A stretch of 64,000 bases of DNA, taken from positions 14,619-78,618 of the forward strand of contig JAQTQG010000003.1 of the NCBI GenBank assembly GCA_028712375.1, written 5' to 3'. Within the stretch, counting starts at the first letter, position 1. Each line of letters starts with the position of its first letter. The notes under the pieces were generated by a model. That model was not told where the DNA came from, ran no database searches, and saw only the letters and a list, made by a program, of their open reading frames with translations. The position numbers and the translations under genes were made by a program. This stretch comes from Candidatus Omnitrophota bacterium. Lineage in GTDB: Bacteria; Omnitrophota; Gorgyraeia; Gygaellales; Profunditerraquicolaceae. Positions 1 to 64,000 of this stretch are shown in pieces.

Positions 1-256
1 TCTGCCAGCTCATTACTTCCGGAGATTCCGGAAAATCATTTACCAACTTCTGATAAAACAACTTGGCTTCCAACAGGCTGCCTTTAGACTCGAGTTGGCG
101 CGCCTGAGCGGACAAAGAACGCGCTGATGAATGGCCGGGAGCTTGAACAGTTTTATTTATTTTTCTGCCGCTAAAAAAAATGGTGATCCCGGCTAACGCA
201 ACCACCGCTATAATTATAATTAAAATTATTTTTTTCACTTTCCACCCCCTGTCCAT

Positions 257-706
257 TTAAATCCGGGACACTAGCGCAATCGCAATACCCAATAATAATC
301 CCATAATTACTTCTACCGGAGTATGCCCGATAAGTTCACGCAGGCGCATTTGCTGAATTTTACCCCGCCAATAAATATCTTCCATAATTGTGTTTAGGAT
401 ACTGGCCTGTTTACCTGTGGAACGGCGAACACCCTGCGCATCAAACATTACGACAATCGCAAAAGCAAAAGCCAGGGCGAAATAAACACTATCAAACCCG
501 CATTCTAAACCGATACTAGTCGCTAAACATGCCGCGCCGGCAGCATGCGCAGAAGGCATGCCTCCGCTACCGATAAATAAACGAAAATCGAATTTCTTTT
601 TACGGAACACTCCAATGACCACCTTAATCGTCTGGGCGATCAACCAGGCAGAAACGGTAGACATTAAAATCTTATTCCGGTATATTTCGGTAAAAAATTC
701 CTTCAT
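257..706 (-). CDS. DUF212 / acid phosphatase-vanadium haloperoxidase-related (divergent PAP2) membrane protein
   Basis: 149 aa with several TM helices. Carries the GGMPSAHAA motif typical of DUF212 (consensus GGMPSSHSA). Confidence 0.6.
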   Translation of the reverse strand: MKEFFTEIYRNKILMSTVSAWLIAQTIKVVIGVFRKKKFDFRLFIGSGGMPSAHAAGAACLATSIGLECGFDSVYFALAFAFAIVVMFDAQGVRRSTGKQASILNTIMEDIYWRGKIQQMRLRELIGHTPVEVIMGLLLGIAIALVSRI

Positions 707-1317
707 TATTCTTCGAGTTTTCCCGTTTCTTCAGAAAACGGCATGGGCCTGCCTGTAGCAGGAGTAACTTCAATTATTATTTTTTCAGATGTCAGGCGCC
801 CATCCTTAATTAAAAAACCACGGTTGCCTTCTATTTCCAACCCGAGAGCTTTACGTCTTTTAGACTTTAATTCTTTGATTGCCTTCTTTAATTCCGCCAC
901 TGAACCCAATTTCAGCTTGAATCGCTCGTTTTCAGAAAAAATACGCCTATGAATACCGATCAACGCCCGGTTTTCCGCTTTTAAGACCGTAAGCTTGGCA
1001 TTTGCTTCTTCAAGCTCATTCTGGGCTTTCGAGCTATCACGAAAAAGGCGCTTTATTTTCTTCATACTGGCCTTTAAATAAACCTTGAGATTTGTATTTT
1101 TGGCCGCCAGCTGCGCGTTAAGCTCTTGCTCTTTCTCCAGTTCTTGCAATAAGTTTTGTTTCTCTTGTGTTAAAATTGAAATTTTCCCTTGAGCCTGGAC
1201 CAGACTATCCTGAAGCCTGAATCTTGCCTTTAATTCGCTCACATACCTGACCATACTAAAAACAGTGACCACTAATAATAAGATGAGTGCCAGGTTTTTA
1301 ATCTTGTCTTTGGTCAT
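706..1317 (-). CDS. membrane-anchored coiled-coil protein (hypothetical)
   Basis: 203 aa. N-terminal hydrophobic helix followed by a long heptad-rich Q/E/K/L region. No catalytic motif recognised. Confidence 0.4.
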   Translation of the reverse strand: MTKDKIKNLALILLLVVTVFSMVRYVSELKARFRLQDSLVQAQGKISILTQEKQNLLQELEKEQELNAQLAAKNTNLKVYLKASMKKIKRLFRDSSKAQNELEEANAKLTVLKAENRALIGIHRRIFSENERFKLKLGSVAELKKAIKELKSKRRKALGLEIEGNRGFLIKDGRLTSEKIIIEVTPATGRPMPFSEETGKLEE

Positions 1318-1509
1318 AACGTTATATTATATATTCCCTTACTTAAAAAGCAAGTTATTTTCCTTAAAACCCGGTTAGATTGCCGGCCTTAATCCGTCTA
1401 TTATCTTGGAAGGAGCAACCGCGCGCATACTGTGCATACCACCTGATAGGATTGACGGGGTACCGACACAAGTACAACGGGCATCGGATGCGTCCCACGT
1501 GGAGGAAAT

Positions 1510-1736
1510 ATGATCGCTAAGACTTATAGTTTTGGCCTGCTGGGCCTGGAGGCTTACCCGGTAGAGATTGAAATTGATGTAGCAAGCGGACTGCCGGCGA
1601 TTAACCTGGTAGGGCTGGCCGATACCGCAATTAAAGAAAGTAAAGAGAGAGTGCGCTCGGCCATTAAAAATTCAGGGTTCCAATGGCCTGCCCAAAGAAT
1701 AACGGTAAACCTGGCCCCTTCCGATATCAAGAAAGA
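1510..1736 (+). pseudogene. comM: comM/yifB 5' fragment (aa 1-75), truncated by insertion
   Basis: Translation MIAKTYSFGLLGLEAYPVEIEIDVASGLPAINLVGLADTAIKESKERVRSAIKNSGFQWPAQRITVNLAPSDIKK matches the ComM/YifB N-terminal (Lon-protease-like) domain. After codon 75 the frame runs into unrelated sequence. The continuation is at 20963. Confidence 0.75.
1723..1736. repeat. left junction direct repeat GATATCAAGAAAGA (attL core candidate)
   Basis: A 14-bp sequence repeated with one mismatch at 20963-20976. It lies exactly at the comM break point. Confidence 0.6.
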
Positions 1737-1774
1737 CGATACCAAAAAACCAGGATTCCCCCCCTACTTTTCCT

Positions 1775-3262
1775 CTAAAAGTTATACTCAATCTCTATCT
1801 TTCCCCCTATAAATACCCTGATAACCTTAATTAAGTCGTTAATCAAATCTCTTTTTTCCTGATCATTAGCCTCAGCCCAGGTAGACTTAAACTCCTTATA
1901 GAATCTACTTTGGCTCTTAAAATCATCCTTTTTTGTTTGTTCTCGCTCAAGTTTAATTCTAGCCTCTAAGATAGAGCATCCTATGCTATCTATTTCTTGT
2001 TTTATCCTCTCCAGCCTACTTAGGACGTCCTCATCATCCGATTTTTCAAGGGCGTTAAGTATCCTTTCTTTTGCCCTTTTTTTACCCTGAAGAGAATCTT
2101 CCTTATTTTTTATCTCTCCTCTAAGTCGGGTAATTTCTATCTGGGAATTTATTTTAAGATGTTTGAATAAATAAGATTCATCTGAAGATAATCCTTCCAC
2201 GTGTTTGAAAATCTCTTCCAGCACCTTATTTTCTAGAAAATCTTTACGATAATTTTTTCTATGCCTACACTTTCCGGGGTTCGTTCTTCTAAGAGAACAG
2301 GCATAATAATACAGATTTCCCCCGATCTTCTTCTGGCTCTTAGTTTGCTTCTGAACTAATTGGTGTCCACACTCACCGCACTGGGCAACATCCCTGATAA
2401 AGAATCCGGGAGCAATAAGTCCAACCTGAGCATGATTCTGGAAGTTCTGTTTTAAAATCTCCTGGGCCTTGGTAAAAACATCTTCACTAATTATCTCTGG
2501 ATGTTTTTTCTCATAGGTTTTTCCCTTTACCATCATCCTGCCTGTATATTTAACATTCTTTAGTATCCGTCTAATCTGCGTGTCTCTTATCAAAAAAGGT
2601 AAAGCGATCTTCTGATTTATCAATTCTTTTACTACTCGCTTATTACTCTTAAACCTGTTATACAGCTCGAAAATTAATCTTACTTTCTCGGCTTCTTCTT
2701 CAACTATAACAAAATGCTTGTTCTCTGATCTATAACCAAATGGAGGATACCCGCCGAAGTTTGTCCCATCCCGAGCAACCTTAATATATCTAGCAGTTAG
2801 GTTACGTTCTCTTATAGTATTTAATTCCATCTCGGCAAAGATCGCAGTTATCTGCATTACAAGTTTCCCCATATCACTAGAGGTATCAAAGGGCTGAGTA
2901 GCTGAAATGAAGACAACTTTGTTCTGCTCAAACTCTTTAAACAAGGTTAGCGTATCAAGAGCAGACCTTGAAATTCTATCAAGACGCCAAACCAATAGGG
3001 CTTTAACCTGGCCTTTGGCGATATCAGCCCTCAGCCTTTGTAATTCAGGCCTTTCGGTGTCGCTACCGCTTAGTTTATCAATATAGAAATCGGAATCTGT
3101 AAGAGGAAGATACCCGTGCAGCTTAGCGCTGTTTAAAATACCTTCCTTCTGCATATCAAGCCCAACCCTATTTACTTCGGCCTGCTCAAGCGTTGAAACT
3201 CGGAGATACGCTTTCGGTTTTATCTGTTCTGTGTTCATTAGTTTTATTTTGCCTTCTTTCAA
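1775..3262 (-). CDS. large serine recombinase (resolvase/invertase N-domain + recombinase domain + zinc ribbon)
   Basis: 495 aa. N-terminus AYLRVSTLEQ...GLDMQ is resolvase-type with the catalytic Ser. Central recombinase domain, a CGECGH...YYYACS zinc-ribbon and a C-terminal coiled coil. Stop codon lies 38 bp from the junction repeat. Confidence 0.85.
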   Translation of the reverse strand: MKEGKIKLMNTEQIKPKAYLRVSTLEQAEVNRVGLDMQKEGILNSAKLHGYLPLTDSDFYIDKLSGSDTERPELQRLRADIAKGQVKALLVWRLDRISRSALDTLTLFKEFEQNKVVFISATQPFDTSSDMGKLVMQITAIFAEMELNTIRERNLTARYIKVARDGTNFGGYPPFGYRSENKHFVIVEEEAEKVRLIFELYNRFKSNKRVVKELINQKIALPFLIRDTQIRRILKNVKYTGRMMVKGKTYEKKHPEIISEDVFTKAQEILKQNFQNHAQVGLIAPGFFIRDVAQCGECGHQLVQKQTKSQKKIGGNLYYYACSLRRTNPGKCRHRKNYRKDFLENKVLEEIFKHVEGLSSDESYLFKHLKINSQIEITRLRGEIKNKEDSLQGKKRAKERILNALEKSDDEDVLSRLERIKQEIDSIGCSILEARIKLEREQTKKDDFKSQSRFYKEFKSTWAEANDQEKRDLINDLIKVIRVFIGGKIEIEYNF

Positions 3263-3397
3263 CTATCTTTTTTACTATCTCCCAAAAATGATCTTCGTTT
3301 TCGTTCTTTACTAAATTAGATTTCATTTACTTTTCTCCTTGCTCTATACTTTGTCCTAAACATTGTCTTTTTTACAGTGTAAGATCAAAAAAAATCC

Positions 3398-3913
3398 TTA
3401 CTTGTTCTGGCTGATCAAAGTCACCATCTGTATATTCTCGAAATTCTTTCTACTTTCTATCTCAAGTATTTTATCCGCTTTATCTATCCGGTCATCAATT
3501 TCGTTGCAAATATCCAAATACCGGGTGACATTATCCAAAAGCTGTTGATGATCAGCCTTATGGTCTTCTTTTACAACGCCTAATCGTAGGACCAGATCAG
3601 CATATGACACTTTTCCAGTCGGTATCTCATGACCTTTTAAGACAATAGGAGAATCTATGATCTGTTTTCTTAAATTAAGAAAGTCCTTTATCCTCTTAAG
3701 CGACATCCCTATCATCTTCATAGTAAGGACTTGTTTTATTGTGTCGACTACCTCTCGGCCATATACCCGGTATCTATTCTCCATCTTTTCCGGTGAGAAC
3801 AATCCATAATCCTCGTATTTTCTGAGCTGCTCGCTGGATATATCAAAGCCTTGACGCTGCAACTCTTCGGCTAATTCCGTTCTTAAAAGTCCATCTACTG
3901 GTGATTTATCCAT
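3398..3913 (-). CDS. MerR-family-like HTH protein (possible regulator / directionality factor)
   Basis: 171 aa. The pattern HTH...RYRVYGREVVDTIKQVL..MKMIGMSLKRIKDFL resembles the MerR DNA-binding domain plus dimerisation helix. Sits adjacent to the recombinase. Confidence 0.45.
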   Translation of the reverse strand: MDKSPVDGLLRTELAEELQRQGFDISSEQLRKYEDYGLFSPEKMENRYRVYGREVVDTIKQVLTMKMIGMSLKRIKDFLNLRKQIIDSPIVLKGHEIPTGKVSYADLVLRLGVVKEDHKADHQQLLDNVTRYLDICNEIDDRIDKADKILEIESRKNFENIQMVTLISQNK

Positions 3914-4061
3914 CTGTATCCTTTCCTGACATTAAGACTGTCTTTAAGGCTGTCTTATTATAATCACATCATAGCCTATTTGTCAAGAAATTTCTTTAGT
4001 TATTTTTTGTAGATAAACTGTCTTTTAAAACTCGGCATTTTCTCCGTCTGCGGTAATTAAT

Positions 4062-4370
4062 TTACGTCTTTTTAAGTGGCGTACCATCTGAATCTACCAT
4101 CCTATTTGAAACAATTAGAATTAGATCGATTAACCACCACATGCCAAGACCTCCAAGCGTGCATAATTTCAATATCCCTAACCCTACGTAACCAAGATAG
4201 AATCTATCAAATCCCCAATATCCGAGAAAAAGAGAAAGCAATAACGCCACTAACCAACTTTTACCTTCTTTCTGTAGCCCACTAATTGATCTTCCAGATA
4301 CTGCACAACCGCACTTAACGCAAATAACGGCTTCATTGTCTATCTCTGCACCACATTTTTGACAAAACAT
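4062..4370 (-). CDS. zinc-ribbon + TM2-domain membrane protein
   Basis: N-terminal CxxC...CxxC ribbon (MFCQKCG...CVKCG). The C-terminal [33 protein letters not shown] fits the TM2 domain consensus. Confidence 0.55.
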
Positions 4371-4392
4371 TAAAGCCTCCTTTATCTTAAAT

Positions 4393-4764
4393 TTATCTTC
4401 CAGTTATAGAATTAATTATAGTCATAGGATGGACAAACCACAGAATAAGAAGTATTGTGAAAATTGTCCCCATAATTACGCCAAACATAGCCCTACCCAT
4501 TCCGTGTTTTTCAGGGTTTCTCTTAATGTCCCTTATCGCGAGAATACCAAATAGCAAAGCAAACGGAGCTGGAATAAAAAGAATGGAAAAGAAAGCTAAA
4601 TAGCCCGCTGTAATAGCATATCCTGATCTTCCCACTGGCAATAAAGCACGAACAAGGGCATCCTGTCCTGGATCCTTGTTTATTTTTGCTCCTGTAGGAA
4701 CTCCGCACTTCATACAAACAACAGCATCGTCTTTAATTTCTCCACCGCATTTTCTACAAAACAT
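4393..4764 (-). CDS. zinc-ribbon membrane protein (paralog of the preceding gene, DUF4190-like)
   Basis: Same MFC+KCG...C.KCG ribbon start as 4062-4370, followed by three predicted TM helices. Confidence 0.5.
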
Positions 4765-4835
4765 TTTGCTCCTCCCTTTTATTTCCGAAACCAGGTCTTT
4801 TATTCCTTAGTATTTTAGCTATATGTAGATAGCTC

Positions 4836-5228
4836 TTAATTCTTTCGGACACATTCTGCCTCGACTATATTCCCCCCAGGCATTACTGTGAACATTTTAG
4901 TTCCCGTGGTTCCACAAACAGACGGTGCTGCAATAATCCCATATTCGTTAGGAAATAAATTTACTCCATAGTAGTAGCCATTCACTGTTTTGCTATTGTA
5001 AGCTTCAAAATTAGCGAAATATTGAGTAACCTCATCTCCAGTAGTAGGATATTGCCCCCCGTGGGAAGATGCATAAACCTCAAGCGCTGTAGATATATAC
5101 CTAACCGTTGCTTTTGCAGCAGCTTCATTTTTTGCTATATTATTTCCACAACCCATTACAAAACCCCCAATCAGGACACCCATTAACACAATCCAAACTT
5201 TTCTCATTCTACTCCCTCCTTTTTTCAT
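4836..5228 (-). CDS. small lipoprotein/secreted protein with pilin-like segment (hypothetical)
   Basis: Signal peptide with a possible lipobox (VMGC). The segment AKNEAAAKATVRYISTALEVYA resembles type IV pilin/pseudopilin bodies. Confidence 0.3.
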   Translation of the reverse strand: MKKGGSRMRKVWIVLMGVLIGGFVMGCGNNIAKNEAAAKATVRYISTALEVYASSHGGQYPTTGDEVTQYFANFEAYNSKTVNGYYYGVNLFPNEYGIIAAPSVCGTTGTKMFTVMPGGNIVEAECVRKN

Positions 5229-5279
5229 ATATTATCACCTAATTTAATAGGTGTAAATAGAAAAGACCGACAATAGTAG

Positions 5280-5531
5280 GTGTTCAAAGAGAGGATTTTA
5301 TTGGAAAATGTTAATATGGAAAACATCAATATCAGGTTCGGTAAACATTTGAGGGAATTAAGGAAGGAACGGGAACTGACACAAGAAGAGCTTGCTGAGA
5401 TTTCGGGGCTTGACTATAAATATATCCAACGTCTGGAAGGTAAAAAGCCTTCTTCTCCTACCCTAAATTCATTAGAAAAGATTGCTAAAGCCTTTAATAT
5501 AAGACTCTCAAAATTACTTAAATTTAATTAA
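5280..5531 (+). CDS. XRE-family HTH transcriptional regulator
   Basis: 83 aa. LRELRKERELTQEELAEISGLDYKYIQRLEGKKPSSPTLNSLEKIAKAF is a canonical Cro/C1-type HTH. Divergent from the upstream cargo genes. Confidence 0.7.
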   Translation: MFKERILLENVNMENINIRFGKHLRELRKERELTQEELAEISGLDYKYIQRLEGKKPSSPTLNSLEKIAKAFNIRLSKLLKFN

Positions 5532-6193
5532 TACCAACCATCAAGAATACACATTAGAATGCTTAATTCGTTAAGAACGGCCCGAAACTTCTTGTCCTTC
5601 TTGTAGTGCTTGTTATAAGATTCTTCACCTTGGACAACAAGATATTTCTTCTTTTTTGAATCCCAATCGAATTTAATCCTTGTGCCTTCGGCCTTAGTCG
5701 TAACAGTACGGAGTACTCCATCCTTCTTCATTCTCTTAGCATATTCTTCCTCTGGAATGCCGTCTTTACGAGCATGCTTGCCAATAAACTTCTCATGGAT
5801 CTCACGCACATAATCAATCCACTCTTGCTCTTCACTAGGCGGCTTATAACCTTCTGGCAGAATATCACTCATCTTCTTTGCATTACTCACATAACGAGAA
5901 TAAGCCGTAACATCACCAGTGCCGATCCAACGGTCAATGTCACTCTTGCGGAATATGGCTCTACCATCAGCTATACGTGAGAACGGCATCTTTTCCTGAC
6001 GCACCCAACCATCTATAGTCGTTTGTGGCACGCAAAGATATTCTGCTACTTGGACCTTACTTAAATGAATCCTTTTTGTTTTTTTGAATGTTTCGGATTC
6101 TTGGAGGGATTTTTGATCTAAAAACTCACCACAATGACGACACTTAATAGCTTCTTCTTGGATTTCTTCAGCACAAAATGGACATTTCTTCAT
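5528..6193 (-). CDS. zinc-ribbon + excisionase/Xis-type HTH (HTH_17-like) domain protein
   Basis: Starts MKKCPFCAEEI...CRHCGEF. The segment LSKVQVAEYLCVPQTTIDGWVRQEKMPFSRIADGRAIFRKSDIDRWI matches the MerR/Xis excisionase DNA-binding domain. C-terminal half unknown. Confidence 0.5.
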   Translation of the reverse strand: MKKCPFCAEEIQEEAIKCRHCGEFLDQKSLQESETFKKTKRIHLSKVQVAEYLCVPQTTIDGWVRQEKMPFSRIADGRAIFRKSDIDRWIGTGDVTAYSRYVSNAKKMSDILPEGYKPPSEEQEWIDYVREIHEKFIGKHARKDGIPEEEYAKRMKKDGVLRTVTTKAEGTRIKFDWDSKKKKYLVVQGEESYNKHYKKDKKFRAVLNELSILMCILDGWY

Positions 6194-6198
6194 ATCAA

Positions 6199-7509
6199 TT
6201 ATTTAGCTAAAGTAAGGCTTTTGAGTGAGTTGGCAAAAAATTCACCAATTATAGATTCTTCATAAGAGATGCTCTCACCTTTAGGTAAGATATAGAGATT
6301 CTTGATTTCATTCATAAGAGAACGGTAATTCTGAACATCAATTGAACTAGAATTAAGATTATCTCTATAGGGGTTAAGTGTTTTCATTTTTTCATTAAGA
6401 TCTTCAATTTTAGAGAAAATTTTATTAATTCTGTTAAAAATTACCTGGTTGGTATAAAACACTTCAAGCTTAATCAACTCTGGCCACATAGCATGCTTAT
6501 TTGCAGTATTAAAATCTTTATAATTCAATAATACCCAATGCGAATCTGCGTATAAATAATTATTTACCCCTATAAAAAGTAGCTGATAGTATTCTTTTAA
6601 ATCCCCATCAAGAGCAGCTAGATAATTACGGGTCACCTTTGCCTCGGGATCTGAATTTATCTTCTTTAAAACAATATCGCCTTTTCGACTCAACTCCTCT
6701 TCTTCGGATTTAATGAATTTTCTAACCTTTTCCTTAGAAATTTCAGTTACATTATCCAATAGCCATTTTGCTACTGTGAGCTTAAAATTTCTTAAACCAC
6801 CATATGAAAGATGCTCTAGGCCATCAATATCAGTAAATTTTTCTACTTCAGGCCGTAGTAAAAGACAAACTTTTATTCCTAATCCATGCATTAAACCATA
6901 CTCATAACTAACACTGTTACTTGCAGAAGATATATCTACAATTCCATATTTACAGGTTTTTATTAATTTGCAAACTTTACAAAGAACAGCTTCAGAGGTT
7001 AATTTATCCTTGGCTATGATTGGAATTAAACCAAACTTAGTTAATATTTCTTTTAAAGCTGATTCGCAATCCTCATATTTTTGATAAGGTATATCTAAAA
7101 AAACGTTATTCTCGTTAAATTCCTGTGTAATTTCATTATTCAAATCACAAGCATCCTTTGCTAAAGGCCCACAGGCATTAATAAAGACTTTTTCCGAATC
7201 CACACTTTTTTGTTTAGGCTTTGTAGCATTCTCCTTGCCACTTTCTTTTTCCAATTTTAACTCTTCTATTGCCATCTGAACTTGACTTTTCATTATGTTG
7301 AATGCTGGTTTCAAAGTATAAGAAGAAAGTGGTAAATTAATTTTGTGGGCATTTTGTATAAAATTATAGTAATATTGTTCATTAAATTTCAACAATGGTG
7401 CAACTTTGTTCGACCAATCAATACATGCTTGCTGAGAAGGAAATCCCTTTTCGACTTCCTCTATATTATAAAGATCTTGTAATTTTTTTAAAATTCCACC
7501 GAAATCCAT
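6199..7509 (-). CDS. hypothetical protein (436 aa), first/last gene of nuclease operon
   Basis: No recognisable catalytic motif. The C-terminal region ...CKYGIVDISSASNSVSYEYGLMHGLGIKVCLLL... suggests a Rossmann-like strand-loop-helix. Tightly linked to the downstream nuclease genes. Confidence 0.4.
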   Translation of the reverse strand: MDFGGILKKLQDLYNIEEVEKGFPSQQACIDWSNKVAPLLKFNEQYYYNFIQNAHKINLPLSSYTLKPAFNIMKSQVQMAIEELKLEKESGKENATKPKQKSVDSEKVFINACGPLAKDACDLNNEITQEFNENNVFLDIPYQKYEDCESALKEILTKFGLIPIIAKDKLTSEAVLCKVCKLIKTCKYGIVDISSASNSVSYEYGLMHGLGIKVCLLLRPEVEKFTDIDGLEHLSYGGLRNFKLTVAKWLLDNVTEISKEKVRKFIKSEEEELSRKGDIVLKKINSDPEAKVTRNYLAALDGDLKEYYQLLFIGVNNYLYADSHWVLLNYKDFNTANKHAMWPELIKLEVFYTNQVIFNRINKIFSKIEDLNEKMKTLNPYRDNLNSSSIDVQNYRSLMNEIKNLYILPKGESISYEESIIGEFFANSLKSLTLAK

Positions 7510-7558
7510 CTTTTAATATTTTTAAATATTTGTGGAGTAACCAGCAAGTAAGTTAACA

Positions 7559-8317
7559 TTACCCTACTTTAACTTCTTTCAGTATTTTCTGGTAAATACA
7601 GAAATCACAATCAGCACTATATTCAGGAACTACGGGACCCACCAAGCATTTATACATCTCAATAATCTTAGCCTCAATCCAAGAATCATTTCCGTCATAA
7701 GGTATTATTTTGATATCGAAATCAAGCTTTGCACTAAAGGTATCCCTGTCAGTAAGCCCATTGCAATACACAAAATAACCGGTTGGAGATACATTAAAAC
7801 CGTTTTTTCTGAATAACCACTGGTATATTTCCATCTGCCTCTTATAAGATATCTGCCAATCAGCATCTATGCTTACTTCTTCTTCCTTTGATGTGCTCTT
7901 GTAATCTACGATAAATAGCTGGCCATCCGATGAGGCCCAAACGTCATCTATCCCCCCTGTAAGTAAAAGATTTGTCGGTATGTGCAGATATTCAATACCA
8001 CCATGAAGAGCATCCCGCCAGATATTCAGCTTATCGTGCTTAAAAGGAACCGCCTTGATCCCATTTGCTTCCATAAGAGGATGGCTTATCTGTTTATTCC
8101 GATAGACATCGAATTCTTTCTTCAGTAACTTGTCTACTGCTGAATTTAGTGTAAAAGGGAACCCGGGTGGTTGCCCTACGCCTAATCTTCTGTCTAAATA
8201 GAAGCAACGTGGGCAATTTATGAATAGTTCAATTTTGGAGCGGCTTAGTTTAAATGGAATTTTACTATGCGGATCGAATAAATTCTTAGTTTTTCTACCA
8301 GTATAGTATTTAGACAT
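7559..8317 (-). CDS. Cas4/RecB-like PD-(D/E)xK nuclease with Fe-S cysteines
   Basis: 252 aa. Motifs GGIDDVW...LFIVDYKST (D...D/ExK) and QMEIYQW (QxxxY). An N-terminal CPRC and a C-terminal C...CDFC fit the 4-Cys cluster arrangement of Cas4/AddB-type nucleases. Confidence 0.6.
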   Translation of the reverse strand: MSKYYTGRKTKNLFDPHSKIPFKLSRSKIELFINCPRCFYLDRRLGVGQPPGFPFTLNSAVDKLLKKEFDVYRNKQISHPLMEANGIKAVPFKHDKLNIWRDALHGGIEYLHIPTNLLLTGGIDDVWASSDGQLFIVDYKSTSKEEEVSIDADWQISYKRQMEIYQWLFRKNGFNVSPTGYFVYCNGLTDRDTFSAKLDFDIKIIPYDGNDSWIEAKIIEMYKCLVGPVVPEYSADCDFCIYQKILKEVKVG

Positions 8318-8461
8318 AGACCTACAGACTATTATTCCCGATTCTTCTTTGGCTATCTGCCGCCGTAGAACTTAAACTAGGCTTGGATTTAGGTTATCTA
8401 TCCATCAGCTTAAAAGCTTCCCGCTTTCAACAATGCTGATGTAGTGAAAAAACTATAAATC

Positions 8462-10351
8462 TTAAGAAATAGTTACAACCGCTTCTGCTTCTGACCAAGT
8501 GTTTATCAAATCCAATATTTTTTGAATTTGAATCGGATAATCTTCTAATGAAAGATCTTCATATTTCATAAAAGCAGCTCCGATCTTGCCATGTTTTTCT
8601 ACTTGATTTGTAGCTATGCCTATAATGTTTTCAAGTTCTGGTGTAATTTTGATGATCTTCCCAATATTTTTATCCAAAGAACCATCAATAAAATCGTTTT
8701 CTTTAAACATTCTGAGCTCAGATTCTTCTTTGTCTGTTTTATTAGGTTTATTTTCTGGAAAGTTAATAGGGTCTATATCATGGATAGCAACGTAAGGAAC
8801 TTTGAACTTATTAAGTACTCGCATAAATATATGTATATTGGTTTTTCCGCCACATTCAACTACGCATATGTTTTTAGCAACGAAGTCATATTTTTTATCT
8901 TTTACAGTAAATTTTGTTGCCCAGAAAGGAACTATAAATTTTTCGGTATCACCTTCAACCAATACTACTTTCTTAGAGAAAAACATTTCACTACGCGATA
9001 AGTCAAAAAGGCTTAAATAACGGAAAACTTTTTTTAACCTATTGTTTTCCTGTGTGGTTTCAGCAGCAAATATATCTCCAACAAATTGAAAGGTATTTGT
9101 TGGACCTTTTTCCTCACGCCCAACGATCACGATATTCTTGTATTCAAACATATCTACAAAAAAGTTAGAATGTGTACAGGCCAATATTTGATCAGTAGTT
9201 GCGATATTCCTTAAAACTTCAATCATCTTTCTTTGGCCATTAGGATGTAAATATAGTTCTGGTTCCTCAATTGCAAGTATAAAATTTTTCACCAAGGCTT
9301 CCGGTTGATCTTCTTCTACAATTACAGTACTTACTGTTTTAGCATAAGCTCTTATATAAGCTAAAATTAGTGCACGTTGAAGACCATGTCCCTTAGAATC
9401 AATCGAAGTAGGCAAAGCGTCATCTAAAGTAATATTCACATCTTTAAATAAATCAACAAGTTCGGGAGTGACGATTTCAATACCAACCTTTGTTCCTGGC
9501 ATACTTTCGCTTATTATGCCTGTAATAGTGCTTTCGAAATCTTTTATTTCCTGTAATCGGTCTGAGTCATCTCCAGTACCTGATTTATTTAAATATTTCT
9601 TCAACCCTTCGAGCTGGTTCTTAACCTCTTCAAATTTTGGATTCTTTAAAACTATCCTATTTGTTAAATCGGTTACTAACTTCCCTAATACAGTTTGCTG
9701 TGTAGTCTTAGATTCATCACATGCATCTTTTACAGCAGGAACCAAATAAAATTTAGGCAACAAATCAGCAAATACTTCTTTGAGGCCTGCAGGATTCTTT
9801 ATCCAATCTGGATCACCAAATTCCACTTTTCCGTCCTCTATACACTTCATAACCCCTTCTTTATATGAAGCCTGGGTCACGGTTCCCTTATCAGTTTTAA
9901 AATAGTCTGGTAAATTTTTATCTTTCACAATTTTTGCAATATCCCCTTTATATTCATCAAATCTTGATAGATCAAAATGGAGCTCGCGAGGCTTAGCTTG
10001 CCATCCATAAAACGTCGTTTCATATTTTTCACTCTGATTATTATACTCTACGACCTTTTTCACTCGAATTGCATGGTCATAGATCCAATGCTTAAGATAC
10101 TTTTGTTTTTCATCATACTCAGTTAATCTATCAAATGTCAAAATAATAGTGATTGGTTCATTATTCTTTTTGAAATAAAAATATTCCTCGTTTATCCCCT
10201 TAACCGAATCTTGATAGAATAATTCTATTGCTCGAAGTATATTGGATTTACCTGCATTATTCTCTCCAATAAACATAGCCAATGAATCTATTTCAATTTC
10301 TATGCTGTCTATGGACTTAAATTTGTGTATTTCGACTTTACGTAACTTCAT
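8462..10351 (-). CDS. OLD-family ATP-dependent endonuclease (ABC ATPase + TOPRIM)
   Basis: 629 aa. N-terminus MKLRKVEIHKFKSIDS...FIGENNAGKSNILRAIELF is the OLD/AAA_15 Walker A. The C-terminus VVLVEGDTEKFIVPF...VVECGGKTN...VAIHDID is a TOPRIM domain with E, DxD-like and G motifs. Confidence 0.8.
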   Translation of the reverse strand: MKLRKVEIHKFKSIDSIEIEIDSLAMFIGENNAGKSNILRAIELFYQDSVKGINEEYFYFKKNNEPITIILTFDRLTEYDEKQKYLKHWIYDHAIRVKKVVEYNNQSEKYETTFYGWQAKPRELHFDLSRFDEYKGDIAKIVKDKNLPDYFKTDKGTVTQASYKEGVMKCIEDGKVEFGDPDWIKNPAGLKEVFADLLPKFYLVPAVKDACDESKTTQQTVLGKLVTDLTNRIVLKNPKFEEVKNQLEGLKKYLNKSGTGDDSDRLQEIKDFESTITGIISESMPGTKVGIEIVTPELVDLFKDVNITLDDALPTSIDSKGHGLQRALILAYIRAYAKTVSTVIVEEDQPEALVKNFILAIEEPELYLHPNGQRKMIEVLRNIATTDQILACTHSNFFVDMFEYKNIVIVGREEKGPTNTFQFVGDIFAAETTQENNRLKKVFRYLSLFDLSRSEMFFSKKVVLVEGDTEKFIVPFWATKFTVKDKKYDFVAKNICVVECGGKTNIHIFMRVLNKFKVPYVAIHDIDPINFPENKPNKTDKEESELRMFKENDFIDGSLDKNIGKIIKITPELENIIGIATNQVEKHGKIGAAFMKYEDLSLEDYPIQIQKILDLINTWSEAEAVVTIS

Positions 10352-10542
10352 GGTGTTATTATACCTCTTTTTATTACCCCTAACAATAATTTCAAGTTTT
10401 TCACTGAGAGCTTATCTGCATGCCTCAAGCCACAATCATACCTTAGAAACCGATAAAACTTCATAATCTGCTTAGTTTCTTCTATTAACTTCCTATGCCT
10501 TATGTTCCATAGCCGAGTAATCGGACTGATCATCTTTACCAC
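10348..10542 (-). CDS. small ORF (64 aa) overlapping the OLD start by 4 bp; possibly translationally coupled
   Basis: Only the ORF geometry (ATGA-type overlap with the 8462-10351 start). No motif. Confidence 0.25.
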   Translation of the reverse strand: MVKMISPITRLWNIRHRKLIEETKQIMKFYRFLRYDCGLRHADKLSVKNLKLLLGVIKRGIITP

Positions 10543-10708
10543 CTCCTGCTATCAATAGACGCAGAAAGTGGAAAAATCTAACAGGATTTTTAGAATTTAA
10601 CTTCGTTTTTTACTTAATTTTGGGCAGGATTTATATATGGAATTTCTCTATGAACTTCGCTTTTGGTATAAATTACGAAGCTATATTATTGAAACCTGAA
10701 ATTTGCTT

Positions 10709-12220
10709 CTATTCTGGAGCTCCCATAATAAAACCTGTGGTAAGCCCTTTTTCTTTAAACCAACTTTTTAATATGCCCTTACTTCCAGCAATTGCCGTAT
10801 CAATTTCTGAATCCGTTGGGGCACTCCACATTTGCCAGTTAAATAATCTTGCTAAACATGCTTTTATTTTTGAGTAGTCGCTATCCACTAAATCCCTATA
10901 AAATGGCTTAGCTTTCTCATCTCCATCATGAATATCTAATTTCGCACATATTGCGTCTCGCAATAGTTCTGACCAGGCCATAATTGATTTTGAAGAAAAT
11001 ATCCTACTGAGTTTACGCTGATTTTGATCACTAGGCGCGGCTGCAGGATTCCAATGTGAAAGCGCAAGTTCAAAAATCATATTCATTAAAGCAATAACAT
11101 TCTTAAACTCTGATTCTCTCCTATATTTTTCTGAAAACATATCATCATCAAGAGGCTCGGTATAAAGAAAACAAGCAAGGATTGACTTAGAGAGCATATC
11201 CACAGTAAGCGGTTGTTCATTGGAGCTCCTATTACTTGTTGAAACGAGTGGTTTGAGTTTATTAGACTCATCTTCAAGAATAGAATTATATAAGTAACTA
11301 CGGAAACGCTTGTTTCGCTCGCCCCGCGTAAGAGATATGTCTTTCTGCTCTAGAAATGACAAAAAACCACTTTCATTTTTTTTCTCAATATCTTCTCTAT
11401 TTTTATACTCTTCAAAATCTTTCCCAAATTGATTCCCTAATTTAAGAATTAATACTGACGAAAAAAATCTTGTTTGGGCGAATTTATCATGTGCTGATAT
11501 ATTAGCTTGATTAAGCATCCTCAAGTCGGGATCAAGATAGATCTTGCATTCAAATGTCTTTCTCCCATTCCACAATATCGCAGCTGCCTTGTGTTGACCA
11601 TCAAAAAGCAATATCCTATTATTTGAAACACGTCCTATTGAAGGTTGCAAAACTGGATAAATCTGGAAATGACGAAACATTTCAAATACTTTATCAAAAA
11701 TCAAATAACGTGGTTGTAGGCCCAAATGTTCATTATCATCATCATCGCTGTTAAGAATTGATATGGGTAAATTACCATAAAAATATTTCCAACCGGTTCG
11801 CGGACAGGTTTGGATATTAAACTGAGATGAAAAGGAGTGGTGTTGTAAAGTAACTGTTTTATCTTGGACATTAATAGCAACCGCTTCTCCAAAAGACTCA
11901 ATATCACCTGCCTTTTTTAAGTGCGTAATTAGATTACGCAATGTTAATCTATCGCCTTCTTCAAAAAATGATTCAAGTCGAAGTTTTATACGAAAATCCC
12001 CTAGAGGCAACATTCCCTTCGCCTTATTATGGTATTCGCACATAGGTGCAATATTATCAAGTTCTGATTGCCCATCTCGAGCATAAGCCCAAATATGGTC
12101 AAAATGAACCCTCTCCCCTTCCGGGATTGCATGCCCATTGGCAAAGCAAATACGCCCATGTCGATTTAAAATTATTTTCTTTTCATCATCATTGATTTGC
12201 CTTTTTAGAGTAATTGCCAT
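10709..12220 (-). CDS. HNH endonuclease fused to DGQHR (DndB/ParB-like) domain protein
   Basis: N-terminus C..NGH......HFDHI.......N...MCEYHN is an HNH motif. The central LLFDGQHKAAAIL is the DGQHR signature of the DndB branch of ParB/Srx-fold proteins. C-terminal ~200 aa unknown. Confidence 0.65.
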   Translation of the reverse strand: MAITLKRQINDDEKKIILNRHGRICFANGHAIPEGERVHFDHIWAYARDGQSELDNIAPMCEYHNKAKGMLPLGDFRIKLRLESFFEEGDRLTLRNLITHLKKAGDIESFGEAVAINVQDKTVTLQHHSFSSQFNIQTCPRTGWKYFYGNLPISILNSDDDDNEHLGLQPRYLIFDKVFEMFRHFQIYPVLQPSIGRVSNNRILLFDGQHKAAAILWNGRKTFECKIYLDPDLRMLNQANISAHDKFAQTRFFSSVLILKLGNQFGKDFEEYKNREDIEKKNESGFLSFLEQKDISLTRGERNKRFRSYLYNSILEDESNKLKPLVSTSNRSSNEQPLTVDMLSKSILACFLYTEPLDDDMFSEKYRRESEFKNVIALMNMIFELALSHWNPAAAPSDQNQRKLSRIFSSKSIMAWSELLRDAICAKLDIHDGDEKAKPFYRDLVDSDYSKIKACLARLFNWQMWSAPTDSEIDTAIAGSKGILKSWFKEKGLTTGFIMGAPE

Positions 12221-12288
12221 GTGCTACCTCCATCTATTCTATTAGCTTAAAATCAAAATGTGTTTTTGGTAAAAAATTCTATCTATAC

Positions 12289-12501
12289 TCAATGATGCTC
12301 TCTTTCGTATAGAGTGTGCAGTATCTTATATAATCTTTTGCCGTTTGTAACTTGTCCATCACTATTAACAGATACAATCAAATCCTTAGTTGCTAGCCTT
12401 ATCCCGTCATCACCATATTTGAACATTCTTACAACATCACTTAAATAGATAGCAAATCTACCTTTGGGACTTTGAATAATCTTACCTTTTGCACCAGGCA
12501 T
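12289..12501 (-). CDS. small hypothetical protein (70 aa)
   Basis: ORF only. Same strand and operon position upstream of the HNH-DGQHR gene. Confidence 0.25.
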   Translation of the reverse strand: MPGAKGKIIQSPKGRFAIYLSDVVRMFKYGDDGIRLATKDLIVSVNSDGQVTNGKRLYKILHTLYEREHH

Positions 12502-12553
12502 ATTATCCTCCTCTGGATTAAATCAAAGATGGAACCGACACGTATTGTTATAA

Positions 12554-12886
12554 TTAAGCATATTTCTCTTTGTGCATTTCATAATACAAATCAAATATTT
12601 TCTTTGCAATCTTAGAACCTGTGCTATTTTTAATAATACTCATGGTATTCTCTACTGAACCTATCCAAACTTCTCCTTTATGATTTAAAACGGGTCCATG
12701 TTTTGTTAATTGCCTCACAACCCATTCCCAGTCTTTTTGAAATTCCTCAGGAAAATCTTTTGGTTCTAAAACATGGCAGATTAAATATGATCCAATGAGC
12801 CTTGACCTTACGTCTTTTTGACCAACAGCTAAAGCATAAACAACTTCAAATAATTTCTCTTGTACATAAGAATAACTTTTTCTCAT
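12554..12886 (-). CDS. hypothetical protein (110 aa)
   Basis: ORF preceded by an AT-rich promoter-like region (12890-13140). No motif recognised. Confidence 0.3.
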   Translation of the reverse strand: MRKSYSYVQEKLFEVVYALAVGQKDVRSRLIGSYLICHVLEPKDFPEEFQKDWEWVVRQLTKHGPVLNHKGEVWIGSVENTMSIIKNSTGSKIAKKIFDLYYEMHKEKYA

Positions 12887-13139
12887 AATAAATATCTATA
12901 AGCAAAAAAACAACCCTATTTTAGAGAGTTGCCTTAGATTTGACCTAGTTTAACCTCATTACCGCTCCTATTTAAATATAAGTTATTATCCTACCCCCAT
13001 AGCCCAAAATCAACCCTTTTTTAACTGTTCTAGGATAATAAATGTTAAATGAATTTAGTATTCTACACAAATTTCGAAGTAGTAATACTGGACGCAGCAT
13101 CTTAAAAGGTATATAATATTTTTAACAAAGGAAAACACA

Positions 13140-13988
13140 ATGAAGTTTGCCGATGTAAATAAGACCATAATAAAGCTGTGCAAAGATAACAGTTTGGATT
13201 TCTTAGCTGAATGCGAAGCTATCCAATCTGAAGTTGATGCCTGCTCTCTACCTGAAATTCTCGACCATTTAGATAATGCAGGTATCATACCCGAATGTTT
13301 TGATCACGATTCTACGGAAGAAAAGTTGTTCGCAAAGTATTGTGACTCTTTATTAGCTCGTGGGTTACGAGAAATAGGATTAAACGCATATACAATACCA
13401 GAACGCAGTGATGCGGCTGATGTTCAAGGGAAGGGTAGCAATTACACTATTGTTGGAGATGCTAAAGCGTTTCGTCTTAGCAGAACAGCAAAAAACCAAA
13501 AAGATTTTAAGGTCGAGGCTCTTGATAAATGGAGAAATGGATCCGATTTCGCTGTATTAGTAAGCCCTCTTTACCAGTACCCAAATACAAATAGCCAGAT
13601 TTACTCACAAGCAATAAGGTATAATGTTACCCTATTATCTTATACCCACCTAGCTTTCCTAATAAGAAATAGAAATAATATAAAGAATGGCTCTCTTAGG
13701 GGATTATGGGAAATCGGAAAAAAGCTCTCTATTGGTAAAAGCGCCAAATCATACTGGGGATTAATTGACGCTAAAATGCTAGAAATTACCGGGAAGGATA
13801 AAAAGGATTGGGATAGCGCTATAGAAACAGAATACAAATGCTTAGTTCAGAGAGCTAAGGACGAGATTAAGTATTGGGAAGATGAAAAAGCAAAGATATT
13901 AAAATTGTCTCACGATGCGGCAATACAAGAACTAATTAAGGCTAGGAAAATAACAGAAAAGGTCGGAGTTATTAAGCAGTTTATATAG
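13140..13988 (+). CDS. putative Type II restriction endonuclease (PD-(D/E)xK candidate)
   Basis: 282 aa, convergent with and 8 bp from the methyltransferase gene. ...FDHD...ERSDAADVQ...YTIVGDAKAF is compatible with a D...(D/E)xK active site. Inference only. Confidence 0.4.
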   Translation: MKFADVNKTIIKLCKDNSLDFLAECEAIQSEVDACSLPEILDHLDNAGIIPECFDHDSTEEKLFAKYCDSLLARGLREIGLNAYTIPERSDAADVQGKGSNYTIVGDAKAFRLSRTAKNQKDFKVEALDKWRNGSDFAVLVSPLYQYPNTNSQIYSQAIRYNVTLLSYTHLAFLIRNRNNIKNGSLRGLWEIGKKLSIGKSAKSYWGLIDAKMLEITGKDKKDWDSAIETEYKCLVQRAKDEIKYWEDEKAKILKLSHDAAIQELIKARKITEKVGVIKQFI

Positions 13989-13995
13989 CGTTGAT

Positions 13996-16200
13996 TTAAA
14001 GAGATTTTCTTTTTGTGATTTTGAAGCCTGAATAGAGTGTTGAGATGTAGTCTGAAATACTCATAATCATATCTGCATCACATCCACCCCCAGTGATGTT
14101 CTTATAGTTGACCAGTAACCCAATTCCCTGTGCGAATATTGCCAACCCAATGTCTTTCTCGCTCCATCCCGCTTCTTTCAACACATTACCATAATCAGAT
14201 ACGTAAGAAGATACCTTAGCAATTATTTCGGGGAAAGATATTGATGATTTCTCTTCCATTGTTTTATGACAGACGAAGGTAATGCAAGTATCTATTGCTT
14301 CTGATGTCATGCCGCGAGGTCTTGCTTTTCTTTCTATACTAAGTGGTTGCACGCTTGTGATTATAAAATTAGTGTCTCTAAACGCCCGAATAATTGCGTC
14401 CCATCCGCCTAGTGAGCTATGGCTATAAATAAACGATAGGACGCCGTCATATTTCAAAACTCTCTCAGCTTCTTTTATCGCCTTGCCTAATTCTAAGCAA
14501 TACTTATCGTGAGCTTCAAGGGCCGATTGACTACGAAATGCTGAAGCAACTAATTCGGAACCAAAGCTAGTGTCTTGTTTGTTAAATAAATCCGGATCAA
14601 CATTTTTTAATAAAATTCTTTTCCACGCATAAAAGAAATCCGCTAATATGCTGTAATAAATATTATCATAGTATGGGGGATCTGTTATAATTGCATCAAA
14701 ATAATTGCTCTTAAATGGGAGGTTTTGGGCAATTCCACAGTTTACTTCCGGTTTATATGGAAATTTTTCGATGGAGCTAATGCCTGAAATGATACGGTCG
14801 AGCTTATCCCAAAGATTAGCTGGGCCATTCATTATGGGGTCTATTTCGCCATAATCCCAAAGCATGGGAACGCCTGGACCGCAAAAAGCTCGCCCCATCT
14901 GTTCATTTTGCGAAATCCACATAGATAAACGACAATTCCAATCCACAAGTTGATCAATTAAACTCGCCAATACAGAAATAGCAAAATCCGCCAACTCCTT
15001 TGAATTCTGCTCCTTCAATAACCGATATTCATCTTTCAGACACTTTATCAAAGACAGTAGAACCACCCTCTGCCTTTTATTGACAAAATCACTATGAGTT
15101 TCTATGCCGTAAACTGAGGGGTTCACAATGCCGGACCATTTGGGCAATTTCGTATTTGGAAGACTGCTTTCTAAAGATTTTAATAAATCATTTTCAAGAT
15201 GAGAGATCTTAACGGCTGAGGGAATCAGCAAATCGTTGTTTTCTATAAGCAAAAACTCTTTCCCGGATTTTTCTTTCCGCTTAACAAAAGCAATTAGCTC
15301 ATCTCGAGTGTTGCTAATATCAACTTTTTCAACTATATGAGAGCATTTTGGGCATTTAGCAGACCCATTTCGACCTTCCCAATTTGAGTTATGTTCATAT
15401 TTGTCATCCACTTCCTTAATCCCAATATGCTGTCGATCCTTGGAATTATTTATAATAATTGCTATTCGCTTATTTTTCTTGCGTGACAGCCAGGGTCTTT
15501 TTATTAAATAATATACATATTTACATTTTGGGCATTTTAATGAATACGTCCAGAAATACACTACAGGTGGTCTTTGTTTCGTCTCGGATATCTCACCCTG
15601 CTTACTTCTTGATACCCCTCCCTTCCTCAATGGAAACAATTCATTTGTTGCTTCTTCTAAAGACTTTAAAACACGAATGCCAGATTTCCTTACAATATCT
15701 TCGGCACTTCTTAAATCAACTTTCTGCGAGTATTCAAGATTTGCTTTTTGTATAAAAACAGACAATTCATTCGCATCAATAGAGTATGCTTTGGCACCTA
15801 TGTTGGCTATTTCTAATGGTATTGTTCCTCCACCACCAAACATATCTAGGGCCTTTGGAGGAACTACGTATTGTTCTTTAATAATAGCTCGGGCTTTATC
15901 TATGGCACTTTTGTTTGCATCCCCCGCTAACTCAACCATTATTTCATACATTTTAGGTGTACTTATTTTACATAGAGAAGCAAACGCAAGTATCCTCATA
16001 GCAGAATGAGGTCTTCGAGCCCACCAAACGTGGAGTGTATGCGACGTTTCTCCACTTCGGTATCGTTCCGCAAGACCAGCTATTGAGGCTTCGTAATGTA
16101 AAAGTCCACTATCTATCAAACGATGTTCCGAAGTGTTTGGGATCAGAGCAATTTCAGGACTTGATTGGGTTTTATTTTGACACATACTACTTATTGGCAT
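13996..16200 (-). CDS. DNA methyltransferase, N6-adenine/N4-cytosine type, alpha-class with DUF1156-like N-terminus and internal zinc ribbons
   Basis: 734 aa. N-terminal LHVWWARRP motif (DUF1156-like). Motif I DMFGGGGT. Internal CPKCKY...CPKCSH ribbons (putative TRD). Motif IV ITDPPYYDN. The order I-TRD-IV indicates alpha class. Confidence 0.75.
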   Translation of the reverse strand: MPISSMCQNKTQSSPEIALIPNTSEHRLIDSGLLHYEASIAGLAERYRSGETSHTLHVWWARRPHSAMRILAFASLCKISTPKMYEIMVELAGDANKSAIDKARAIIKEQYVVPPKALDMFGGGGTIPLEIANIGAKAYSIDANELSVFIQKANLEYSQKVDLRSAEDIVRKSGIRVLKSLEEATNELFPLRKGGVSRSKQGEISETKQRPPVVYFWTYSLKCPKCKYVYYLIKRPWLSRKKNKRIAIIINNSKDRQHIGIKEVDDKYEHNSNWEGRNGSAKCPKCSHIVEKVDISNTRDELIAFVKRKEKSGKEFLLIENNDLLIPSAVKISHLENDLLKSLESSLPNTKLPKWSGIVNPSVYGIETHSDFVNKRQRVVLLSLIKCLKDEYRLLKEQNSKELADFAISVLASLIDQLVDWNCRLSMWISQNEQMGRAFCGPGVPMLWDYGEIDPIMNGPANLWDKLDRIISGISSIEKFPYKPEVNCGIAQNLPFKSNYFDAIITDPPYYDNIYYSILADFFYAWKRILLKNVDPDLFNKQDTSFGSELVASAFRSQSALEAHDKYCLELGKAIKEAERVLKYDGVLSFIYSHSSLGGWDAIIRAFRDTNFIITSVQPLSIERKARPRGMTSEAIDTCITFVCHKTMEEKSSISFPEIIAKVSSYVSDYGNVLKEAGWSEKDIGLAIFAQGIGLLVNYKNITGGGCDADMIMSISDYISTLYSGFKITKRKSL

Positions 16201-16463
16201 TTTACAGATAGGCCTTTGCCACGACTTATTTCAAGCACATAGCATTTTTCATTAAGGGGGATCTTACGGGTATATCGCCAACCAAATGAAATACGTCTAT
16301 ATTTCCAATCGATTCTTTTTTTACCTAAATCTTGTCCTTCAAAATTAACCAAAATTTCATCAGCATCATTTAACAACTTTTTAATATCTGGATCTCGCTT
16401 TTGTTTCCATATTATGTATCCCCATTTCCTAGCACGGTTCAAAATTGGTATAGTAAAGGCCAT
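16191..16463 (-). CDS. small ORF (90 aa) overlapping MTase start by 10 bp
   Basis: ORF geometry only. Basic protein with no HTH recognised. Confidence 0.3.
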   Translation of the reverse strand: MAFTIPILNRARKWGYIIWKQKRDPDIKKLLNDADEILVNFEGQDLGKKRIDWKYRRISFGWRYTRKIPLNEKCYVLEISRGKGLSVKCQ

Positions 16464-16519
16464 TGTCTACCTCCTTTTTATTTAGTCTATTGTAAAACGA
16501 TGGAAGAGTCAAGCTTGGT

Positions 16520-17134
16520 TTAAACACTAAGTAGCTCGGCACACTCCGCCAGATCTTCCTTCGTTACGCCCGTGTAGATCTGCGTCGTAGAAACGAACTT
16601 GTGTCCCAAAAACTCCTGCACCTTCCGGATGTTGCCACACTTTCGCATTAACTCCGTCCCAACCGTGTGCCTCAGACAGTGTGGTGAATATCTTCCTTCC
16701 AAGCCACTTTCACTAACCCATTTATTAAGGTTTAACTGCACTGCCCTCTGGGTAATTCTTTTGTTGTTCCTTGATAAAAATAAGGGTTCGCTCAAGGAGA
16801 AGCCTTCATCCTTTGCCTTTCTCTGCCTAATGTATTTATCTATGTGGGCTCTAATATCCTTGTTTAATGGTATTTGCCTAATCCTGTCGCCCTTGCCTTT
16901 TATCTCCAACACTTCCTTTGACGAATAGCCGTTGTGCACATCCTTGGCATTAAGGTTGATCGTTTCACTAAGGCGTAATCCAGTATTAAGCATAAGGTCA
17001 AACATACAATAATCACGCCAGGCTTTCCTGCTGTCGGCAAGTGTCTTTAAGAATTGTTTCTTTTGTTCAGAAGTCAGATATCTTATCGTGTTCCTCTTGG
17101 CCATTTCACACCTCTTCGTTAATATACTGCTCAA
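16520..17134 (-). CDS. tyrosine site-specific recombinase, catalytic domain only (XerD-like)
   Basis: 204 aa. GLRLSE (Arg I), HCLRHT (H-x-x-R), LGH and TQIYTGV (Tyr nucleophile). Lacks an N-terminal core-binding domain. Confidence 0.8.
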   Translation of the reverse strand: MSSILTKRCEMAKRNTIRYLTSEQKKQFLKTLADSRKAWRDYCMFDLMLNTGLRLSETINLNAKDVHNGYSSKEVLEIKGKGDRIRQIPLNKDIRAHIDKYIRQRKAKDEGFSLSEPLFLSRNNKRITQRAVQLNLNKWVSESGLEGRYSPHCLRHTVGTELMRKCGNIRKVQEFLGHKFVSTTQIYTGVTKEDLAECAELLSV

Positions 17135-17540
17135 CCTTAACCCTTACCTTTTCTTTTAATACCTGAAACTCTTCTGAGAACTCGCCATTATCACTAAAAT
17201 CTCTGTCTTTCCATAAATTGTCATACGCCTGGCAGAGAAAATATTGGTATTCTTTATTTTGCGGGGACATCTCAATAGCCTTAAGGATAATTTCAGTGCC
17301 TGTCCTTAAAGAAGTAACCCAGAAAGTTGTAAGCAGAATATATGATTGTTCGTAAAGAAGCTCTGCTCTCTGTTCTTTTGAGAGGCCGTAATTCTGCAAT
17401 AATTTATAGACCCTATCAAGCCTCTCAGATTTTTGTGTATCTCCATCAGGTTCTTGAGCAAAGAGATTAACTAAAAATAATAACGACATCGAAACTATTA
17501 AAATAACTATTATCTGTTTTGTATTCATTTTCACCTCCAA
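17106..17540 (-). CDS. secreted/membrane hypothetical protein
   Basis: 144 aa with N-terminal signal peptide-like MNTKQIIVILIVSMSLLFLVNLFAQEP. Confidence 0.35.
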   Translation of the reverse strand: MEVKMNTKQIIVILIVSMSLLFLVNLFAQEPDGDTQKSERLDRVYKLLQNYGLSKEQRAELLYEQSYILLTTFWVTSLRTGTEIILKAIEMSPQNKEYQYFLCQAYDNLWKDRDFSDNGEFSEEFQVLKEKVRVKVEQYINEEV

Positions 17541-17576
17541 TATCTTTTTTCCTATATATGGCCTGACCCTGGCTTC

Positions 17577-19037
17577 CTATGAATTAGCAAAAAAACCTAT
17601 CTTGGTTTTATTGTCCTTAACAAAGATTCCGTCCTGTTCTAGACTCGCTCCAAACAAAAGGTCATTCATTGTAATAATATTCCTTTTCTCTTGAACCAGC
17701 CGTCGCAGGGCGTGGAAGACAGCATTCTTGATGTAGCCACCACTAAACTGAAATTGTCTGGCCAGAACAGCAAAATCAACACCTTGGGCAAGAGTTACCT
17801 TGCTTGGAATATGCGATCGCCAAATTTCTTTGCGTATCTTCTCATCAGGCAAATCAAATTTAACCTTTAAAGTAACTCTGCGTTCAAGTGCAGGATCAAG
17901 CAAATTATCCATGTTCGAAGTTAAGATTACCACTCCTTCAAACCGTTCAATTTCCTGTAGCATAATATTAACAAACCTAATATCGTGTTCTTGGGCTGCG
18001 AAGTTGCGGTTATATAAAATAGAATCCGCCTCGTCAATACAGATAACAACATTATTTTGCTTTGCTGACTTAAAAATAGAAGATATTTGTTTATCGGTTT
18101 CACCAAACCAACGTGAATTTATTTTGGGAAATTCAACAACAAGCAACTTCTTCTTAAGATGTTTTGCTATTGCCTCAGATAACATCGATTTTCCCGTGCC
18201 GGGCGGACCGTAAAAGAGGAAAACCAATCCTTTGCCATTTTTAATTGTTTCTTCTACACCAAGATCTTCAAGTCCTTTATCCTGCAACCCGGATAATAAG
18301 AAACTGACGTTTTTCTTCACATCGAGAGATAGCTTAACATCTTCAAGAGAATATGCCGGATCCTTTAAAAAACCAACCTCTTCGCAAGGGTGTAAATCTT
18401 TTTTATTTTCTGCCCTTCCAGGTCTAGATTCTTTATACTCCCCACTTATCATCCTAGAAAAAACGTCCAACAAAGACGAACTCATCCCGAAACTGACTAC
18501 GGCCGAGTTGTGGTTGTTTCGATAATATGGGTACAAAATAGAATATTTTAAAAGATTGGCATTTCGGTTAAAATAACGAGACAACCCCATTCTCCCGATT
18601 ACAGAATCATTTAAGTCAAAGATCCTAAGGAGCAGATCCCTTGAACAGATATTCTCTTTTAGGTGCAAGAACTCCAAATAAAGGTAATATAGGAGTATTT
18701 GCTTTTCAAAGATATCCAAACCGTATAGCGAGGCAGTTTTTTCTAACGCAAACTTACTGCCCTTAGACATGGAATCCTGTACCCTTTGCCAAAACAAAAC
18801 TTCTTTTGTCTTTATTGTTGAGTCCAATTCTGATACATTCTTGCGGAATGCCTCTACATCATCCTTAGATTTCTTAATAAGAATAATTCTTTTGTTTTGG
18901 TAAAGTTCGCAGATCTTGAAATATTCTTCGATGTATTCTTGGTCACCTGAAAGAAAATTATTTTCCGGCATTACCTTTTCTCCTTTCTTTCTGCACAAAC
19001 TTATCAAAATCCTCAACTGTCTTTTTGAGCCTTTCAT
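17577..19037 (-). CDS. classic-clade AAA ATPase with unknown ~260-aa N-terminal domain
   Basis: Walker A GPPGTGKSML, Walker B VVICIDEADSI and second region of homology ILTSNMDNLLDPALERRV (CDC48/FtsH-like AAA). The true start may be the internal Met at ~18971. Confidence 0.8.
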   Translation of the reverse strand: MKGSKRQLRILISLCRKKGEKVMPENNFLSGDQEYIEEYFKICELYQNKRIILIKKSKDDVEAFRKNVSELDSTIKTKEVLFWQRVQDSMSKGSKFALEKTASLYGLDIFEKQILLYYLYLEFLHLKENICSRDLLLRIFDLNDSVIGRMGLSRYFNRNANLLKYSILYPYYRNNHNSAVVSFGMSSSLLDVFSRMISGEYKESRPGRAENKKDLHPCEEVGFLKDPAYSLEDVKLSLDVKKNVSFLLSGLQDKGLEDLGVEETIKNGKGLVFLFYGPPGTGKSMLSEAIAKHLKKKLLVVEFPKINSRWFGETDKQISSIFKSAKQNNVVICIDEADSILYNRNFAAQEHDIRFVNIMLQEIERFEGVVILTSNMDNLLDPALERRVTLKVKFDLPDEKIRKEIWRSHIPSKVTLAQGVDFAVLARQFQFSGGYIKNAVFHALRRLVQEKRNIITMNDLLFGASLEQDGIFVKDNKTKIGFFANS

Positions 19038-19632
19038 TCATCTGATCATTCATTAACTTTGTTAAGGCTATCGCTTTTTCATATTTCTTGCCATACCAAA
19101 TAAGTTTCTTCGTAGGTTTACCTTTGTAACACCACCGCTTAAAACTCGCCGCTTGCTTTATCAGTTCAGGCACATTGATTACGCCAAATTTCTTATAAAT
19201 ACCGCTTAATCTAGAACTCTCATAAGCAAGATCAAAACAGTTTCGACATCCAAAATAATTGCCGACCCTGTAAAGTACCCCTACCCGCCTATCACAGCCT
19301 AAGATTGACAAAGGACACTTAAACCAATATCTGACACCGCCGTAATTACAAGAAGTTGCGACTAAATCGACCCTGTATTCGAAATTCTGATATTCTCCAT
19401 TAGGCTGAAGAATAGAGTAATAGAAATCTAAGAATGGATCATTCTTGTTTATAAACGATACTACAATATGGATACCGTTTTTAAAGACTTCCCCATTATA
19501 AGGAATATCAATAATCCCAAAATCACTGGCTTCTAAAAAATCATTAAGTTTTAGTGATAATATTGGAATCTTGTAAAGGTTATCTGCCACCAACTTGGGG
19601 CTTTTATCTCTGTCCATTGTAAAACACCTCAA
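18958..19632 (-). CDS. Cys-rich hypothetical protein (putative zinc-binding), partner of the AAA ATPase
   Basis: 224 aa. SCNYGGVRYWFKCP...GCDRR...YFGCRNCFDLAY suggests a Cys4 zinc-ribbon-like cluster. Overlaps the AAA gene 5' end. Confidence 0.4.
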   Translation of the reverse strand: MRCFTMDRDKSPKLVADNLYKIPILSLKLNDFLEASDFGIIDIPYNGEVFKNGIHIVVSFINKNDPFLDFYYSILQPNGEYQNFEYRVDLVATSCNYGGVRYWFKCPLSILGCDRRVGVLYRVGNYFGCRNCFDLAYESSRLSGIYKKFGVINVPELIKQAASFKRWCYKGKPTKKLIWYGKKYEKAIALTKLMNDQMNERLKKTVEDFDKFVQKERRKGNAGK

Positions 19633-19738
19633 AAAAATGCCGAAATGAATAAGAATTCTTTGATTTCAATCTTAAATTGGTTGACCAATTTTGCCTTTTA
19701 TATAAACCAAAAATAACACGCAGAAATAATCAACTTTA

Positions 19739-20098
19739 TTACCATTCAATAATAATCTTCTTATCTAACATCTGCACTTTTCCGATAGCCTCCATTTTGA
19801 TTAGGCGTTTTCCCTTGTTTTCTGACACCTGGTTGAGTGATCTATCTTTTGACATAGCAAAACACCTTTTTGACTCATTCCCCTCGGAAAATCGTGTTGA
19901 GTTGGTCAAAACGCCTTCCAGAATTGACCTGACATATACTCTGCTAGGACCAATTCCTTTTCTAGCAGGATTGTGCCCCATTCTGAATGGGAACAAATAA
20001 CAACCCGTCGTGTTATCACAGAAGCGAACATCTTTAGGCCTACCTGCACAAATAAGACAGTGTTTTCGGATGGCTTGTAACGGCGTAAGGTGTTTCAT
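19739..20098 (-). CDS. small hypothetical protein (119 aa) with CLIC...C...C motif
   Basis: ORF only. Weak. Confidence 0.25.
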   Translation of the reverse strand: MKHLTPLQAIRKHCLICAGRPKDVRFCDNTTGCYLFPFRMGHNPARKGIGPSRVYVRSILEGVLTNSTRFSEGNESKRCFAMSKDRSLNQVSENKGKRLIKMEAIGKVQMLDKKIIIEW

Positions 20099-20293
20099 TT
20101 ATAACCCCCTTTCGTGCCCACTCTTCTGGCCTACGACCGGAATCAACTTTACTGAGAGTAGTTCAAATTCACTTAAGTTGTCTCCTCTGTCGTTTTTCAA
20201 TATTACTTTGGCTGTTGAGGAACTCCGCCGAAGGCGGATAAATGTATAACTACTCTTTTGTACAATACTCTTCTGTAAAGTATTCTATTGTGT

Positions 20294-20385
20294 CCCCCTA
20301 CTTAGGGGGTAGCGAATAACCTATATAGGAGACAGTAAATAACCCACTTAGGGGGTAGCAATAACCCATATAGGGGTAGCAAATA
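20294..20385. repeat. iteron-like direct repeats with embedded 7-bp palindrome
   Basis: The unit ACTTAGGGGGTAGC(G)AATAACC(T/C)ATATAGG occurs at ~20299-20329 and ~20346-20375, with a third partial TAGGGGTAGCAAATAG at ~20371-20385. The first copy begins with CCCCCTA-CT-TAGGGGG, a perfect inverted repeat. Confidence 0.5.
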
Positions 20386-20402
20386 GTATAACTAAATCCA
20401 TA

Positions 20403-20831
20403 TTAACTTGGCTTCACCCATATCATCCTGCCCTCTATGTACGGGTAATCTTTGCCGTTCTTCACTTCAGATCCCTCCTTAATATCTATACGAATCTTCC
20501 AGCTTTTCCGCTTGCCTTTGGTTACTGTTATCACCCACTTTCCAGCGTCCTGCTCAATCCCAATTTTTCTTCCATCCCGGGTTATCATTTTTTTCTCCAA
20601 TAGCTTTTTCTTTGTTCTAGGTACGTGAGATAATGGTATACCAGTGCTATTTTCGATTTGGCTGTTGGAAATCCAGTCCAAATCCTTTTGGTACCCTAAG
20701 GTCTTCATAACAATAAACCACCACAAGGCGTGCTCGTACGGACTAAGGTAACGAGCAATCCAAACATAACCCATTCTCAACAAACGCCAAGGCAGTTTTA
20801 TGAAACGTACATTATCTTTTAGATCTGCCAT
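20403..20831 (-). CDS. putative replication initiator / replisome-organizer-like winged-helix protein
   Basis: 142 aa. N-terminal FIKLPWRLL... and a GIPLSHVPRTKKKLLEKKMI winged-helix-like segment resemble phage/plasmid RepA_N / replisome-organizer N domains. Directly adjacent to the iterons. Confidence 0.4.
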   Translation of the reverse strand: MADLKDNVRFIKLPWRLLRMGYVWIARYLSPYEHALWWFIVMKTLGYQKDLDWISNSQIENSTGIPLSHVPRTKKKLLEKKMITRDGRKIGIEQDAGKWVITVTKGKRKSWKIRIDIKEGSEVKNGKDYPYIEGRMIWVKPS

Positions 20832-20954
20832 TTATTCAGCTCCTTTCCTGGTCATTTCCCCAAGGGAAAATACCACTTTTCTTTCTTTTTTATTGGTAAT
20901 TTTTAATTGCTATAACTTTAAGATAATTAAAGAGATGAGATATATCCTTGCGGA

Positions 20955-22298
20955 ATGCACTCTGATATCAAAAAAGAGGGCGCTTGTTTTGATTTAGCCA
21001 TTGCCCTGGGCATTCTGGCGGCAACCGGGCAGATCGGCAAAGAGCGCCTTCAAAACTACTCTTTTCTGGGAGAATTATCCCTAGACGGCCAATTGCGGCC
21101 GGTGCATGGCGTTCTGGCGATAAGTTTAACTATCTCTAAATTCCCGGTTAAGAGCCTTGTTCTTCCCGAAAAGAACGCTCAGGAAGCAGCGGTTATACAA
21201 GAAATTTCTGCCTGGCCGCTCAAAAACTTAAAAGAAGTGGTGCAATTTTTAGCTGATCCCGGAAGCCGAAGCCCATTTAAATTAGATATTAACCACGTTT
21301 TTAAAGGCGGTGGGAATTATACTTTGGATTTCTCCGAAGTTAAAGGCCAATATTTTGCAAAAAGAGCGCTGGAAGTGGCGGTATCCGGGGGGCACAATAT
21401 TATTATGCTCGGTCCGCCCGGCAGCGGGAAAACTATGTTAGCTAAAAGGATTCCCACTATTATGCCTAACCTTTCCTTAGAAGAAGCTCTGGAAATCACC
21501 AAAATCCATTCCGTAGCCGGGACGCTATTAAATGATAATTTTATCAGAACCCGGCCCTTTCGCTGCCCGCATCACAGTATTTCAGATACCGCCTTAATCG
21601 GAGGAGGCAGCGTGCCTAAACCCGGAGAGATCAGCCTGTCTCATTACGGCGTGCTCTTTCTGGATGAACTCCCGGAATTTAACCGCAAGGCCCTGGAAGC
21701 ATTAAGACAGCCGCTGGAAGACAACCTGATTTGTATCAGCCGCGTAAAAAGAACCCTGGTATTCCCGGCTTGTTTTATTTTAGCCGCCGCGCTTAACCCT
21801 TGTCCGTGCGGCAATTATTTTAACCCGCACAAACCATGCCATTGCAACCCGACAAAAATCAAAAATTACCTGGGGAAAATTTCCGGGCCGCTGCTGGATA
21901 GAATCGACCTGCACATTGAAGTCCCGCAGGTAAAACACCGGGAATTATCAGACGCGCGGGAAGCAGAATCATCGGCAGCCATCCGGCAACGCGTAGAAAA
22001 CGCCCGCGCAATTCAACAAAAAAGATTCTCCGCCATAGGCAAATCCGGCTCCACAAGCATATTTTGTAACGCCCAAATGACCAATAGGCTCATTAAAGAA
22101 TATTGTGTTTTAGATGCCGAGGCTAGTAACTTATTAAATATGGCAATAACCGAATTGGCCCTATCGGCAAGGGCTTATGATAAAATACTTAAGGTGAGCC
22201 GGACGATTAGTGACCTGGCAGGCAGCCAAAACATTAAATCCGAACATGTTGCCGAGGCAATTCAATACCGCTCTTTAGACCGGCAGCTCTCCGGATAA
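20955..22298 (+). CDS. comM: comM/yifB 3' portion (Mg-chelatase-like AAA+ ATPase, aa ~71-end)
   Basis: SDIKKEGACFDLAIALGILAA continues the N-fragment exactly. Walker A GPPGSGKTMLAKR, Walker B LFLDELPEF, and a C-terminal Mg-chelatase ChlI-like domain. The ATG at 20955 is fortuitous and created by the insertion. Confidence 0.8.
   Translation: MHSDIKKEGACFDLAIALGILAATGQIGKERLQNYSFLGELSLDGQLRPVHGVLAISLTISKFPVKSLVLPEKNAQEAAVIQEISAWPLKNLKEVVQFLADPGSRSPFKLDINHVFKGGGNYTLDFSEVKGQYFAKRALEVAVSGGHNIIMLGPPGSGKTMLAKRIPTIMPNLSLEEALEITKIHSVAGTLLNDNFIRTRPFRCPHHSISDTALIGGGSVPKPGEISLSHYGVLFLDELPEFNRKALEALRQPLEDNLICISRVKRTLVFPACFILAAALNPCPCGNYFNPHKPCHCNPTKIKNYLGKISGPLLDRIDLHIEVPQVKHRELSDAREAESSAAIRQRVENARAIQQKRFSAIGKSGSTSIFCNAQMTNRLIKEYCVLDAEASNLLNMAITELALSARAYDKILKVSRTISDLAGSQNIKSEHVAEAIQYRSLDRQLSG
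20963..20976. repeat. right junction direct repeat GATATCAAAAAAGA (attR core candidate)
   Basis: Matches 1723-1736 at 13 of 14 positions. Lies at the point where the comM reading frame resumes. Confidence 0.6.
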
Positions 22299-22506
22299 AA
22301 AACTTTTTAATTATTGCAACCTCCTGGCACGCGCCCCCGAAAGGGTGTAGCCCCAAAATCGGGCAGACGGATAAGCTGTAGTAATATATCCGATTTTTAT
22401 TGATCCGGAAAAAACAAAAACACATACTACTTTAATAAAATGGCAGCTGGCTTAAACAATAAATACTTAATTACCCGTTAGCCATTTAAATCATTTTTTA
22501 ATTTAT

Positions 22507-24762
22507 TTATTTCCTATAAGGCTTAAGTAGCTCCAGTAGTTTCGGGCTAATAGCATAACCTAATTGGCCGGCCTTATCGCAATGCTGGATTGCCAGGTTG
22601 TATTCTCCGGCATAATAGTAAGCCAGGGCAAGATTATGATGCGCAACGGCGAGAGTTGAATCAAGCTCCAGGGCTTTATTAAACCAGGCTACCGCCTCTT
22701 TGTTCCTGCCGAGAGTTAAGTATGCGTTACCTAAACCCACGCATGATTCCTTGGAGCCTGGATTAAGTTCCACGGCTTTCCTGTAGCAGGCAAGCGCGTC
22801 TTTATCTTTTTGAATGCGCGCAGACAAATTGCCGCAATAATAGTAAGCATCAAAAAAATCCAAGTTATTGGTTACGGCTTTTTTATACAACAACTCTAAT
22901 TTTTCCTGCTGGCCTAACGATTTGTAAAGTCCGGCAAGTTTAATGTAGGCCGGCAGATAAGCCGGATCTATATCTATCGCTTGGGACAACTCCGCCTTAG
23001 CCTCTTCTTTACGGTTAAGATTAACATATAAGGCACCCAGATAGTCGCGGGCATATAAAAACCGCGGAGCAAGCTCCGTTGTTTTAATATACAGCTTTAA
23101 TGCTTCATCCTTATCTCCGAGCAAATCTTTTATATTGGCAAGGTTAAAATATGCCCCTGCCTCTATCGCCATCCGGTTAGCTTCCACTACTTTTCTTCTA
23201 TCGCGCAGCAAATATTTTAAATTAGCGAATTTAAAATATGACCCTTCTTCTACAGCCGGACCACTAGCCGCTATCTTTTTTTCTTCAGTAGACAAACTAT
23301 TAAAATGAACGGAATCAAGATATTCCTCGGAATCTTTTATCAGGCGCTCAAATACCGCAATCGCCTCCGGGTTCCTGCCGAGAGCTTTTAAAGCATTGCC
23401 CAAGTTAAGATAATAATACTTCAACATCGGATCATCCGGAGACTTGGGCCTGGCGTTTATGGCAAACATGAAATCGGAAAGCGCCTGATGGTATTGCCCT
23501 TGCTTTAAGAAAAATTCACCGCGGTTACTGAAGGCAGCGGCAGTATCAGGATATTTCTTTAAAATATCATTCCACAGGCTTAATCCATTCTGCCAAACAG
23601 AGCATCTTTTCCAAGTAGCACATCCCAGGAAAATAATGATTGCCGCCAACATTATCGTTAAAAAAGTTTTAAGTAAATAACCATACTTTATTTTTCTTGC
23701 GTATAGCCACATGCAGCTTTGCGCAAACAGATAAAATATCCCGATCGCCGGCAAATAAACATACCGGTCGGCCGGCAATATTTTATCCAACGGCAAAGAG
23801 CGCAGCGCCGGAAAAATAACCAAGAGGAAGAATCCACTCCCTAAAATTATCTTTTTTGTATACCGGATTGAGATAACTGCCGCAATGGCCAAAATAAGCA
23901 CCAGCACAAAAGCATATAAATAAAACGGGTTATTTTTGACTTCAAAATACGGGTATAAAGCAGAAAGATTGAGCGGCGCGATTAACTTGCTAAGGTAAAA
24001 AACAATATCTCCTGATGCTCCGGCTAATTTAGTAAACAACCCGTATGAACCTTGAATGTAAAAAGCCTGGGATGAGGATGAAGCTAAAAGGGCAAGCAGG
24101 CCAAAAAGCACAGACAAAAGAAAATAAGGAATTTTTTCAAGAAAAACGGCCCAGCTTAGCTTTCTGGAATAAAAATAATCCAACAGTAATAAAACCAGCG
24201 GCAAAGTAATCGCCATGGACTTGGACAAAAGCGCCAGAATAAATAAACCCAGGCATAAGAAGTAACATTTTTTAGCCTGTTCTTTTTTCAAATAGTAAAG
24301 ATAGGCAACCAGGGATCCCAGGAAGAAAAATGCGCACAATACATTTTTTCTTTCACTAATCCAAGCGACCGATTCTACCTGCATCGGATGGATGCCAAAA
24401 AGAATAGCGGTGATCCAGGCAATAGCAATATTGCCGCTGATGATATAAATCAGCCAGAATACCCACAAACAATTTAATAAATGCAGAATCAAGTTGGTTA
24501 AATGGTAATTAAACGGGTTGAGCTTAAAAAAATGATACTCCAGTAGATAAGAATAGATGGTTACCGGCTGGTAATGCGCGATGAAGAAGGAAGTAGAAAT
24601 CTCTTTAATGTTCTCCAAAGAAACAGAACGAATGGCTTTATTTTCGGTGACATATAAATTATCGTCCCAATTGGTAAAATCATTTTTCAAGGAGGGATAG
24701 AAAGAGGCCAGAGTAATGGCCAGAATTAAAAAAACGGGGATGAGTATTTTATTTTTTTTCAC
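22507..24762 (-). CDS. TMTC-like GT-C fold membrane glycosyltransferase with C-terminal TPR repeats
   Basis: 751 aa. About 10 TM helices with an NWDDN acidic loop motif (GT-C DD/DE-like), then multiple TPR units (AY...G.....A...). Confidence 0.6.
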   Translation of the reverse strand: MKKNKILIPVFLILAITLASFYPSLKNDFTNWDDNLYVTENKAIRSVSLENIKEISTSFFIAHYQPVTIYSYLLEYHFFKLNPFNYHLTNLILHLLNCLWVFWLIYIISGNIAIAWITAILFGIHPMQVESVAWISERKNVLCAFFFLGSLVAYLYYLKKEQAKKCYFLCLGLFILALLSKSMAITLPLVLLLLDYFYSRKLSWAVFLEKIPYFLLSVLFGLLALLASSSSQAFYIQGSYGLFTKLAGASGDIVFYLSKLIAPLNLSALYPYFEVKNNPFYLYAFVLVLILAIAAVISIRYTKKIILGSGFFLLVIFPALRSLPLDKILPADRYVYLPAIGIFYLFAQSCMWLYARKIKYGYLLKTFLTIMLAAIIIFLGCATWKRCSVWQNGLSLWNDILKKYPDTAAAFSNRGEFFLKQGQYHQALSDFMFAINARPKSPDDPMLKYYYLNLGNALKALGRNPEAIAVFERLIKDSEEYLDSVHFNSLSTEEKKIAASGPAVEEGSYFKFANLKYLLRDRRKVVEANRMAIEAGAYFNLANIKDLLGDKDEALKLYIKTTELAPRFLYARDYLGALYVNLNRKEEAKAELSQAIDIDPAYLPAYIKLAGLYKSLGQQEKLELLYKKAVTNNLDFFDAYYYCGNLSARIQKDKDALACYRKAVELNPGSKESCVGLGNAYLTLGRNKEAVAWFNKALELDSTLAVAHHNLALAYYYAGEYNLAIQHCDKAGQLGYAISPKLLELLKPYRK

Positions 24763-24854
24763 GGTTGAAATTTTGCCATGCGGAATAACTATAATCTTTC
24801 CCTGCGCTATATTAAAATAAACCGGGCCTTAAAATCACCCGATGGGCTACGGAA

Positions 24855-25841
24855 TTAACGCGTGATTACTTCAATTACGGAGGTAGTGCTAGAGACAGAG
24901 CCTGCCTGGTCGCTGACGGTAAGAGTAACTGTAAAATTACGCGGCCCAAAAGTAGTGCTCCAGTAGGTATTTTCAGGATTTTTCTGGGTAGAAGTGTCTC
25001 CATCGCCGAAATCCCAAGCATAAGAAACAATCTTGCCTGCCCGGGAGTAAGACTTTTGCGCGGAGAATGCTACTTTAAGCGGAGAATAACCTCTAGCGGG
25101 CTTAGCAATAATCACCGCCACTGGCGGCTCTGGTGCCGGTTTGGCTGCGGGAACTTCTTCGGCCGCCGGATGTTTAATGGCTACAGGCTCGGAAACAGGC
25201 ATAACAGGTTCTGCAACAGGTGCAACTACGGGTTCTGCTTTGGCTGCCGCCGGCGGCACCACTGGCGCGCTCTGGGCAACCGGCTTCACAGCAACCACAG
25301 GTTCCATTACCTTGGGCAGCTCTTCCTTTGGTTCAGGTTTAGTCTCCACTATAGCCGGAACCCCGGTTTCTTGTGCTAGATCTTCAGCAACATAAACATC
25401 AAGCTCTTTCTTAAGCTTAGCTATGCGCGCTGCTTCCAATGTCTCTTTCTCTTCATCCAGCCTATCCACTTTAGCTTTATACCCGGGGTTATGATTATAC
25501 TTATAATCTGCTGCTGCCCGGAACGGCCAATTTAAAACTCCTCCCAAAAATCCTACAATCATCGAGGGGGGTTCCCAAAACATCTCTTTCAGGCGTGATT
25601 CAATCTGGCCCATCTGCTTATAATAAAACTCTACTTTGGATTTACGGCGCTTAAAACGCTCCTTAGCTAAATTCAAATCCGGGAGCGACTTCTCTTTACC
25701 CACAGTATATTCAATAATCGGCTTATCATCATAATAAGCCAGATAACCTTGGGCACCTGAAGCGGTAGACTTTTGAAATTTATAAGTAGCGCAACCGGAT
25801 AAAAATAATACCAGGGATAAAAATAATAAAAAATTCCGCAA
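24855..25841 (-). CDS. lipoprotein with Pro/Ala-rich linker and C-terminal PKD domain
   Basis: Lipobox LSGC. Long PVAxPV low-complexity linker. C-terminal YAWDFGDGDTS...TVTLTVSD is a PKD-like fold. Confidence 0.55.
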   Translation of the reverse strand: MRNFLLFLSLVLFLSGCATYKFQKSTASGAQGYLAYYDDKPIIEYTVGKEKSLPDLNLAKERFKRRKSKVEFYYKQMGQIESRLKEMFWEPPSMIVGFLGGVLNWPFRAAADYKYNHNPGYKAKVDRLDEEKETLEAARIAKLKKELDVYVAEDLAQETGVPAIVETKPEPKEELPKVMEPVVAVKPVAQSAPVVPPAAAKAEPVVAPVAEPVMPVSEPVAIKHPAAEEVPAAKPAPEPPVAVIIAKPARGYSPLKVAFSAQKSYSRAGKIVSYAWDFGDGDTSTQKNPENTYWSTTFGPRNFTVTLTVSDQAGSVSSTTSVIEVITR

Positions 25842-25882
25842 AACTGTTATTCCTTTCTTTTCTATGCCGTCTCAAACAGCTA

Positions 25883-26437
25883 TCAACGCATTAATGCCAG
25901 TGCTTCGGAACGGGTCTTTTCATTCTCTTTAAAAATCCCGCGCACAGCGCTGGTTACGGTCATGGTCCCGGGTTTTCTTACCCCGCGCATTGACATACAC
26001 AAATGTTCCGCCTCAATAACCACCATTACCCCCAAAGGTTTTAGCTTATTCATCACAATTTCAGCGATTTGCGTAGTCAGCCTTTCCTGTACTTGCGGCC
26101 GGCGGGCCAAAATATCCACCACACGCGCCAGCTTGCTTAAACCGGTGACCCGGCCATTTTTGGGAATATAAGCAATATTAGCTTTACCAAAAAAAGGCAC
26201 CAAATGATGTTCGCAAACAGAATACAACGGTATCCCCCGCAATAAAATTATTTCATGGTGTTTTTGCTCTAAGATCACCTCTAATTCCTTCTCCGGGTCT
26301 TGTTTAATCCCTGAGAATATCTCCTCGCACATCTGAGCATAGCGGCGCGGAGTCTCCAAAAGGTCTTTTCTTTGAGGATCCTCACCAATTGCTTCTAAAA
26401 TCTGACGCACCGCTTTTTCAATCTTCGCTTTATTCAT
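25883..26437 (-). CDS. folE: GTP cyclohydrolase I
   Basis: 184 aa. ...[20 protein letters not shown]...[23 protein letters not shown] matches the conserved FolE core. Confidence 0.9.
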
Positions 26438-26665
26438 TTAAAATTCCTTAATTAAACAGTAAAATTATCTAGAGTATTATCTAACGAAAAACACCTTTAC
26501 GCAATAGGTTTTTAATGAGGCCACGACTTACGGCAGCCGCAGCGAACGTAAGTCGTCGGGCCGAATCAAGCACCTATAGCTTTTATCCAACGCAGTCCTT
26601 GTGAGCATCAGCGAACAAGGATAATTCTTACATATAAAACATTGGCAAAGAAAACCTCATCCTGC

Positions 26666-28048
26666 CTACTTCCCAATACAAAAATCCATAAAAATTTTAT
26701 CCAGAAGGTCTGCCGAAAAATCTTTACCCAAAATCTTATCAAGATACACGCAAGCATCTTTTAAATTTTGGGTAATAAATTCTACGGGTAATTTCTCAGC
26801 ATGGATATCTCTTGCTTCGGCGATCAATTTTTGAGCATCCCGCAAAGCTTGAATATGCCTCAGGTTGCTTACCAGCATGGGCTCCGGGCCGGCCAGTTTA
26901 CCCTGATAAACAAAATTATAAATGGCATCCTCCAAAAGATTTAAATTTTTTCCGGATTTTGCCGCCAACAGCACAATCCTCTTAAAAACCTGATTAATTT
27001 TATCTTTTTCGATACGCGTTTTTAAATCAATTTTGTTAATTACAGCAATAACATTTTTATTTTTCAACACCTTAATTAATCCCCGGTCCAACTGATTTAA
27101 TTTACTACTGGCATCAAATACCATAATTACCAAATCGGCTAAATCAATCTGGTTGCGGGCCAAGCTGACCGCTTTTTTTTCAATCAGGCCGCGCGGCTTA
27201 AGGATGCCGGCAGTATCTACAATTCTTACCGGAATCCCCTTAACATCAATTAGTTCTTCAATCGTGTCGCGCGTAGTCCCGGCAACCGGAGTAACAATGG
27301 AGCGTTCTTTTTTAAGTAAAGCATTTAAAAGCGAAGATTTTCCCACATTGGGCCTGCCGCAAATAACTACATGCAGCCCCTCGCGCAGGATCCTGCCGCT
27401 ATCGGCGCTGGTCAACAATGTTTTTAACTGCGCATCAATACCAATAAGTCTGCGTAAAATCCCTGCCACATCCTGCGTTTGGGCGGTTTCTTCTGGAAAA
27501 TCAATGTTCGCCTCCAAAATTACCAAAATATCCAATAACCCCCGGCGGATTCGATTAATTTCCCGGGAAAGAGCACCGTTTAACTGACTTAAGCTTATTT
27601 TAAGAGCAGAATCTGTTTTGGCGCGGATAATATCAATAACTGCTTCTGCCTGTGCCAAATCAATACGGCCGTTTAAAAACGCCCGCTTAGTAAATTCACC
27701 CGGCTGCGCCAAGCGGCATCCATGCCGCAGGGTTAAATCAAGAATCTTGCGTAAAGATAAAAGTCCGCCGTGGCAGTTTATCTCTACCACATCCTGGCGC
27801 GTATAAGATTTAGGCCCGCGCATAACACTTAAGATTACTTCATCAACAACTTTATGATTATCTACTATCTGGCCATAATGCATCGTATAGCTCTGATAAT
27901 TTGCGGGTTTGATCTTATCTACGCCTACGAATATTTTGCCGGCAACCGCCAATGACCGGCTGCCGCTTAAGCGCACAATGCCAATCCCGCCTTCTCCGGT
28001 AGCAGTAGAAATCGCCGCAATTGTATCTTCTATATTATCTTCCCGCAT
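26666..28048 (-). CDS. mnmE: tRNA modification GTPase MnmE
   Basis: 460 aa. N-terminal DTIAAISTATGEGGIGIVRLSG, G-domain GRPNVGKSSLLNAL, and the C-terminal CIGK tetrapeptide. Confidence 0.9.
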   Translation of the reverse strand: MREDNIEDTIAAISTATGEGGIGIVRLSGSRSLAVAGKIFVGVDKIKPANYQSYTMHYGQIVDNHKVVDEVILSVMRGPKSYTRQDVVEINCHGGLLSLRKILDLTLRHGCRLAQPGEFTKRAFLNGRIDLAQAEAVIDIIRAKTDSALKISLSQLNGALSREINRIRRGLLDILVILEANIDFPEETAQTQDVAGILRRLIGIDAQLKTLLTSADSGRILREGLHVVICGRPNVGKSSLLNALLKKERSIVTPVAGTTRDTIEELIDVKGIPVRIVDTAGILKPRGLIEKKAVSLARNQIDLADLVIMVFDASSKLNQLDRGLIKVLKNKNVIAVINKIDLKTRIEKDKINQVFKRIVLLAAKSGKNLNLLEDAIYNFVYQGKLAGPEPMLVSNLRHIQALRDAQKLIAEARDIHAEKLPVEFITQNLKDACVYLDKILGKDFSADLLDKIFMDFCIGK

Positions 28049-29399
28049 TCCTGAATTCTCCGACTACAAATAATGAACCGGTAACTAAAATTAAATCCTG
28101 CTTGCCTGCCAGTCTCCCGGCTAAAAGCTTAGCTTCTTTTACGCTTTGCGTCAAATATAGTTTTCTTTTAAAACAAGCGGCCAGCTTCTGCGGAGCAGCT
28201 GCCCGGGAAGTAGCTGCCCGGGTAATTATAATCTCATCGGCTAATGAATCCAAGCTTTTGCAGATCCCCGGGATGTCCTTGTCTGATGAAATCCCTAAGA
28301 CCAAAATGAGTTTCTCATATTTTCCGCCGTAGGCGGATCTGCCTTTGGCGGAAAAATTTTCTTCTATTGCTTTTTTTAAAACTAACGCGGAAGCAGTATT
28401 CTGAGCGCCATCTAAAACCACCCAAGGTTTTCTAGAGGCTACCTCACACCTTCCCGGCCAAACTGCCCGGCCAAGGCCCCGGCGGATAGCAGAAGCCGGC
28501 AGGTCAACACCGTAAGAACTCAAACCTTCCACCAGCCCAACCGCTAAAGCCGCATTCTCTGCCTGATGTTCACCCAAAAGATTTAAATGTAAGCCTTTAT
28601 ATCGGTTCCTTAAACCTTTAATTACTAATTCCCCCTTAGGCCTGGAATATTTAATCTGCCGGCCCACTTCATAAAGCCGGGCTTGAAATTTTTTGCATCT
28701 GCGCCGGATTACCTCTTGAGCCTCTTTATCCTGCGCAGCCGAAATCACAATCGCTGCTTTGTTTTTTATAATTCCGGCTTTCTCTGCCGCGATCTTGGCT
28801 AAAGTATTGCCTAATTTCTGCACATGCTCAAAACTAAGCGGGGTAATCCCGCAAACCAGGGAATCGGCGGTATTCGTCGCATCCAATCTGCCGCCCAGTC
28901 CAGTTTCTAAAACTACAAAATCAGCTTGTTGGCGCTTAAAATACAAAAAAGCCAAAACAGTATAAATCTCAAAAAACGAAAGTTCTCCATATTTTGAGGA
29001 ACGGTTATACCGATTAATCCGCGGTTTCAATTCTTCCACCAATCCGGATAGCGCTTTTTGAGAGATCATCCCTTCAAAATCCCCTCCCCGGCCGCTACGC
29101 TTATAAGTCAAAGGCCGCAGCAATCTAATCCTTTCCCTAAAATCATGCAGATGGGGCGAAGTATAAAGCCCGACGTTAAAACCGGCTTCTCTAAGCATAT
29201 ACGCGGCTAAGGCACAAATGGAGCCCTTACCTTTTGTCCCGGCCACATGAATAACCCGCAGAGATTTTTGGGGATTGCCAAGCGCCGCCAAAAAACCCTG
29301 GATACGCCTTAACTTAAGTGCTTCCGGATAAGAATAGTTTATGTTTTTTTCGTAATTAACGAGAGAATTTAGGTATTTCTTAACTTCCGGGTAGGTCAT
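28035..29399 (-). CDS. folC: dihydrofolate synthase / folylpolyglutamate synthase
   Basis: 454 aa. P-loop HVAGTKGKGS and Mur-ligase family layout. Confidence 0.85.
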   Translation of the reverse strand: MTYPEVKKYLNSLVNYEKNINYSYPEALKLRRIQGFLAALGNPQKSLRVIHVAGTKGKGSICALAAYMLREAGFNVGLYTSPHLHDFRERIRLLRPLTYKRSGRGGDFEGMISQKALSGLVEELKPRINRYNRSSKYGELSFFEIYTVLAFLYFKRQQADFVVLETGLGGRLDATNTADSLVCGITPLSFEHVQKLGNTLAKIAAEKAGIIKNKAAIVISAAQDKEAQEVIRRRCKKFQARLYEVGRQIKYSRPKGELVIKGLRNRYKGLHLNLLGEHQAENAALAVGLVEGLSSYGVDLPASAIRRGLGRAVWPGRCEVASRKPWVVLDGAQNTASALVLKKAIEENFSAKGRSAYGGKYEKLILVLGISSDKDIPGICKSLDSLADEIIITRAATSRAAAPQKLAACFKRKLYLTQSVKEAKLLAGRLAGKQDLILVTGSLFVVGEFRNAGR

Positions 29400-29402
29400 A
29401 CA

Positions 29403-30959
29403 TTAATGCTTAAAATGCCTGATGCCTGTAGTTACCATCGCAATTTTATATTTGTCGCAAGCGGCAATAATATCCTCATCGGCAATAGAGCCCCCGGGTT
29501 GGATTATCGCTTTGGCCCCGGCTTTATGTGCCCAGGAGATAGCATCGGGCTTGGGGAAAAAAGCATCGGAAGCCAAACAACAGCCCTGTTTAAGTTTGGA
29601 GGATTTCTTTTTAGCAATCATCACCGAGTCTACGCGGGACATTTGCCCGGCGCCGATACCCACCGTCGCGCTCCCCGCCGCCAAAACAATTGCGTTTGAT
29701 TTTACATGCTTAGCTACTTTCCAGGCAAAAATCAAAGTCTGCAGCTGAGCTTTGCTGGGTTTTTTTCTGGTTACCACTTTAAGATTACGCATATCCAAAG
29801 TAAGCGCATCCCGGGTCTCTAAAAGTATGCCTCCGCTGACCCGCTTCATCTGTAAATCATCAGACGCTCCCCAATCCGGTAATTGCAACAGGCGTAAATT
29901 TTTCTTTGTCTTAAATAAATCCCGGGCCTCTTGTTCAAAGCCGGGAGCAATAATACATTCCAAAAATCCGCTTTTCATAATAAACCCGGCGGTCTTTAAA
30001 TCCATTTTTCTATTTAATGCTACAATCCCGCCAAAGGCCGAAAGTTTATCTGCCTTCCAAGCATTTAGATATGCTTTACTTAACTCTTTATCTTCAGCAG
30101 CACCGCAGGGATTATTATGTTTAACAATTACCGCCGCCGGATTTTTAAATTCTTTGGCCAATTCCACCGCAGAGTTAAGATCGAGGATATTATTAAAGGA
30201 CAGTTCTTTGCCTTGCAATTGTTGACAATTAATTAACCCCCTGGTTTTGCCTTTTTCTTTATAAAAAGAGGCCTGCTGATGCGGATTTTCTCCATAACGC
30301 AAATCCTGAATCTTCTCAAACACTAAGTGAAGTTCGCGGGGAAAATTTTCGTCTGCCCTGTTAATTTTAAAATATTCACTTAAATAATTATAGATTGCCG
30401 CGTCATATTTACTGGTATGGCCGTAAACCTCAACGCTTAACTGGCACATTAAATCTTCAGATAAACAACCGTTATTCTGCTTTAGCTGGGCGATTACCTG
30501 CCCATAGCGCTGCGGGTTACAAATAACAGCTACGGATTGATAATTCTTAGCGGCTGAGCGCAGCATCGCCGGTCCGCCAATATCAATATTTTCAATAACT
30601 TCAGAAATGCTTACAGACGGTTTTTGGATAATTTTTTCAAAAGGATACAAATTGACCACCAGCATATCAATCAACCCGATATTCTGCTCTGCCAATACCC
30701 GCAAATGATCCGGGTTATCGCGTAAAGCTAACAAACCGCCGTGAATCTTCGGATGTAAAGTCTTTACCCGGCCGTCAAGCATTTCGGGAAAACCTGTGTA
30801 TTGCGAAACCTCGCTTACCGCAATGTTATTTTCACGTAAAAGCTTAGCCGTGCCTCCGGTAGAAATAATTTCTACGCCAAAATTTTTTAATTCCTTGGCT
30901 AAATCTACAACGCCGATTTTATCTGAAAGGCTAATCAGTGCCCTTTTAATTTTTACCAT
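29403..30959 (-). CDS. purH: bifunctional AICAR transformylase / IMP cyclohydrolase
   Basis: 518 aa. N-terminal MGS-like domain (ALISLSDKIGVVDLAKEL...ISTGGTAK) plus AICARFT domain. Confidence 0.9.
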   Translation of the reverse strand: MVKIKRALISLSDKIGVVDLAKELKNFGVEIISTGGTAKLLRENNIAVSEVSQYTGFPEMLDGRVKTLHPKIHGGLLALRDNPDHLRVLAEQNIGLIDMLVVNLYPFEKIIQKPSVSISEVIENIDIGGPAMLRSAAKNYQSVAVICNPQRYGQVIAQLKQNNGCLSEDLMCQLSVEVYGHTSKYDAAIYNYLSEYFKINRADENFPRELHLVFEKIQDLRYGENPHQQASFYKEKGKTRGLINCQQLQGKELSFNNILDLNSAVELAKEFKNPAAVIVKHNNPCGAAEDKELSKAYLNAWKADKLSAFGGIVALNRKMDLKTAGFIMKSGFLECIIAPGFEQEARDLFKTKKNLRLLQLPDWGASDDLQMKRVSGGILLETRDALTLDMRNLKVVTRKKPSKAQLQTLIFAWKVAKHVKSNAIVLAAGSATVGIGAGQMSRVDSVMIAKKKSSKLKQGCCLASDAFFPKPDAISWAHKAGAKAIIQPGGSIADEDIIAACDKYKIAMVTTGIRHFKH

Positions 30960-30982
30960 TGGACATCTTCCTTGTATCCAGA

Positions 30983-31684
30983 TTATTTATTAAACCGGAA
31001 ATTAACTAAATCCGCATCCTGCATCACATAATCTTTTAACTCCAGGCGCATTTTTCCGGCCTGCTTAGCCTGAGTCTCCCCGCCGCAGGCAATAAAATCC
31101 GTAAAACTTATGATTTCAGCGCGGATAAAACCCTGTTGAATATCAGAATGAATAACCCCGGCGGCCTCCCAGGCCGTTGTGCCTTTTTTAATCAGCCAGG
31201 CACGATTCTCTTTATCCCCTACGGTCAAAAAATAAATAAAACCGCTTTGCGCCAGGACTTTGGCTAATAAAGCACCTAAATCTTCCGCATCTTCTTTGCG
31301 GATTACCGCTACCGGTTTGAGCGTTAATAAACCATAGCCGGAAATAACCTCATTTTCTGCAGCCGTTAAGCCTAGCGTAGAAATAAACTCTTCTTTCTCT
31401 AAGGCTGCTTTCATCTTACTCAAAATTGTTTTTTCATTCTCCGCCGGAGACTTGGCTAAACGCGTTTCCACAAAATCCAGGTCATGCAGGATCAGGTCCA
31501 TCTTACTGTCGGCGGTAATCATAATCGCATCTGCCTCCTGCGCCGCATCCTGGCCTACCAACTCTACCTGCGGGTAAGTTTTTTTCTTGGCTTTCACTAA
31601 CTTATCCGCTTGATCTAACCGGGTTTCTTTAACATTCTGCCTGCCCAACGGAAGTTCACTAATTGCAAATACGCTTATTTTCAT
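30983..31684 (-). CDS. YchF/Ola1-like protein lacking the G domain (helical + TGS/DUF933 domains only)
   Basis: The C-terminus GVIHSDIQQGFIRAEIISFTDFI...GKMRLELKDYVMQDADLVNFRFN matches the YchF C-terminus almost motif for motif. The N-terminus has no P-loop, G3 or G4 motifs. Confidence 0.55.
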   Translation of the reverse strand: MKISVFAISELPLGRQNVKETRLDQADKLVKAKKKTYPQVELVGQDAAQEADAIMITADSKMDLILHDLDFVETRLAKSPAENEKTILSKMKAALEKEEFISTLGLTAAENEVISGYGLLTLKPVAVIRKEDAEDLGALLAKVLAQSGFIYFLTVGDKENRAWLIKKGTTAWEAAGVIHSDIQQGFIRAEIISFTDFIACGGETQAKQAGKMRLELKDYVMQDADLVNFRFNK

Positions 31685-31806
31685 AAATAAATTAAGTTGT
31701 CTTCTAACTTCCTCATAGTTTTAAAATCTAAGGGGACAGTTCCGTTTTCCGATCAATCAAACTGCGGAAAAATAGAACCGTCCCCTTTATTCCAACGGCT
31801 AAAAAA

Positions 31807-32994
31807 TTATTCCAGGTAGGTGTAAATCTTTCCTTTGTAATTGCGCAACACATATTTACCTTTGGCCTGGGAAAGAATATAGTTTGGCCCCACAGGGATC
31901 TTCCCGCCGCCGCCCGGCCCGTCAATGACGTAGGTCGGAACAGCATAACCGGAAGTATGTCCGCGCAATTTCTCAATAATATTAATTCCCGTAGCTACCG
32001 GGGTACGAAAATGCTGCGTGCCCCTAACCGGATCACACTGATAAATATAATATGGCCTGACCCTGATCTGTAAAAGATCATGCACCAGCCTCCTCATAAT
32101 GAATGGCCGGTCATTAATTCCTTTAAGCAGTACCGATTGGCTTCCTAAGGGAATACCGCTTTCGGCAAGCATATCGCAGGCGTTTTGACAACGCTTAGTT
32201 ATCTCTTTAGGATGATTAAAATGAATACTCATCCAGATCGGCGCATACTTTTTAAGCATCTGCACCAGATTCTCAGTAATCCGCTGCGGCAAAGTTACCG
32301 GGATACGCGTACCAATTCTTAACAATTCCACATGCGATATCGCACGAATTTTTGAAATTAAAGACTCCAGGGCTTCATCTTCCAAGGTAAGCGGATCGCC
32401 TCCGGAAATTAACACATCCCGGATTTTACGGTTAGATTTAATATACTCGATAGCCGCATCAAATTTAGTTTCCGGATTTAAGTCTTTTTCCTCATGATCC
32501 CCCACTAAACGCCGGCGGGTGCAATGACGGCAATACATCGCACAATGATCAGTCGCCAACAATAAAACCCTGTCCGGATAGCGGTGCACTAAATGCGGTG
32601 CGGGAGAATCCCGGTCTTCCGCACAGGGATCGGCCATCTCATGCGGAGCAACAGAAAATTCATCATTCACCGGAACAGATTGCCTGCGGATAGGGCAATT
32701 AGGGTCTTCTGCGTCAATCTGACTGGCCCAATAAGGAGTAATCGCCATCGCCAACCGGCCTTTGGCCTTATCAATGCCCTTCTCTTCTTCCGGGGTAAGC
32801 TTAATAATCTGGATTAATTCTTCTTTGGTGCGGATTCGGTGCTTAAGCTGCCAATGCCAATCTTCCCAATCCAAAGGATTGACATCTTTATAAAGAGCTA
32901 TCTGCTGATAATCCCGTGCGCGTTTGGTGGGCCGGTAAATAACCGGAGTCTCCATTTGTACTTTTTGGTTTTCTAAGCTTGCAGGATTACTCAA
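31807..32994 (-). CDS. kamA: lysine 2,3-aminomutase (radical SAM, KamA family)
   Basis: 395 aa. CAMYCRHCTRRR (CxxxCxxC) and KamA-family flanking sequence (ISGGDPL, PLP-binding region). Confidence 0.8.
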   Translation of the reverse strand: MSNPASLENQKVQMETPVIYRPTKRARDYQQIALYKDVNPLDWEDWHWQLKHRIRTKEELIQIIKLTPEEEKGIDKAKGRLAMAITPYWASQIDAEDPNCPIRRQSVPVNDEFSVAPHEMADPCAEDRDSPAPHLVHRYPDRVLLLATDHCAMYCRHCTRRRLVGDHEEKDLNPETKFDAAIEYIKSNRKIRDVLISGGDPLTLEDEALESLISKIRAISHVELLRIGTRIPVTLPQRITENLVQMLKKYAPIWMSIHFNHPKEITKRCQNACDMLAESGIPLGSQSVLLKGINDRPFIMRRLVHDLLQIRVRPYYIYQCDPVRGTQHFRTPVATGINIIEKLRGHTSGYAVPTYVIDGPGGGGKIPVGPNYILSQAKGKYVLRNYKGKIYTYLE

Positions 32995-32995
32995 T

Positions 32996-33994
32996 TTAAG
33001 CCTTTGTCCTTTCCGAGGCGCTTAACAATATGGCCTCAATAAGATCTTCATATTTCATCCCGGCGGCATAAGCCATAATGGGAAAATTCGATTCCTTAGG
33101 ATCCAGCCCCGGTAAGGGGTTAATTTCTAGAACATAGGGTACATTAAATTTATCCAGGCGGATATCCGTGCGGGAAATATCCAGGCACCCTACAGCACGA
33201 TGCGTACGCAAAGCTACATCCTTTACTTTTTCTTCAATCTCCTTATCCAGCCGGGCCGGGCAATAGAATTCCGGCACCAGGCCTAATTCGCTATTGCCCT
33301 GGAACTCTTTCATTTTCCAGGAATAAAAATATTCTCCGCTTTTTTTACAATTAGAAAAGTCGATTTCCAAAATCGGTAAAACACGGGTTTTACCATTCTC
33401 CAGAATACCGACGGTTAATTCCTTGCCTTCAATAAATTCTTCAACTAACGCTTCCTGCCGGTAAACATCAATACATTCCTTAATCTTACAGAAAAGATCT
33501 TCAGGATTATTTACAACATTAGTTTTATTTATCCCTTTAGCCGACCCTTCACAGTTAGGCTTGACAATAAGAGGGAATTTTAAATCCGGATCCAATATTT
33601 CATCACCTTTGACAAAAAGTTGAAAATTCGGAGTAGGAATATTCTCTGCTTTAAGAATCTTTTTGGTCAAAGTCTTATTTAATGCCAGCGCCAAAGAAAA
33701 AGTATCCGACCCGGTATAGGGTATATTTAAATAATCTAATACTGCCGGTACTTCGCTTTCGCGGAAACGGCCGTGTTTTCCTTCGGCGATATTAAACACC
33801 ATATCCACGCGGTTCTTTCTAAAATAAGAAAATAGTGCCGGATACTCTACGTCAATAGCATCTACCGAATGCCCCTTGGTTTTAAGCGCGGTAACCACAG
33901 AATTAATCGTCTCCTCGGAATCGCATTCGGAGAAATAATCTGCCGGCTTTAAAGGATCTTTCTTTTTTAAATTATATGTTAAAGCAACGCGCAT
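32996..33994 (-). CDS. D-alanine--D-alanine ligase-family ATP-grasp enzyme (paralog B)
   Basis: 332 aa. Ddl-like N-domain, ATP-grasp central domain (FPLIVKP...GSAKGI, EEFIEGKELTVGIL) and C-terminal VLEINPLPGL. Confidence 0.7.
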   Translation of the reverse strand: MRVALTYNLKKKDPLKPADYFSECDSEETINSVVTALKTKGHSVDAIDVEYPALFSYFRKNRVDMVFNIAEGKHGRFRESEVPAVLDYLNIPYTGSDTFSLALALNKTLTKKILKAENIPTPNFQLFVKGDEILDPDLKFPLIVKPNCEGSAKGINKTNVVNNPEDLFCKIKECIDVYRQEALVEEFIEGKELTVGILENGKTRVLPILEIDFSNCKKSGEYFYSWKMKEFQGNSELGLVPEFYCPARLDKEIEEKVKDVALRTHRAVGCLDISRTDIRLDKFNVPYVLEINPLPGLDPKESNFPIMAYAAGMKYEDLIEAILLSASERTKA

Positions 33995-34984
33995 TTAATT
34001 TAAGTTATTCCTCACTATAGCACTGTTTAAAATTTTACCCACCATCTGTTCATAAGTAATGCCGATATTTTTAGCCACCAGCATAAAAACATCTTCCGTA
34101 GAAAGAGAGGGCAGCGGGTTAATCTCTAAAACATAGGGGCTGCCATTATTATCCACCCGGAAATCGACCCTGCCAAAATCACGGCACTCTACACTTCGAT
34201 AAACTTGCAAAGCCAGCTCATCCAGCTTTTTCTTTAAGTCGCCGGTAATCTTAGCCGGACAGATATATTCCAAGCGGTCAGAAGTAATCCGCGCAAAAGT
34301 ATAGAACTTGTCATTTAGTTTCAGCTTTCCGTCTATTTTAATCTGTACCACCGGCATTACTTCCGGGTTTTCATTGCCGACGATCGCTACAGTAAATTCC
34401 TGCCCTGAGATAAATTCTTCAACCAAAGCAGGCTGTTTATAAGTAGTAGTAATAAACTCTACCTGCTTTTTCAGTTCATCTGTATTCTCAACCCGCGAAT
34501 TTTCACTTAACCCCTTAGATGACCCTTCAAAACGCGGTTTAACAATTAAAGGAAATTTGCAGTGGTCATAATTAACCGAAGCTGCAGCGGAGCTAACTTC
34601 AAAAAATTTAGGAGTAGGGATCCCTTCGGCAATAAAAATTTTTTTAGCCATTATTTTATCCAAAGTAAGCCCTAAAGTTAAGGCATCAGCCCCTACAAAA
34701 GGAACCCCGGCCATTTCCAGTAAAATAGGGACCTGGGATTCCCGGTTTCTTCCGCTTAGTCCTTCAGAAATATTAAAAACAATATCTACCCCTAAATTGT
34801 CTATCTTCTCCAGCAGATTAGTAGCATTGCCTATCTTCTTAACTTTAAAACCGTTAGCGGCAATCGCATCAGCAATCACATCAACTGTCGACAAAGAATC
34901 AAACTCCGCGTTAGCATCCAGCGGGTCGCCTTCCTTAAATTTGTAATCTGTTTTTAAATCGTAAGTCAAACCGACGGTTTTCAT
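33995..34984 (-). CDS. D-alanine--D-alanine ligase-family ATP-grasp enzyme (paralog A)
   Basis: 329 aa. Same architecture as 32996-33994 (FPLIVKPRFEGSSKGL, EEFISGQEFTVAIV, VLEINPLPSL). Stop abuts the paralog B start. Confidence 0.7.
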   Translation of the reverse strand: MKTVGLTYDLKTDYKFKEGDPLDANAEFDSLSTVDVIADAIAANGFKVKKIGNATNLLEKIDNLGVDIVFNISEGLSGRNRESQVPILLEMAGVPFVGADALTLGLTLDKIMAKKIFIAEGIPTPKFFEVSSAAASVNYDHCKFPLIVKPRFEGSSKGLSENSRVENTDELKKQVEFITTTYKQPALVEEFISGQEFTVAIVGNENPEVMPVVQIKIDGKLKLNDKFYTFARITSDRLEYICPAKITGDLKKKLDELALQVYRSVECRDFGRVDFRVDNNGSPYVLEINPLPSLSTEDVFMLVAKNIGITYEQMVGKILNSAIVRNNLN

Positions 34985-35306
34985 AATCTTTACTCGTTTT
35001 ATCCTTATATCCGGAAAGATCCTTGCGCTTCGCGCAAGGATTTCGCTGTATTTGTATGGGTGCTCAAAAAATAAGGGCTCACTTTCAATGACTTTACTCG
35101 AGAGCCCTTAAGAATCTATCCGATTTTTTCCAACTTCAGTTTAATCCTCCGCTAAATTTTACGCAAAATGTTGTATCTATGTTATTTTTTTACCACAATA
35201 TGTTGGCATTGTCAAGTATTTTTTGTTTAATTGCGCGATAGGATTTCTTTTGTTTTATCGTCGGTAAATCTAATTGCGGAGGAACAGAATACTGTATTTA
35301 ACGAAA

Positions 35307-35954
35307 CTAAAACGGGGAGGTTTTTTCTTGCGGTAAAAAAGTTATTCCGGCATCCCGAAGATCCTTGACTAACTGTTCAAAATTACTAAAAACGTAACCC
35401 TGGATACCCAGGGATTTGGCGCTTTCTACCAATTCCGGACGGTCATCAGTATAGAAAATTTCTTGCGGCTTAATTTTTAAACTTTGAATAACCAAATTAT
35501 AAATTTCTTTATCCGGCTTAATTACCCCTAGCTGAAAAGAAAGAAAAACTTTATCAAAAACTCCAAATACAGGGAAATTTTTCTGTAAATATTCATAATG
35601 CAGGATATTAATATTAGAAAGCAACGCTACTTCATAACCGGACCGCAGAGTATTAATTAAACTAAAGACTGAACGGTTCTTAGCGCTTAGGAAGAATATA
35701 TCATTCCAAATCGGCTTAAACGACTCATAACTAAGCCTTAGGTCCAACATTTGTTTAACTTGAGAGTAAAAATCTTCAGGGGAAAGCTTCCCGGCCTCAA
35801 AAGCTCCGGTTACGTCGGACTCTAAAAAAAGCTCGCAAATTTGGACTGGGGTTCTGGAACAAAAAGCCGCTATTCTCTGTGCGGCCCTTAAATGGTCAAA
35901 ATCCACCAACACGCGGCCCAAATCAAACAGTAAAGCTTTAATCCCCTGAGCCAT
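35307..35954 (-). CDS. HAD-superfamily hydrolase (subfamily IA-like)
   Basis: 215 aa. Motif I LLFDLGRVLVDFD plus downstream HAD motifs. Confidence 0.75.
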   Translation of the reverse strand: MAQGIKALLFDLGRVLVDFDHLRAAQRIAAFCSRTPVQICELFLESDVTGAFEAGKLSPEDFYSQVKQMLDLRLSYESFKPIWNDIFFLSAKNRSVFSLINTLRSGYEVALLSNINILHYEYLQKNFPVFGVFDKVFLSFQLGVIKPDKEIYNLVIQSLKIKPQEIFYTDDRPELVESAKSLGIQGYVFSNFEQLVKDLRDAGITFLPQEKTSPF

Positions 35955-35957
35955 AAA

Positions 35958-36983
35958 TTAATTTCCTTTATCTTTATTCTTTCTAAAGAGATCCAGAAAT
36001 TTATCTTCATACTCTTTATAAACATTCCATTTATCTAATTCTACCTTTAACTCTTTGGCTTTGGTGATATCCAGGCGGCTTTCTTCAAAAAGCTTTTCAA
36101 TTTTTTCTTTTACCGAAACCGGCAGATTGGTGAGCTGGCTTAAAGTTTTCTTGATCAACTCCACTTCTTCTTCTCCAATAGGAGCCGATGAGCCGGCATT
36201 GCCCAGCTTCAAATATTCCAGCAATTTATTAATTTCATTTTCCATTGCCTGCGCCTGATCTTTTAACGGCTGCACATTGATCTGCATGTTTAATATTTTC
36301 CCTAAAGCAGACAATACCGCCGCCGAAGCCTTGGGATTTTCAATCTGTATAGTATAAAGAGGTATCTCGCCCAACAAACAAATACCTTTTAATCCTGATT
36401 TTTTGGCGATGCCCAGAAATAAACCATTCATCCCGCTAATCTGTCCATCTGCTAAAGCGGTAAAATTATATTTCTTTAAATTATCTTTTGTTTTTTGATC
36501 GGTAGCCGCAAACCAAACCGCCGGATCCTGAGTATGCTCCATAGGTTGCGGCATAGAAGCAAAACTGACAATTGACTCTACGCCCAAATCCTTCGCCAGC
36601 CCGATAATCGCCTTAGCATAGCTGTCTGCTTTAGACAAATCCGGCTGAGCATTGCTTAAAAAAATAATCAAATCATTCTTGCCAGAAGGGGCGCCCTTAG
36701 CTGTGGAGTTCTTCCAATAATAAAATTTCCCCTGAGGAAGCAATGGAACCTCCAGAATCCCACCGGAGATAACACTTCCGGATAAATAAAAAAAATCATC
36801 CGGAATAATCCGGGCAAATTCTTGGGCCTTAAGTTCCTGGATTAAATATTCTGCAGCTTTAAATGCCACCTCCCCCATCCCCGGCCAGGCAACAATAAGG
36901 CAGGGTTTTTTCAAACGTGGTTTTTTAGTAATAATTAAAGGGTCCATATTCTCTCCTCGTGTACGGACACGACACCGGCACAA
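35958..36983 (-). CDS. PAC2-family protein with C-terminal coiled coil
   Basis: 341 aa. PCLIVAWPGMGEVAFKAAEYL... fits the PAC2 (proteasome assembly chaperone-like) family N-terminus. Confidence 0.55.
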   Translation of the reverse strand: MCRCRVRTRGENMDPLIITKKPRLKKPCLIVAWPGMGEVAFKAAEYLIQELKAQEFARIIPDDFFYLSGSVISGGILEVPLLPQGKFYYWKNSTAKGAPSGKNDLIIFLSNAQPDLSKADSYAKAIIGLAKDLGVESIVSFASMPQPMEHTQDPAVWFAATDQKTKDNLKKYNFTALADGQISGMNGLFLGIAKKSGLKGICLLGEIPLYTIQIENPKASAAVLSALGKILNMQINVQPLKDQAQAMENEINKLLEYLKLGNAGSSAPIGEEEVELIKKTLSQLTNLPVSVKEKIEKLFEESRLDITKAKELKVELDKWNVYKEYEDKFLDLFRKNKDKGN

Positions 36984-37078
36984 TACTCTGCCACCTGGCA
37001 GACACTTGCCCGATCCCTATCAGGGCAAGTGCAATAGCGTCGGGTGTAATCCACAGCTTCTTCGACGTTAACACTCTT

Positions 37079-38215
37079 TTAATTAAACCTGTATTCCTTT
37101 AAAAAAGCTACTAAAACCTGTGCGCCTTTATATAAATTATCTAAACAGGCATATTCATCGGCAATATGGGCGCAACCCTCTGTACCAAAGCCGGTAGCAA
37201 CCGCCGGTATGCCCAGCGCCTTAAAAAAAGTTATTACGGTTGCCCCCTCCGATCCGCTAATCTGCGGTTTAATCTTCAAACCTTTCATTGCAGAAACCAA
37301 GTTATTAACCAAAGGATGCTCGGGATCAATATAATACGGATCCTGAATTCCCTGAATTGTAATTTTATAATTTTTGGAGTGTTTGGTGATTACTTTTTTC
37401 AGGGAACGCAATATTTCTTTCTCCGAAGAGCCGGGCAAAAATCTAAAATCCAGCTCAAATTCACACCAATCACTAACCACATTCACTTTGTCTCCGCCTT
37501 TAATCGTGCCTACGTTTATAGTAGGAGCGTGTAAATATGGATTTTTGGTATATTGCTTGTGTTGGCGCTTAAGATCAACAATTATTTTAGCGGCCAGATC
37601 AATCGCATTAACCCCCAACCAGGGGTAAGCCCCATGCGCTTTTTTACCGCAGATACGTACTGTTAAATGCATCAGGCCTTTTTGCGTGACTACAATTTCA
37701 AAATCATCCGCGTCCAGGACAACCGCGACATCCGCCTTCAAAAGCTTACGCTCCAGTAAAGGTATTAGCCCTAACGCTGAACCGCTTTCTTCATCCGCAG
37801 TTGCCGCAAAGATCAAATCATAATCAAGCTGAACACCATCCTCAATTAAAGCGTTAATTGCTTCAAGCGCACTAGCCAAATTCCCCTTACAATCCGTGGC
37901 GCCCAATCCGTAAACCCGGTTACCGATAATCTTAGCTTTTAATGCCGGGGTTTTCCAGCTGGCACCGGCCGGAACAGTATCTAAATGCGGAGTAAGTAAA
38001 ACTGACCTTGTGTGTTTTCTGCCTCCCAGGGTGGCCACGACATTAACCCGCTTGCTGCTGAAAGTATAAGTTTTAATCTTTAACCCTAAGTCCTTTAAAT
38101 AGCTGCTTACAAACCCGGCAATTTCACGTTCATCTCCGGGAGGATTTTGAGAATCCAAAGAGATTAATCTTTGAATGGTCTGGATCAGCCTTTTTTTGTT
38201 GACCATAACGGACAA
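37079..38215 (-). CDS. M20-family metallopeptidase (ArgE/DapE-like deacylase)
   Basis: 378 aa. GATDCKGNLASAL, ADEESGS and HGAYPW metal-binding motifs. Confidence 0.75.
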   Translation of the reverse strand: MSVMVNKKRLIQTIQRLISLDSQNPPGDEREIAGFVSSYLKDLGLKIKTYTFSSKRVNVVATLGGRKHTRSVLLTPHLDTVPAGASWKTPALKAKIIGNRVYGLGATDCKGNLASALEAINALIEDGVQLDYDLIFAATADEESGSALGLIPLLERKLLKADVAVVLDADDFEIVVTQKGLMHLTVRICGKKAHGAYPWLGVNAIDLAAKIIVDLKRQHKQYTKNPYLHAPTINVGTIKGGDKVNVVSDWCEFELDFRFLPGSSEKEILRSLKKVITKHSKNYKITIQGIQDPYYIDPEHPLVNNLVSAMKGLKIKPQISGSEGATVITFFKALGIPAVATGFGTEGCAHIADEYACLDNLYKGAQVLVAFLKEYRFN

Positions 38216-38832
38216 ACCTCACATTTAGGATTTTGCTTACGGCAATAATCCTTGCCCAATTTTACTAACAGTGCATGATATTCACCGAACATCCCTGCGT
38301 TCTTGCTAAGGTTGCGCATAAAAATATCCTGTAGCTGCGCATAGCCTGCTTTGGCATCAACCAATCCGTGCCGGGATAGTATTCTTTTAGTGTAAGTATC
38401 GACGACGAATACCGGTTTCTTAAACGCATAAAGCAATATAGAATCGGCGGTCTCCGGCCCGATTCCTTTAACAGACAACAGTTGCGCGCGTAAAGATTTA
38501 AGTTCCTGCTTACTTATAAGTTTTACCTTACCCGCATAATAATCAAAGAAAAATTTAAGAAAATTTTTAATCCTCGCCGCTTTAACATTATAACACCCTG
38601 CACTTTTAATTAAACCGGCAAGTTTGCCTTGCGGTAATTTATAAAGCCGGGAAGCATCTAAAAGTTTTTTTGCTTTAAGGCTTAGGATTGCTTTTTCAAC
38701 ATTAGACCAACTGGTATTCTGAGTAAGAATTGCTCCTACAATAACCTCAAAAACGCTATCCGCCGGCCACCAATATTGCGGTCCAAAAACAGCATAAAGC
38801 CGCTTGAATATATTTCCTAACCTGCGTTTCAT
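38185..38832 (-). CDS. HhH-GPD family DNA glycosylase (endonuclease III-like)
   Basis: 215 aa. VKGIGPETADSILLYAF..PVFVVDTYTKRIL helix-hairpin-helix-GPD motif, and a C-terminal C...C..C..C-like Fe-S loop (CRKQNPKCEVCPL). Confidence 0.65.
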   Translation of the reverse strand: MKRRLGNIFKRLYAVFGPQYWWPADSVFEVIVGAILTQNTSWSNVEKAILSLKAKKLLDASRLYKLPQGKLAGLIKSAGCYNVKAARIKNFLKFFFDYYAGKVKLISKQELKSLRAQLLSVKGIGPETADSILLYAFKKPVFVVDTYTKRILSRHGLVDAKAGYAQLQDIFMRNLSKNAGMFGEYHALLVKLGKDYCRKQNPKCEVCPLWSTKKG

Positions 38833-40766
38833 TCCTTCAGTTCTAAAGGATTAAAACCATAATAGGCAAACAGAGTATAGGCTGTGCCCGACACTGAACC
38901 GGTATGGCTGCCCTTGGGAGTCGACCAGCCATGGCCGGTATCTACCTGATCCAAAGTAGCATAGGGCAAACAACCTTGGCCTTGGCCGGAAGGAGAAGAA
39001 CTGGAAATAATCATATTCCCTAACTCGCTCAGATACATTTGGGCTTTCCGGCCATAACTAGCAGCCTTAGCCTTATCCCCTTTTTTTAAATAAAATTCTT
39101 CCATAATTTTATAAGAAACCACCATTTGCGCTGTCCATTCCGAAGAGACTACTCCTCCGCGGGAGGTATGGCGCTGCGGGGCAAAATCAAATCCTTTTAT
39201 TTTCACGCTCTGAGAATTTGTGCGCATAAAATCAACTTCTACGCGGCAATTCTCTTCTACAAATTCTAAGATCTTATCCGGATCCATACCTAAAGACAAT
39301 AATTTTTCCGGCCCTAAAGCAGCAATGCTCCAAGCATAAGTGTCAGTGGCAATGGTCGAGTCCCCCTTACCCCGTTTAACCGGTAGCTCCGGGCGACCAT
39401 AAGTATATTTAACCATCCAATCTACAGCTTTCTGCGCGGCCTGAGAATATTTTTCCTTTCCCGTAACCTGTGCCAACATATTAAAAAAAGCGTAAGCATC
39501 CAGGTTGTGCTCTGTAGCATACCAACTCATTGTCGGGCCGCCCCGGATACCGCCTTCGGCGTCCTGATTTTGTAAATCAATAATTGATTGGGCAATACTT
39601 TCAGCTAATTCCAGATAAGCCTGATTTTTAGCAAATTGCATATACTGCATCGCCGCCAAACCTACCCAAAGATTCGGACCGCTATGCAGGATAAATTCTG
39701 CCGGAGCGCCATCATCCACATAGTAAGCATTAAGAAACCAGCCGTTTTCTCTTTTGGCATTGTGAGCAAAAAAATCTAAAATTTTACGGGCGCGCTCAAA
39801 ATCCCCAAACCTGGAATAAGCTTGGGCTAACAACGCCAAATCATAGGTAAATGACCAATTGGCAATTTCCTTATCTCCCTCAAAACTAGCCACCAGCCCC
39901 GTACGGCTATTCTGATGAATTTTAAGCCATTGGTACATCTTATCAAAGTTGGCTTTCTCTAAAACTACTTTCTGTTCATCCAGGTGGGTTAATTCTTTAG
40001 CCGCGACATTCTCGTTACGCACCGCCGCCGCCAATTTATTTTCCAACAATAGTTTTTCTTCAGACAATCTGGCAATCAAGCCATTCAGCTGTTTGATCTG
40101 CTCCAGGTCACCTGCTTGGATTTGTTCCTTCTGAAACTGCACAGACTTAATCTGCTCCTGAAGCCTTCTTAGTTTCGCGGCAAAACTTTTACGCTGGGTA
40201 GCGATATTAGTTATTTTTTGTTTAGTCTGGCTGGAATCTTTTAATACTGTCGCCAGCTTTTCAATAAGCAATTTATTGCCCTGGGTCAATTTGAAATTTA
40301 AATAGCTGTTAACGCCCAGGCCTGCGCCCAGGATAATAACCAGCGCTAAAGCCGCCGGGACAAAAAGTTTTTTAAACCACGCATAACGCATAAGTTTATT
40401 ATTTAGCCTGGCCGGGATAGAATCATAATTTACTCCCACCAAATACTGGTGTTTATCCCCAAAAATATCTTTGGCCCAGACTATGCTGGCACGCGCACAG
40501 ATAGGCTTGCGGCTGATAGGAATATCAATTTCCAGCGACAGCTTGACATACTTTTTCTTGAATAATTCAAATAATTCCGGATCAAGATTGTTAATTGCCA
40601 GGCAGATCCCGCCGCGGCTGATATTGTTCGTAAACCCCTGTATCCAGCCGGAAAGAAATACATCCCCTTGCGGCTCCTGTAGCCTAAACTGCACCGGAAA
40701 GACAGTATCCAAACGCAGGTATTTGCGATGTTCGGCCGGGATTGATTTTTTATTTTTGAATAACAT
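38829..40766 (-). CDS. PilZ-domain protein fused to TM segment, coiled coil and C-terminal alpha/alpha-toroid (glycoside-hydrolase-like) domain
   Basis: N-terminal RKYLRLD...NISRGGICL matches PilZ RxxxR...D.S.GG. One TM helix, a ~150-aa coiled coil, then W/Y-rich repeats typical of (alpha/alpha)6 barrels. Confidence 0.55.
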   Translation of the reverse strand: MLFKNKKSIPAEHRKYLRLDTVFPVQFRLQEPQGDVFLSGWIQGFTNNISRGGICLAINNLDPELFELFKKKYVKLSLEIDIPISRKPICARASIVWAKDIFGDKHQYLVGVNYDSIPARLNNKLMRYAWFKKLFVPAALALVIILGAGLGVNSYLNFKLTQGNKLLIEKLATVLKDSSQTKQKITNIATQRKSFAAKLRRLQEQIKSVQFQKEQIQAGDLEQIKQLNGLIARLSEEKLLLENKLAAAVRNENVAAKELTHLDEQKVVLEKANFDKMYQWLKIHQNSRTGLVASFEGDKEIANWSFTYDLALLAQAYSRFGDFERARKILDFFAHNAKRENGWFLNAYYVDDGAPAEFILHSGPNLWVGLAAMQYMQFAKNQAYLELAESIAQSIIDLQNQDAEGGIRGGPTMSWYATEHNLDAYAFFNMLAQVTGKEKYSQAAQKAVDWMVKYTYGRPELPVKRGKGDSTIATDTYAWSIAALGPEKLLSLGMDPDKILEFVEENCRVEVDFMRTNSQSVKIKGFDFAPQRHTSRGGVVSSEWTAQMVVSYKIMEEFYLKKGDKAKAASYGRKAQMYLSELGNMIISSSSPSGQGQGCLPYATLDQVDTGHGWSTPKGSHTGSVSGTAYTLFAYYGFNPLELKE

Positions 40767-40841
40767 TTTTATTCCTAAGTTAAAGACTCTTTAAAGTTAT
40801 ATTTTATAACAAATACCCGTTCTGGCAAACTTAAAATATGA

Positions 40842-41663
40842 TTAAGCAATTTCAAAACTTATAATATTATCCAGGCGGAAAATACGCTGCTCTTTTTTTA
40901 AACAGCAGTAAGCAACTAAATACATATATTTGTTATCTTGCCTGATTTCCTGCGGGATAACTTCACGCAATGAAAGTTGCCCGTTTTGGCTCGAAATGTA
41001 GGATAACTTTAAAACTCCTTTGGACTGTATGCACTGTTTAATCAAAGTAATTTTTCCCGGAGTGGAACTTTCCGGTGCTGCCGGATTAAAAGCAAAAAAC
41101 TTAGCAAAATCAGCAAAGCTGATAATTCCTCTTTGTTGACAAATAGTTTTCAGTTTACTAAAAACTTCCCAGGTCATTTCCACGTCAGCGAAAGCCCGGT
41201 GTTTTTGGGTTAATTTCACTTCCAGTTTCTGAGCGACAGACCAAAGCGCATAACGCGGCAGGCCGGGTAAAAGTTTTCTCGCCATCGTTAAAACATCAAA
41301 CACCACAAAACCGGTGATTGCGGAGGCGCCCAATAACTTAAGTTCACTATTTAAAAAACTTAAATCAAATTCCGCATTGTAAGAACAAAGGCAGCTGCCT
41401 TGGATAAACTCCAGAAATTTTGGCATCACTGTGCCTATACCGGGAGCATCTTTGAGCATCTCCGGGGTAATTTTATTTACCGCAAAAGCCCCCGCAGAAA
41501 TCGGTCTTCCGGGATTAACCAAAACATCAAATTCTCCCAGTCTTTGCGCGCCCCTCACCCTTAAACCGGCTAACTCCACAATCCTGTCTCCCGAAACAGC
41601 GGTAAGCCCGGTGGTTTCTGTATCAAAAATAGTAAACTCTACCTCTTCAATGTTTTCGGTCAT
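40842..41663 (-). CDS. DEDDh 3'-5' exonuclease (DnaQ-like) fused to C-terminal WYL-like domain
   Basis: Exo I FTIFDTETTGL, Exo II/III (H..AD motifs) and a C-terminal YLVAYCCLKKEQRIFRLDNI matching the WYL consensus. Confidence 0.7.
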   Translation of the reverse strand: MTENIEEVEFTIFDTETTGLTAVSGDRIVELAGLRVRGAQRLGEFDVLVNPGRPISAGAFAVNKITPEMLKDAPGIGTVMPKFLEFIQGSCLCSYNAEFDLSFLNSELKLLGASAITGFVVFDVLTMARKLLPGLPRYALWSVAQKLEVKLTQKHRAFADVEMTWEVFSKLKTICQQRGIISFADFAKFFAFNPAAPESSTPGKITLIKQCIQSKGVLKLSYISSQNGQLSLREVIPQEIRQDNKYMYLVAYCCLKKEQRIFRLDNIISFEIA

Positions 41664-42552
41664 CTTTGGTAACGATATAAGCTGGTACTAAACGTTCGGG
41701 TTTATAAGCAAGCTTGGTTTTACGTAAATTTTCTATCCCGGAATCATCCATAATATTAATATATTTATAAAACTTTAGTTCCTGCGCAAACTGGCGAAAA
41801 ATAAATTGCGCCAATCCTTTAACCCCCAGGTCTGCTATCTCATAAAGTATGCAAAAAGTATCGGAATTTAATTTATAACCGAAACTAAAAGCTTTTATTT
41901 CTTTATTCACCCTGACCGCAATCCCCTCTAAGTTCAATTGTTTATAATTAACCAGCACATCCTTGATTATTTTGCGGTTGTCTTCAAGCATACCACAATA
42001 AACATCATCCTGGCTATGTTCTTTGCGCTCTTTAGCCCAGGAATCAAATAAGCTTAAGCAGCCAGCCCTATCCGGCAGGCGTAAAATATGCCAATCATAA
42101 CTATAATGTTTAATAAAATAATTGTACGCGGCGCGCTGAGATTTAAATTTATTCCCCCTCAACAGCGCTAAATCGTTGCGCCGGCAAAGATAGTCCGGGT
42201 ATTTCTCCCGGCATAAATATCCTAAAGAACGATAATAAGCCAAATCCTGTTGCTGAACATTCTCAATACGCGAGATATCCTTATTTTTATTAATCTCATC
42301 CATGATTTTAAAAGCCTGCTGGATGACGGCTGGCTGGAGCTGTGTTGTCAGCGGGGGCAGGCACATAAAACACCCGACGGGGTCATGAAAAAATACACAC
42401 AGGCTTTTTTGGATAATCGCCCACCGGATATCATAGAGTGGGCGCCAGATATAAATATTCGTAAAAGAAAATGCTGCCAGCTGGCAAAAAACCCGGCCAA
42501 GATATTGATCAAATATTTTTTTGTCGCTTAAAGATATTTTATTCAGCTTCAT
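41647..42552 (-). CDS. DUF2156 (LPG_synthase_C-like, aminoacyl-tRNA-dependent transferase fold) protein
   Basis: 301 aa. FSFTNIYIWRPLYDI, RRNDLALLRGNKFKSQRAAYNYF, ...ILYEIADLGVKGLAQFIF... and NIMDDSGIENLRKTKLAYKP follow the DUF2156/MprF C-domain consensus. Confidence 0.65.
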   Translation of the reverse strand: MKLNKISLSDKKIFDQYLGRVFCQLAAFSFTNIYIWRPLYDIRWAIIQKSLCVFFHDPVGCFMCLPPLTTQLQPAVIQQAFKIMDEINKNKDISRIENVQQQDLAYYRSLGYLCREKYPDYLCRRNDLALLRGNKFKSQRAAYNYFIKHYSYDWHILRLPDRAGCLSLFDSWAKERKEHSQDDVYCGMLEDNRKIIKDVLVNYKQLNLEGIAVRVNKEIKAFSFGYKLNSDTFCILYEIADLGVKGLAQFIFRQFAQELKFYKYINIMDDSGIENLRKTKLAYKPERLVPAYIVTKDDRKH

Positions 42553-43048
42553 CTGGCAAACTTAATTCCGCAACTTCCCTAACCTCCTCATAAGCCTGAA
42601 TAATCTGAGGATTATCTTTAAGCATTGAGCGCAACGCAGCAGAATTAAGATGTTTCGTCAGATAGGCAATATAATCTTTAGCCTCCTGGCTGTTTATCCT
42701 CTCGTATACGTAGGGACAATTTAAATCTACGGTTAATAAAACTTTCCCTCTGCGTAAATTAATCAAAAACGGGTAAAGCTGGCATTCAAACGGCCGGATA
42801 CTATAAATTTTACATTTGTTATCCGGAATCCCCAAAAACGGGCAGATAAAATCTCCTCCGTCGGGATTAGCGATCGGCTGAAGCCTCCGGTCAAGAGTAA
42901 TTGAAGCCGCCGGAACACCCGGTTTATCTGCCAAATCCTGAACTTCTTCATCCAACAGGCAGGGGCTCCACACTGAATTTTCCTCTTTAAACCGGCAGCA
43001 ACCGCGGCATTTAATACAAAACTCCTGCGGTACAAATTGTTTAATCAT
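42539..43048 (-). CDS. YkgJ-family (UPF0153) Fe-S/zinc-chelating domain protein
   Basis: CIKCRGCCRF (CxxCxxCC), with later C..F..C and KCKIY...CQLYPF motifs. Confidence 0.6.
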   Translation of the reverse strand: MIKQFVPQEFCIKCRGCCRFKEENSVWSPCLLDEEVQDLADKPGVPAASITLDRRLQPIANPDGGDFICPFLGIPDNKCKIYSIRPFECQLYPFLINLRRGKVLLTVDLNCPYVYERINSQEAKDYIAYLTKHLNSAALRSMLKDNPQIIQAYEEVREVAELSLPDEAE

Positions 43049-43365
43049 TTAACGATACTCCCTAATCTCAGAGTTTTTTCCGGGCTGATAACTGCCAGAG
43101 CATTCTCGTCAGATCCCGCCAAAATCATTCCCTGGCTTTCTACCCCCCGCAAAATTACCGGATCAAGATTATCCACCAAGACCACCTGTTTACCGACCAG
43201 CTCCTCTTTAGCGTAATAATTCTTAATTCCTGCCACCACCTGCTTCTGCCGATCGCCTAAATCCAGTGTTAAAACTACTAATTTATCTGCATTCGGATGG
43301 TCGTTAACCTCTTTAATCTGAGCAATCCTCAATTCTAACTTTCTAAAATCATCAATGGTTGCCAC
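43045..43365 (-). CDS. csaA: tRNA-binding protein (CsaA/Trbp111/Myf domain)
   Basis: 106 aa. DFRKLELRIAQIKEVNDHPNADKLVVLTLDLGD...QVVAGI is the OB-fold tRNA-binding domain. GTG start with a GGAGG RBS. Confidence 0.75.
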   Translation of the reverse strand: MATIDDFRKLELRIAQIKEVNDHPNADKLVVLTLDLGDRQKQVVAGIKNYYAKEELVGKQVVLVDNLDPVILRGVESQGMILAGSDENALAVISPEKTLRLGSIVK

Positions 43366-43543
43366 TTTATCCTCCTTATCTATCTATACAACATGCGCCA
43401 CAAGACGCATACCGGAGTAATTTCTATATACTCCGGGTGCCCACGCAATTTTCGCCGCCTGGCGAATACAGCGCAATTCCTATTCGCGTTAGATATAGAA
43501 TAACACCGGATACCTTGGCGGAACTTGTTTAGCATCAGGCTTA

Positions 43544-45055
43544 TTAAAACGTTACCTCCACATAAAACTCAAGCTGGTAAGCATTGTTCGCCTGGCCATC
43601 ACCCCGCACGTATGGACTAAAGGGGCTTCCGTCTGTATCATCGCGCTTTTCTTTATAATACTTTCCAGGAACAAAGATCCCGCCTAAAAAACCCAGGTTA
43701 ATATGCTCAGTTGCTTTGTAGTCCACAAATACATCTGCTTCAACCCCTAAATCAGGTGAAAGATACCGCGCTTCTCCGTCCAAAGTCCCTACCGGGCGGT
43801 TAAATGCCCTCAGATAGTATCCATACAGACTTACGCAAAGCTTATCGGTAACATTATAATCAAAGCCTACCGAGGGCATAATCAAATCTTCGAAATCTCC
43901 GGGAGAAAATGTCCCGGGCCGGGGCACTCCATAATTTAACCCGTATCCTCCCCCCATAGTTATAATCGGCAACATACTCACATTACTGCTGCTTACCGCA
44001 TCCCCTAAATTTCTGTTTGTAGGAGAAGCATAGCTAAAAGCCCGGTTCTTTCCTGAAACATAAAGCTCATCCGGTTTCCCGGCCATCTCCAAAGTTGCCT
44101 TGTTCCCGGAACAGAATAAAAATTGCAATTCCGGAACAAGCTTTCCTAAAACATAATCGAACCCGGAATAAAACATATAACCGGTATGCTCAATGTTTTT
44201 ATACTCGCTATCCTGGGTATGCGCATACCCAAAGTTGCGCGCTGCCTCCAGCTTTAAAGTAAATTTATCCGCCGCATATTCCCAAGCGGTGCCCAAAGTC
44301 CCCAGCAAATCCCGGTTTATCGGAGCAGCATAAAGATTATCTCTTTTGCCATTAGAGGTATAATCTGCCAGCATGCCAACATAAGGCCAGAATGTCTGAT
44401 TTCCTGCGGTAATTTTAACGTCGGTGGCAAAAAAATTGGCCGCATTCGGTTCGTATTTCTGCCCCTGCTCCCTTTCCTGTTGAATACGCGGGCCCAAATA
44501 ATATTTATAAGCTAAATCCGGCCGGCAATAATACAGGCGCCAAAAAATATTTTTTGCCTGATAATACACAGTAGCGCCGTAATTTTCATAACCGCCGTTA
44601 AGGCTAAAACCATTGCCTACTTCATAAATATACAACCCGGTCTTTAAGCCAAAATTACCCCAAAGCTTATTATCCAGCCAGGCTTCTTCAACTTGTGGGA
44701 ATAATTCTGCATTACGGTATTTTTCTATCCTGCCTCCGGAGGTAATCAGGGTGTTGTGAATAAAAAGCGGGGCATCATAATCATAAGGCCCATTACGCTC
44801 AAGCTTAATATAAAACTTGTTCCCGGAATCTTTAAAATCAGCATCCAGAGCAAAACTATAATCAATCCCTAAATAAGTAGTTTGATCGTCTTTATTGTGG
44901 CTATCCAAATCCACAACATTCTTCAGGGTCACTAAGTCCGTGCGGAAATAGGAGTTAAGTTGCAGCGTTAACTGATCGGTATTTAGTAATTCATAGCCGT
45001 GTGCCGCCGGAATAAAAGAGAAAGCTAAAAACATAAAGAGACAAACTATTTTCAC
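43544..45055 (-). CDS. outer-membrane beta-barrel protein (porin-like)
   Basis: Signal peptide MKIVCLFMFLAFSFIPAAHG, alternating amphipathic strands, and a C-terminal ...YVEVTF with terminal aromatic residue. Confidence 0.5.
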   Translation of the reverse strand: MKIVCLFMFLAFSFIPAAHGYELLNTDQLTLQLNSYFRTDLVTLKNVVDLDSHNKDDQTTYLGIDYSFALDADFKDSGNKFYIKLERNGPYDYDAPLFIHNTLITSGGRIEKYRNAELFPQVEEAWLDNKLWGNFGLKTGLYIYEVGNGFSLNGGYENYGATVYYQAKNIFWRLYYCRPDLAYKYYLGPRIQQEREQGQKYEPNAANFFATDVKITAGNQTFWPYVGMLADYTSNGKRDNLYAAPINRDLLGTLGTAWEYAADKFTLKLEAARNFGYAHTQDSEYKNIEHTGYMFYSGFDYVLGKLVPELQFLFCSGNKATLEMAGKPDELYVSGKNRAFSYASPTNRNLGDAVSSSNVSMLPIITMGGGYGLNYGVPRPGTFSPGDFEDLIMPSVGFDYNVTDKLCVSLYGYYLRAFNRPVGTLDGEARYLSPDLGVEADVFVDYKATEHINLGFLGGIFVPGKYYKEKRDDTDGSPFSPYVRGDGQANNAYQLEFYVEVTF

Positions 45056-45211
45056 AATTTTCTCTCCTTGCTACAATCGCCTTAATGAAAAACTAATGCC
45101 ATAGTAACACCGGGAAATAAAAAACTCAAGGCAAATCAAAATTATACCTGTAAACCGGGGAAATTCCGGGCATAAAAAACGCCATAAGTAAATTATGGCG
45201 TTTATTTATAT

Positions 45212-45290
45212 TGGCGGGGCCGACGAGATTCGGACTCGCGATCTCCTCCGTGACAGGGAGGCGCTTTAAGCCAGGCTAAGCTACGACCCC
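45212..45290 (-). tRNA. tRNA-Asp (anticodon GTC), CCA encoded
   Basis: Reverse complement GGGGTCGTAGCTTAGCCTGG...CCTCC-CTGTCAC-GGAGG...TTCGAATCTCGTCGGCCCCGCCA. Cloverleaf with GTC anticodon. Boundaries within +/-2 nt. Confidence 0.8.
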
Positions 45291-45390
45291 AATATTGGTC
45301 AATAATACCTTAAGTTTATATATTGTATGTAAATTCCGAACAAATGCAACAATTTCTTCTCAGCTACACACCATCGGATGAGAATTAAAA

Positions 45391-45464
45391 TGGGCGATAG
45401 AGGAGTTGAACCCCTGACCTTCTGAATGTAAATCAGACGCTCTAACCAACTGAGCTAATCGCCC
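45391..45464 (-). tRNA. tRNA-Val (anticodon TAC), CCA not encoded
   Basis: Reverse complement GGGCGATTAGCTCAGTTGGTTAGAGCGTCTGATTTACATTCAGAAGGTCAGGGGTTCAACTCCTCTATCGCCCA. Anticodon loop TTTACAT. Confidence 0.8.
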
Positions 45465-45794
45465 GTAAATTTAGGTTACTTTTCCCTACGATTAGCGTGT
45501 CCGCCAAAGCATTATGGCGGAGAGCTGATCGCCCAACAATCCCAATTTTACCTATTTCTACGATTAAATCACCTTGGCCGCGTTTTTATCATTACAAACA
45601 AATAAAATAAGGTTCGTTTTCGAGGCTGTAGGCCTTAAGCTCCAGAAGTGAAATCAACTATACCAGATTTACTAACCTCTGTAAAGCAAGATTTCGCAAT
45701 TTGATCAAATCACCAAATCAATGAATATTACACAGGGATACCCGTCCACATGGTTACTTAATAACTGATTACTTAAAAGGGGCATAACGACGCT

Positions 45795-47261
45795 TTACTG
45801 TCCGAATACTTCTTTAAGAATTACATCTGCGGCGTGCTGCGCCAGCAGCTGATTGCCCTTGTCCGTGCAATGCCCGAAATCTCCGGCAAAACTGTCCTTA
45901 AATAACGCCGCATAACCGTTACCATGTAAAGCATCTTTAAACACCTTCTCATTATCAATAAAAAGAATCCCCTCGCAATCCGGAAAAATATCTTTTAACG
46001 GTTTTACACTGCGCACAGGGTATTGCATACAAGCCAGCTTTATGCCTCTTTTATCTAAAACACTCCTGAGCTTTAAATAATTACTTCTGGTGGTGGGATT
46101 ATAATACTGCATTCTTAACCTGTTCGATTCCTTATAATACCGGTCTGCAAATTTGCCTTCTCCGGACTGGCTGTAAAAAGCCCCCAGCATACCATACAAA
46201 TAATCGCTCTTTAAACCTTTATCCAAATACTTATTCAATAAATTTTCTATTTCGGAGTATTTACCCTGGCAGCGATAAACTAGGATTAACTCTGCAACTA
46301 TCTGCAGGTCATCCGGATTTATTTTCAAAGCCTTATTAAATAAATCTTCGGCTAAAGAGTACTTCTGCCTGAGACGGTAACCAATTGCCATCCAATAATA
46401 TGCGTCTGCGTTTGAAGGGTTTACCTTGATGGCTTCCTTAAAAAAATCCTCTGACTGCGAAAAATATTTATAATCCCAATATAATTTTATAAGAAGCCCG
46501 TAAGCGGCATTATTCCGGGGATTAATCGCAATAGCTTTTTTAAATGAAGATTCGGCATCCGCAAATCTACCGGCTATCGAATATAGTTCCGCATCCTCAA
46601 CATACTCTTCATCATTTTTTAAGCCGAGACCGGGGGCGTTTTCCTCGGGAATAGGGGCAGCATAAACCATATTTAAGCAGATTTTCGAAAAATAGTTCTG
46701 CTTTCTGTGAAAAGCGGCCTGGCTTGTTTTTAATTTATGCGGTTCTTTTCTCTTGAATTTATTCTGCGCATGCAGATAAATAAGCCGGGCTAATTTATAT
46801 ACCTTAAAAGACTCCAAAAAAGACAAGGCCTTGGCGCTTACCCTGTTTTCCCAAAATACACGTTCCCCCCCGTCATTTATTCCCATCATAGCAATAACCA
46901 TTTGCGGTTTATATTTATCCAGGTTTGCTTCTAATTTTGAAACTATAGTTTTCGTATTAAAACCTGCCGCACCATCATCGATAACACTAAATTTAATTCC
47001 AATATTGCTCCGGTTCAAGGCTTCTTCCAGAAAACGGGGGTATTGCCCGCCGGTAGTAGATTCCCCCAGGCAAAGAATACGGTAGGTACCTTTTTGTTTG
47101 ATTGATTGCAGATTCCGGTATTCCTGTATAGACGACAGGATGGCTCCGCCCAAACGCAGGCCGGCTTCCAGGGCCAAGATAAACAAAAACAGCCCGAATA
47201 ATATCAGGGCTATTTTTTGTTTAAGCGGGATCTTAAAAAGTAAGGGCTTACTTGCTGCCAT
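45795..47261 (-). CDS. membrane-anchored SGNH/GDSL-type hydrolase with inserted TPR array (paralog 1)
   Basis: N-terminal TM helix. Block I ILCLGESTTGG (Ser nucleophile), block II DDGAAG, block III MMGINDGG, then TPR units. C-terminal block V GDFGHCT (DxxH). Confidence 0.6.
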   Translation of the reverse strand: MAASKPLLFKIPLKQKIALILFGLFLFILALEAGLRLGGAILSSIQEYRNLQSIKQKGTYRILCLGESTTGGQYPRFLEEALNRSNIGIKFSVIDDGAAGFNTKTIVSKLEANLDKYKPQMVIAMMGINDGGERVFWENRVSAKALSFLESFKVYKLARLIYLHAQNKFKRKEPHKLKTSQAAFHRKQNYFSKICLNMVYAAPIPEENAPGLGLKNDEEYVEDAELYSIAGRFADAESSFKKAIAINPRNNAAYGLLIKLYWDYKYFSQSEDFFKEAIKVNPSNADAYYWMAIGYRLRQKYSLAEDLFNKALKINPDDLQIVAELILVYRCQGKYSEIENLLNKYLDKGLKSDYLYGMLGAFYSQSGEGKFADRYYKESNRLRMQYYNPTTRSNYLKLRSVLDKRGIKLACMQYPVRSVKPLKDIFPDCEGILFIDNEKVFKDALHGNGYAALFKDSFAGDFGHCTDKGNQLLAQHAADVILKEVFGQ

Positions 47262-47292
47262 ATGATTAAAAACTCAAATGCAACTTATTTAA

Positions 47293-48882
47293 TTAATTTG
47301 GTAATTTATTAAATACTTCCTCCAAGATGGCATCTGCAATATTCTGCGCTAAAAGCTTATTGCCTTTTTCCGTGCAATGGCCGAAATCTCCGGCAAACAT
47401 ATCGCTAAAATATTCATTAGAATCCGCTTTTCTCAATGCTTCTTGAAATATTTTTTCATTATCGACAAAAATAATATTATCATCTTTTTCAAATATTTTC
47501 TTTAGAGGTTCCACGCTGCGCATAGGATACTGCACACACACCAGCCTTATTCCTTTTTTATGTAATATATTTTTTAACCTGCGGTAATTTCTCACGGTAG
47601 CCGGATTATAATATTCTAGCCGCAGCCTATTTGCTTTTTGAGCATATTCTTTTGCCAATTGCGGCCGTCCGGTATTTTTATACAATAAACAGATTGCGCC
47701 GTAAGCTTTATCGTTTTGGGGGTTTAACGCTAGGGCTTTTTGGAATGCCTCTTCGGCCAGCGAAAATTCACCCTGGCTTTGATAAAGCCAGCCCAATTCC
47801 ACATAAACACCCCCGTTTTTAGGATTTATCTGTATAGATTTATTAAAAGCCTCCCTAGCCAAAGAAAATTTATTTTGCAGCCGATAAATCCACCCCAAGC
47901 CGAAATAGGCATTATCGTTTTGGGGGTTTAACGCTAGGGCTTTTTGGAATGCCTCCTCGGACAGCGAAAATTCACCCTGGCTTTGATAAAGCCAGCCTAA
48001 TTCAGTATGCGCATTATCGTTTTGGGAGTTTAACGCTAGGGCTTTTTGGAATGCCTCTTCGGCAACGGACAGCCTATTTTGATGCAGATAAATCCACCCT
48101 AACCCAAAATATGCCTTATCGTTTTGAGGGTTTAGCGCTAGGGCTTTTTGGAATGCCTCTTCGGCAACGGGTAATTCTCCCCGATCCCGATAAAACATTC
48201 CCATTTCAATATAAACCTTATCATTTTGGGGGTTTAGCGCTAGGGCTTTTTGGAATGCCTCTTCGGTTGAAACAACCTCGGCATAAGCTTCTTTTAATCT
48301 TATTCCCTGGAAATGAACTTGAATTGGCCCGGCTCTATTTTTATTATCATTAGATTTTCCACTCCGCATTTCCTGAGCCTTAGCCAAAATATGATGCCAA
48401 AGCAAGCTGGCTAATTTATAAGTTTTAAACGATCTAATAAAAGACCCTGCTTTGTAAGTATTTTTTACTCCAAAACAAACAAGCTCCCCCCAATCATTAA
48501 CCCCCATCATTACCGTGACCATGCTTGGATTATACTCAAAAATATAGGATTCGACCTTACTTAATATTGCCGATGTGTTTGTGCCCCCCACGCCTTTATC
48601 AATTACGCTAAAGTGTATTCCAATATTGCTCCGGTTCAAGGCTTCTTCCAGAAAACGGGGGTATTGCCCGCCGGTAGTAGATTCCCCCAGGCAAAGAATA
48701 CGGTAGGTACCTTTTTGTTTGATTGATTGCAGATTCCGGTATTCCTGTATAGACGACAGGATGGCTCCGCCCAAACGCAGGCCGGCTTCCAGGGCCAAGA
48801 TAAACAAAAACAGCCCGAATAATATCAGGGCTATTTTTTGTTTAAGCGGGATCCCGGGGTAAAAAGATTGATCTTTCTGCAT
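47293..48882 (-). CDS. membrane-anchored SGNH/GDSL-type hydrolase with inserted TPR array (paralog 2)
   Basis: First 79 aa identical to paralog 1. GVNDWG block III. Eight-plus near-identical TPR units. C-terminal GDFGHCTEKGN. Confidence 0.6.
   Translation of the reverse strand: MQKDQSFYPGIPLKQKIALILFGLFLFILALEAGLRLGGAILSSIQEYRNLQSIKQKGTYRILCLGESTTGGQYPRFLEEALNRSNIGIHFSVIDKGVGGTNTSAILSKVESYIFEYNPSMVTVMMGVNDWGELVCFGVKNTYKAGSFIRSFKTYKLASLLWHHILAKAQEMRSGKSNDNKNRAGPIQVHFQGIRLKEAYAEVVSTEEAFQKALALNPQNDKVYIEMGMFYRDRGELPVAEEAFQKALALNPQNDKAYFGLGWIYLHQNRLSVAEEAFQKALALNSQNDNAHTELGWLYQSQGEFSLSEEAFQKALALNPQNDNAYFGLGWIYRLQNKFSLAREAFNKSIQINPKNGGVYVELGWLYQSQGEFSLAEEAFQKALALNPQNDKAYGAICLLYKNTGRPQLAKEYAQKANRLRLEYYNPATVRNYRRLKNILHKKGIRLVCVQYPMRSVEPLKKIFEKDDNIIFVDNEKIFQEALRKADSNEYFSDMFAGDFGHCTEKGNKLLAQNIADAILEEVFNKLPN
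47690..48300. repeat. near-identical ~102-105-bp tandem DNA repeats encoding TPR units
   Basis: GGGCTTTTTGGAATGCCTC(T/C)TCGG recurs at ~47725, 47935, 48040, 48135 and 48243, with conserved flanks. Confidence 0.7.
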
Positions 48883-49030
48883 AACTTAATTTAGCTATTC
48901 CGCTTATTATACAATTATAAGCAATTTAGCAGGCGGAAAGATGTAACAACAGGGGCAATCAAGAAGTTTTAATCGGAATAAATAAAACTTGGTTTTAGAG
49001 AATAGTTAAGCCCGCATAACTGAATAAACT

Positions 49031-49495
49031 TTATGCTCCGGAAAATTTTCCCAGAATAATTAAAGTAAAAACCATCACAAAAAGCGCCACGGTTTCGATA
49101 ATACCTAAAACTGCCAAATAGTTTCCGAACCCTTTACCGGTTTCCCCCATCGCGTCGCAGGCGCAAGCAGCGCATTTTCCCTGGTAATATGCCGAAAACC
49201 CGATCGCTAACCCGGCAAAAGCACCAACCCCCCAGAAATACTGCCCCTTGCTGGCTAATTCAAACATTTTAGTCATCACGATATTGCCGTAAATTGTCTG
49301 GGTTAAAGGCGCGCCCACCAAAGCTACCAATAAAAAAGAGGCGCTTTTATTTTGGGCAAAATTTTTCTTCCAAGCACCAACAGCCGCCATCCCGGCGACC
49401 CCTGCCCCGGCGGCAGAACCGCAAGCCGCTAGAGCCAAAACCAAAATTAATCCTAAGTCCTTAAATTGAGACACAACCCCTGTATCCATATTCAC
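49031..49495 (-). CDS. atpK: V/A-type ATPase proteolipid subunit K (c)
   Basis: 154 aa. Four TM helices, G/A-rich GAGVAGMAAVGA, and a conserved carboxylate helix. Confidence 0.8.
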   Translation of the reverse strand: MNMDTGVVSQFKDLGLILVLALAACGSAAGAGVAGMAAVGAWKKNFAQNKSASFLLVALVGAPLTQTIYGNIVMTKMFELASKGQYFWGVGAFAGLAIGFSAYYQGKCAACACDAMGETGKGFGNYLAVLGIIETVALFVMVFTLIILGKFSGA

Positions 49496-49500
49496 TCTCC

Positions 49501-51270
49501 TTATTCTTTCCGGCTAAAAGGTTTATAAGCAAAACCGTTCCAGGTAACGCCCAGATGCCCGCAAAACTCTAAAACATTAAGCCTTACTCCGTGCACCAAG
49601 ACGGACATCGGCCCTAAAATAATATTCAACATGTGCCCACAGATAACGATTACCCCGGCGGCAATTAATGTTACGAAATCGCCTTTTTTAATTACCCCAG
49701 CGGCCATGGCATTAAAAGCATCCGCGATGGCTACTCCGGCCAAACCTACAGCAAAAAGACGGATATAAGAAACTACGTCTGTAAAATTATTTACCAGGCT
49801 TAAAGCAATCGTCCCTAGCCCCGATCCGATGGTTTTGAATATATTTTTCTGCGGATTAGTGAAAAATAACACTAAAATCAGGCCCAGGACAATTAACTGG
49901 TTGCCAAACACGGGGAATGGCTCACTAAGAATCAAATTCTTGGCCAGAAAAAATACTGCCCAAATGATAGAAATCCAGCCAATTTCCGCCAAAGCCACCA
50001 GCGCCGGGGCGCGCAACAAAGCCCTCCAGCCGTGAGCTAAAGTTAAATGCAGCGCGCCGAGAAAAAAACAGAATTTCTGAACAAAAACCGCATTGGCTAA
50101 AACAGGCAGCAGCGGTTTAAACCCGGCTTTCAACAGCCACTCCTGGCCAAAAAATGTACCGGTTAACAACCCCCATATAATAGCGCAAAAGCTTAGGATG
50201 TAAAAGAGAAAAAAAACACTTCGGTCTTTAATTTTTTTACCTAATTTATTATCTAACCAAAAATTAAGCAATAAATAAACTAACCCGTATCCGGCATCTC
50301 CGATAAGTATCCCGAAAAAAAGGCTGAAAAAAACAATAAATAACGGGCTAATGTCAAGTTCATGATACCCCGGAACAAGCTCCAGGAGTTTTAACAACGG
50401 CTTGATAAATGAAATCCAGGCCGGATTCCGCAATAATGTAGGGACTTCATCTTCCTCTTGCGGGGCAACAGTTAAAATTCCCCAGCCTTTTTGCTTAGAC
50501 TGCGCGATCAATAGTTGCTCCGCATCAGCCGGAGCATACCCTTTGACATATACCAATTGTCCTGCCTGACCCATCCCCTGCAATGTTTCAAAAAAGTTTT
50601 TTTGATAAGTTAAAACTTCTTTTTCGGCAACCAGTTGGCCATGACAACCAAGATATTTAATCAACTGGTTTTTTAAACTTATACTTATGCCCGCATCTTC
50701 CGTCAACCTTTGGCGCATTTGAGATAAAGACATTTTGGGTAATTCCAACTCTTTGAAATTAAGCTGCTGGTTATCCCGGGAAAAAACTATGCAGTTATCG
50801 ATTCCTCCTTCTGAAAATATCTTTCTTACTACAACATCCTGCCCGATTTCTTTTAACTGTTCCCGGGGGATCTGATAAAGCCGGGCAGAAATATTGTTCT
50901 GAGCCAATTGCCTTATTTCTTGAGGATCAAAATCTCCCCAGAGGCTCCACTGATCGATCCAGGCATGTAAGGTAACCGCGTACTCCTTAAGTTGCTCTAA
51001 TCTTTTCTGTAAATCAACAATGTGGCGGCAAGCAACAATTAGATCTTTAGGCCGCACGGAATCAGGAACAACTCCCTGATCAATGGAAGATAAAATTAAA
51101 ATGGCCTGCTCAAACAAAGATATTTGTTCGTTGAGCGTATTAATCTGTTCTCCGCTGGGAGGATTTTGATGCTCAACATGCAATAACCCTAAAGAAGCCA
51201 AATCCTCCAAAGCAGACTGGGCATGCTCTTTTTGCAGTAAGAGAAAAACTTTTCTCATTTGAACAATCAT
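49501..51270 (-). CDS. atpI: V/A-type ATPase subunit I (a)
   Basis: 589 aa. Soluble N-terminal half plus about 7 TM helices, with a conserved R in a C-terminal helix (HGVRLNVLEF). Operon position between D and K. Confidence 0.75.
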   Translation of the reverse strand: MIVQMRKVFLLLQKEHAQSALEDLASLGLLHVEHQNPPSGEQINTLNEQISLFEQAILILSSIDQGVVPDSVRPKDLIVACRHIVDLQKRLEQLKEYAVTLHAWIDQWSLWGDFDPQEIRQLAQNNISARLYQIPREQLKEIGQDVVVRKIFSEGGIDNCIVFSRDNQQLNFKELELPKMSLSQMRQRLTEDAGISISLKNQLIKYLGCHGQLVAEKEVLTYQKNFFETLQGMGQAGQLVYVKGYAPADAEQLLIAQSKQKGWGILTVAPQEEDEVPTLLRNPAWISFIKPLLKLLELVPGYHELDISPLFIVFFSLFFGILIGDAGYGLVYLLLNFWLDNKLGKKIKDRSVFFLFYILSFCAIIWGLLTGTFFGQEWLLKAGFKPLLPVLANAVFVQKFCFFLGALHLTLAHGWRALLRAPALVALAEIGWISIIWAVFFLAKNLILSEPFPVFGNQLIVLGLILVLFFTNPQKNIFKTIGSGLGTIALSLVNNFTDVVSYIRLFAVGLAGVAIADAFNAMAAGVIKKGDFVTLIAAGVIVICGHMLNIILGPMSVLVHGVRLNVLEFCGHLGVTWNGFAYKPFSRKE

Positions 51271-51884
51271 GCTGCTGCCTCTTCTAAAATTAGTTCCTCG
51301 ATTTTTCTTTTGGCAATTTTACTGCGCCCCACCGCATTAGCCATTTGATCACCGATATAAATCTTAATTAACCGGATATTTTCCTGTGCCTGCGGAATCT
51401 TCACTTTTTCAAAAAGATTTACTCTTTGCGTAGTAACCCGCAGTTCCTGGCGCAAAATATCTATGCCCTCCTGGCGCAGAGAAATCTCTTTTTTTAATAC
51501 AATTACTTCTCTGAGCGCCTGGATCGCCGCATCTATCCATAAAGGCGTCAAGAATAAATCATAATCTTTCTCTATAAACTCCAGTCCGTCAAACACGGGG
51601 ATATCCACACCGGCGATATTTTTCTGATGGGTAATTGTTTTGGCGGGCTGAATAAACGGCCGGATATCCGCCTGCGGCTCCGCTAATAAACCAGCCCATA
51701 AATAGGCGGCCTGCCTTTTTTTAATTGCAGTTTGTTGCAGGTCTTGGAGAAAGGTATGCTGCTGCAAAATCTCAAGCTGAAGCTGTTGTTTCTTTAATTG
51801 TAAGGTGGGTAGATAACGTTGAAATTGCTTTAAAGCATCCCGCTGCCTTTTTAATTCACCCTTAGTAAGCTTAATTTTAGCCAT
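51267..51884 (-). CDS. atpD: V/A-type ATPase subunit D
   Basis: MAKIKLTKGELKRQRDALKQFQRYLPTLQLKKQQL is a canonical subunit D N-terminus. Confidence 0.85.
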   Translation of the reverse strand: MAKIKLTKGELKRQRDALKQFQRYLPTLQLKKQQLQLEILQQHTFLQDLQQTAIKKRQAAYLWAGLLAEPQADIRPFIQPAKTITHQKNIAGVDIPVFDGLEFIEKDYDLFLTPLWIDAAIQALREVIVLKKEISLRQEGIDILRQELRVTTQRVNLFEKVKIPQAQENIRLIKIYIGDQMANAVGRSKIAKRKIEELILEEAAA

Positions 51885-51924
51885 AACATTTACAATAATA
51901 ACTTCTATTTAGTTTACAGACTGC

Positions 51925-53223
51925 TTACTGATTTTTCGGCCAAAACTTCTGAATAATAGAAAGTTTGATCCCTGTCTCTTCGGGGGTAAAACAATTCGCT
52001 AAAATCTGCCAACCCAAATCCAGGGCTTTTTCCAGGGGAATATTTACTTTAAGCGACATCATATTTTCTTCAAACAGTAGACCATACTTAAGTAATTTCT
52101 CATCCCAGGGGCTCATTTGAAATCCCATGGATTGTTTTTCCAGGGTTTCGCGGTAACTGGCGAAAAGTTGGATCATCGTATCCATAATTGTACGGTGATC
52201 AGGCCGGGTTTGGCCGTTGACCTGCTGTTTTAAACGGCTTAAAGACCCAAAAGGCTCAATCACCCCGCCTTTTAAATAAAATTGGCCTTCAGTAATGTAG
52301 CCGGTATTATCCGGGACAGGATGTGTTACATCGTCTCCGGGCATAGTTGTAGCCGAAAGAATGGTAATGGATCCGGCACCTTCAAAATCCACCGCCTTTT
52401 CATACCGGGCAGCCAGCTGGCTGTACAGATCGCCCGGATACCCGCGGTTAGAAGGAACCTGTTCCATAGTAATAGCTATCTCTTTTAAAGAATCCGCAAA
52501 ATTAGTCATATCCGTCAACAAAACTAATACTCGCTTGCCTTTCAAGGCAAAATCTTCGGCTACCGCCAGGCTGATGTCTGGCACTAATAAACATTCTACG
52601 GTAGGATCCGAAGCGGTGTGGATAAAGAATACACAGCGGGAAAGCGCCCCGTGCGCATTTAATGTCTCCCGAAAAAAAAGATAGTCATCATGTTTTAACC
52701 CCATACCACCGACGATGATTATATCCACTTCCGCCTGAATAGCAATGCGCGCCAGAAGTTCATTGTAAGGCTCCCCGGCAATGGAAAAAACCGGTAGCTT
52801 CTGCGATTCCACCAATGAATTAAAAACATCAATCATCGGAATACCGGTACGGATAATTTTATTTGGAACAATCCTTTTTACCGGATTTACCGAAGGAGCG
52901 CCAATATCAATAAACCCTTCGGTAAGCAGGGGGCCGCGGTCCAAAGGCACCCCACTGCCATTAAAGATACGCCCCAACAGGTTTTCTCCGGTAGCAATCC
53001 GCATAGGATGCCCTAAAAACCTCACCTTATCATTTGTAGTAATCCCGCGGGTCCCGGCAAAAACCTGTAAAGATATCTTCTTAGAATCAATGCGGATTAC
53101 CTGAGCCAAAGATACGCCGCGGCGGGTAGTTATCTGGGCGATATCTAAATAACCTACCCCTTCGGCTTCCACCGTAATTACGTCCCCGGCGATTTGAATA
53201 ATGTTCGTATAGGCCTTTTGCAT
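51925..53223 (-). CDS. atpB: V/A-type ATPase subunit B
   Basis: 432 aa. RuvB-fold nucleotide-binding region without a canonical P-loop, homologous throughout to V1 B subunits. Confidence 0.85.
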
Positions 53224-53224
53224 T

Positions 53225-54967
53225 TTATTTGCTTTCCTTTATCTCTTTTGCGGATAAAAACATTTTAATTTCGGCTTCAGAATTCTTAAACTCCGGGCTG
53301 TTATATTCCATAGAATTCCAAGTACGCATAAGCTGGCGCAACCCCTGAAAAAAGTGTAAAGCGGCGGCCTTATCTGCCAGATTATATTTTGTATCCAGCA
53401 TTAAACCAATAAATTCCAATAGATAGAGCTGTCTTTCTTTAGAAGTCGCTTCATCCACAATATCAAAAGCATTCTGCTGTAAATAAACAAAATCAAAAAA
53501 CTCACCCTTAAGATATTCGATATAGTCTTTGAGCGAAGTCCCCTCTTCACCGATGACTTTCATCATTTGGGCAATTTCGTTGCTGCGGACTAAAATAGCA
53601 TGGCATTTTTCTTTAACCTCGGGATTAACAAATCCAGCGTATTTACTCCAGCTGATTAATGGATCAATTGCCGGGTATTTTCTGGCATCGGAACGTTCAC
53701 GCGAAAGGCCGTGAAAAGCACCCACAACTTTCAAAGTCGCCTGAGTCACCGGTTCTTCAAAGTTTCCTCCGGCCGGACTCACCGTCCCGCCAATCGTTAC
53801 TGAACCGGTTACGCCTGCACGCAATTTAACTACCCCGGCCCGCTCATAAAAAGAAGCAATCCGGGATTCTAAATATGCCGGGAAGGCTTCTTCGCCGGGA
53901 ATTTCTTCAAGGCGGCCGCTCATTTCGCGCATCGCCTGCGCCCAGCGGGAAGTTGAATCTGCCAATAATAAAACATTTAAACCCATCTGGCGGTAATATT
54001 CGGCAATGGTTACTGCCGTGTACACGCTGGATTCACGGGCAGCCACCGGCATCGAGCTGGTATTGCAAATAATTACCGTGCGGTCCATTAAAGGCTTCTG
54101 CGTACGCGGATCCAATAATTCAGGAAAAGTCTTTAATGTTTCCACAACTTCTCCGGCACGCTCTCCGCAGGCAGCAATAATTACAATATCTACCTCCGCG
54201 TGCCGGCTGGTTAATTGTTGTAAAACGGTTTTCCCTGCCCCGAATGGCCCGGGAATACAATAAGTTCCACCCCGGTTAATCGGAAACAGTGAATCAATCA
54301 GGCGCATTTTGGTAACCAATGGTTCAGTCGGCCTTAATTTTTCCACATAGGCACCAATCGGTATCTTTACCGGCCAAATCTGCTGCAAAAATACATTATG
54401 TAATCCGCCGTTACCATCTCTAAGCTGGGCAACTGCTTGTTTTAAATTATATTTGCCGGCGGAAGCGATACTAACCACCTCCAGGCTGCCATTAAGCATA
54501 AACGGGGCCATAATATAATGTTTAAATATTTTTTCCGGGACAAAGCCCAGCCAGCTGCCGGCTAAAACCTTATCCCCTTCCTTGACCAGGGGCGTAAAAT
54601 CCCAAAGCGCTTCATCGGGCAAAGCTTCCAGATATACACCCCGCTTAAGAAAAAATCCACACTCTTTAGCTAATGCCGGAAGGGGATTTTGCAAGCCATC
54701 AAAAATTTGCCCTAATAAACCAGGCCCCAGCTCTACGCTCAGGAGTTCATTGCTAAACTCTACAACCTCTCCCTCTTTTAAACCCTGAGTACTTTCATAA
54801 ACCTGCATCTCCGCCTGATTTTGGCGTACGCGGATAACTTCCGCTTTCAGACGCTCAACTCCGTGGACGATGTAAGCAACTTCATTTTGGATAATCTGCC
54901 CGTCAATTTGAGCAGTCACCATGTTAGCATTAACCTTAATTACTTTTCCAATTCTTAATTTTTCCAT
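53225..54967 (-). CDS. atpA: V/A-type ATPase catalytic subunit A
   Basis: 580 aa. P-loop [12 protein letters not shown], the non-homologous bulge region and a catalytic-site glutamate. Confidence 0.9.
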
Positions 54968-54981
54968 AATAAATTAGTTTT

Positions 54982-55506
54982 TTAAACTACCGTATTTAAT
55001 AATAACTCTTTATCCGCACTTTGTATTTTATCCCAGCGCTCCAGAATCTTAAGTTTTAACCCGTAAACTAACAAATACTCAAAATCAAAATAGTGGCCAA
55101 GAATTAGGCCGTCTAAAAAATTCCATCTGGCCTGATCCAAAATTTTCTCCGATTCCAGGATGGAAACGCTGCGGTAAGCAGCCATCGCTACATGCACAAT
55201 CTGTGCCTGCGGCGAATCCGGAAGGCGCAGGAATTTTGATGGATCGATTTTTTTACGGCTGGCCCTGGCGCGTACCAATTCATTCCTCAGGGTTACCTCA
55301 AAATCAGCCCATTGTTTTAAACTACTGCTGCTGTGGCCGCCCAAAGAATAGCTTTCCTGATCAACGGCTGCATACAATATTTCAAAATCATTCTCTGGTA
55401 TTAAATTTTTGCATTTAGCAAAAAAATCCTTCAGGCTAAATGGCGGCCGGGAAAAAATATTCAATCCCGGCAAACTAGAAATTAAATACGTATAATAAGC
55501 AGCCAT
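54982..55506 (-). CDS. hypothetical protein within V-ATPase operon (possible degenerate C-subunit/DUF2764-like)
   Basis: 174 aa, between E and A. No motif recognised. Only position supports the call. Confidence 0.3.
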   Translation of the reverse strand: MAAYYTYLISSLPGLNIFSRPPFSLKDFFAKCKNLIPENDFEILYAAVDQESYSLGGHSSSSLKQWADFEVTLRNELVRARASRKKIDPSKFLRLPDSPQAQIVHVAMAAYRSVSILESEKILDQARWNFLDGLILGHYFDFEYLLVYGLKLKILERWDKIQSADKELLLNTVV

Positions 55507-56118
55507 TTATTCGGATTTTAAAACTCCTTCAAGTTCCGGCCGCAGGCAGCTCAAGATATACTCGCTTAAAGACTGGCTGCTAAAATCAAAAATAGATTTT
55601 CCGGCATCGAAACTAATAATAAACCCGCTAGCAATTCCATCTGCGGACTTTAAAACAACTGTTTTCTTTGTTTGTTCGGCCAATTGTTTTAAGAACCCCT
55701 GCCCGAGCCTATCTTTATCCTCCTGCTTTAAAAACACGATAACCTGCGAACCCAAAGAAAGCGGAGCATTTTTTATTAATGCCGCAATAATTCCCGATAG
55801 CTCCTCTGCAGTCAAAGCCTGCCGCAGATCCAATTTAATCAGCCGGTCCAACATCGCAAGAATTTCCTGCCTAAGGCTAATTAACAGATCCCTGCCTGCC
55901 TGTTTTAGCGCTGCCCGGGTAGAATCGTTGGTTTTTTTTGCCTGGCTGTCTGCCTGTTCAATAATTTTTTGGGCTTGAATTTTTGCTTCTGAAATTATTT
56001 TCATTGCCGCATGTTCGGCTTCTGTTTTTATCTGTGCTGCTTGCGCTTGAGCAGCATCTACGCCTTCCTGTTGAATTTTAGCAATTAAATCCTTAATCTC
56101 CTGAGCCATATGAAACAC
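55507..56118 (-). CDS. atpE: V/A-type ATPase subunit E
   Basis: 203 aa. Long N-terminal A/Q/K/E-rich helix plus C-terminal globular domain, as in subunit E. Confidence 0.7.
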   Translation of the reverse strand: MFHMAQEIKDLIAKIQQEGVDAAQAQAAQIKTEAEHAAMKIISEAKIQAQKIIEQADSQAKKTNDSTRAALKQAGRDLLISLRQEILAMLDRLIKLDLRQALTAEELSGIIAALIKNAPLSLGSQVIVFLKQEDKDRLGQGFLKQLAEQTKKTVVLKSADGIASGFIISFDAGKSIFDFSSQSLSEYILSCLRPELEGVLKSE

Positions 56119-56169
56119 CCCCTAAAATTCTTATTTAGTAATGCCCCCGTCAGGCAGGTTGTTGTGTAA

Positions 56170-56865
56170 TTATCTGCGAAAACGGGATAGTTCTCCTAAC
56201 AGTTCTTCTGCCTGCAGCAGCGGGTCAACCGCCTTTAAAATCGGCCGCCCGATCACTAAAAAATCACTTCCGGCCTTAATCGCCTGGCTAACCGTAGCGA
56301 CTCTTTTCTGGTCGTCTTTACTGGATTTGACCGGGCGGATACCCGGAGTAATGATAAAAAAACTATTCTTTATTTTACGCCGCAAAACTACTGCTTCGTG
56401 CACCGAACAAACCACTCCGTCTAGCCCGCAGGAAATCCCTTGTTTTGCTAAATTGAGAACTTCTTGGGGCTTGGCCTTACAACTGGTCAGAACAGTCACT
56501 CCGATCAATAAAGGCCGGGGAATATGCAGCATCTCAGACTGCCGGGCTGCCGACTCTACCGCCGCTTTTAACATTTCCGGGCCTCCGGAAATATGCAAAG
56601 TAAGTATTTTTACTTTCAGCTTTACCGCTGCGGCTACTGCATTGGCTACGGTATTGGGAATATCAAAATATTTAAGATCTAAAAATATTTCTGCGCCTTT
56701 TGCATGTAATAGCTCAATAATCTTAGGGCCATAAGCAGTAAACAAATGGCTTCCCACCTTAAAGATTTTTATTTTGGGATAAAGTTTATCTACAAAAATT
56801 CCGGCCTCTTCTATTGTATCCACATCCAAAGCCAATATAAATTCGGGGTTGCTTAATCTTTGCAT
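56170..56865 (-). CDS. pyrF: orotidine 5'-phosphate decarboxylase
   Basis: FILALDVD...KIFKVG and the DLKYFDIPNTV (DxKxxD) catalytic motif. Confidence 0.85.
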   Translation of the reverse strand: MQRLSNPEFILALDVDTIEEAGIFVDKLYPKIKIFKVGSHLFTAYGPKIIELLHAKGAEIFLDLKYFDIPNTVANAVAAAVKLKVKILTLHISGGPEMLKAAVESAARQSEMLHIPRPLLIGVTVLTSCKAKPQEVLNLAKQGISCGLDGVVCSVHEAVVLRRKIKNSFFIITPGIRPVKSSKDDQKRVATVSQAIKAGSDFLVIGRPILKAVDPLLQAEELLGELSRFRR

Positions 56866-57788
56866 GCTTTCAGTTTCCCGGTAAGCTGGTTTAAATTCTG
56901 CATATTATTACTCATCAGGTACTGCTGCAACTCGGCAATAATCTGCAGGCTGGATTGGGGATTAATAAAATTCGCCGTCCCCACACTGATTGCCGTAGCC
57001 CCGGCAATAAAAAATTCCAGCGCGCTATCAATGTCCATTATACCACCCATCCCAATTATGGGAATCTTAATCTTATTATACGCCTCCCAAATCATTTTTA
57101 CCGCAACCGGACGGATTGCCGGGCCGCTTAATCCCCCCACCCAGGCACCTAATTTAGGAACGCGCTTCTTTACATCTATACTCATACCGCCAAGCGTATT
57201 AATTAAAGACACCGCATCTGCTCCGGCACTTTCAGCTGCCAAGGCTATCTCGGAGATAGAAGTCACATTGGGCGATAACTTAACAATTAAACATTTATCT
57301 GTAAGCTTGCGCGCTGCGCTCACTGCTTCCAGGGTGGCCTGGGAATCCTGAGAAATTAATCTTTTCTTTTGCAGGTTGGGACAGGAGATGTTTAATTCTA
57401 TTGCGGAGACCTCACGCACCGGCTCCAACTGTTTAATTAAAACTTCGAATTCATCCGGAGTTTCTTCTGCGGCAATACTCACAACCACCGGAACACCTAA
57501 TTTCTTAAGAAAAGAAAACTTTTTCTGAAGGAATTTATTTATGCCGGGGTTTTCCAGGCCGATAGAATTAAGCATGCCGGCCGGAGTCTCACAAGTACGC
57601 GGAGCAATGTTCCCTTGGCGCGGGCGGACAGTAATCGTTTTAGTAACAATCGCCCCCAGCTTTTTTAAATCCAATAAACTCTTAAACTCCTCGGCATAAC
57701 CGAATGTGCCGGAAGCAACCATTACCGGATTTTTTAGCTCCAGGCTGCCTATTTTTACATTTAAATTCGGCTTTTTCTTCTTTACCAT
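56853..57788 (-). CDS. pyrD: dihydroorotate dehydrogenase (class 1B catalytic subunit)
   Basis: LELKNPVMVASGTFGYAEEF, NISCPN and TANFINP motifs. Confidence 0.85.
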   Translation of the reverse strand: MVKKKKPNLNVKIGSLELKNPVMVASGTFGYAEEFKSLLDLKKLGAIVTKTITVRPRQGNIAPRTCETPAGMLNSIGLENPGINKFLQKKFSFLKKLGVPVVVSIAAEETPDEFEVLIKQLEPVREVSAIELNISCPNLQKKRLISQDSQATLEAVSAARKLTDKCLIVKLSPNVTSISEIALAAESAGADAVSLINTLGGMSIDVKKRVPKLGAWVGGLSGPAIRPVAVKMIWEAYNKIKIPIIGMGGIMDIDSALEFFIAGATAISVGTANFINPQSSLQIIAELQQYLMSNNMQNLNQLTGKLKACKD

Positions 57789-58558
57789 GCCAATTCCTCG
57801 CTGCCAAAAACCGGGCCGTCTTTACAAACACTCTTATAACCGGTTTTAGTTAGAATTTCACAACCCAGGCATGCTCCCACCCCGCAAGCCATATGCGCCT
57901 CCAAAGAAAGCTGAGCCGGAATTTTATTTTCACAGGCAATCCGAGCAACAGCCTTGAGCATCGGCTGCGGTCCGCAAGAAAATAAAGATCCGGGCTTAAC
58001 CTGCCCCAGGACAATATTTAATAAATCCGTTACTCTTCCTTTAAACCCTGCCGAGCCATCATCGGTCGCTATTTTTATCGCGCATCCCAAAGCCTTAAAC
58101 TCCTGCAGACAAAGAATTTGTTTCTTAGTCGCCGCTCCAATCAAAACTAACGGTTTACTTAATTTTAATTTTTCCGCTAAAAAAACCAGCGGTGCTACCC
58201 CCATGCCTCCGGCTACTATAATATTTTTATGCTGGCCGGACTTATCCGGGCGCAAACAATCAAAACCGTGCCCCAGCGGGCCAATAATATCCAAAAATTC
58301 TCCCGGTCTTCTTTGCGATAAAATCTGCGTACCTTTGCCGATAATCTCATAAATAATTTTCACTTTTGAACCGCTTACTCCGTGTATGCTAATCGGCCTT
58401 CTCAATAAAGGGTCCCAGGTATTATTGACCTTGATATTCACAAACTGGCCCGGTTGTGCCTGTTGAGCAATGACGGTAGATTCAAATTCCAAATGCCCAT
58501 AATTACCGTTGCGCCTTTGGTTAGAAATTATCCTGGCTTTTATCTGTTTTGCTTTCAT
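57782..58558 (-). CDS. pyrK: dihydroorotate dehydrogenase electron-transfer subunit
   Basis: FAD/NAD-binding fold with a C-terminal 2Fe-2S loop CGVGACLGC. Confidence 0.8.
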   Translation of the reverse strand: MKAKQIKARIISNQRRNGNYGHLEFESTVIAQQAQPGQFVNIKVNNTWDPLLRRPISIHGVSGSKVKIIYEIIGKGTQILSQRRPGEFLDIIGPLGHGFDCLRPDKSGQHKNIIVAGGMGVAPLVFLAEKLKLSKPLVLIGAATKKQILCLQEFKALGCAIKIATDDGSAGFKGRVTDLLNIVLGQVKPGSLFSCGPQPMLKAVARIACENKIPAQLSLEAHMACGVGACLGCEILTKTGYKSVCKDGPVFGSEELAW

Positions 58559-59330
58559 TTTTTTTATATGTGCACTGGCTGAGTAAAATTACAAAAATTA
58601 TAAATAAAACAAAGGTTAAAAATAGCCACACCGACTGTTGCAGATAAACCCGAAAACCTTCCCTGGCAATATCCTCCCAGGACTCTACCAATAAAGTAAG
58701 CAAAAGAAGCGTTAAAATGGAACCTATTTCTTTCTTAAACCAAGCTATTTTTATCGGCAGATAATCAACAATATCAAGCCTGACAAGGCTGGGTAGTGAA
58801 GGGAATATCCGGGGGACTTTGCGGCAATATTCCGGGTAGCTTTGCGGAAACATCCTGCGCAGTTTATTTTCTTCTTTATAAATAAGCAGGATATAGCGAA
58901 TAATAAACACGGCGATAAAAATTACTATTGCCCACCACTTGAATATCGCCAGCACCACTCCTAACCCGATCAAAAATATGCCTAGATACATCGGGTTGCG
59001 CACCATCTGATACGGCCCTCCTTGGATTAATGCCTGGCTATCCTGAGAATGCTCCGCTTTATATCCCCGGGCCGAAACCCGGATAACCTGGCCTAAGAGG
59101 ATAAGCGCAAACCCCAAAACTTCTAAAATCTCTTCTTGCATACTGCCGGAATAAACCCGCAGGAAAATTTTTGGTGAAAACACTATTACCAAAGCAGCAC
59201 AAGCCATAATAATACCGTTAATTTTAAGGCGTTTTTTCAATTTACTTTCCTTTCTAAAAACCCGCTCAACTTTAAACAAATCACACCTGGCACTTGGGGC
59301 AAAAATATGTGCCCCTTCCCCCCTGGACAA
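58521..59330 (-). CDS. ICMT/PEMT-family membrane methyltransferase
   Basis: GPYQMVRNPMYLGIFLIGLGVVL matches the isoprenylcysteine carboxyl-MTase RNPMY motif. Multiple TM helices. Confidence 0.6.
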   Translation of the reverse strand: MSRGEGAHIFAPSARCDLFKVERVFRKESKLKKRLKINGIIMACAALVIVFSPKIFLRVYSGSMQEEILEVLGFALILLGQVIRVSARGYKAEHSQDSQALIQGGPYQMVRNPMYLGIFLIGLGVVLAIFKWWAIVIFIAVFIIRYILLIYKEENKLRRMFPQSYPEYCRKVPRIFPSLPSLVRLDIVDYLPIKIAWFKKEIGSILTLLLLTLLVESWEDIAREGFRVYLQQSVWLFLTFVLFIIFVILLSQCTYKKNESKTDKSQDNF

Positions 59331-60123
59331 TTCTTTCTACCGGCCTTGAACAGACAAAACAAGGCTTACCTTCCCGGCCATAAACCTGATGGAATCGCCC
59401 ATAGTCTCCATTTTTTCCGGAAACCCGCACATAATCATCCACGGAAGAGCCGCCATGCTTAATTGCGCTTTTTAATACTGCCTGCATATGTTTATAAAGA
59501 AGGGCTTGCTCTTTTTCTTTTAAACTTTGCGCTGGCCGCCGGGGATCAATTCTGGCATGGAACAGAATTTCTGCGGCATAAATATTGCCAATTCCGGCAA
59601 TAAATGATTGATCCATCAACAAAGGCTTTATTCCGGTTTTTCTTTTTAAAAGCATATCTTTAAAAGCAGAATAAGTCAAATCAAATGGTTCCGGCCCAAG
59701 TCTTTGAATAAACCCCATTTCCTGCCAATCATCAAGCAGACGCAGTTCCGCAAATAAACGCTGATCATTAAAATCCAGAACCCGGTCGCCGCTAAGATAA
59801 AAAGTCACCCGGCTGTCAGTTTTTACAGATGAGCCGGTGATATCTGATAATTTATTTTTAACTGCGGTTGTACGCAACACAAGCTGGCCGGTCATTTTAA
59901 AATGCACGGTCAGAAATTTGCCGTTAGACAGCTCCAGGATTAACAGCTTACCCCGGCGCAACATACGTTTTATACTCAACCCCTCCAAGGATTTTTTAAA
60001 TACCGCCGGAGACGGTTGGCGAATTACTTTAGGGTTATTAATCAGCACGCGGATGATCTTGGCGCCACAAACGGCTTTCTCTAAATCACTTTTGATCGTC
60101 TGGACTTCCGGCAGCTCTGGCAT
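59281..60123 (-). CDS. mutM: formamidopyrimidine-DNA glycosylase (Fpg/Nei family)
   Basis: N-terminal MPELPEVQT (Pro2, Glu3), H2TH domain and C-terminal zinc finger CFVCSRPVERIVQGGRGTYFCPKCQ. Confidence 0.85.
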   Translation of the reverse strand: MPELPEVQTIKSDLEKAVCGAKIIRVLINNPKVIRQPSPAVFKKSLEGLSIKRMLRRGKLLILELSNGKFLTVHFKMTGQLVLRTTAVKNKLSDITGSSVKTDSRVTFYLSGDRVLDFNDQRLFAELRLLDDWQEMGFIQRLGPEPFDLTYSAFKDMLLKRKTGIKPLLMDQSFIAGIGNIYAAEILFHARIDPRRPAQSLKEKEQALLYKHMQAVLKSAIKHGGSSVDDYVRVSGKNGDYGRFHQVYGREGKPCFVCSRPVERIVQGGRGTYFCPKCQV

Positions 60124-60131
60124 AATTTAAC

Positions 60132-61832
60132 CTATTTGGCTTTTTTACATTTCATTTTATGATACTCTTGCAATGATTTTACACCCAGGTCCTTCTTCGC
60201 CAGCATCTCTATGCCATTAACGGTAGCCTGTGCCCCAAAAATGGTAGTAGTATAAGGTATATTATAAAGAATAACTTGGGAACGGATTTTTACTTCATCC
60301 TGCCGGGGAATTCTGCCCGAGGGAGTATTAATCACCATCTGGATTTTGCCATCCTTCATTAAATCCAGGATATTCGGGCGTCCTTCGCTAATTTTCGGCA
60401 AGACCTTAGCAGGTATATTATTTTTTTCTAAAACCGAGGCTGTACCGCTGGAGGCAAAAATCTTAAAACCCAGGTCCTTTAATTTTTTGGCGATAAAAAC
60501 TATATCCCGCTTATCCCGGTCGTGCACCGAGATAAACACATTGCCATTCTTGGGAACTTTTTGCCCGGCGGCAATCTGGCTTTTAATGTAAGCGCTGGCA
60601 AAATCCATATCAATTCCCATAACTTCTCCGGTAGACTTCATCTCCGGCCCCAACATCACATCCACCCCCGGAAACCGGTTAAAAGGAAACACGGACTCTT
60701 TCACAGCCACATACGGCGGAATAATTTCTTCGGTAAAGCCTAAACTTTTCAGCTTTTTACCCATCATCACTTTCGTTGCCAATTTAGCCAAAGGAACACC
60801 GATAACTTTGGAAACTAAGGGCACAGTACGCGAGGCGCGCGGGTTAACTTCTAAAACATAAATCTTGGCATCTTTTACTGCATACTGCACATTCATTAAA
60901 CCAATAATATTTAGTTCTTTCGCTAACCTATAGGTAGCTTCCCTTAGCTTTTTCAAAATCTCCGGGTCCAGTGTGTACGTAGGAAGAGACATGGCCGCAT
61001 CCCCTGAGTGTACGCCGGCCTGTTCGATATGCTCCATAATTCCGCCAATAACAAAAGTTTCCCCGTCTCCGATCAAATCCACATCTATCTCAATCGCATC
61101 TTCCAAAAATTTATCAATCAATATCGGATGCTCACCGGATACTTCCGCCGCCTCATGAATAAACCTTTCCAACAGTTCCTGATCATAGACGATTTCCATT
61201 GCCCGCCCGCCCAATACATATGATGGCCTGACCAATACCGGATAACCGATATTATTGGCGACCTTTTGTGCTTCAGCAAAAGTAAACACTGTACCGCTAA
61301 CCGGCTGTAAAAGACCGAGTTTTTCAATCATTTGCTTAAAACGCTTGCGATCTTCCGCAATATCAATATTGTCGGAACTGGTGCCTAAAATATTTACTCC
61401 TGCCTGGCGTAAAGCTACCGCTAGGTTGATTGGAGTTTGCCCGCCAAATTGCACAATAACGCCCAGGGGCTTCTCTATTTCAATAATATTCATAATATCT
61501 TCAAAAGTCAGGGGTTCAAAATAAAGGCGGTCGGAAGTATCGTAATCCGTGGAAACAGTTTCCGGATTACAATTTACCATAATACTATCCACCCCTTCTT
61601 CCTTAAGCGCATAAGCCGCATGGCAGCAACAATAATCAAACTCAATACCTTGCCCAATTCTATTCGGACCACCACCCAAAATTATCACTTTTTTATTGTT
61701 GGCTTCTTTTGTAGCATAAAAATGTGGCTGCATAACAGCGGGTTTTGGGGAACGCAAACCCCTTATTGCATCTGTAGTTCTTATTTTTCTTTTTTTGTGC
61801 TGCTGTTTCACTTTTACCTCCTTAAGACACAA
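60132..61832 (-). CDS. carB: carbamoyl-phosphate synthase large subunit, C-terminal half only (second ATP-grasp + MGS-like domain)
   Basis: 566 aa. VIILGGGPNRIGQGIEFDYCCCHAAYALKEEG...MVNCNPETVSTDYDTSDRLYFEP corresponds to CarB residues ~555-1073 of full-length enzymes. Confidence 0.8.
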   Translation of the reverse strand: MCLKEVKVKQQHKKRKIRTTDAIRGLRSPKPAVMQPHFYATKEANNKKVIILGGGPNRIGQGIEFDYCCCHAAYALKEEGVDSIMVNCNPETVSTDYDTSDRLYFEPLTFEDIMNIIEIEKPLGVIVQFGGQTPINLAVALRQAGVNILGTSSDNIDIAEDRKRFKQMIEKLGLLQPVSGTVFTFAEAQKVANNIGYPVLVRPSYVLGGRAMEIVYDQELLERFIHEAAEVSGEHPILIDKFLEDAIEIDVDLIGDGETFVIGGIMEHIEQAGVHSGDAAMSLPTYTLDPEILKKLREATYRLAKELNIIGLMNVQYAVKDAKIYVLEVNPRASRTVPLVSKVIGVPLAKLATKVMMGKKLKSLGFTEEIIPPYVAVKESVFPFNRFPGVDVMLGPEMKSTGEVMGIDMDFASAYIKSQIAAGQKVPKNGNVFISVHDRDKRDIVFIAKKLKDLGFKIFASSGTASVLEKNNIPAKVLPKISEGRPNILDLMKDGKIQMVINTPSGRIPRQDEVKIRSQVILYNIPYTTTIFGAQATVNGIEMLAKKDLGVKSLQEYHKMKCKKAK

Positions 61833-62019
61833 AACTAGCGGTGATCAAACCTTTAACCTTGCAATCAAACAACTTTTTATTTATCCGCCATATTCACTCC
61901 ACTTATACCAACTTTATGAAGCAATAAAACCACCCTAACCACAATTTATCCTAAATTATAGAGTCTACACTCCACTTATACAGAAACTGCTCTCTACTAC
62001 ATGCTGAATATGATTTTAT

Positions 62020-62091
62020 TGCCCCTGACAGGAGTCGAACCTGTACCACTAGCTCCGGAGGCTAGTGCGCTATCCATTGCGCTACAGGGGC
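62020..62091 (-). tRNA. tRNA-Arg (anticodon CCG), CCA not encoded
   Basis: Reverse complement GCCCCTGTAGCGCAATGGATAGCGCACTAGCCTCCGGAGCTAGTGGTACAGGTTCGACTCCTGTCAGGGGCA. Anticodon loop CTCCGGA. Confidence 0.75.
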
Positions 62092-62100
62092 ATCAATAAT

Positions 62101-63342
62101 TTAAAAAAGCTTCAGTTGTTCTTCGTTTTTAACCGCAGGCGCTTCCTCAAACACGGAAACTACACCATATTCACCGTCATAACCAGGCTTTATATTAACT
62201 TTACCTTGGCGTGCCAACATAACTCCTTCAATAATTTTAGGAGGGAGCCCTCCTTTAAGCAATTCTTCATGAGAAGCTTTAAGCAAAATTTCAAACTCTG
62301 TACCAAACTTGCTTAAGTAATAAAGATAATCTCTTTCCACCCCTACCGCGGACTTGCCCAGTCCTTTTGCCGAAGCAATAATTTCATCCAAAGGAATCAA
62401 ATTTTTAAAAGGAATGGCGTTTTGCGGTTTAAACCCTTCCGGACGATCCGCTAATGCTTCCACGCGGTTAGCTACACCCACCGTAACGGATTTGCCGCAC
62501 TTAGGGCATTTTCCGTTATGCTGCCGGGTTTCCCTGGGCGGCCAACAAATTCCGCAAAGCCGGTGCCCGTCAAAATGATATTTTCCCTCTTCGGGGAAAA
62601 ACTCAATTGTATACAAAAATTTTTCCCGATCTTTATCTTTTAACACCTGGCGGATTGTCTGATAATCTAAGGCGCAATTAAAAACATTGGCTTCCCTGCC
62701 AATCTTCTGCGGTGAATGTGAATCGCTATTAGAAATCAAGGTAAATTTATCCAAAGCACTCAACCTCCAATTCATCTCCGGATCTGAAGATAGCCCTGTT
62801 TCCAGGGCGAATATTTTGGAGGTCTGATCCTCGAAGCAATCTTCAATTTTATCAAATCCGGACATTGAACCAAACAGGCTAAACCAGGGCGTCCAGATAT
62901 GCCCCGGGATAACCATGCAATTTTCGTCAATGTCAAAAACGATCCGCGCCAGTTCCGCGGCGTCCAGGCCGATAATCGGACGGCCGTCACTGGCTAAATT
63001 TGCACCCCGGCGGGAAAGAGTATTATTAATCTTATCTACAGTAGCAAAAGAAGGGGCGAAAATAAGATTATGAATACGGTACCCTTTGCCTGCCTTAGAA
63101 TAAATACTGCTGATTTCCGCAGTAAGTATAAAATTAATCCCGGCGTGTTTAAACAAACCGTTGCCGCAGTCTTCTAAATTATGCTTTAATTCCTCCAGCC
63201 ATAAATGGTGCGTAAAATCACCGGTACCCATTAAGCTGATGCCTTTTAGTTTCGCCCACTGCGCTAAGTGAACAATATCCATATCCCGGCTGGTTGCCCG
63301 CGAGTATTTGGAATGAATATGAAAATCCGCAATGAATTCCAT
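62101..63342 (-). CDS. PHP-domain protein with Zn ribbon, endonuclease Q-like (TIGR00375 family)
   Basis: N-terminal ADFHIHSKYSRATSRDMD PHP metal-binding motif, later H/D clusters, and CPKCGK...C zinc ribbon. Confidence 0.55.
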   Translation of the reverse strand: MEFIADFHIHSKYSRATSRDMDIVHLAQWAKLKGISLMGTGDFTHHLWLEELKHNLEDCGNGLFKHAGINFILTAEISSIYSKAGKGYRIHNLIFAPSFATVDKINNTLSRRGANLASDGRPIIGLDAAELARIVFDIDENCMVIPGHIWTPWFSLFGSMSGFDKIEDCFEDQTSKIFALETGLSSDPEMNWRLSALDKFTLISNSDSHSPQKIGREANVFNCALDYQTIRQVLKDKDREKFLYTIEFFPEEGKYHFDGHRLCGICWPPRETRQHNGKCPKCGKSVTVGVANRVEALADRPEGFKPQNAIPFKNLIPLDEIIASAKGLGKSAVGVERDYLYYLSKFGTEFEILLKASHEELLKGGLPPKIIEGVMLARQGKVNIKPGYDGEYGVVSVFEEAPAVKNEEQLKLF

Positions 63343-63344
63343 GC

Positions 63345-64000
63345 TTAGCTCTTATATATTATTTTACCGTTATAAATAGTATACTCCACCAAACCTTTTA
63401 CCTTTCTTCCGATAAAGGGTGAGTTTTTGGATTTAGAAACAATGCTTTTTTTATCCAGAATAAATTCTTTGCCTGCGTCTATAACAATTACATCTGCATC
63501 AGCCCCTACGGTTAAGGTCCCTTTGTTGATCCCCAATATCTTTGCCGGGTTAAGCGCCAAGCTGCTAACTAATTCCTGCCAGCTTAAAATATTTTTATCA
63601 ATTAATTCCATAATACTCACTGCCAGCCCGGATTCAAGTCCAATTTTGCCGAATTCCGCGCGGTCAAACTCAATATCTTTTTCATTTTCCGTATGCGGGG
63701 CATGGTCGGAAGCGATTACATCTATCACCATATTTTTTAATCCGGTTTTTATTGCGGACACATCCTGCTTAGTCCTTAAGGGCGGATTAATTTTCATATT
63801 TGTATCATAATCAATAATGTCTTCGTCAGTTAGGGCAAAATAATGCGGGGCAGTCTCGCAGGTAATCTTAACTTTTCTTTTTTTAGCCGCGGCAATTATC
63901 TCTACCGATTCCCTGCAGCTAACGTGCGCAATATGCACGCTAGCTGCACATTTTTCCGCCAGCTCAATATCGCGGATGATTCTTGTATATTCTGATTCAT
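63345..64000 (-). CDS. pyrC: dihydroorotase, C-terminal part (gene continues past window end)
   Basis: HIAHVS...ETAPHY..LTDEDI...IASDHAPH...GADADVIVID are amidohydrolase/PyrC motifs. The frame remains open to the window edge. Confidence 0.75.
   Translation of the reverse strand, partial: ESEYTRIIRDIELAEKCAASVHIAHVSCRESVEIIAAAKKRKVKITCETAPHYFALTDEDIIDYDTNMKINPPLRTKQDVSAIKTGLKNMVIDVIASDHAPHTENEKDIEFDRAEFGKIGLESGLAVSIMELIDKNILSWQELVSSLALNPAKILGINKGTLTVGADADVIVIDAGKEFILDKKSIVSKSKNSPFIGRKVKGLVEYTIYNGKIIYKS

Follow-up and report, generated by a model that had tools for sequence, protein, structure and literature searches.

In the reaction of large serine recombinases (LSRs), the strands are swapped at a non-palindromic 2-bp crossover, outside which the short attP and attB sites have little in common; the integrase gene adjoins attP, and the excision by serine integrases requires a recombination directionality factor. 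The gene-splitting elements excised by such enzymes include skin in sigK (recombinase SpoIVCA) and SPbeta in spsM (SprA) of B. subtilis, the fdxN element of Anabaena (XisF), and the Listeria phages phi10403S/A118 in comK, with the regulated, reversible or developmental excision having been experimentally shown in these systems. The target gene of the sr1WO phages of Wolbachia is, by its name, presumably the orthologue of comM/yifB.

The Mg-chelatase/comM genes are already documented as the commonest target of LSR insertion: homologues of the Mg-chelatase/ATP-dependent protease are hit by 12.4% of the site-specific LSRs predicted, with an enrichment of competence genes among the LSR targets (Durrant et al. 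2022, Nat Biotechnol, PMC10083194). For integration into the Mg-chelatase gene, the Wolbachia phages of the sr1WO group rely on an LSR (PMC9203015). In A. baumannii, the comM islands (AbaR/AbGRI and others) often carry defence systems, and the gain proposed for these islands is the loss of the ComM-dependent transformation that could delete them (PMC11472951).

A comM gene interrupted by a 19.2-kb element

The window, i.e. the whole stretch of 64,000 nucleotides of a Candidatus Omnitrophota genome that was analysed, contains comM in two pieces, with a short repeat at both junctions:

1510..1736, + strand: comM 5' fragment, ComM residues 1-75 (ChlI match; alignment to intact ComM)
20964..22298, + strand: comM 3' fragment, ComM from residue 72 onwards (Pfam ChlI, Mg_chelatase, Mg_chelatase_C)
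1723..1736: 14-bp junction repeat at attL, GATATCAAGAAAGA
20964..20977: 14-bp junction repeat at attR, GATATCAAAAAAGA

The 5' piece lies in an ORF of 100 aa (1510-1812), which has a 25-aa element-encoded tail past 1736 and matches the positions 1-58 of the Pfam ChlI profile (E = 3e-23); the fragment aligns with residues 1-76 of the intact ComM of two related Omnitrophota genomes, L001 and L222. The 3' piece belongs to a 447-aa ORF (20955-22298), with ChlI positions 52-121 followed by Mg_chelatase and Mg_chelatase_C (Pfam), the product being named by NCBI as the YifB family protein (P0089). The ChlI matches of the two pieces (1-58 and 52-121) therefore overlap only at the duplicated SDIKK codons. 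In the in silico excision, 1510-1736 was fused to 20978-22298, which gave a 515-aa protein matching TIGR00368 (YifB family) in a single stretch over the profile positions 2-499 of 499 (640.5 bits, cutoff 362.4), with the ChlI N-domain, the AAA+ Mg_chelatase domain and the C-terminal domain of a full-length ComM/YifB family member, and matching the solved ComM structure 8rxd with E = 2e-130. The length of 506-538 aa was found in 116 of the 120 nearest ComM homologues, the remaining four being the window's own 447-aa product and proteins of 463, 411 and 381 aa. The 381-aa homologue is located at a contig end, and the 463- and 411-aa ones on contigs of 3.8 and 1.9 kb.

The uninterrupted comM is present at the same position in L001 (76% ComM identity) and L222 (83%), both of which have the upstream neighbours, DUF212 and coiled-coil genes, in common with the window. 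When the insert was removed from the window, the blastn alignment with these relatives crossed the junction without a break. The empty site of the same strain was not found, the closest intact comM being only 83% identical. The insertion of the 19.2-kb element into comM is real. The sequence-only reading had claimed that comM is split by an element of about 19.2 kb with junction repeats and that precise excision would rebuild it; the former is borne out by the fragments, the 13/14 repeat and the rejoined frame, and the latter holds in silico by the full-length YifB-family match. Moreover, the 75-aa fragment is ComM by its Pfam ChlI homology, and the relatives L001 and L222 contain a single uninterrupted comM rather than two separate genes. 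It is proposed that the integrated element inactivates ComM, and transformation may be affected.

Recombination sites and the adjoining recombinase

The following features were assigned around the junctions:

1729..1730 (attR partner 20970-20971): putative crossover dinucleotide AA at attL, from the junction comparison
1731..1774: P' arm (half-site of attL on the side of the element), from the crossover to the LSR stop codon
20935..20969: P arm (half-site of attR on the side of the element), which holds the ATG at 20955 opening the 447-aa ORF
1775..3238, - strand: LSR, 487 aa from ATG; the ORF extends to 3262 from TTG
3186..3326, - strand: 46-aa ORF overlapping the LSR start, found in every family member; candidate partner or directionality factor

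The copies of the repeat agree at 13 of 14 positions, which was reached in 1 of 200 shufflings of the 150-bp zones around both junctions. Of the coordinates first given for the repeat, 1723-1736 are right, and 20963-20976 are one base too low, the copy being at 20964-20977. Comparison of seven attL junctions revealed variable host codons to the left of AA and the conserved sequence of the element lineage to the right. Both empty sites (L001 and L222) read AAAAAAGA, with A and not G at the base after AA, so that the G at 1731, the sole mismatch of the repeat, is element-derived. Because the boundary between the host and element variation falls at AA, the crossover is most likely the 2-bp AA after ATC (1729-1730/20970-20971) and not the whole 14-bp repeat, which had previously been taken for an identical crossover segment; as a refinement, the rest of the repeat would represent the similarity of the attP and attB half-sites. 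In the reconstructed attP, AA is the best dyad centre of about 50 tried, although weakly (11/24). The P' arm sequence GAAAGACGATACC[A/G]AAAA[A/G]C[A/C]AGGATT is kept in the four closest elements, and six of the seven junctions have a GATT/ATTC motif at 24 nt from AA; for the P arm, the window is the sole source, because attR was not recovered from any relative. The GATATC palindrome pointed out earlier is indeed present, as Asp-Ile codons only, and is incidental, with GATATT, GACCTA, GGCATA or AATGTA at this position in other hosts.

The LSR stop codon lies 38 bp past the end of the repeat at attL. The enzyme contains the N-terminal catalytic domain (Pfam Resolvase, 111 bits) and, above the cutoffs, the C-terminal domains Recombinase PF07508 (54.5 bits) and Zn_ribbon_recom PF13408 (35.7 bits); the catalytic motif YLRVSTLEQ (R13/S15 in the numbering of P0001) is invariant in nine family members, and the zinc-ribbon residues Cys287, Cys290, Cys314 and Cys324 are the same throughout the family. 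Among the solved structures, the catalytic domain of the TP901-1 integrase matches best (E = 2e-17), and the best NCBIfam match, XisF (134 bits), is far under the cutoff of 375. The LSR is identical to the NCBI 'recombinase family protein' P0001 from a Candidatus Omnitrophica MAG.

Six LSR homologues (80, 79, 70, 50, 48 and 42% identity) occur on independent contigs, each next to a comM 5' fragment in convergent orientation whose last residue is 75-77, and most of these loci have the same host flank, with DUF212, LysM-YkuD and AccA genes. Apart from the LSR and the small ORF at the LSR start, tblastn gave no match in those relatives for any further element ORF of at least 70 aa; with no cargo in common, the LSR module therefore travels as a unit on unrelated elements. 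The 46-aa ORF has the motif FWEIVKKIVERRxNK common to seven aligned copies and no credible family in Pfam; together with the HTH_17 protein at 5528-6193, it is a candidate directionality factor. One family member (P0007) is located on a free circular 14.6-kb phage-like contig, without a convincing comM-like attP. The choice of recombinase, which the sequence-only reading had left unresolved, is now settled for the LSR by the six comM-adjacent homologues of 42-80% identity, and the site-specific integration into comM proposed there gains support from the empty sites in the relatives and the recurrent LSR-comM linkage.

Proposed mechanism, cargo and alternative explanations

Accounting for these data, the integrative element of 19.2 kb (about 1731-20969) most likely entered comM via its own LSR by conservative site-specific recombination, with a probability of roughly 0.88. 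LSR dimers would bind attP on the circular element and attB over the conserved ComM codons NLAP(S/A)DIKKEG, both duplexes would be cut at the 2-bp overlap, most likely the AA opening the first Lys codon, and the LSR subunits would rotate and religate to produce attL (1723-1736) and attR (20964-20977), with the 13/14 repeat possibly reflecting the attP mimicry of attB around the AA dinucleotide. The same LSR with a directionality factor would excise the element and leave an intact comM of 515 codons, for which the element may be competent at present.

The interior of the element was annotated as follows:

3398..3913, - strand: MerR-family HTH regulator (Pfam MerR_1, E = 3e-9)
4062..4764, - strand: two small zinc-ribbon membrane proteins (TM2 domain; DUF4190)
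5528..6193, - strand: zinc-ribbon and HTH_17 (excisionase-type helix-turn-helix) protein (Pfam HTH_17)
7559..8317, - strand: PD-(D/E)XK, Cas4-like nuclease (Pfam PDDEXK_1; PADLOC Cas4 models, E = 4e-8)
8462..10351, - strand: OLD-family ATPase and TOPRIM nuclease (Pfam AAA_15, OLD-like_TOPRIM; PADLOC Old, 295 bits)
10709..12220, - strand: 503-aa protein with an N-terminal HNH motif (weak Pfam HNH; PHROG HNH endonuclease families)
13140..13988, + strand: HindIII-family type II restriction endonuclease (Pfam RE_HindIII, E = 1e-84; PADLOC REase_II)
13996..16200, - strand: DUF1156-type DNA methyltransferase (PADLOC MTase_II, 655 bits; Pfam DUF1156, N6_N4_Mtase)
16520..17134, - strand: short tyrosine recombinase, 204 aa, catalytic domain only (Pfam Phage_integrase, residues 19-192)
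17577..19037, - strand: AAA+ ATPase, IetA/IteA-like but under the family cutoff
20303..20385: iteron-like array, 3.7 copies of a 22-23-bp unit (Tandem Repeats Finder score 96)
20403..20831, - strand: Replication-initiator O-like protein, 142 aa (Pfam Phage_rep_O, E = 1.5e-14)

The predicted anti-phage cargo consists of the OLD-family nuclease, the Cas4-like nuclease, and the HindIII-family endonuclease paired with the DUF1156-type methyltransferase for restriction-modification. The 503-aa protein had no match in NCBIfam and PADLOC, and the genes of the two zinc-ribbon membrane proteins have at their 5' ends a 63-nt repeat of 75% identity (family D1). The protein encoded at 5528-6193 matches PHROG 66 'excisionase and transcriptional regulator' (E = 4e-8), and the 142-aa protein matches the PHROG of replication initiation O-like (E = 3e-16); the phage-like functions in the scanned ORFs are limited to these two. 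The iteron-like array is the probable replication origin, and with the Rep-O-like initiator beside it the element could replicate once excised. The Pfam scans covered every ORF of at least 100 aa and four smaller ones, and the PHROGs scans ten of them: capsid, tail, portal, terminase and lysin families were found in neither, and the Pfam scans of these ORFs found no relaxase, coupling protein or type IV secretion genes.

The integration might instead be ascribed to the internal 204-aa tyrosine recombinase (16520-17134), with the 14-bp repeat as its identical overlap or core, since its Phage_integrase catalytic domain is clear (E = 7e-39) and direct junction repeats of about 14 bp are typical of tyrosine integrases. 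However, its gene is at a distance of 3.8 kb from attR and of 14.8 kb from attL, its match to XerC/XerD is confined to the catalytic half (profile positions 105-284 of 295), without the core- or arm-binding domain, and the mismatch within the repeat speaks against a tyrosine-integrase overlap. The six elements at the identical comM position have the LSR, with no tyrosine recombinase called in the sequence recovered upstream of it (between <1 kb and 10 kb), and the sole tblastn match of the gene is in a free element (L086) not inserted into comM. By its position, its truncation and the absence of a called counterpart in what was recovered of the comM-inserted relatives, the tyrosine recombinase is disfavoured as the integrase for this site, and its role there is highly improbable. 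A Tn7/AbaR-type transposon, for which comM is the classic target (PMC11472951) and the short direct repeat would be the target-site duplication, is scarcely credible: the Pfam scans (ORFs of at least 100 aa and four smaller ones) found no DDE or Tns/Tni transposase and no AAA+ regulator module, no terminal inverted repeats were found in the element, the imperfect 14-bp repeat differs from the 5-bp duplication of Tn7-like elements, the element-side sequence at the repeat is a conserved feature of the LSR lineage, and comM is broken in the MgCh domain in A. baumannii (PMC11472951) and in the ChlI N-terminal domain here. An assembly or binning artefact might have joined an unrelated mobile element to two comM-bearing fragments in a chimeric contig, the source being a metagenome-assembled genome and the insert being lower in G+C (0.32-0.39 vs 0.42-0.48 in the flanks). 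Nevertheless, both junctions are in register with one reading frame and the 13/14 repeat, the same attL junction is reproduced in a separate read-set assembly (Logan SRR22315508), and the same architecture occurs in six independent contigs from other samples, which makes a chimera barely conceivable.

The LSR-mediated integration overlaps with one further explanation, which concerns the present-day activity and not the origin of the insertion, namely that the element is a decayed prophage remnant unable to excise, with comM permanently inactivated and not reversibly split. The relatives with the LSR module include those with virion or packaging genes, such as the large terminase of L086, the small terminase of L081 and the internal-virion-protein-like gene of L085 and L086, and virion genes are missing from this element; the directionality factor is at the candidate level, and neither attP (the circular form) nor an empty form from this strain was found. 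On the other hand, neither stops nor frameshifts occur over 1,545 bp in the LSR, the two att sites and the two comM pieces, the genes in common with those phages are limited to the LSR and the small ORF overlapping its start, and the element has its own Rep-O-like gene and iterons. Therefore, a distinct, intact element is suggested rather than a deletion derivative, and the decayed state is regarded as doubtful, though deserving of attention.

Comparison with the described systems

As in the skin, SPbeta, fdxN and comK-phage systems, the LSR element splits a gene that precise excision would rebuild; unlike them, the excision potential is read here from the sequence alone, and the LSR is not their orthologue. 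The A. baumannii islands also interrupt comM by a mobile element with defence genes, while AbaR are Tn7-like transposons with Tni/Tns genes at a site in the MgCh domain, and the present element has an LSR and a site in the N-terminal ChlI domain. The domain order of Resolvase, Recombinase and zinc ribbon and the insertion inside a comM-type coding sequence are as in the catalogued LSRs (PMC10083194), where divergent LSRs likewise converge on one conserved site, the likeness being at the level of the gene, with codon 74 as the site in the window; as differences, no integrase of the GenBank phage records exceeds 30% identity to this clade, and the host phylum is Omnitrophota. The attB and attP of sr1WO of the Wolbachia prophage WO were reconstructed by the same logic as here (PMC9203015), a likeness at the level of the description. 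In both cases, an LSR element resides in the magnesium chelatase gene with the gene pieces on both sides, as a complete tailed prophage in sr1WO and as an element without virion genes in the window.

Interruption of comM and the empty sites of relatives

The comM gene (YifB family) is represented in the window by two pieces with complementary parts of the ChlI domain: the open reading frame 1510-1812 matches Pfam ChlI positions 1-58, and the frame 20955-22298 matches positions 52-121 and, after these, Mg_chelatase and Mg_chelatase_C, with only the duplicated SDIKK codons shared by the pieces. The 19.2-kb insert between them has a G+C content of 0.32-0.39 against 0.42-0.48 in the flanks. The junction repeat, as read from the sequence, is GATATCAAGAAAGA at 1723-1736 (the left junction, attL) and GATATCAAAAAAGA at 20964-20977 (the right junction, attR), the two copies being identical at 13 of 14 positions, a match attained by 1 of 200 shuffled versions of the 150-bp zones at the junctions. 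The joining of 1510-1736 and 20978-22298 in silico gave a 515-aa protein that matched the YifB-family model TIGR00368 from end to end (640 bits; cutoff 362) and the solved ComM structure 8rxd with E = 2e-130. Thus, the split of comM by an element of this size, proposed in the sequence-only reading, is confirmed by the ChlI parts, the repeat and the join, and precise excision would restore a full-length YifB/ComM protein, as had been claimed; the left repeat was placed correctly and the right one, put at 20963-20976, was one base low. No tRNA or Rfam features were detected at the junctions, the only RNA genes being three distant tRNAs.

When one genome per species was scanned, an uninterrupted comM (76% identity) was found in Candidatus Omnitrophica UBA6253 (locus L001), with the same two upstream genes as in the window, whose products are a DUF212 and a coiled-coil protein, and the same arrangement occurs in the closer relative GCA_026387315.1 (locus L222, 83% identity). 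The alignment to relatives with an intact gene that had been suggested as a check was made, and the insert-deleted window runs unbroken over the junction against UBA6253. Genuinely separate genes in a relative, or a lack of ComM homology in the short fragment, had been named as counter-evidence; comM is a single gene in both relatives and the fragment matches ChlI. The size of 506-538 aa is shared by 116 of the 120 nearest ComM homologues, and the remaining four are the 447-aa product of the window itself and proteins of 463 and 411 aa, from contigs 3.8 and 1.9 kb long, and of 381 aa, at a contig end. The intact genes of the relatives and these lengths argue that the two pieces are one gene interrupted by insertion, and the earlier interpretation of site-specific integration is supported. 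Neither a same-strain empty site nor an attP or circular form was found in the ComM homologue search and the IMG/VR pattern scan. The search with the comM 3' fragment gave only near-full-length ComM homologues among the matches listed; the one short match on a long contig, P0207, was rejected as a split comM, being cut by the contig end.

The element-side half-site of attR (the P arm) supplies an in-frame ATG-CAC-TCT (20955-20963) ahead of the comM 3' fragment, which accounts for the 447-aa protein P0089 that NCBI annotates as 'YifB family'. Upstream of this fragment neither a promoter nor a terminator was detected, so that expression of the frame opening at the element-supplied ATG finds no support.

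Probable crossover point and the recombinase responsible

The recombination genes and their neighbours in the window are as follows.

1775-3238, minus strand, large serine recombinase (LSR) with Resolvase, Recombinase and zinc-ribbon domains
3186-3326, minus strand, small open reading frame overlapping the LSR start
3398-3913, MerR-type helix-turn-helix regulator
16520-17134, minus strand, tyrosine recombinase, 204 aa, catalytic domain only

The LSR retains the RVSTxxQ catalytic motif and four cysteines, all invariant, and its stop codon lies 38 bp past the end of the attL repeat. Only eight close homologues (42-80% identity) were found in the database search, and the genomic context was read for seven of them, P0005 (56%) being left out.

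Context of the LSR homologues (contig; identity to the window LSR; neighbourhood; small overlapping frame where located)
L090; 80%; convergent comM 5' fragment ending at residue 75-77
L081; 79%; convergent comM 5' fragment ending at 75-77, one extra gene between LSR and comM
L083; 70%; convergent comM 5' fragment ending at 75-77; 2860-2976
L089; 50%; convergent comM 5' fragment ending at 75-77; 3371-3469
L088; 48%; convergent comM 5' fragment ending at 75-77; 4381-4524
L085; 42%; convergent comM 5' fragment ending at 75-77; 9901-10050
L086 (LSR P0007); 49%; free circular 14.6-kb phage-like contig; 8909-9061

The host flank common to most of the comM-adjacent contigs consists of the DUF212, LysM-YkuD and AccA genes. 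The tyrosine recombinase of the window, situated 3.8 kb inside the nearer element end, aligns to XerC/XerD over the C-terminal half alone, and no tyrosine recombinase was called in what was recovered of the comM-inserted relatives. The linkage of the LSR to comM in six relatives, together with the partial and internal tyrosine recombinase, argues that the LSR is the integrase for the comM site, so that the choice between the two recombinases, previously regarded as unresolved, is answered for the LSR. Convincing inverted repeats flanking the tyrosine recombinase or the methyltransferase, as in an invertible segment, were not found.

The alignment of seven attL junctions places the exchange more narrowly. 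Left of an AA dinucleotide, the junctions vary like host codons (ATC, ATT, CTA, ATA, GTA); right of it, the sequence tracks the LSR lineage, reading GAAAGACGATACC[A/G]AAAA[A/G]C[A/C]AGGATT in the four closest elements, with a GATT/ATTC motif 24 nt from AA in six of these seven junctions. The two empty sites have GAYATCAAAAAAGARGG, and therefore the G at 1731, the sole mismatch of the repeat, is element-derived, which sets the exchange at, or left of, AA. In the reconstructed attP, with the core ...CCTTGCGGAATGCACTCTGATATCAAGAAAGACGATACCAAAAAACCAGGATTCC..., AA is the best dyad centre, weak at 11/24 and not significant alone; in the reconstructed attB, with the core ...AACCTGGCCCCTTCCGATATCAAAAAAGAGGGCGCTTGTTTTG..., the best centre is GG further 3' (11/24), not AA. 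From the junction comparison, the empty sites and the weak attP dyad we infer a crossover at the 2-bp AA, 1729-1730 / 20970-20971, a 2-bp crossover being expected for a serine integrase; the rest of the 14-bp repeat would reflect the likeness of attP to attB near the centre. The earlier proposal of a short identical crossover segment in the duplicated 14 bp thus stands as to site-specific integration and gives way to AA as to its extent, and the GATATC palindrome pointed out in the core is simply Asp-Ile codons, not conserved at the other junctions. The target lies within the ComM motif NLAP(A/S)DIKKEG, the second most conserved 10-residue stretch in the first 120 residues of 79 ComM sequences from many phyla.

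The attR junctions were not recovered from the relatives, whose contigs end too early or whose element exceeds the 10-kb flank, and attR and the P arm are known from the window alone. An exact pattern scan of IMG/VR for the element-side half-site of attL (the P' arm) gave no matches. A 20-nt stretch of the AAA+ ATPase gene, GATACATTCTTGCGGAATGC (18832-18851), matches the outer P arm, GATATATCCTTGCGGAATGC (20939-20958), at 18 of 20 positions, the likeness ending before the core; it could be a chance match or a vestigial half-site.

In every family member, the free circular element included, a 32-50-aa frame overlaps the LSR start (also in contig L082, 1002-1142), with the shared motif FW(E/K)I(V/Y)KKIVERRxNK and no credible family in Pfam; it may act as a partner or directionality factor, or else as a leader for translational coupling. 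The related elements carry, immediately upstream of the LSR module, a small serine resolvase of 166-192 aa (L083:2291-2863, L085:9013-9591, L088:3641-4168, L089:2850-3359, L081:9108-9608), a position taken in the window by the MerR-family gene.

Cargo of the element and its phage-like relatives

The remaining genes and repeats of the element include the following.

4309-4371 and 4703-4765, 63-nt direct repeat (75% identity) forming the 5' ends of the genes for two small zinc-ribbon membrane proteins (TM2; DUF4190)
within 7559-10351, OLD-family ATPase-TOPRIM nuclease and Cas4-like PD-(D/E)XK nuclease
within 13140-16200, HindIII-family endonuclease and DUF1156-type methyltransferase
gene containing 18832-18851, AAA+ ATPase
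20303-20385, iteron-like array, a 22-23-bp unit (TAGGGGGTAGCAAATAACCCATA) present in 3.7 copies immediately 3' of the gene for the Rep-O-like initiator
20403-20831, Rep-O-like initiator

A 503-aa HNH-containing protein and an excisionase-type helix-turn-helix protein (HTH_17; 5528-6193), a second candidate directionality factor, are also encoded; virion, packaging, lysis, relaxase, secretion and transposase genes were not found in the element. By its content the element is a defence island, perhaps capable of replication once excised, the iteron array suggesting an origin for this. The 63-nt repeat points to local duplication of the zinc-ribbon module. The partner of the OLD-family nuclease is the Cas4-like nuclease, not the UvrD-type helicase of Gabija, and that of the HindIII-family endonuclease is a 734-aa DUF1156-type methyltransferase, not a small M.HindIII-like enzyme. 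Avoidance of HindIII sites was rejected, since AAGCTT shows no depletion: its 35 occurrences in the window, 5 of them in the element, exceed the median of 6-bp palindromes, a count uninformative on enzyme specificity. Nearly all frames of at least 200 aa in the window (1-64000) run on the minus strand, as does every element gene but the endonuclease; comM is among the few plus-strand genes.

Phage-like genes accompany the LSR module in the relatives: a large terminase in L086, a small terminase in L081, and an internal-virion-protein-like gene in L085 and L086. The contig L086 (14,770 bp, with a 141-bp terminal overlap closing a circle of about 14.6 kb) carries the family LSR, a 545-aa tyrosine integrase, a small resolvase and the large terminase; this circular element (also L087, L093 and L170) was assembled from several samples and is present in IMG/VR. 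A comM-like attP on L086 was rejected: the 85-bp spacer after the LSR held no convincing comM-like core, and the degenerate comM-site pattern had a single match, elsewhere on the contig, with a score that 8 of 200 shuffled sequences also attained. By tblastn of the other element frames of at least 70 aa, nothing besides the LSR and the small overlapping frame was found in the comM-inserted relatives. The LSR module occurs on phage-like relatives and here, and therefore one integration module serves unrelated elements, which points to module swapping between element types.

We consider one further reading improbable: a satellite-like defence island, virion-less and self-replicating, that has the LSR and small-frame module of phage-like elements in the comM of related bacteria and hence competes or hitch-hikes with these at the shared att site, with LSR excision as a reversible ComM switch. 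If true, the switch would also govern the transformation-mediated removal of mobile elements and would be an equivalent, in Omnitrophota, of the comK switch of Listeria or the sigK switch of B. subtilis.

Relation to known comM insertions

The LSR clade is small and divergent (42-100% identity among members). New here are only the phylum of the host, the LSR clade, which reaches at most 30% identity with the integrases of GenBank phage records, and the modular sharing of this LSR by phage-like elements and a defence island. Its attB, well delimited and set in a strongly conserved coding motif, makes with the reconstructable attP a candidate orthogonal integrase tool. The current understanding is unchanged, because comM-type genes have already been reported as the commonest LSR target (PMC10083194). 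In Wolbachia the sr1WO prophages integrate into the host magnesium chelatase gene by means of an LSR (PMC9203015), and comM of A. baumannii is hit by Tn7-like AbaR islands and other defence-carrying elements, with the proposed rationale that the loss of ComM cuts the transformation-mediated removal of mobile elements (PMC11472951). The pattern of disabled comM, to which a case from a little-studied, largely uncultivated phylum is now added, favours the idea that elements target the gene to escape deletion by transformation. The element of the window fits this pattern, set by sr1WO and the Acinetobacter baumannii islands, of mobile elements in magnesium chelatase or comM genes.

Follow-up and report, generated by a model that had tools for sequence, protein, structure and literature searches.

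A rare single-gene family combining an HNH nuclease domain with a ParB/sulfiredoxin-fold domain, candidate defense nucleases

A reverse-strand gene of a Candidatus Omnitrophota bacterium encodes a 503-aa protein whose sequence contains both an HNH-type motif (HFDHI...DNIAPMCEYHN) and the string LLFDGQHKAAA, which raises the question of what such a protein does and whether it acts alone. In the 64,000-nucleotide stretch of DNA analyzed here (the window), this gene (positions 10709 to 12220) is preceded by two co-directional ORFs of 70 aa (12289 to 12501) and 110 aa (12554 to 12886), with gaps of 52 and 68 bp between the three; all of these coordinates were confirmed and, like the domain coordinates given below, refer to the reverse strand. 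The gene sits between a HindIII-type restriction-modification (RM) system and an OLD gene, in a low-GC island with an integrase. A first-pass annotation read its product as an HNH nuclease fused to a domain of the DndB branch of ParB/sulfiredoxin-fold proteins and suggested that it might sense DNA modification or, alternatively, form a defense module with the two small ORFs.

The 503-aa gene is real and complete. Its stop codon occupies positions 10709 to 10711, a GGAGG ribosome-binding site lies just 5' of its ATG, and the AF2 model of its product has a mean pLDDT of 83. The best 120 homologues listed are all 444 to 507 aa long, mostly 503 to 504 aa at 100% coverage, which rules out a truncated piece of some longer conserved enzyme, a concern raised at first pass; full-length homologues of 503 to 504 aa are 60 to 84% identical to it. 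An Rfam scan of positions 6000 to 17500 found nothing, and promoter and terminator scans stayed at background level. The family is unannotated and combines an HNH domain, a putatively nucleotide-binding domain of the ParB/sulfiredoxin (Srx) type, and a helical domain; Pfam recognizes only the first of these, so that about four-fifths of the protein is unannotated.

The HNH (beta-beta-alpha-metal) domain is N-terminal, spanning approximately residues 1 to 105 (11906 to 12220). The window protein itself scores 19.1 bits against Pfam HNH (PF01844), just below the gathering score of 21.4, and is matched by PHROGs HNH families at 2e-7. Across the family, Pfam HNH is matched by 40 of 49 diverse members (best, 1.3e-11), and the corresponding part of the AF2 model matches the HNH domains of Cap5, Cas9, and McrA; the assignment is no chance match. 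The full feature set is present, namely, the predicted catalytic residues D41-H42, N56, and N65, a zinc site formed by C25/H30 and C61/H64, and the beta-beta-alpha fold. C25, H42, and N56 are conserved in at least 90% of the family, and the catalytic and zinc-binding residues are kept across members that diverge down to ∼20% identity. The likeness to known HNH defense effectors (the HNH domains of Cas9 and IscB, PtuB of Septu and retron systems, Cap5, and McrA) is limited to ∼70 residues, and the 503-aa protein comes without a guide RNA, an ATPase partner (PtuA), or a SAVED sensor.

A three-stranded beta linker at approximately residues 106 to 155 (11756 to 11905), assigned from AF2 secondary structure (strands 115 to 119, 122 to 127, and 130 to 135, pLDDT of ∼90) and matching no family, leads into the ParB/Srx-fold domain at approximately residues 140 to 251 (11468 to 11803). 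The latter has the fold of the ParB N-domain and sulfiredoxin, its closest solved folds being canonical ParB, PadC, KorB, and Srx, and carries the motifs P-I-x-I-L-N-S-D-D, Q169-P-R171, and F206-D-G-Q-H-K211. H210 is invariant, and F-D-G-Q-x-K and P-R are at least 90% conserved. QPR aligns with ParB box I, and the box I-like motif P-I-x-x-I-x-N-D-x-x-x-Q-P-R of the family aligns to Myxococcus xanthus ParB; box II reads GQHK, as opposed to GERR in canonical ParB, with Lys replacing the phosphate-binding Arg in 49 of 49 members. Compared with canonical ParB, Noc, KorB, PadC, and sulfiredoxin, the family lacks an HTH, a parS-binding domain, and a ParA partner, and it occurs in defense settings, whereas canonical ParB serves segregation. 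ParB-fold domains work as switches that bind ATP, GTP, or CTP, and ParB-HNH fusions have been named among uncharacterized "novel fusions" (PMC12704722). The rest of the protein, residues 252 to 503 (10712 to 11467), is an all-alpha domain with conserved E283, R368, E371, and W465, for which no solved relative was detected. Searches of PDB chains with the whole protein and with family profiles gave only weak HNH and ParB matches (E ≥ 0.03), and domain and fold searches detected none of the modification-reading domains SRA, PUA/EVE, SBD, and wH. Thus, profiles and model folds bear out the fusion of an HNH domain to a DGQHK-bearing ParB/Srx-fold domain in one polypeptide.

Placement of this domain in the DndB/DGQHR branch fares less well. 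Weak matches to TIGR03187 do recur: among 30 diverse domain sequences, 7 gave sub-threshold hits, the best at an E value of 0.0036, and these matches run collinearly into the helical region (residues 200 to 421 against positions 96 to 273 of the 276-position profile). One weak match to TIGR04172 (DGQHR_dnd_1) was also seen. The TIGR03187 scores fall far under the cutoff, however (13.3 bits for the window protein against 58.85); Pfam DUF6551 is matched more often (9 of the 30 sequences), and DndB (PF14072), DUF262, and ParBc are among the families listed in neither of two Pfam scans. The signature of DndB/DGQHR proteins comprises a QR pair, the pentapeptide DGQHR, and FxxxN (PMC4619093); the protein has Q-P-R, DGQHK, and L236-x3-N240 ("TNxxAH"), and the last motif residue is K, never R, in all 49 diverse members inspected. 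A profile of the ParB-like domain run against a collection of 5.8 billion proteins retrieved only fragments of the same family and no DndB or DGQHR proteins, and no DGQHR or DGQQR protein was found among the ORFs of the window and of the homologous loci fetched to that point. The common ground is a DGQH core motif on a ParB/Srx fold, and the DndB/DGQHR label is weakly supported. The remark that no dnd or ssp genes are nearby holds for ∼9 kb on either side, and dnd, ssp, and dpd genes are absent both near the window gene and from the families that recur in 142 neighbors of homologues. A DndB- or DpdB-like accessory protein, that is, a regulator or ATPase assisting phosphorothioation or 7-deazaguanine insertion, would fit the DGQH motif and the recurring TIGR matches; given this lack of context, the low scores, and an intact catalytic HNH domain that is foreign to both DndB and DpdB, we give this role almost no credence.

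Comparison of 86 loci that carry nuclease homologues addressed whether the gene works alone. The 70-aa ORF has a strong ribosome-binding site (GGAGG), but its product has no detectable homologue and forms a singleton cluster among ∼15 billion proteins. The 110-aa protein belongs to an independent small family of 22 homologues (38 to 90% identity), whose genes lie beside a Type III RM system, in arrays of small genes on one strand, or with a PIN toxin-antitoxin pair on one side and a TIR gene on the other, and never adjacent to a homologue of the 503-aa gene. A three-gene module, in which the small proteins would cooperate with the nuclease (as an immunity or regulator pair, for instance), is suggested by the co-directional arrangement, the short gaps, good ribosome-binding sites for two of the ORFs, and a source annotation that calls both small ORFs genes. 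Nevertheless, tblastn of the two small proteins against the 86 loci gave no match, and relatives of the nuclease that are 84% and 78% identical have wholly different upstream genes, which leaves such a module highly improbable and places both ORFs outside the conserved unit. The OLD gene lies 357 bp downstream of the nuclease gene, and tblastn of its product against the same loci returned a single insignificant fragment, so that OLD is absent from 86 of 86 related loci and the proposed independence of the nuclease gene from the OLD operon is supported. Neither the small ORFs nor OLD can be retained as partners.

The neighborhoods of homologues show an autonomous gene in recurrent defense contexts and contain no conserved partner: any given neighbor family is found at 12 of 84 loci at most. 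The recurrent settings are Type I/III RM operons, toxin-antitoxin and defense islands, and integron cassettes flanked by attC-like repeats. RM genes lie within ∼7 kb in 18 of 80 loci, and in at least 9 loci, hsdR/hsdM or mod/res genes are on the same strand and nearly abut the gene. In four loci (L016, L029, L035, and L043), it has hsdR on one side and hsdM on the other, each separated from it by 0 to 61 bp, and co-transcription with them is likely. Other neighbors include toxin-antitoxin pairs, SduA, AbiU2, TIR, ApeA-HEPN, and cyclases.

The family is rare, with 113 matches among the genomes of 185,579 species, and yet it spans many phyla at 60 to 84% identity. Such a rare and patchy distribution at high identity fits horizontal transfer. 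An integron cassette is defined by a single ORF bounded, within an array, by attC sites (R'' RYYYAAC ... R' GTTRRRY, forming an imperfect hairpin). Judged by the repeats alone, single-ORF cassettes flanked by attC-like repeats are present in three loci: L089, where 6 repeats that start with CCTAAC and end with GTTAGG flank each gene and the one repeat that was folded forms a long, imperfect hairpin; L001, with 17 repeats ending in GTTAGAC or GTTAGGC; and L012, with 11 to 12 copies. Direct repeats flank the gene in 9 of 82 loci. A search of the window, including the surroundings of the gene itself, turned up neither island-bounding nor attC-like repeats, and the cassette status accordingly holds for homologues and not for the window copy. 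Conserved flanking DNA as a mobile unit across taxa was also considered and rejected, as the similarity between loci consists of shared RM genes only. The family was not found by tblastn in plasmid and phage collections (E ≤ 1e-3), and a search of IMG/VR gave one distant match.

A family that stands alone, moves between phyla, and resides in defense islands, restriction operons, and integron cassettes most likely consists of self-contained anti-phage nucleases. We therefore favor, with somewhat better than even confidence, a self-sufficient, single-polypeptide DNA endonuclease that defends against phages or other invading DNA. The domain composition, the intact catalytic and putative NTP-motif residues, the autonomy of the gene, and its defense, RM, and integron-cassette contexts are established computationally. 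From these, we infer nuclease activity, NTP dependence, an anti-phage role, and a means of sparing self DNA, whether through foreign modification or an infection cue. DNA cleavage would fall to the N-terminal HNH domain as the effector. The ParB/Srx-fold domain in the middle, which carries QPR and FDGQHK where ParB has its boxes I and II, would bind and probably hydrolyze a nucleoside triphosphate and could serve as a switch that licenses or restrains the nuclease, like the DUF262 domain in GmrSD, BrxU, and SspE; the large helical domain probably mediates recognition of DNA or the target, or else oligomerization. Several observations count against a defense function: ∼80% of loci have no RM neighbor, the very high conservation (503 to 504 aa, no indels) is atypical of fast-evolving defense genes, tblastn did not find the family in the plasmid and phage collections, and the leading PADLOC matches listed for 49 members show nothing beyond HNH-level similarity (PtuB and Cas9).

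Proteins that combine a ParB-like NTPase with a His-Me nuclease act as Type IV restriction enzymes, GmrSD and SspE being examples (PMC4619093, PMC12065111), and fusions of COG1479/DGQHR ParB domains to HNH domains linked to Type I RM were noted earlier (PMC3632139). Like GmrSD, BrxU, and SspE (DUF262 plus DUF1524), the family unites a ParB/Srx fold with a DGQ-x-basic motif, a His-Me-finger nuclease, and a helical domain in the single polypeptide of a single-gene system, and it likewise occurs in defense islands and either within or adjacent to Type I RM and BREX-type loci (PMC4619093, PMC3632139, PMC12065111). The order of domains is reversed, however: the nuclease comes first, whereas GmrSD has an N-terminal DUF262 (DGQQR) followed by a C-terminal DUF1524. 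Moreover, the nuclease is a classical zinc-binding, Cas9/IscB-like HNH domain (PF01844) instead of DUF1524, and the motif is DGQHK instead of DGQQR, alongside a canonical ParB QPR box. DUF262 and DUF1524 appear in neither Pfam scan of the family, and the analogy is therefore architectural and not based on homology; GmrSD, BrxU, and SspE are also missing from the 25 highest-ranking PADLOC families for 49 members and, as solved structures, from the structural neighbors listed. A Type IV, modification-dependent enzyme, in which the ParB-like and helical parts read a foreign modification (either hypermodified bases or phosphorothioate), so that HNH cleavage is confined to modified DNA, would need no methyltransferase or immunity gene, as is the case here, and would share with Type IV enzymes and COG1479 genes the frequent position inside or beside Type I/III RM operons (PMC3632139). 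The undetected reader domains, the unmatched DUF262, and the missing dnd/ssp association weigh against it, and the sequence is silent on substrate preference; we consider this possible but doubtful.

The four insertions between hsdR and hsdM invite comparison with PrrC, which likewise lies within a Type I RM locus. By such logic, the protein could serve in abortive infection or as a "back-up" nuclease, with an infection cue, not DNA modification, as its trigger: the ParB-like domain might respond to a shift in the nucleotide pool, or else the neighboring RM complex might silence the protein until a phage anti-restriction attack on that complex frees it, with indiscriminate DNA degradation to follow. 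The nucleotide-switch behavior of ParB-fold domains and the co-occurrence with toxin-antitoxin and Abi genes agree with this scenario. Nonetheless, an adjacent Type I RM system is missing from most loci, the integron cassettes and the window among them, and is therefore no obligatory partner, and the searches identified no sensor besides the ParB-like domain; on balance, gating by infection appears rather unlikely. Less probable by far is a selfish or mobile-element role, in which the protein, as an HNH endonuclease of the homing type or a maintenance nuclease akin to ParB, would promote its own spread or the stability of its carrier element instead of defending the host. Very high identity across phyla at constant length, precise insertion between genes of RM operons, occurrence in cassette arrays and beside integrases and transposases, and the involvement of ParB-family nucleases in plasmid conflicts (Osa, cited in PMC12065111) are all compatible with selfishness. 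However, mobility in L089, and probably in L001 and L012, is explained by the attC-like repeats and not by the protein, loci of different taxa share no flanking DNA except RM genes, plasmid and phage collections lack the family, and known homing HNH enzymes do not resemble a protein of 503 aa that has two further conserved domains.

The preferred reading, a self-contained defense nuclease, has a bolder version that we hold to be unlikely although worth stating: an unrecognized single-gene immunity family in which a ParB-type nucleotide switch, possibly CTP/GTP-driven and clamp-like, is wired to an N-terminal Cas9/IscB-like HNH domain, and a new 250-residue helical domain reads the target. Such a nucleotide-gated clamp nuclease would have arisen independently of GmrSD and would be spreading as an integron cassette.

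Integron cassettes are known to encode defense genes (bioRxiv 10.1101/2024.07.02.601719; PMC12614218), and the attC-flanked cassettes and Type I RM operons that house this family would offer a concrete example of integrons and RM loci as stores of defense genes. With two carriers in culture, Leptospira sanjuanensis and Rubrivivax gelatinosus IM 151, the family is open to experiment. If the inferred function holds, the family would be a compact (1.5-kb), partner-free defense nuclease missing from PADLOC v2.0.0; the principle of joining a ParB NTPase to a nuclease, as in GmrSD, BrxU, and SspE, would gain a second, permuted architecture; and a tractable case of a ParB-fold nucleotide switch controlling a nuclease would be at hand.

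The 503-aa protein is encoded on the minus strand at 10709-12220, co-directionally with a 70-aa ORF (12289-12501, minus strand) and a 110-aa ORF (12554-12886, minus strand), a layout that matches the first-pass annotation exactly. The gaps among the three ORFs are 52 and 68 bp, and a GGAGG ribosome-binding site lies ahead of the 503-aa ORF and of the 70-aa ORF, where it is strong. The motifs HFDHI...N...CEYHN and DGQHK both occur in the 503-aa sequence, the former having been read as an HNH nuclease signature. That reading was upheld: the Pfam HNH model scored the window protein at 19.1 bits, slightly below its gathering score of 21.4, and the HNH assignment is secure because PHROGs HNH families match the protein at 2e-7 and because, among 49 diverse family members, 40 matched Pfam HNH (best 1.3e-11) and 31 matched the IscB HNH model. 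Conservation of C25, H42, and N56 reaches at least 90% even though the aligned members share only 20 to 35% identity with the window protein, and the zinc site is retained with varying ligands (the window subfamily has C..H/CxxH, and distant members have CxxC/HxxC). Given this conservation of the catalytic residues and the zinc site, the HNH nuclease is predicted to be active.

The HNH domain is joined to a ParB-like domain, for which structural comparisons relied on AlphaFold2 models with low confidence at residues 162-167 and 243-265. Its structural neighbors (scores in parentheses) were PadC (9.8), KorB (8.2), Arabidopsis thaliana sulfiredoxin (8.0), pNOB8 ParB (7.8), SbnI (6.9), and a serine kinase (5.8), and Foldseek probabilities of the predicted model to ParB, Noc, PadC, and Srx were 0.95 to 1.00. 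In a domain profile, the segment P-I-x-x-I-x-N-D...Q-P-R...P-x-L-x-P-S aligns to box I of Myxococcus xanthus ParB. From collinearity and published motif comparisons (PMC4619093), we infer that F-D-G-Q-H-K occupies the position of box II, which reads GERR in ParB, GCHR in Srx, and DGQHR or DGQQR in DndB and DUF262 (PMC4619093). In the family alignment, H210 is invariant, and conservation is 90% or higher at F206, D207, G208, Q209, K211, P170, R171, and D159; the last position of the motif is K in all 49 diverse members and never R.

The proposal that DGQHK places the protein in the DndB branch was weakly supported: the motif and the ParB/sulfiredoxin fold are present, but matches to the DndB/DGQHR profiles were below cutoff. 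The TIGR03187 model matched the window protein with an E value of 0.05 (13.3 bits; cutoff, 58.85), with residues 200-421, which run from the motif to within the helical region, aligning collinearly to positions 96-273 of the 276 in the profile. When the ParB-like domains of 30 members were searched alone, TIGR03187 was matched 7 times (best E value, 0.0036), Noc 3 times, ParB twice, and DGQHR_dnd_1 and SerK once each. The Pfam scan of the same 30 sequences yielded DUF6551 as the sole recurrent match (9 of 30; best, 1.2e-5) and no match to PF14072 (DndB), DUF262, or ParBc. Because seven weak matches to one of 18,950 models are unlikely to arise by chance, a distant relationship to TIGR03187, and with it to the DndB/DGQHR branch, is credible if weakly supported. 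By curated criteria, the domain falls outside DndB/DGQHR, and the signature motifs QR, DGQHR, and FxxxN (PMC4619093) are altered to QPR, DGQHK, and LxxxN in the window protein. Identification of the protein as a DndB was rejected: it scores below threshold, no dnd gene was seen within ~9 kb of its gene, and it contains a nuclease.

When 5.8 billion proteins were searched, 865 matched, of which the best 120 are nearly all 503 to 504 aa long, with 100% query coverage and 60 to 84% identity; the best matches came from Omnitrophota (including a 100% match), Chloroflexota, Actinomycetota, Desulfobacterota, and Leptospira. The possibility that the protein is only part of some longer conserved enzyme, which had been named as grounds for refutation, is excluded by these lengths and the full coverage. 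Among 1.84 billion cluster representatives, searched exhaustively with a profile, 759 matched at E ≤ 1e-3, the full-length members being mostly 463 to 560 aa. The main subfamily is uniform across phyla (503 to 504 aa, essentially without indels, 60 to 84% identity), which is unusual for a defense gene, and a second subfamily lies at ~35% identity. Among 185,579 species with one genome each, 113 stretches encode a relative, scattered over many bacterial phyla, along with one partial match in a Nanoarchaeota MAG. The family is thus rare and patchy, a distribution consistent with horizontal transfer. Plasmid and phage collections gave no match; among 2.9 million viral contigs, a sole relative was found, at 32% identity (IMG/VR UViG_3300037160_000193, 4259-5731; L098), on a contig that may be either truly viral or a misclassified island.

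Whether the nuclease has fixed partners was assessed in 86 loci with homologs of its gene, plus a few added later, with neighboring ORFs called by a crude longest-ORF procedure. In tblastn searches of the 86 loci, the products of the 70-aa and 110-aa ORFs and the neighboring PD-(D/E)XK protein had no match, and the window OLD protein gave only one insignificant fragment. Each family of clustered neighbors was confined to 12 or fewer of 84 loci. Even for the two closest relatives, at 84% and 78% identity, the neighbors are unrelated: one has a cyclase gene upstream, and the other lies between a TIR protein on the upstream side and an ApeA-HEPN protein with a DUF87 ATPase on the downstream side. 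The 110-aa ORF has a small family of its own (22 homologs, without a Pfam match), whose members lie in same-strand small-gene arrays, downstream of a type III RM system, or with a PIN toxin-antitoxin pair on one side and a TIR gene on the other, the nuclease never being alongside at the loci examined. The 70-aa ORF, a singleton among ~15 billion proteins, is an orphan gene. The first-pass suggestion of a module comprising the three ORFs is therefore ruled out as a conserved unit, and the 503-aa gene is independent of OLD. The 110-aa family, seen at L091, L093, and L096, itself appears as a stand-alone unit in the same-strand arrays, and those of L093 bear weak attC-like repeats (GCCTAAC...GTT).

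In the window, the next gene downstream, beginning 357 bp past the stop codon, encodes the 629-aa OLD-family ATPase/TOPRIM protein (8462-10351, minus strand; PADLOC Old, 2.8e-88), followed by a gene for a 252-aa Cas4-like PD-(D/E)XK nuclease (the pair spans 7559-10351, minus strand). OLD classes are usually paired with a UvrD/GajB-type helicase, so the combination seen here may be an unusual one for OLD. A 436-aa protein (6199-7509, minus strand) with weak matches only, to TIR-like proteins (CAP12/Pycsar TIR; E value, 0.011) and PADLOC PDC-S35 (1e-5), may be a further defense gene of the same island. Upstream of the three ORFs, a HindIII-type endonuclease and a DUF1156-type methyltransferase are encoded along with an integrase; the stretch 13140-19037 contains the endonuclease (plus strand), the methyltransferase (minus strand), a short tyrosine recombinase (204 aa), and an IetA-like AAA ATPase. 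The G+C content at 6 to 20 kb is 0.32 to 0.39, below most of the window, and the region therefore resembles an island. Together with a Phage_rep_O-like gene on the source contig, these features suggest an integrated mobile island.

Elsewhere, the gene recurs in three settings: restriction-modification (RM) operons, toxin-antitoxin and defense arrays, and cassette arrays of integron type. The only Pfam families repeated among 142 neighbors were ResIII (10), SWI2/SNF2 (8), N6_Mtase (7), EcoEI_R_C (5), and Methylase_S (4), and PADLOC identified MTase_I (8) and REase_I (6). At four loci (L016, L029, L035, and L043), hsdR and hsdM flank the gene, all on one strand, and 4 to 16 bp separate it from hsdR; it also abuts hsdM (gaps of 0 to 61 bp) at all of these except L016, where a protein kinase gene intervenes. 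It precedes hsdM-hsdS at L009, L011, and L074 and adjoins mod/res-type genes at L034, L050, and L081. Counts of RM adjacency made by single-exemplar BLAST represent lower bounds. In two unrelated lineages (L004-L006, Actinomycetota, and L087-L088), thrS is found a few kilobases downstream of the nuclease gene, which could be coincidence or a shared insertion hotspot.

Direct repeats flank the gene in 9 of 82 loci, and at L089, L012 (Turneriella), and L001 (Leptospira sanjuanensis) that repeat recurs after most or all genes (6, 11 to 12, and 17 copies, respectively). Starting with CCTAAC and ending with GTTAGG, the L089 repeat can form a long hairpin with imperfect pairing and is on these grounds likened to attC; that of L001 ends in GTTAGAC or GTTAGGC. 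These long arrays, with repeats of 100 to 250 bp and attC-like ends, look like sedentary chromosomal integron arrays. No attC-like repeats were found around the window copy. Toxin-antitoxin and defense genes (SduA, AbiU2, TIR, and ApeA) abound at L001 and L089, L001 combining SduA and AbiU2 with multiple PIN, BrnT, and HigB pairs. Defense genes are known integron cassette cargo (bioRxiv 10.1101/2024.07.02.601719; PMC12614218). The single-ORF cassette state is independent evidence of self-contained function, and the cassette form offers a vehicle for the wide spread of the family.

The best-supported model is that the 503-aa protein is an autonomous defense endonuclease, its activities being predicted. 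The HNH domain would cut DNA, the ParB-fold domain would bind and hydrolyze an NTP, gating the nuclease, and the helical domain would provide target recognition or oligomerization. ParB-fold proteins can bind CTP, ATP, or GTP, with specificity unpredictable from sequence, and ParB-HNH fusions are listed as uncharacterized novelties (PMC12704722). Self DNA could be spared either by modification dependence, as the first-pass annotation had proposed, or by an infection or nucleotide cue with an abortive outcome; the computed data favor neither. The logic of a ParB-like NTPase coupled to a nuclease is known from GmrSD, BrxU, and SspE (PMC4619093, PMC12065111), and the model fits the frequent fusion of COG1479/DGQHR ParB-like domains to HNH, PD-(D/E)XK, or HEPN nucleases and their link to type I RM (PMC3632139). 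The working logic may resemble that of GmrSD-type enzymes, but the protein lies outside that family: neither DUF262 nor DUF1524 was matched in the Pfam scans, the domains come in reversed order, the HNH is classical, zinc binding, and Cas9/IscB-like, the ParB QPR box is retained with a DGQHK motif, and the helical domain lacks a detectable solved relative. Among the top 25 PADLOC v2.0.0 families listed for the 49 members, there was only HNH-level likeness (PtuB, Cas9, and HNH_I-A). The family is a good candidate for experimental testing, since cultured carriers exist, namely, L. sanjuanensis and Rubrivivax gelatinosus IM 151 (L025).

Follow-up and report, generated by a model that had tools for sequence, protein, structure and literature searches.

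A gene for an AAA ATPase and an overlapping gene for a Cys-rich protein lie in the 64,000-nucleotide stretch of Candidatus Omnitrophota DNA analysed here (the window), and the question raised by this locus is whether the two make up a system of their own. The first-pass annotation had treated them as a pair on a mobile element with a possible maintenance, defence or anti-defence role. A discrete ATPase/Cys-rich system, as first framed, is not what is there. At a probability of about 0.55, we read the locus as the distal part of an integrative island's backbone (replication) operon, together with an optional AAA unfoldase.

An integrative island in comM

The placement of the locus on a mobile element was borne out. 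Analysis of the window revealed comM to be split by an integrative island of ~19.2 kb, which a large serine recombinase (LSR) inserted. A 17-nt att core, with the consensus TCyGATATCAArAAAGA, was duplicated at the two junctions (1720-1736 and 20961-20977), and both copies code for SDIKK of comM. The GC content was 0.33-0.39 in the island compared to ~0.43 outside. The island is bounded by the following features:

1510..1736, plus strand: 5′ fragment of comM (Mg-chelatase/YifB-type), cut by the island; its translation ends ...NLAPSDIKKD and is in frame with the 3′ fragment at 20955
1720..1736, plus strand: left copy of the att core, TCCGATATCAAGAAAGA, 15/17 identical to 20961-20977
1775..3262, minus strand: LSR of 495 aa at the left island end; Resolvase 6.5e-32, Recombinase 1.5e-14, Zn_ribbon_recom 1.2e-8
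20955..22298, plus strand: 3′ fragment of comM; ChlI at profile positions 52-121 only, Mg_chelatase 1.5e-92, Mg_chelatase_C 4e-33
20961..20977, plus strand: right copy of the att core, TCTGATATCAAAAAAGA, a 15/17 match to the left copy

The island therefore had what defines an LSR island, namely the Resolvase, Recombinase and Zn_ribbon_recom domains at one end, an interrupted target gene and a short shared core. The defence cargo that it carried consisted of an OLD nuclease, a PD-(D/E)XK protein and a HindIII-type R-M system. Read along the minus strand, the right part of the island encoded a RepO-like initiator, iterons, a small Zn protein of 119 aa, the 219-aa protein with a predicted C4 zinc ribbon, the ATPase, whose N-domain is modelled as a winged helix (WHD-AAA), and a 140-aa ORF that is probably secreted; beyond this ORF came the defence cargo and then the recombinase. 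The genes around the pair were:

20403..20831, minus strand: RepO-N-terminal-domain protein, 142 aa, 'replication protein' at NCBI; Phage_rep_O 1.5e-14, replication initiation O-like PHROGs
20297..20385, no strand: iteron-like array, putative origin; 3-4 copies of GCTACCCC(C)TAnnTGGGTTATT at a spacing of 22-23 bp
19739..20098, minus strand: small Cys protein, 119 aa, CxxC...C...C, conserved though absent from the NCBI annotation
17106..17528, minus strand: orphan ORF, 140 aa, with a signal-peptide-like N-terminal segment (144 aa as raw ORF; NCBI hypothetical protein PHS66_01570)
16520..17134, minus strand: short tyrosine recombinase, 204 aa, catalytic domain only, FimB/FimE-like in size; Phage_integrase 6.9e-39

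The iteron-like array was situated directly 3′ of the RepO-like gene. The sole record containing the 119-aa protein was from Logan; homologues were encoded immediately upstream of the Cys-rich gene in two related loci (L140 and L141) and upstream of the ATPase in a third (L006). The region from 17106 to 19632 was occupied by three minus-strand ORFs, the 144-aa ORF (140 aa at NCBI), the ATPase and the Cys-rich protein. The first of these had no match in the family libraries and no homologue among the fetched loci. The short tyrosine recombinase matched XerC at positions 105-284 of 295 and DNA-invertase models of ~200 aa; a search of its flanks for inverted repeats found AT-rich, chance-level pairs only, and a role as invertase of the segment was rejected.

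The family of the Cys-rich protein is very large and unannotated

18958..19617, minus strand: Cys-rich protein, 219 aa, with an N-terminal beta domain, a predicted C4 zinc ribbon, a basic YKGKPTKK loop and a long C-terminal helix
19237..19317, minus strand: codons of C101, C108, C124 and C127 (predicted zinc ribbon), columns that are invariant in 120 sequences

Identical NCBI proteins, encoded by a Ca. Omnitrophica MAG, and many homologues were found for the Cys-rich ORF and the ATPase alike, which shows both to be real genes. The motifs CNYGGVRYWFKCP, GCDRRVGVLY and GCRNC were present in the translation of the Cys-rich ORF, as first described. Its likely start is the ATG at 19617, which makes the protein 219 aa long and not 224 aa. 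Four invariant Cys, two knuckles and flanking beta strands (95-100, 114-118 and 121-123 in a model with a pLDDT of 92.8) point to a C4 zinc ribbon, a predicted metal site.

The first-pass annotation had recognised no family for this protein and, in Pfam, NCBIfam, PHROGs, PADLOC and PDB, there was indeed no match beyond a chance-level one to the PADLOC model ZorC (E 0.009). The protein is nevertheless a member of a very large family, with 11,024 cluster representatives (clusters at 50% identity) at E<=1e-3. A Pfam scan of 120 family members at E<=1 gave scattered chance matches only. Among these, DUF1955 was found in 16/120 members (best E 0.0025) and was discarded as a spurious region shared with PDB 1wy6. 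Searching the model against PDB and BFVD with Foldseek revealed nothing at E<=0.001; the Pur-alpha and YunM folds, which aligned over 54-59 columns at an E of about 0.1-0.2, were judged insufficient. No phage record was matched by tblastn, and the family was rare on viral contigs (two matches with the family alignment as query, none with the single protein). The 150-aa C-terminal extension that some members carry was checked as a possible DUF6876 fusion and is not one. A transposase or IS identity was rejected since there was one copy per locus and the synteny was fixed.

The Cys-rich gene is a backbone gene of integrative elements and plasmids

The Cys-rich gene is a backbone gene of integrative elements and plasmids and follows a replication-initiator or primase gene on its 3′ side. 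Many of the 60 large ORFs nearest upstream were primases or helicases; the family matches were to Toprim_2 (14), Prim-Pol (4), AAA_25 (3), DnaD_N (3), DUF5906 (2) and D5_N (1), where one protein may count under several families. The close-clade contexts of the gene came after primases. Its plasmid relatives adjoined either a YagK/G2P-type Rep or AlpA plus RepB-primase, and a relative in Legionella directly followed AlpA and RepB-primase. The initiator 5′ of the Cys-rich gene thus varied between a Toprim primase, Prim-Pol/D5, RepB-primase, a G2P/YagK-type Rep and a RepO-like protein. In compact elements the gene was immediately 5′ of the recombinase: an LSR was encoded immediately downstream on the same strand in 42/68 loci with enough sequence. 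The median gap between the two was about 146 nt, which shows that they are not translationally coupled. The family was also present without an LSR, in an element with a tyrosine integrase (L140), on a recombinase-free plasmid of 4.8 kb and in many Planctomycetota loci.

The same operon logic, with a regulator, a primase or initiator, small accessory genes and an integrase, is common to P4-like and other primase-encoding integrative elements. For none of these has a Cys-rich accessory gene of this kind been described, and the initiator in the window differs from theirs in being a 142-aa RepO-N-domain protein with adjacent iterons.

A classic-clade AAA ATPase with a predicted winged-helix N-domain

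17577..18263, minus strand: classic-clade AAA module and C-terminal IGF tail, residues ~237-464; Pfam, NCBIfam and PDB matches
18264..18971, minus strand: N-terminal region, residues 1-236, modelled as a helical hairpin, a winged-helix domain and a linker (AF2 model, Foldseek, PF22977)

The ATPase (17577-18971, minus strand) is 464 aa long, with its likely start at ATG 18971 behind the RBS aaggag, as in the NCBI protein (P0121). Its motifs assign it to the classic clade of AAA proteins, of the CDC48/FtsH type, in agreement with the first-pass annotation. GPPGTGKS, ICIDEADS, an RWFG pore loop and DPALERR (SRH, with two Arg) were all present. The Pfam AAA model (PF00004) matched residues 274-395 of the 486-aa ORF at 1.3e-26 (94 bits, cut-off 21.2), NCBIfam gave partial CDC48/PAN/FtsH matches, and the closest solved relatives (Cdc48, VAT, p97, Rix7, AFG2 and Rpt) were all of the classic clade. 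Walker A G255-K261, E314, N353, R364/R365 and the pore-loop G290 were invariant in 58 sequences, and D313 nearly so; the sensor-2 arginine was replaced by a GGYIKN motif. The D1/D2 modules of Cdc48, VAT and p97 were the most similar to the AAA module (1.8e-39 and below), and Walker A/B, the aromatic pore loop and the SRH with two arginines are common to both. In contrast to these proteins, the ATPase has a single AAA module, an [IMVL]GF tail of its own, a location on a mobile element and an N-domain in which a helical hairpin and a winged helix are modelled in place of a double-psi barrel.

The N-domain had been described as unique, whereas it was found to be conserved family-wide, with at least 120 matches that were mostly full length at 39-74% identity. 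It is modelled as a helical hairpin plus a winged helix: the AF2 model of residues 1-200 (pLDDT 92.5) showed helices followed by a beta-hairpin wing, and the top 15 Foldseek matches were all wHTH regulators (MarR/HxlR/PadR; probability 0.57-0.99, TMt about 0.5) at an E of only about 0.1. PF22977 (winged helix domain, variant) scored 24.7 bits on the window ATPase, below its cut-off of 27, and is recorded as a precomputed match in many full-length homologues. These PF22977 plus PF00004 ATPases are uncharacterised proteins of the same architecture; no described function was found for it, and no paper on PF22977, DUF6745, DUF6876, or Pvc15 together with a winged helix turned up in the literature searched. 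In the C-terminal tail, GF was found within the last 30 residues in 108/109 members, 2-4 residues from the C-terminus in 95 and preceded by a hydrophobic residue in 84. Proteins with this helical hairpin, winged helix, classic AAA module and [IMVL]GF tail constitute a separate large family.

ATPase-family genes were found in variable, defence-island-like settings with WYL, ImmA/IrrE, Bub-like and ParB-MTase genes. No neighbour was universal across the loci, which showed mosaic pairwise sharing only. An eCIS-ATPase identity was rejected, contractile-injection genes being found in none of the contexts. A metagenome scan was dominated by the generic Walker-A pattern and found a single full-length family member, and a viral scan gave distant AAA proteins only.

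The best PADLOC and NCBIfam match of the ATPase was IetA of the IetAS anti-phage system (6.2e-35 and 3.8e-31), confined to the AAA module. The match covered positions 89-323 of the 367 in the profile, with the N-domain uncovered, and reached 108.6 bits against an equivalog cut-off of 510. No peptidase match, and so no IetS (S8 subtilase), was found among the neighbouring ORFs. A partial match to TRIP13/Pch2 of CBASS (8.3e-16) was also restricted to the AAA module, and no HORMA or CD-NTase PADLOC model matched in the eight ORFs from the MTase to the RepO-like gene or in eight scanned cargo ORFs. None of these tests supported a specific defence or anti-defence role: a full PADLOC model match, the IetS protease and a HORMA partner were all absent.

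The two genes are facultative neighbours

The overlap of the two ORFs that had been described is real, at 14 nt rather than 80 nt when the corrected starts (ATG 18971 and ATG 19617) are used. Their pairing was upheld only within one lineage. The ATPase followed the Cys-rich gene, directly or one gene downstream, in four of the six informative contexts that make up the small close-clade sample (the window, L004, L140 and L141), of which L004 and L140 are partly mosaic relatives. A DUF6876 gene lay between the two in L004 and L140. The ATPase was missing after the Cys-rich gene in the remaining two contexts, the P0008 contig and L143, and in L143 a resolvase took its place. None of 80 distant Cys-rich loci had the ATPase within 10 kb. 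Conversely, six ATPase-family loci were without the Cys-rich gene (L006, L088, L125, L127, L129 and L134), the identity of such ATPases ranging from 67% down to 43%. Co-occurrence across both families, the mark of an obligate two-gene system, was therefore not found. The Cys-rich gene and the ATPase gene form a facultative, lineage-specific neighbourhood and not an obligate or dedicated two-gene system; the ATPase is an optional add-on at the position 3′ of the Cys-rich gene in one element lineage and also occurs elsewhere without that gene. The four paired elements have diverged (44-69% identity for the Cys-rich protein, 44-73% for the ATPase N-domain) with the adjacency kept which, together with the 14-nt overlap, may reflect a functional link within this lineage.

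Function of the locus

The kept adjacency and overlap, the partial IetA matches, the defence cargo of the island and the defence-island-like settings of ATPase relatives speak for a dedicated two-gene defence, anti-defence or maintenance system, in which the Cys-rich protein would be the sensor or adaptor and the ATPase the effector or remodeller. We consider this unlikely given the 0/80 distant loci, the ATPase relatives that do without the Cys-rich gene, the intervening DUF6876 gene and the substituted resolvase, the distance of the IetA score from its cut-off with IetS absent, and the behaviour of the Cys-rich gene as a backbone gene beside primases. A primary role of the Cys-rich protein as a recombination directionality factor (RDF) or other LSR accessory, with the ATPase as unrelated cargo, is equally unlikely. 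The LSR is the next gene downstream in 42/68 loci, and the RDFs of large serine integrases are structurally diverse, lack family signatures and in some cases double as replication proteins (PMC12286644). Like phiC31 gp3 and Bxb1 gp47, the Cys-rich protein is a small to medium, signature-less accessory protein, often LSR-adjacent in gene order. Against an RDF role, the family is also present with a tyrosine integrase, on the recombinase-free plasmid and in LSR-less Planctomycetota loci, and the usual gap to the LSR argues against coupling. In the window 15.7 kb separate the Cys-rich gene from the LSR, and closer candidates are a MerR-type protein (3398-3913) and a protein with HTH_17 plus a Zn-ribbon (5528-6193).

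AAA+ unfoldases dock on peptidases through short hydrophobic motifs, such as the IGF loop of ClpX and HbYX tails. By analogy, the ATPase might dock through its [IMVL]GF tail on a ClpP-like or proteasome-like peptidase ring of the host and pass on for degradation whatever target its winged-helix/coiled-coil N-domain selects, perhaps a host defence protein or a repressor of the element. The intact pore loop (W288-F289-G290), Walker B and Arg fingers and the conservation of the tail fit such a role. The tail does not, however, form an internal IGF loop or end in HbYX, no peptidase gene was a regular neighbour, and the argument is purely one of sequence motif, so that we hold this proposal to be very unlikely. 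It is extremely improbable that the two proteins are a housekeeping protease-adaptor pair or have another core cellular function, even though FtsH, PAN and Cdc48 are also classic-clade AAA proteins: both genes are within an island bounded by the split comM, the neighbourhoods of their relatives are mobile or variable, and protease domain and protease neighbour are both absent. No such pair was found in core genomes.

The reading that we favour, a replication operon end plus an optional unfoldase, takes the role of the Cys-rich protein as a replication accessory from gene order. The zinc-ribbon protein would be a nucleic-acid-binding or protein-recruiting accessory of the replication or establishment of the element, and perhaps also affects recombination directionality. 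The ATPase would be a hexameric, substrate-threading unfoldase whose N-domain picks a target, either a protein or a nucleoprotein complex, from the element or the host, and whose tail may dock onto a partner ring. The two would be co-expressed, yet would not be an obligate two-component system.

A wider, joint version seems distinctly unlikely. According to this, the Cys-rich family would be a very large undescribed zinc-ribbon family, its fold absent from PDB and BFVD, that, whatever the initiator type, provides self-replicating integrative elements and small plasmids with a universal accessory in CPR bacteria, Planctomycetota, Omnitrophota, Proteobacteria and Archaea. It might, for example, recruit the host replication machinery or double as a directionality factor. 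One Omnitrophota-associated lineage would have recruited the WHD-AAA unfoldase to remodel or degrade the Cys-rich protein or its partners, resulting in an element-encoded, ATP-driven switch between replication and integration.

Significance

The predicted zinc-ribbon family is large and lies outside Pfam, NCBIfam and PHROGs, and no solved structure and no predicted viral one resembles its confident model. With a C-terminal tail that is conserved, the ATPase family offers a tractable candidate for an unfoldase encoded by mobile elements. Because the Cys-rich gene has a fixed spot, with replication-initiator genes on one side and the integrase on the other, it can usefully serve as a marker for small replicative integrative elements, a widespread class in candidate-phyla bacteria, where mobile elements are poorly described. 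Once known, the role of the Cys-rich protein could reveal an establishment step common to such elements, or a new partner family for large serine integrases, which are themselves tools for genome engineering.

An integrative island within comM

The comM gene (Mg-chelatase/YifB type) was found in two pieces, with its first ~75 codons between 1510 and 1736 and the rest between 20955 and 22298; the 3′ piece started from position 52 of the ChlI profile. A 17 nt core, TCyGATATCAArAAAGA, was present at both junctions (1720-1736 and 20961-20977); the two copies were 15/17 identical and each encoded SDIKK. The split in comM, the core at both junctions and the presence of a large serine recombinase (LSR) gene beside the left junction identify comM as the integration target of this Omnitrophota element. 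The ~19.2 kb between the comM pieces had a GC content of 0.33-0.39 compared to ~0.43 outside, and carried the following features beside the genes at 17106-19632.

1775-3262: LSR, at the left end of the island
3398-3913, minus strand: MerR-type protein, adjoining the LSR
5528-6193, minus strand: Zn-ribbon and HTH_17 (excisionase-like) protein of 221 aa, near the LSR
6199-7509: 436-aa ORF with a weak PDC-S35 match
7559-10351, minus strand: OLD-family nuclease (PADLOC Old, 2.8e-88; AAA_15 and OLD-like TOPRIM) and a PD-(D/E)XK (Cas4-like) neighbour
13140-16200: HindIII-type restriction endonuclease (PF09518, 1.3e-84) and 734-aa DUF1156-type methyltransferase (PADLOC MTase_II, 4e-197)
16520-17134, minus strand: short tyrosine recombinase (204 aa), a catalytic domain without the N-terminal core-binding domain
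19739-20098, minus strand: small Cys (Zn) protein of 119 aa, MKHLTPLQAIRKHCLICAGRP..., not in the NCBI annotation of the MAG
20297-20385: iteron-like array GCTACCCC(C)TAnnTGGGTTATT, 3-4 copies with 22-23-bp spacing, directly 3′ of the RepO-like gene
Right end of the island: gene for a RepO-N-domain protein

The HindIII-type endonuclease and the DUF1156 methyltransferase constitute a Type II restriction-modification system, and the OLD-family nuclease and its PD-(D/E)XK neighbour are probable defence cargo. The MerR-type and HTH_17 proteins are alternative candidates for a directionality or regulatory factor of the island. Two neighbouring paralogous small proteins were also encoded on the minus strand at 4062-4764, both starting with the zinc-ribbon-like MFC(Q/R)KCG.EI..(E/D)AV(I/V)C.KCG and both having a hydrophobic, membrane-like C-terminal end. 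The tyrosine recombinase was the same size as the FimB/FimE invertases; a search for inverted repeats flanking it gave no convincing pair, so the enzyme could be vestigial or have its target elsewhere.

The iteron-like array is a likely replication origin of the island. From the RepO-like gene, the order at the right end was the iterons, the 119-aa protein, and then a Cys-rich (zinc-ribbon) protein gene and an AAA ATPase gene, which places the last two at the tail of the replication/backbone operon of the integrative island. The 119-aa protein matched no Pfam family, and its homologues (32-63% identity) were directly upstream of a Cys-rich gene or an ATPase gene in three of the compared loci (L006, L140 and L141).

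Genes between 17106 and 19632

Three minus-strand ORFs were present in this region: a 144-aa ORF, the AAA ATPase and the Cys-rich ORF. The first is the hypothetical protein PHS66_01570 (17106-17528), called at 140 aa by NCBI. Identical proteins are recorded for a Candidatus Omnitrophica MAG, which is therefore the source of the window. The longest ORF forms of the ATPase and Cys-rich genes overlapped by 80 nt. The most probable start codons are ATG 18971 for the ATPase, which is preceded by an aaggag ribosome-binding site and gives 464 aa, as in the NCBI call, and ATG 19617 for the Cys-rich protein, giving 219 aa; with these starts the overlap is 14 nt. All motifs quoted in the first-pass annotation were found in the translations of the window ORFs.

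The Cys-rich family and its gene order

The Cys-rich protein, previously described as lacking any recognised motif, indeed had no Pfam, NCBIfam, PHROG or PDB sequence match; its sole PADLOC match was at chance level (ZorC, E 0.009), and a Pfam scan over 120 family members returned chance matches only. An exhaustive profile search retrieved 11,024 cluster representatives at E<=1e-3, of which 5,717 reached E<=1e-10. C101, C108, C124 and C127 were invariant in the family, which shared the motif RYWFxCP...G..CGRRVGVLY..GDYFGCRHCYxLTYxS...YxGKPTKK. The predicted model (pLDDT 92.8) began with a beta domain at the N-terminus, continued through a zinc ribbon and a basic loop, and ended in a C-terminal helix of 48 residues; it had no significant match in PDB or BFVD. 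The protein is thus one of a very large, undescribed family that lacks a fold match in either database. Some close relatives (P0002, P0003 and P0005; L141 3875-4999) carried a C-terminal extension of ~150 aa, which was not DUF6876 and matched no known family.

The neighbours of the Cys-rich gene were highly stereotyped across 80 loci taken from one-genome-per-species contigs of CPR/Patescibacteria, Planctomycetota, Omnitrophota and some gammaproteobacterial MAGs. In 42 of the 68 loci with enough sequence, the next gene downstream was an LSR gene in the same orientation, at a median gap of ~146 nt; loci without it often had restriction-modification cargo next. Directly upstream, 38 of 74 loci encoded a 176-aa protein (L001 5421-5951 and 37 other loci) or its 306-aa Planctomycetota form (L069 8942-9862), with the N-terminal motif EKQLEANRQNA..G.KT.EGK..KYNALKHGL. 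This protein matched no Pfam family and is a second anonymous backbone gene of the elements that bear the Cys-rich gene. The nearest large upstream ORF (n=60) was in many cases a primase or helicase: Toprim_2 was scored 14 times, Prim-Pol 4, AAA_25 3, DnaD_N 3, DUF5906 2 and D5_N 1, where one protein may score in several families.

Plasmids carried distant relatives of the Cys-rich gene in comparable positions. On a 4.8-kb Psychrobacter plasmid the relative followed, and overlapped, a YagK/G2P-type Rep gene; a weak G2P-like Rep gene preceded it on a Phaeobacter plasmid, and AlpA and a RepB-primase on a Legionella plasmid. The Cys-rich gene sits after the initiator, whichever type of initiator this is. 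The family was nearly absent from viral contigs (2 matches versus 191 in the genome scan). The stereotyped synteny, the plasmid cases and the viral rarity together mark the Cys-rich gene as part of the backbone of non-viral replicative integrative elements and plasmids.

The ATPase

Assignment of the AAA module to the classic (CDC48/FtsH) clade was confirmed (Pfam AAA, 1.3e-26). NCBIfam gave partial matches to CDC48, PAN, CdvC and FtsH, and the closest solved relatives of the module were Cdc48, VAT and p97. Walker A, Walker B E314, the pore-loop G290 (RWFG), sensor-1 N353 and R364/R365 were invariant in an alignment of 58 sequences, and Walker B D313 was nearly so.

The N-terminal region had been regarded as unique, but was found to be kept across the family. 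The best 120 database matches were mostly full-length (~460-500 aa) with 39-74% identity, and most were from Omnitrophota; conservation spanned the whole protein, starting at the first helix and reaching the C-terminal residue. A model of residues 1-200 (pLDDT 92.5) showed a long helical hairpin and, after it, a bundle of helices bearing a beta-hairpin wing, and the top Foldseek matches were all MarR/HxlR/PadR winged-helix regulators (probability up to 0.99, but E only ~0.1). Pfam PF22977 ('winged helix domain, variant') scored 24.7 bits in the window ATPase against a cut-off of 27, and is recorded for many homologues. The ATPase is a new member of the existing, functionally uncharacterised Pfam architecture PF22977 + PF00004; it is neither a TRIP13-type regulator nor a housekeeping protease subunit.

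Matches to IetA (PADLOC, NCBIfam) were restricted to the AAA module, with a score of 108.6 bits where the cut-off is 510, and the neighbouring ORFs included no IetS-type subtilase partner; identity with IetA was rejected on these grounds.

A GF dipeptide was present within the last 30 residues of 108 of 109 full-length family members (17577-17600 region in the window). In 95 members it was 2-4 residues from the C-terminus, and the preceding residue was I, M, V or L in 84. The tail could serve as a docking motif.

Association of the two genes

The contexts read comprised 80 + 6 for the Cys-rich family and ~10 for PF22977 + AAA proteins. No ATPase-family member lay within 10 kb of the Cys-rich gene in any of the 80 distant loci. 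Conversely, no Cys-rich gene accompanied the L006 ATPase, which is 67% identical to that of the window and has a small Zn protein homologue before it and a small resolvase after it, or the ATPase relatives in L088, L125, L127, L129 and L134 (43-53% identical).

The ATPase-family genes of L125-L130 and L134 (Omnitrophota, Planctomycetota) were in mosaic neighbourhoods. Each had part of a common repertoire made up of a WYL regulator, an MBL-fold protein of ~438 aa, PAD_porph, DUF6745, TPR proteins, a PQ-loop protein and numerous small ORFs, and one neighbourhood contained a Bub-like operon (Multi_ubiq, ThiF, BubE). The L088 relative likewise lay in a mosaic neighbourhood of this kind.

In the close clade around the Cys-rich protein (41-62% identity), a recurrent gene order was primase or Rep, small Zn protein, Cys-rich protein, optional DUF6876 and ATPase. 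Four elements showed this order, ATPase included: that of the window; L004; L140, with its tyrosine integrase and RepB-primase/DnaB_C protein; and L141, with a Prim-Pol/D5 protein. The ATPase is cut by the contig end in L140 and L141, where the fragments matched the family profile at 2.5e-37 and 4.3e-17 respectively. Across these four elements the Cys-rich proteins were 44-69% identical and the ATPase N-domains 44-73%. Two contexts of the same clade lacked the ATPase: the P0008 contig and L143 (DUF6876, then a resolvase). Recurrence in four elements, set against the absences, points to a genuine adjacency of moderate age that is nevertheless facultative and limited to a single lineage. Either gene occurs much more often without the other. 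The original framing, a discrete two-gene system with a unique N-domain, is supported only in part.

Proposed mechanism and significance

Beyond the demonstrated operon structure, family memberships and synteny rules, a mechanism can be proposed. The zinc-ribbon protein, which has a conserved basic loop and a long basic helix, would act during replication or establishment on something common to elements with very different initiators. Candidates are DNA of the origin or of the element, or a host factor for replication or recombination. The direction of recombination might be influenced as well, since recombination directionality factors have no family signature and some known ones are moonlighting replication proteins (PMC12286644).

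The intact threading machinery of the ATPase suggests a hexameric unfoldase, whose winged-helix/coiled-coil N-domain would select the substrate. By analogy with the IGF loops of ClpX and with HbYX tails, in which a hydrophobic motif mediates ring docking, the hydrophobic GF tail may dock the ATPase on a partner ring. Cellular AAA+ chaperones remodel plasmid initiators and transpososomes; in the lineage that carries both genes, the unfoldase could act in a similar way on a nucleoprotein complex belonging to the element. Alternatively, the ATPase gene may be no more than the opening cargo gene of the variable region.

The region is a variant of a familiar arrangement: an integrative island's replication backbone, to which an optional unfoldase has been added. 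Its interest lies mainly in the zinc-ribbon family, which is large, anonymous and has a fixed place between initiator and integrase.

Follow-up and report, generated by a model that had tools for sequence, protein, structure and literature searches.

Positions 20224 to 20387 of the window (the whole 64-kb stretch of DNA that was analysed) are probably an origin of replication of the phage lambda type, and the adjoining 142-aa gene, which lies 5′ of it on the minus strand, would encode the cognate initiator. This reading draws on the family of the protein, the anatomy of the origin, the similarity of its DNA to ori-lambda and the conservation of the layout in relatives, all of which were observed. 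The original prediction had placed a plasmid-type replicon module here. Its substance, iterons together with a winged-helix initiator, was retained, but the type is that of lambda O/ori, as judged from Pfam family PF04492 and the similarity to ori-lambda DNA. By sequence, the module appears to be a lambda-type replicon of split architecture, a recognisable but rearranged version of the classic system; it is a variant of lambda O/ori and not the classical form because the C-terminal recruitment domain is absent and the origin lies outside the gene. The elements of the module are the following:

20403 to 20831, minus strand: gene of the short lambda-O-like initiator, 142 aa (Pfam PF04492, Phage_rep_O)
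20297 to 20387, minus strand: iteron array of four units, with an imperfect dyad CC(C)(C)TA-WR-T-RGG(G) in each
20247 to 20291, minus strand: three 15-bp A-rich repeats, ACAATAGAATACTTT, ACAGAAGAGTATTGT and ACAAAAGAGTAGTTA, 73% A+T
20224 to 20238, minus strand: GC-rich palindrome TCCGCC-TTC-GGCGGA that closes the origin (DNA fold -6.5 kcal/mol, z -3.5)

Several profile searches assigned the protein to the same family. The Pfam model PF04492 covers residues 2-99 (E 1.5e-14, 54.7 bits vs a gathering cut-off of 28.7) and PHROGs annotated as "replication initiation O-like" match with E 3e-16, while the stricter O N-terminal model of NCBIfam, TIGR01610, gives 34.5 bits, under its cut-off of 45.5. 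BLASTP against lambda O yielded 27% identity (E 1e-9), with only O residues 22-144 aligning significantly, and by tblastn lambdoid phage O proteins matched the 142-aa protein. Judged by its N-domain, the protein appears to belong to the lambda O-type initiators. The resemblance of its N-terminus to RepA_N or replisome-organizer domains that had been proposed was not borne out: at E<=0.01 the Pfam scan returned PF04492 alone, with no match to RepA_N (PF06970), Phage_rep_org_N or Rep_3. The AF2 model (pLDDT 94.7) predicts a winged helix-turn-helix with a long beta-hairpin behind it (residues 112-139), and Foldseek with this model retrieved only generic winged-helix regulators (MarR, CRP/FNR and SlyA types), all at E>0.01. 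A sequence search of the PDB found no solved relative, no RepA and no DnaD, and returned insignificant winged-helix matches to cullins. The protein stops at residue 142, after the beta-hairpin, and the O C-terminal domain, which recruits the helicase loader (P in lambda), is absent.

A word-indexed homologue search with the 142-aa protein matched only the protein itself; an exhaustive HMMER search found 951 relatives, mostly of 200-330 aa. Members of the closest subgroup (P0002, P0004 and P0005) are 41-51% identical to it, short, and end in the same C-terminal tail, which argues that the short form is conserved and is not a broken gene. We also considered an O gene truncated by a nonsense mutation and rejected it, since the frame past the stop codon holds several more stops in the window and in the related loci L001 and L019, and the tail is conserved and confidently folded in the model. 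The missing C-terminal domain, together with the lack of partner replication genes in the island, could alternatively mark a decayed prophage replication relic with no current function. This we regard as very improbable: the short ORF and its tail are kept at 41-51% identity in other elements, the AF2 prediction is highly confident, three diverged loci preserve the complete grammar of the origin and synteny with the downstream genes is conserved.

The array lies 16-106 nt 3′ of the stop codon of the 142-aa gene. It is made of four contiguous head-to-tail units, at 20297-20319, 20320-20342, 20343-20364 and 20365-20387 (23, 23, 22 and 23 bp), in non-coding DNA that starts its first iteron 16 nt past the stop codon, and it sits in a 304-bp gap between co-directional genes (20099-20402). 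The three repeat copies noted originally are all real, but the units number four, the degenerate second one (20320-20342) having been missed. They had also been placed immediately upstream of the 142-aa gene. The ORF does adjoin them, at 20403-20831, but it is encoded on the minus strand, so that the repeats are 3′ of the gene and not upstream. A dyad core, CCTAWRTRGG, recurs at 20297, 20320, 20343 and 20365 (spacing 23, 23 and 22 bp), with one further match elsewhere in the 64-kb window vs 1.08 expected in total, for a pattern that was derived post hoc from the array itself. Copies containing GGGGTAGC are found at 20303/20306, 20349/20352 and 20371/20373, and the rest of the 64 kb holds a single occurrence of it. 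Two units are extended, as had been described: those starting at about 20297 and about 20343 both contain the 14-mer ACTTAGGGGGTAGC without a mismatch, at a distance of 46 bp. The perfect inverted repeat was found as well, as the palindrome CCCCCTAcTTAGGGGG at 20294-20309, into which the gene-distal iteron runs. Period-23 self-similarity has its window-wide maximum at the array (36/66 matches), a signal that by itself is modestly above background; the case for iterons is made by where the repeats lie and by what relatives show, not by this signal alone. With up to one mismatch allowed, no iteron-like site was detected in the promoter region of the initiator gene. A conserved DnaA box was not found either; only a 7/9 match, TTATCCGCC, was read by eye, and it is missing in L001.

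In ori-lambda, O dimers bind four iterons of 18-19 bp, each an imperfect inverted repeat; an adjoining A+T-rich region of ~40 bp opens on O binding, and the origin, which lies inside gene O, is activated by transcription (PMC3349717, PMC5043065, PMC7466680). The window presents the same elements in the same order as annotated ori-lambda, with the iterons first, the A-rich 15-mers next and the palindrome last. On the minus strand the fourth iteron is followed by GGGGGA and then by CACAATAGAATACTTTACAGAAGAGTATTGTACAAAAGAGTAGTTA, which consists of the three 15-mers (20291-20247) and is the presumed DNA-unwinding region; annotated ori-lambda reads ATCCCTCAAAACAGGGGGA followed by CACAAAAGACACTATTACAAAAGAAAAAAGA and then its palindrome. 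The dyad of the units, with its C-run, A+T centre and G-run, is similar to ATCCCTCAAAACGAGGGA of lambda, whose iterons (at 435, 455, 479 and 502 of L018) are spaced by 20, 24 and 23 bp, as compared with 23, 23 and 22 bp here. The similarity extends to the DNA itself. In a local alignment of lambda ori with all tiles of the window, both strands included, the top alignment of the whole 64 kb fell exactly here, with 39/51 identical positions that cover iteron 4 and the AT-rich junction, the lambda side being CACAAAAGACACTATTACAAAAGA directly after iteron 4. The score of 39 compares with a maximum of 28 in 500 shuffles and with 30 elsewhere in the window.

The palindrome at 20224-20238 also has counterparts at the equivalent place in L001, L019 and lambda. 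A scan for intrinsic terminators found none and an Rfam scan of 19000-21500 at E<=1 returned nothing, which argues that this hairpin is neither a canonical terminator nor a known RNA. A promoter scan that was not calibrated for this phylum reported no sigma-70-like promoter in the origin gap; its single sigma-70-like site (19643-19616, minus strand) is outside the gap. These data bear on a regulatory alternative, in which the protein is a domesticated winged-helix repressor and the repeats are operators for an operon of the 119-aa, 224-aa and AAA+ genes that follow. The location of the repeats in a 304-bp gap between co-directional genes would suit it, as would a predicted fold like the winged-helix DNA-binding domains of MarR, CRP/FNR and SlyA-type regulators. 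Operators would not account for DNA that is directly similar to the ori-lambda unwinding region, nor for a grammar of iterons, 15-mers and palindrome that is common to O-family origins, and the gap has no sigma-70-like promoter in the uncalibrated scan. We consider this alternative highly unlikely.

To place the lambda-type origin among its relatives we compared it with loci encoding full-length O proteins (n = 12). Most of these have 3-7 iterons at 21-24-bp spacing inside the gene, which in most cases begin directly after the N-domain coding region, and in most loci the iterons are followed by ~15-bp (T)ACAAAAGA repeats that encode TKDTITKE-like peptides. The O-family origins examined were always 3′ of the N-domain coding sequence. 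Three short-O loci were compared as DNA, the window, L001 and L019, the latter two being short contigs; the short O of L001 is 51% identical to the 142-aa protein. Their origins are laid out as follows:

L001: five AACACnnnnnnAGTGTT-type iterons at 732-823, then three copies of ACAATAGAGTA, then a hairpin GGCC-TTC-GGCC
L019: GCTAGTCCTTAAnTAAGAAGT-type iterons, then TTACAnAAGCACT repeats, then a hairpin with a 9-bp stem

Both origins are non-coding and 3′ of the short-O stop codon, as in the window. Whether the repeats recur in related elements had been named as a check on the original prediction, and they are present in related modules such as these two independent loci. The iteron sequences differ among the three loci and the 15-mers are recognisably similar, those of the window and L001 being the closest, a pattern that would be expected if the iterons specify the cognate initiator. 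Profile searches of genome contigs with the O alignment and with the 224-aa alignment gave no confirmed relative. Among viral contigs, the conserved 15-mer DNA pattern had 0 matches and the 224-aa protein 0 relatives, and the O alignment retrieved full-length O proteins only.

The comparison of the short-O loci also helps in weighing whether the module is an anti-phage decoy, in which a truncated O and its iterons act as a dominant-negative trap for incoming O-type phage initiators or origins. The module is inside an island full of defence genes, its initiator has no helicase-recruiting domain, and theta replication of rep-lambda phages is shut down by ori-lambda iterons (with oop) that are supplied on a plasmid (PMC3349717). 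However, the A-rich 15-mers and the palindrome are kept in three diverged short-O loci. The inhibition phenotype seen with lambda does not require the AT-rich part of ori (PMC3349717), so that its retention would be pointless in a pure decoy. The variation of iteron sequences between elements moreover suggests private cognate pairs and not mimicry of one phage. A decoy role is thus very improbable.

The replicon-like module is found at the right end of a 19.2-kb island and a large serine recombinase gene at its left end, in agreement with the island-end location predicted originally. The island splits comM, as located by tblastn with the N-terminus of E. coli YifB: the 5′ part ends at about 1737 and the 3′ part resumes at about 20961-20963. 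Its GC content is ~0.35, compared with ~0.43 in the flanks, and imperfect direct repeats are found at both junctions. The boundary features are:

1723 to 1736, plus strand: attL identity block GATATCAAGAAAGA, left island boundary inside comM
20964 to 20977, plus strand: attR identity block GATATCAAAAAAGA, right island boundary inside comM
1775 to 3262, minus strand: large serine recombinase with Resolvase, Recombinase and Zn_ribbon_recom domains

The large serine recombinase is presumably the integrase/excisionase of the island. The sole tyrosine recombinase (16520 to 17134, 204 aa) is matched by the Phage_integrase catalytic-domain model over residues 19-192, which leaves no room for an arm-binding N-domain. 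Large serine recombinases, as is well established, use minimal att sites and no arm sites. The repeats had been offered, as a second option, as arm-type binding sites for the recombinase of the island, and their proximity to the island end and the CCCCCTA half-motifs just inside attL (at 1760 and 1803) could be read in this way. This option did not hold up and we give it almost no weight, as the att-adjacent recombinase is a large serine recombinase, the tyrosine recombinase has a catalytic domain only, and the array, at a distance of 575-680 bp from the attR core, already has an explanation in its homology to ori-lambda.

The cargo of the island includes an OLD-family nuclease, a Cas4-like PD-(D/E)XK nuclease, an HNH protein and a HindIII-like restriction enzyme with a DUF1156 methylase. 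Pfam, NCBIfam and PADLOC scans detected no helicase, helicase loader, primase or O C-terminal domain in the island, which makes the self-sufficiency of the replicon doubtful. No terS, capsid or packaging gene was recognised among the island ORFs by Pfam, PHROG, NCBIfam or PADLOC, where several ORFs are unannotated. Neither a circular nor an attP form was recovered: the sole further assembly, L026, carries the identical integrated form and is therefore not an independent copy of the island.

Three genes that follow the origin on the minus strand are of interest in this context:

19739 to 20098, minus strand: zinc-ribbon-like protein (CxxC...C...C), 119 aa, the first gene past the origin
18958 to 19632, minus strand: Cys-rich protein, 224 aa, a conserved backbone neighbour
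17577 to 19037, minus strand: Classic-clade AAA+ ATPase with an N-terminal winged-helix-like region (PF00004, E 1e-26)

The 119-aa protein had no Pfam, PHROG or NCBIfam match and has 26 homologues in metagenomes; a related zinc-ribbon protein of 74 aa follows the origin in L019, and we infer that the 119-aa gene is part of the replicon. For the 224-aa protein we found 187 homologues, 0 of them with a Pfam domain, and its AF2 model (pLDDT 91) gave no credible PDB fold match by Foldseek. The AAA+ ATPase, a candidate remodeller or defence ATPase, has a sub-threshold match to PF22977 and is IetA-like only below the family cut-off (108 vs 510 bits; PADLOC E 6e-35). Parts of this gene order recur on other metagenomic contigs. 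P0006 contigs show a short O, a gap, a 93-aa gene and then a 224-aa gene. In L022 the end of a 119-like gene is followed by genes for a 223-aa protein, for DUF6876 and for an AAA ATPase of 471 aa, which is homologous to the ATPase of the window and encoded in the same synteny, and in L024 and L025 a PrimPol-D5N helicase is found near a 374-aa homologue. The family of the 224-aa protein is thus syntenic with the AAA+ gene in L022 and with the PrimPol-D5N helicase in L024 and L025. The 119-aa, 224-aa and AAA+ genes may hence belong to the backbone of the replicon.

Taken with the lambda precedent, these features suggest how the module could work; O-type replicons can drive plasmids, e.g. lambda-dv (PMC5043065). 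The large serine recombinase would excise the 19.2-kb island from comM as a circle, which we infer to be the replicating form. Dimers of the short O-like protein would then occupy the four dyad iterons, set in phase about two helical turns from one another, and build a wrapped complex resembling the "O-some". Stress from this complex would open the neighbouring A-rich 15-mer segment, and transcription of the initiator gene, which enters the origin like pR transcription in lambda, may assist the opening. The initiator has no O C-terminal domain, the part that recruits lambda P-DnaB, so the replicative helicase would be loaded through another partner. The zinc-ribbon, 224-aa and AAA+ proteins, a host loader or the machinery of an infecting phage are candidates for this step.

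It is at this step that a helper-dependent, satellite-like origin has to be weighed. Such an origin would fire only on infection by hijacking phage replication proteins, and the amplified defence island would compete with the phage, as in Vibrio PLE; this view differs from the main reading solely in who loads the helicase. A serine recombinase, a DNA-binding-only initiator, a non-coding iteron origin, anti-phage cargo and the lack of a helicase or primase all fit it, and the trait "integrase plus own initiator plus origin on a small island" of phage satellites is present here. The same combination is known from PLE, whose RepA and ori replicate only during ICP1 infection (PMC7145576). On the other hand, genes for packaging or capsid redirection and terS-like genes were not found, a helper phage is not known, and the conserved zinc-ribbon, 224-aa and AAA+ neighbours could supply the missing functions. 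On balance we regard helper dependence as unlikely, though worth serious consideration. The Vibrio cholerae PLE RepA/ori system is nevertheless a close parallel to the lambda-type module of the island, as it shares integration by a large serine recombinase, an anti-phage island role, a DNA-binding-only initiator without helicase or primase and a non-coding origin of semi-palindromic iterons (PMC7145576). It differs in that helper-phage dependence has been demonstrated experimentally for PLE, whereas the module here is known from sequence, and in that satellite packaging functions were not seen here.

Compared with lambda O/ori itself, the module has an initiator whose N-domain falls in the same Pfam family, four dyad iterons with C-run, A+T and G-run arms at 20-24-bp spacing, an A-rich region of ACAAAAGA repeats directly after the iterons and then a palindrome, and an initiator gene that is transcribed towards and through the origin. 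Unlike lambda, its initiator has 142 aa instead of 299 and a beta-hairpin tail in place of the P-binding C-terminal domain, the origin is non-coding and 3′ of the gene while that of lambda is inside it, no P-like loader gene is present, and the module is carried by a defence island with a serine recombinase, in a MAG that NCBI lists as Candidatus Omnitrophica, and not by an enterobacterial lambdoid phage. In SaPI/PICI elements, the iterons flank or adjoin an AT-rich stretch and are immediately 3′ of the initiator gene (see also PMC6092414, PMC7145576). The module resembles these islands in being integrative and in having an iteron/AT-rich origin directly 3′ of the initiator gene. The SaPI/PICI initiators have helicase activity and accompanying primases, which makes the elements self-sufficient (PMC7145576), whereas the module lacks helicase and primase domains, its initiator is of another protein family and the recombinase is of the serine and not the tyrosine type. 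Phased repeats beside an A+T-rich unwinding element and a winged-helix initiator are shared with iteron plasmids of the Rep_3/RepA_N kind, such as pPS10, F, R6K and pSK41 (PMC5043065). Plasmid iterons, however, are direct repeats bound by monomers (PMC5043065), while each unit here, as in lambda, is a dyad suited to dimers, and the module has neither a Rep_3/RepA_N Pfam match nor a conserved DnaA box.

The short-O loci raise the tentative suggestion, which we put forward as possible rather than probable, that short O marks a distinct and widespread "split" lambda-type replicon of uncultivated bacteria, with a stand-alone N-domain, an origin outside the gene and delegated helicase delivery. If this is true, helicase delivery in the split replicon would fall to its conserved partners (the zinc-ribbon, 224-aa Cys-rich and AAA+ proteins) or to an infecting phage. 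As read here, the module identifies a way in which a defence island with a serine recombinase, in a phylum of which little is known, could be maintained or amplified once excised, and it extends the grammar of lambda O/ori, with its iterons, A-rich 15-mers and palindrome, far outside lambdoid phages. Such loci offer a natural experiment, in which the origin is set apart from coding sequence and the initiator is cut down to its DNA-binding domain. Two questions that are confounded in lambda can thereby be separated, namely the role of the A-rich repeats as DNA and helicase recruitment without the O C-terminal domain. As to the first, the ACAAAAGA 15-mers persist in the non-coding DNA of the window and, across phyla, share 76% identity with those of lambda. 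Their conservation outside coding sequence argues for a function at the DNA level, which in lambda is confounded with coding. As a corollary, the "TKDTITKE" linker of O proteins would be conserved for a DNA-level signal of the unwinding region and not for protein function. A possible reader of this signal is the O N-domain itself, the only protein common to all these systems. For annotation, short "replication protein" ORFs of this O family should be described jointly with the downstream origin; PLSDB plasmid records also carry O-like "replication protein" genes, one of them on a 4.6-kb plasmid.

The 19.2-kb low-GC island interrupts comM/yifB, which encodes a Mg-chelatase-like ATPase and is left in two pieces (1510-1737 and 20961-22298). 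Both junctions bear imperfect direct repeats, GATATCAA[G/A]AAAGA, and a large serine recombinase is encoded at the left end of the island. The island's cargo includes a set of defence genes within 7559-16200. These features, together with two further genes of the island, are as follows:

1723-1736 and 20964-20977, att blocks, the imperfect direct repeats at the island junctions
1775..3262, minus strand, large serine recombinase, left end of the island
7559..8317, Cas4-like PD-(D/E)XK nuclease, defence cargo
8462..10351, OLD-family AAA_15+TOPRIM nuclease, defence cargo
10709..12220, HNH protein of 503 aa, defence cargo
13140..13988, HindIII-like endonuclease, defence cargo
13996..16200, DUF1156 type II methylase of 734 aa, defence cargo
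16520-17134, minus strand, tyrosine recombinase of 204 aa, Phage_integrase catalytic-domain model at residues 19-192
18958-19632, minus strand, 224-aa Cys-rich protein

Motifs resembling the iterons were also found away from the array. Two copies of the half-motif CCCCCTA lie just inside attL, the left boundary block (1760-1766 and 1803-1809), and towards the 3′ end of the serine recombinase gene, at 2015-2024, there is a full iteron core, CCTAAGTAGG. Across the 64 kb the 7-mer CCCCCTA/TAGGGGG occurs six times, five of them at the two island ends. If the island were excised as a circle, the initiator gene would have the two half-motifs (1760 and 1803) some 160-200 bp upstream of it. These motifs near attL may have arisen by chance or may represent a secondary binding site. 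An imperfect palindrome, TTTCCCCAAGGGAAAA, is also present in the initiator gene's 5′ leader (20855-20870, 24-39 nt upstream of the ATG); it differs from the iteron core by more than one mismatch and may be an autoregulatory site.

In most O-family loci examined (L003, L005, L008, L012-L017 and lambda itself, L018 522-556) the iterons are followed by repeats of about 15 bp, ACAAAAGA, which encode TKDTITKE-like linker peptides of the O proteins. The loci with a short initiator gene keep the same repeats, there outside any ORF. Directly upstream of this short gene, two related contigs (L001 1-208 and the contig encoding the O-like relative P0007) carry a gene for an N6/N4 DNA methylase, which may be another of its recurrent neighbours.

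The 224-aa Cys-rich protein belongs to a family without any Pfam, PHROG or NCBIfam model, and 187 homologues were found in metagenomes. AF2 predicts the structure of the protein with confidence (pLDDT 91), and the model has no fold match in PDB. As the family repeatedly adjoins an AAA+ ATPase or a PrimPol-D5N helicase (the window and the metagenomic loci L022, L024 and L025), this protein is a candidate replication or backbone component of mobile elements, as yet uncharacterised. In the 204-aa tyrosine recombinase, whose gene adjoins the replicon backbone, the catalytic-domain match leaves no room for a further domain; one possible role of the enzyme is to resolve excised circles that have become multimeric.

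Other repeats in the window include two exact 14-nt direct repeats: CACTCCACTTATAC, with copies 73 bp apart (61895-61908 and 61968-61981) adjoining a tRNA-Arg gene (62019-62092), and GGATAAAAATAATA, with copies 18 bp apart (25797-25828). The strongest short-period self-similarities, of periods 15 and 33, were detected at ~54900-54990 and ~55930-56030; these tracts sit inside ORFs and therefore presumably code for repetitive peptides.
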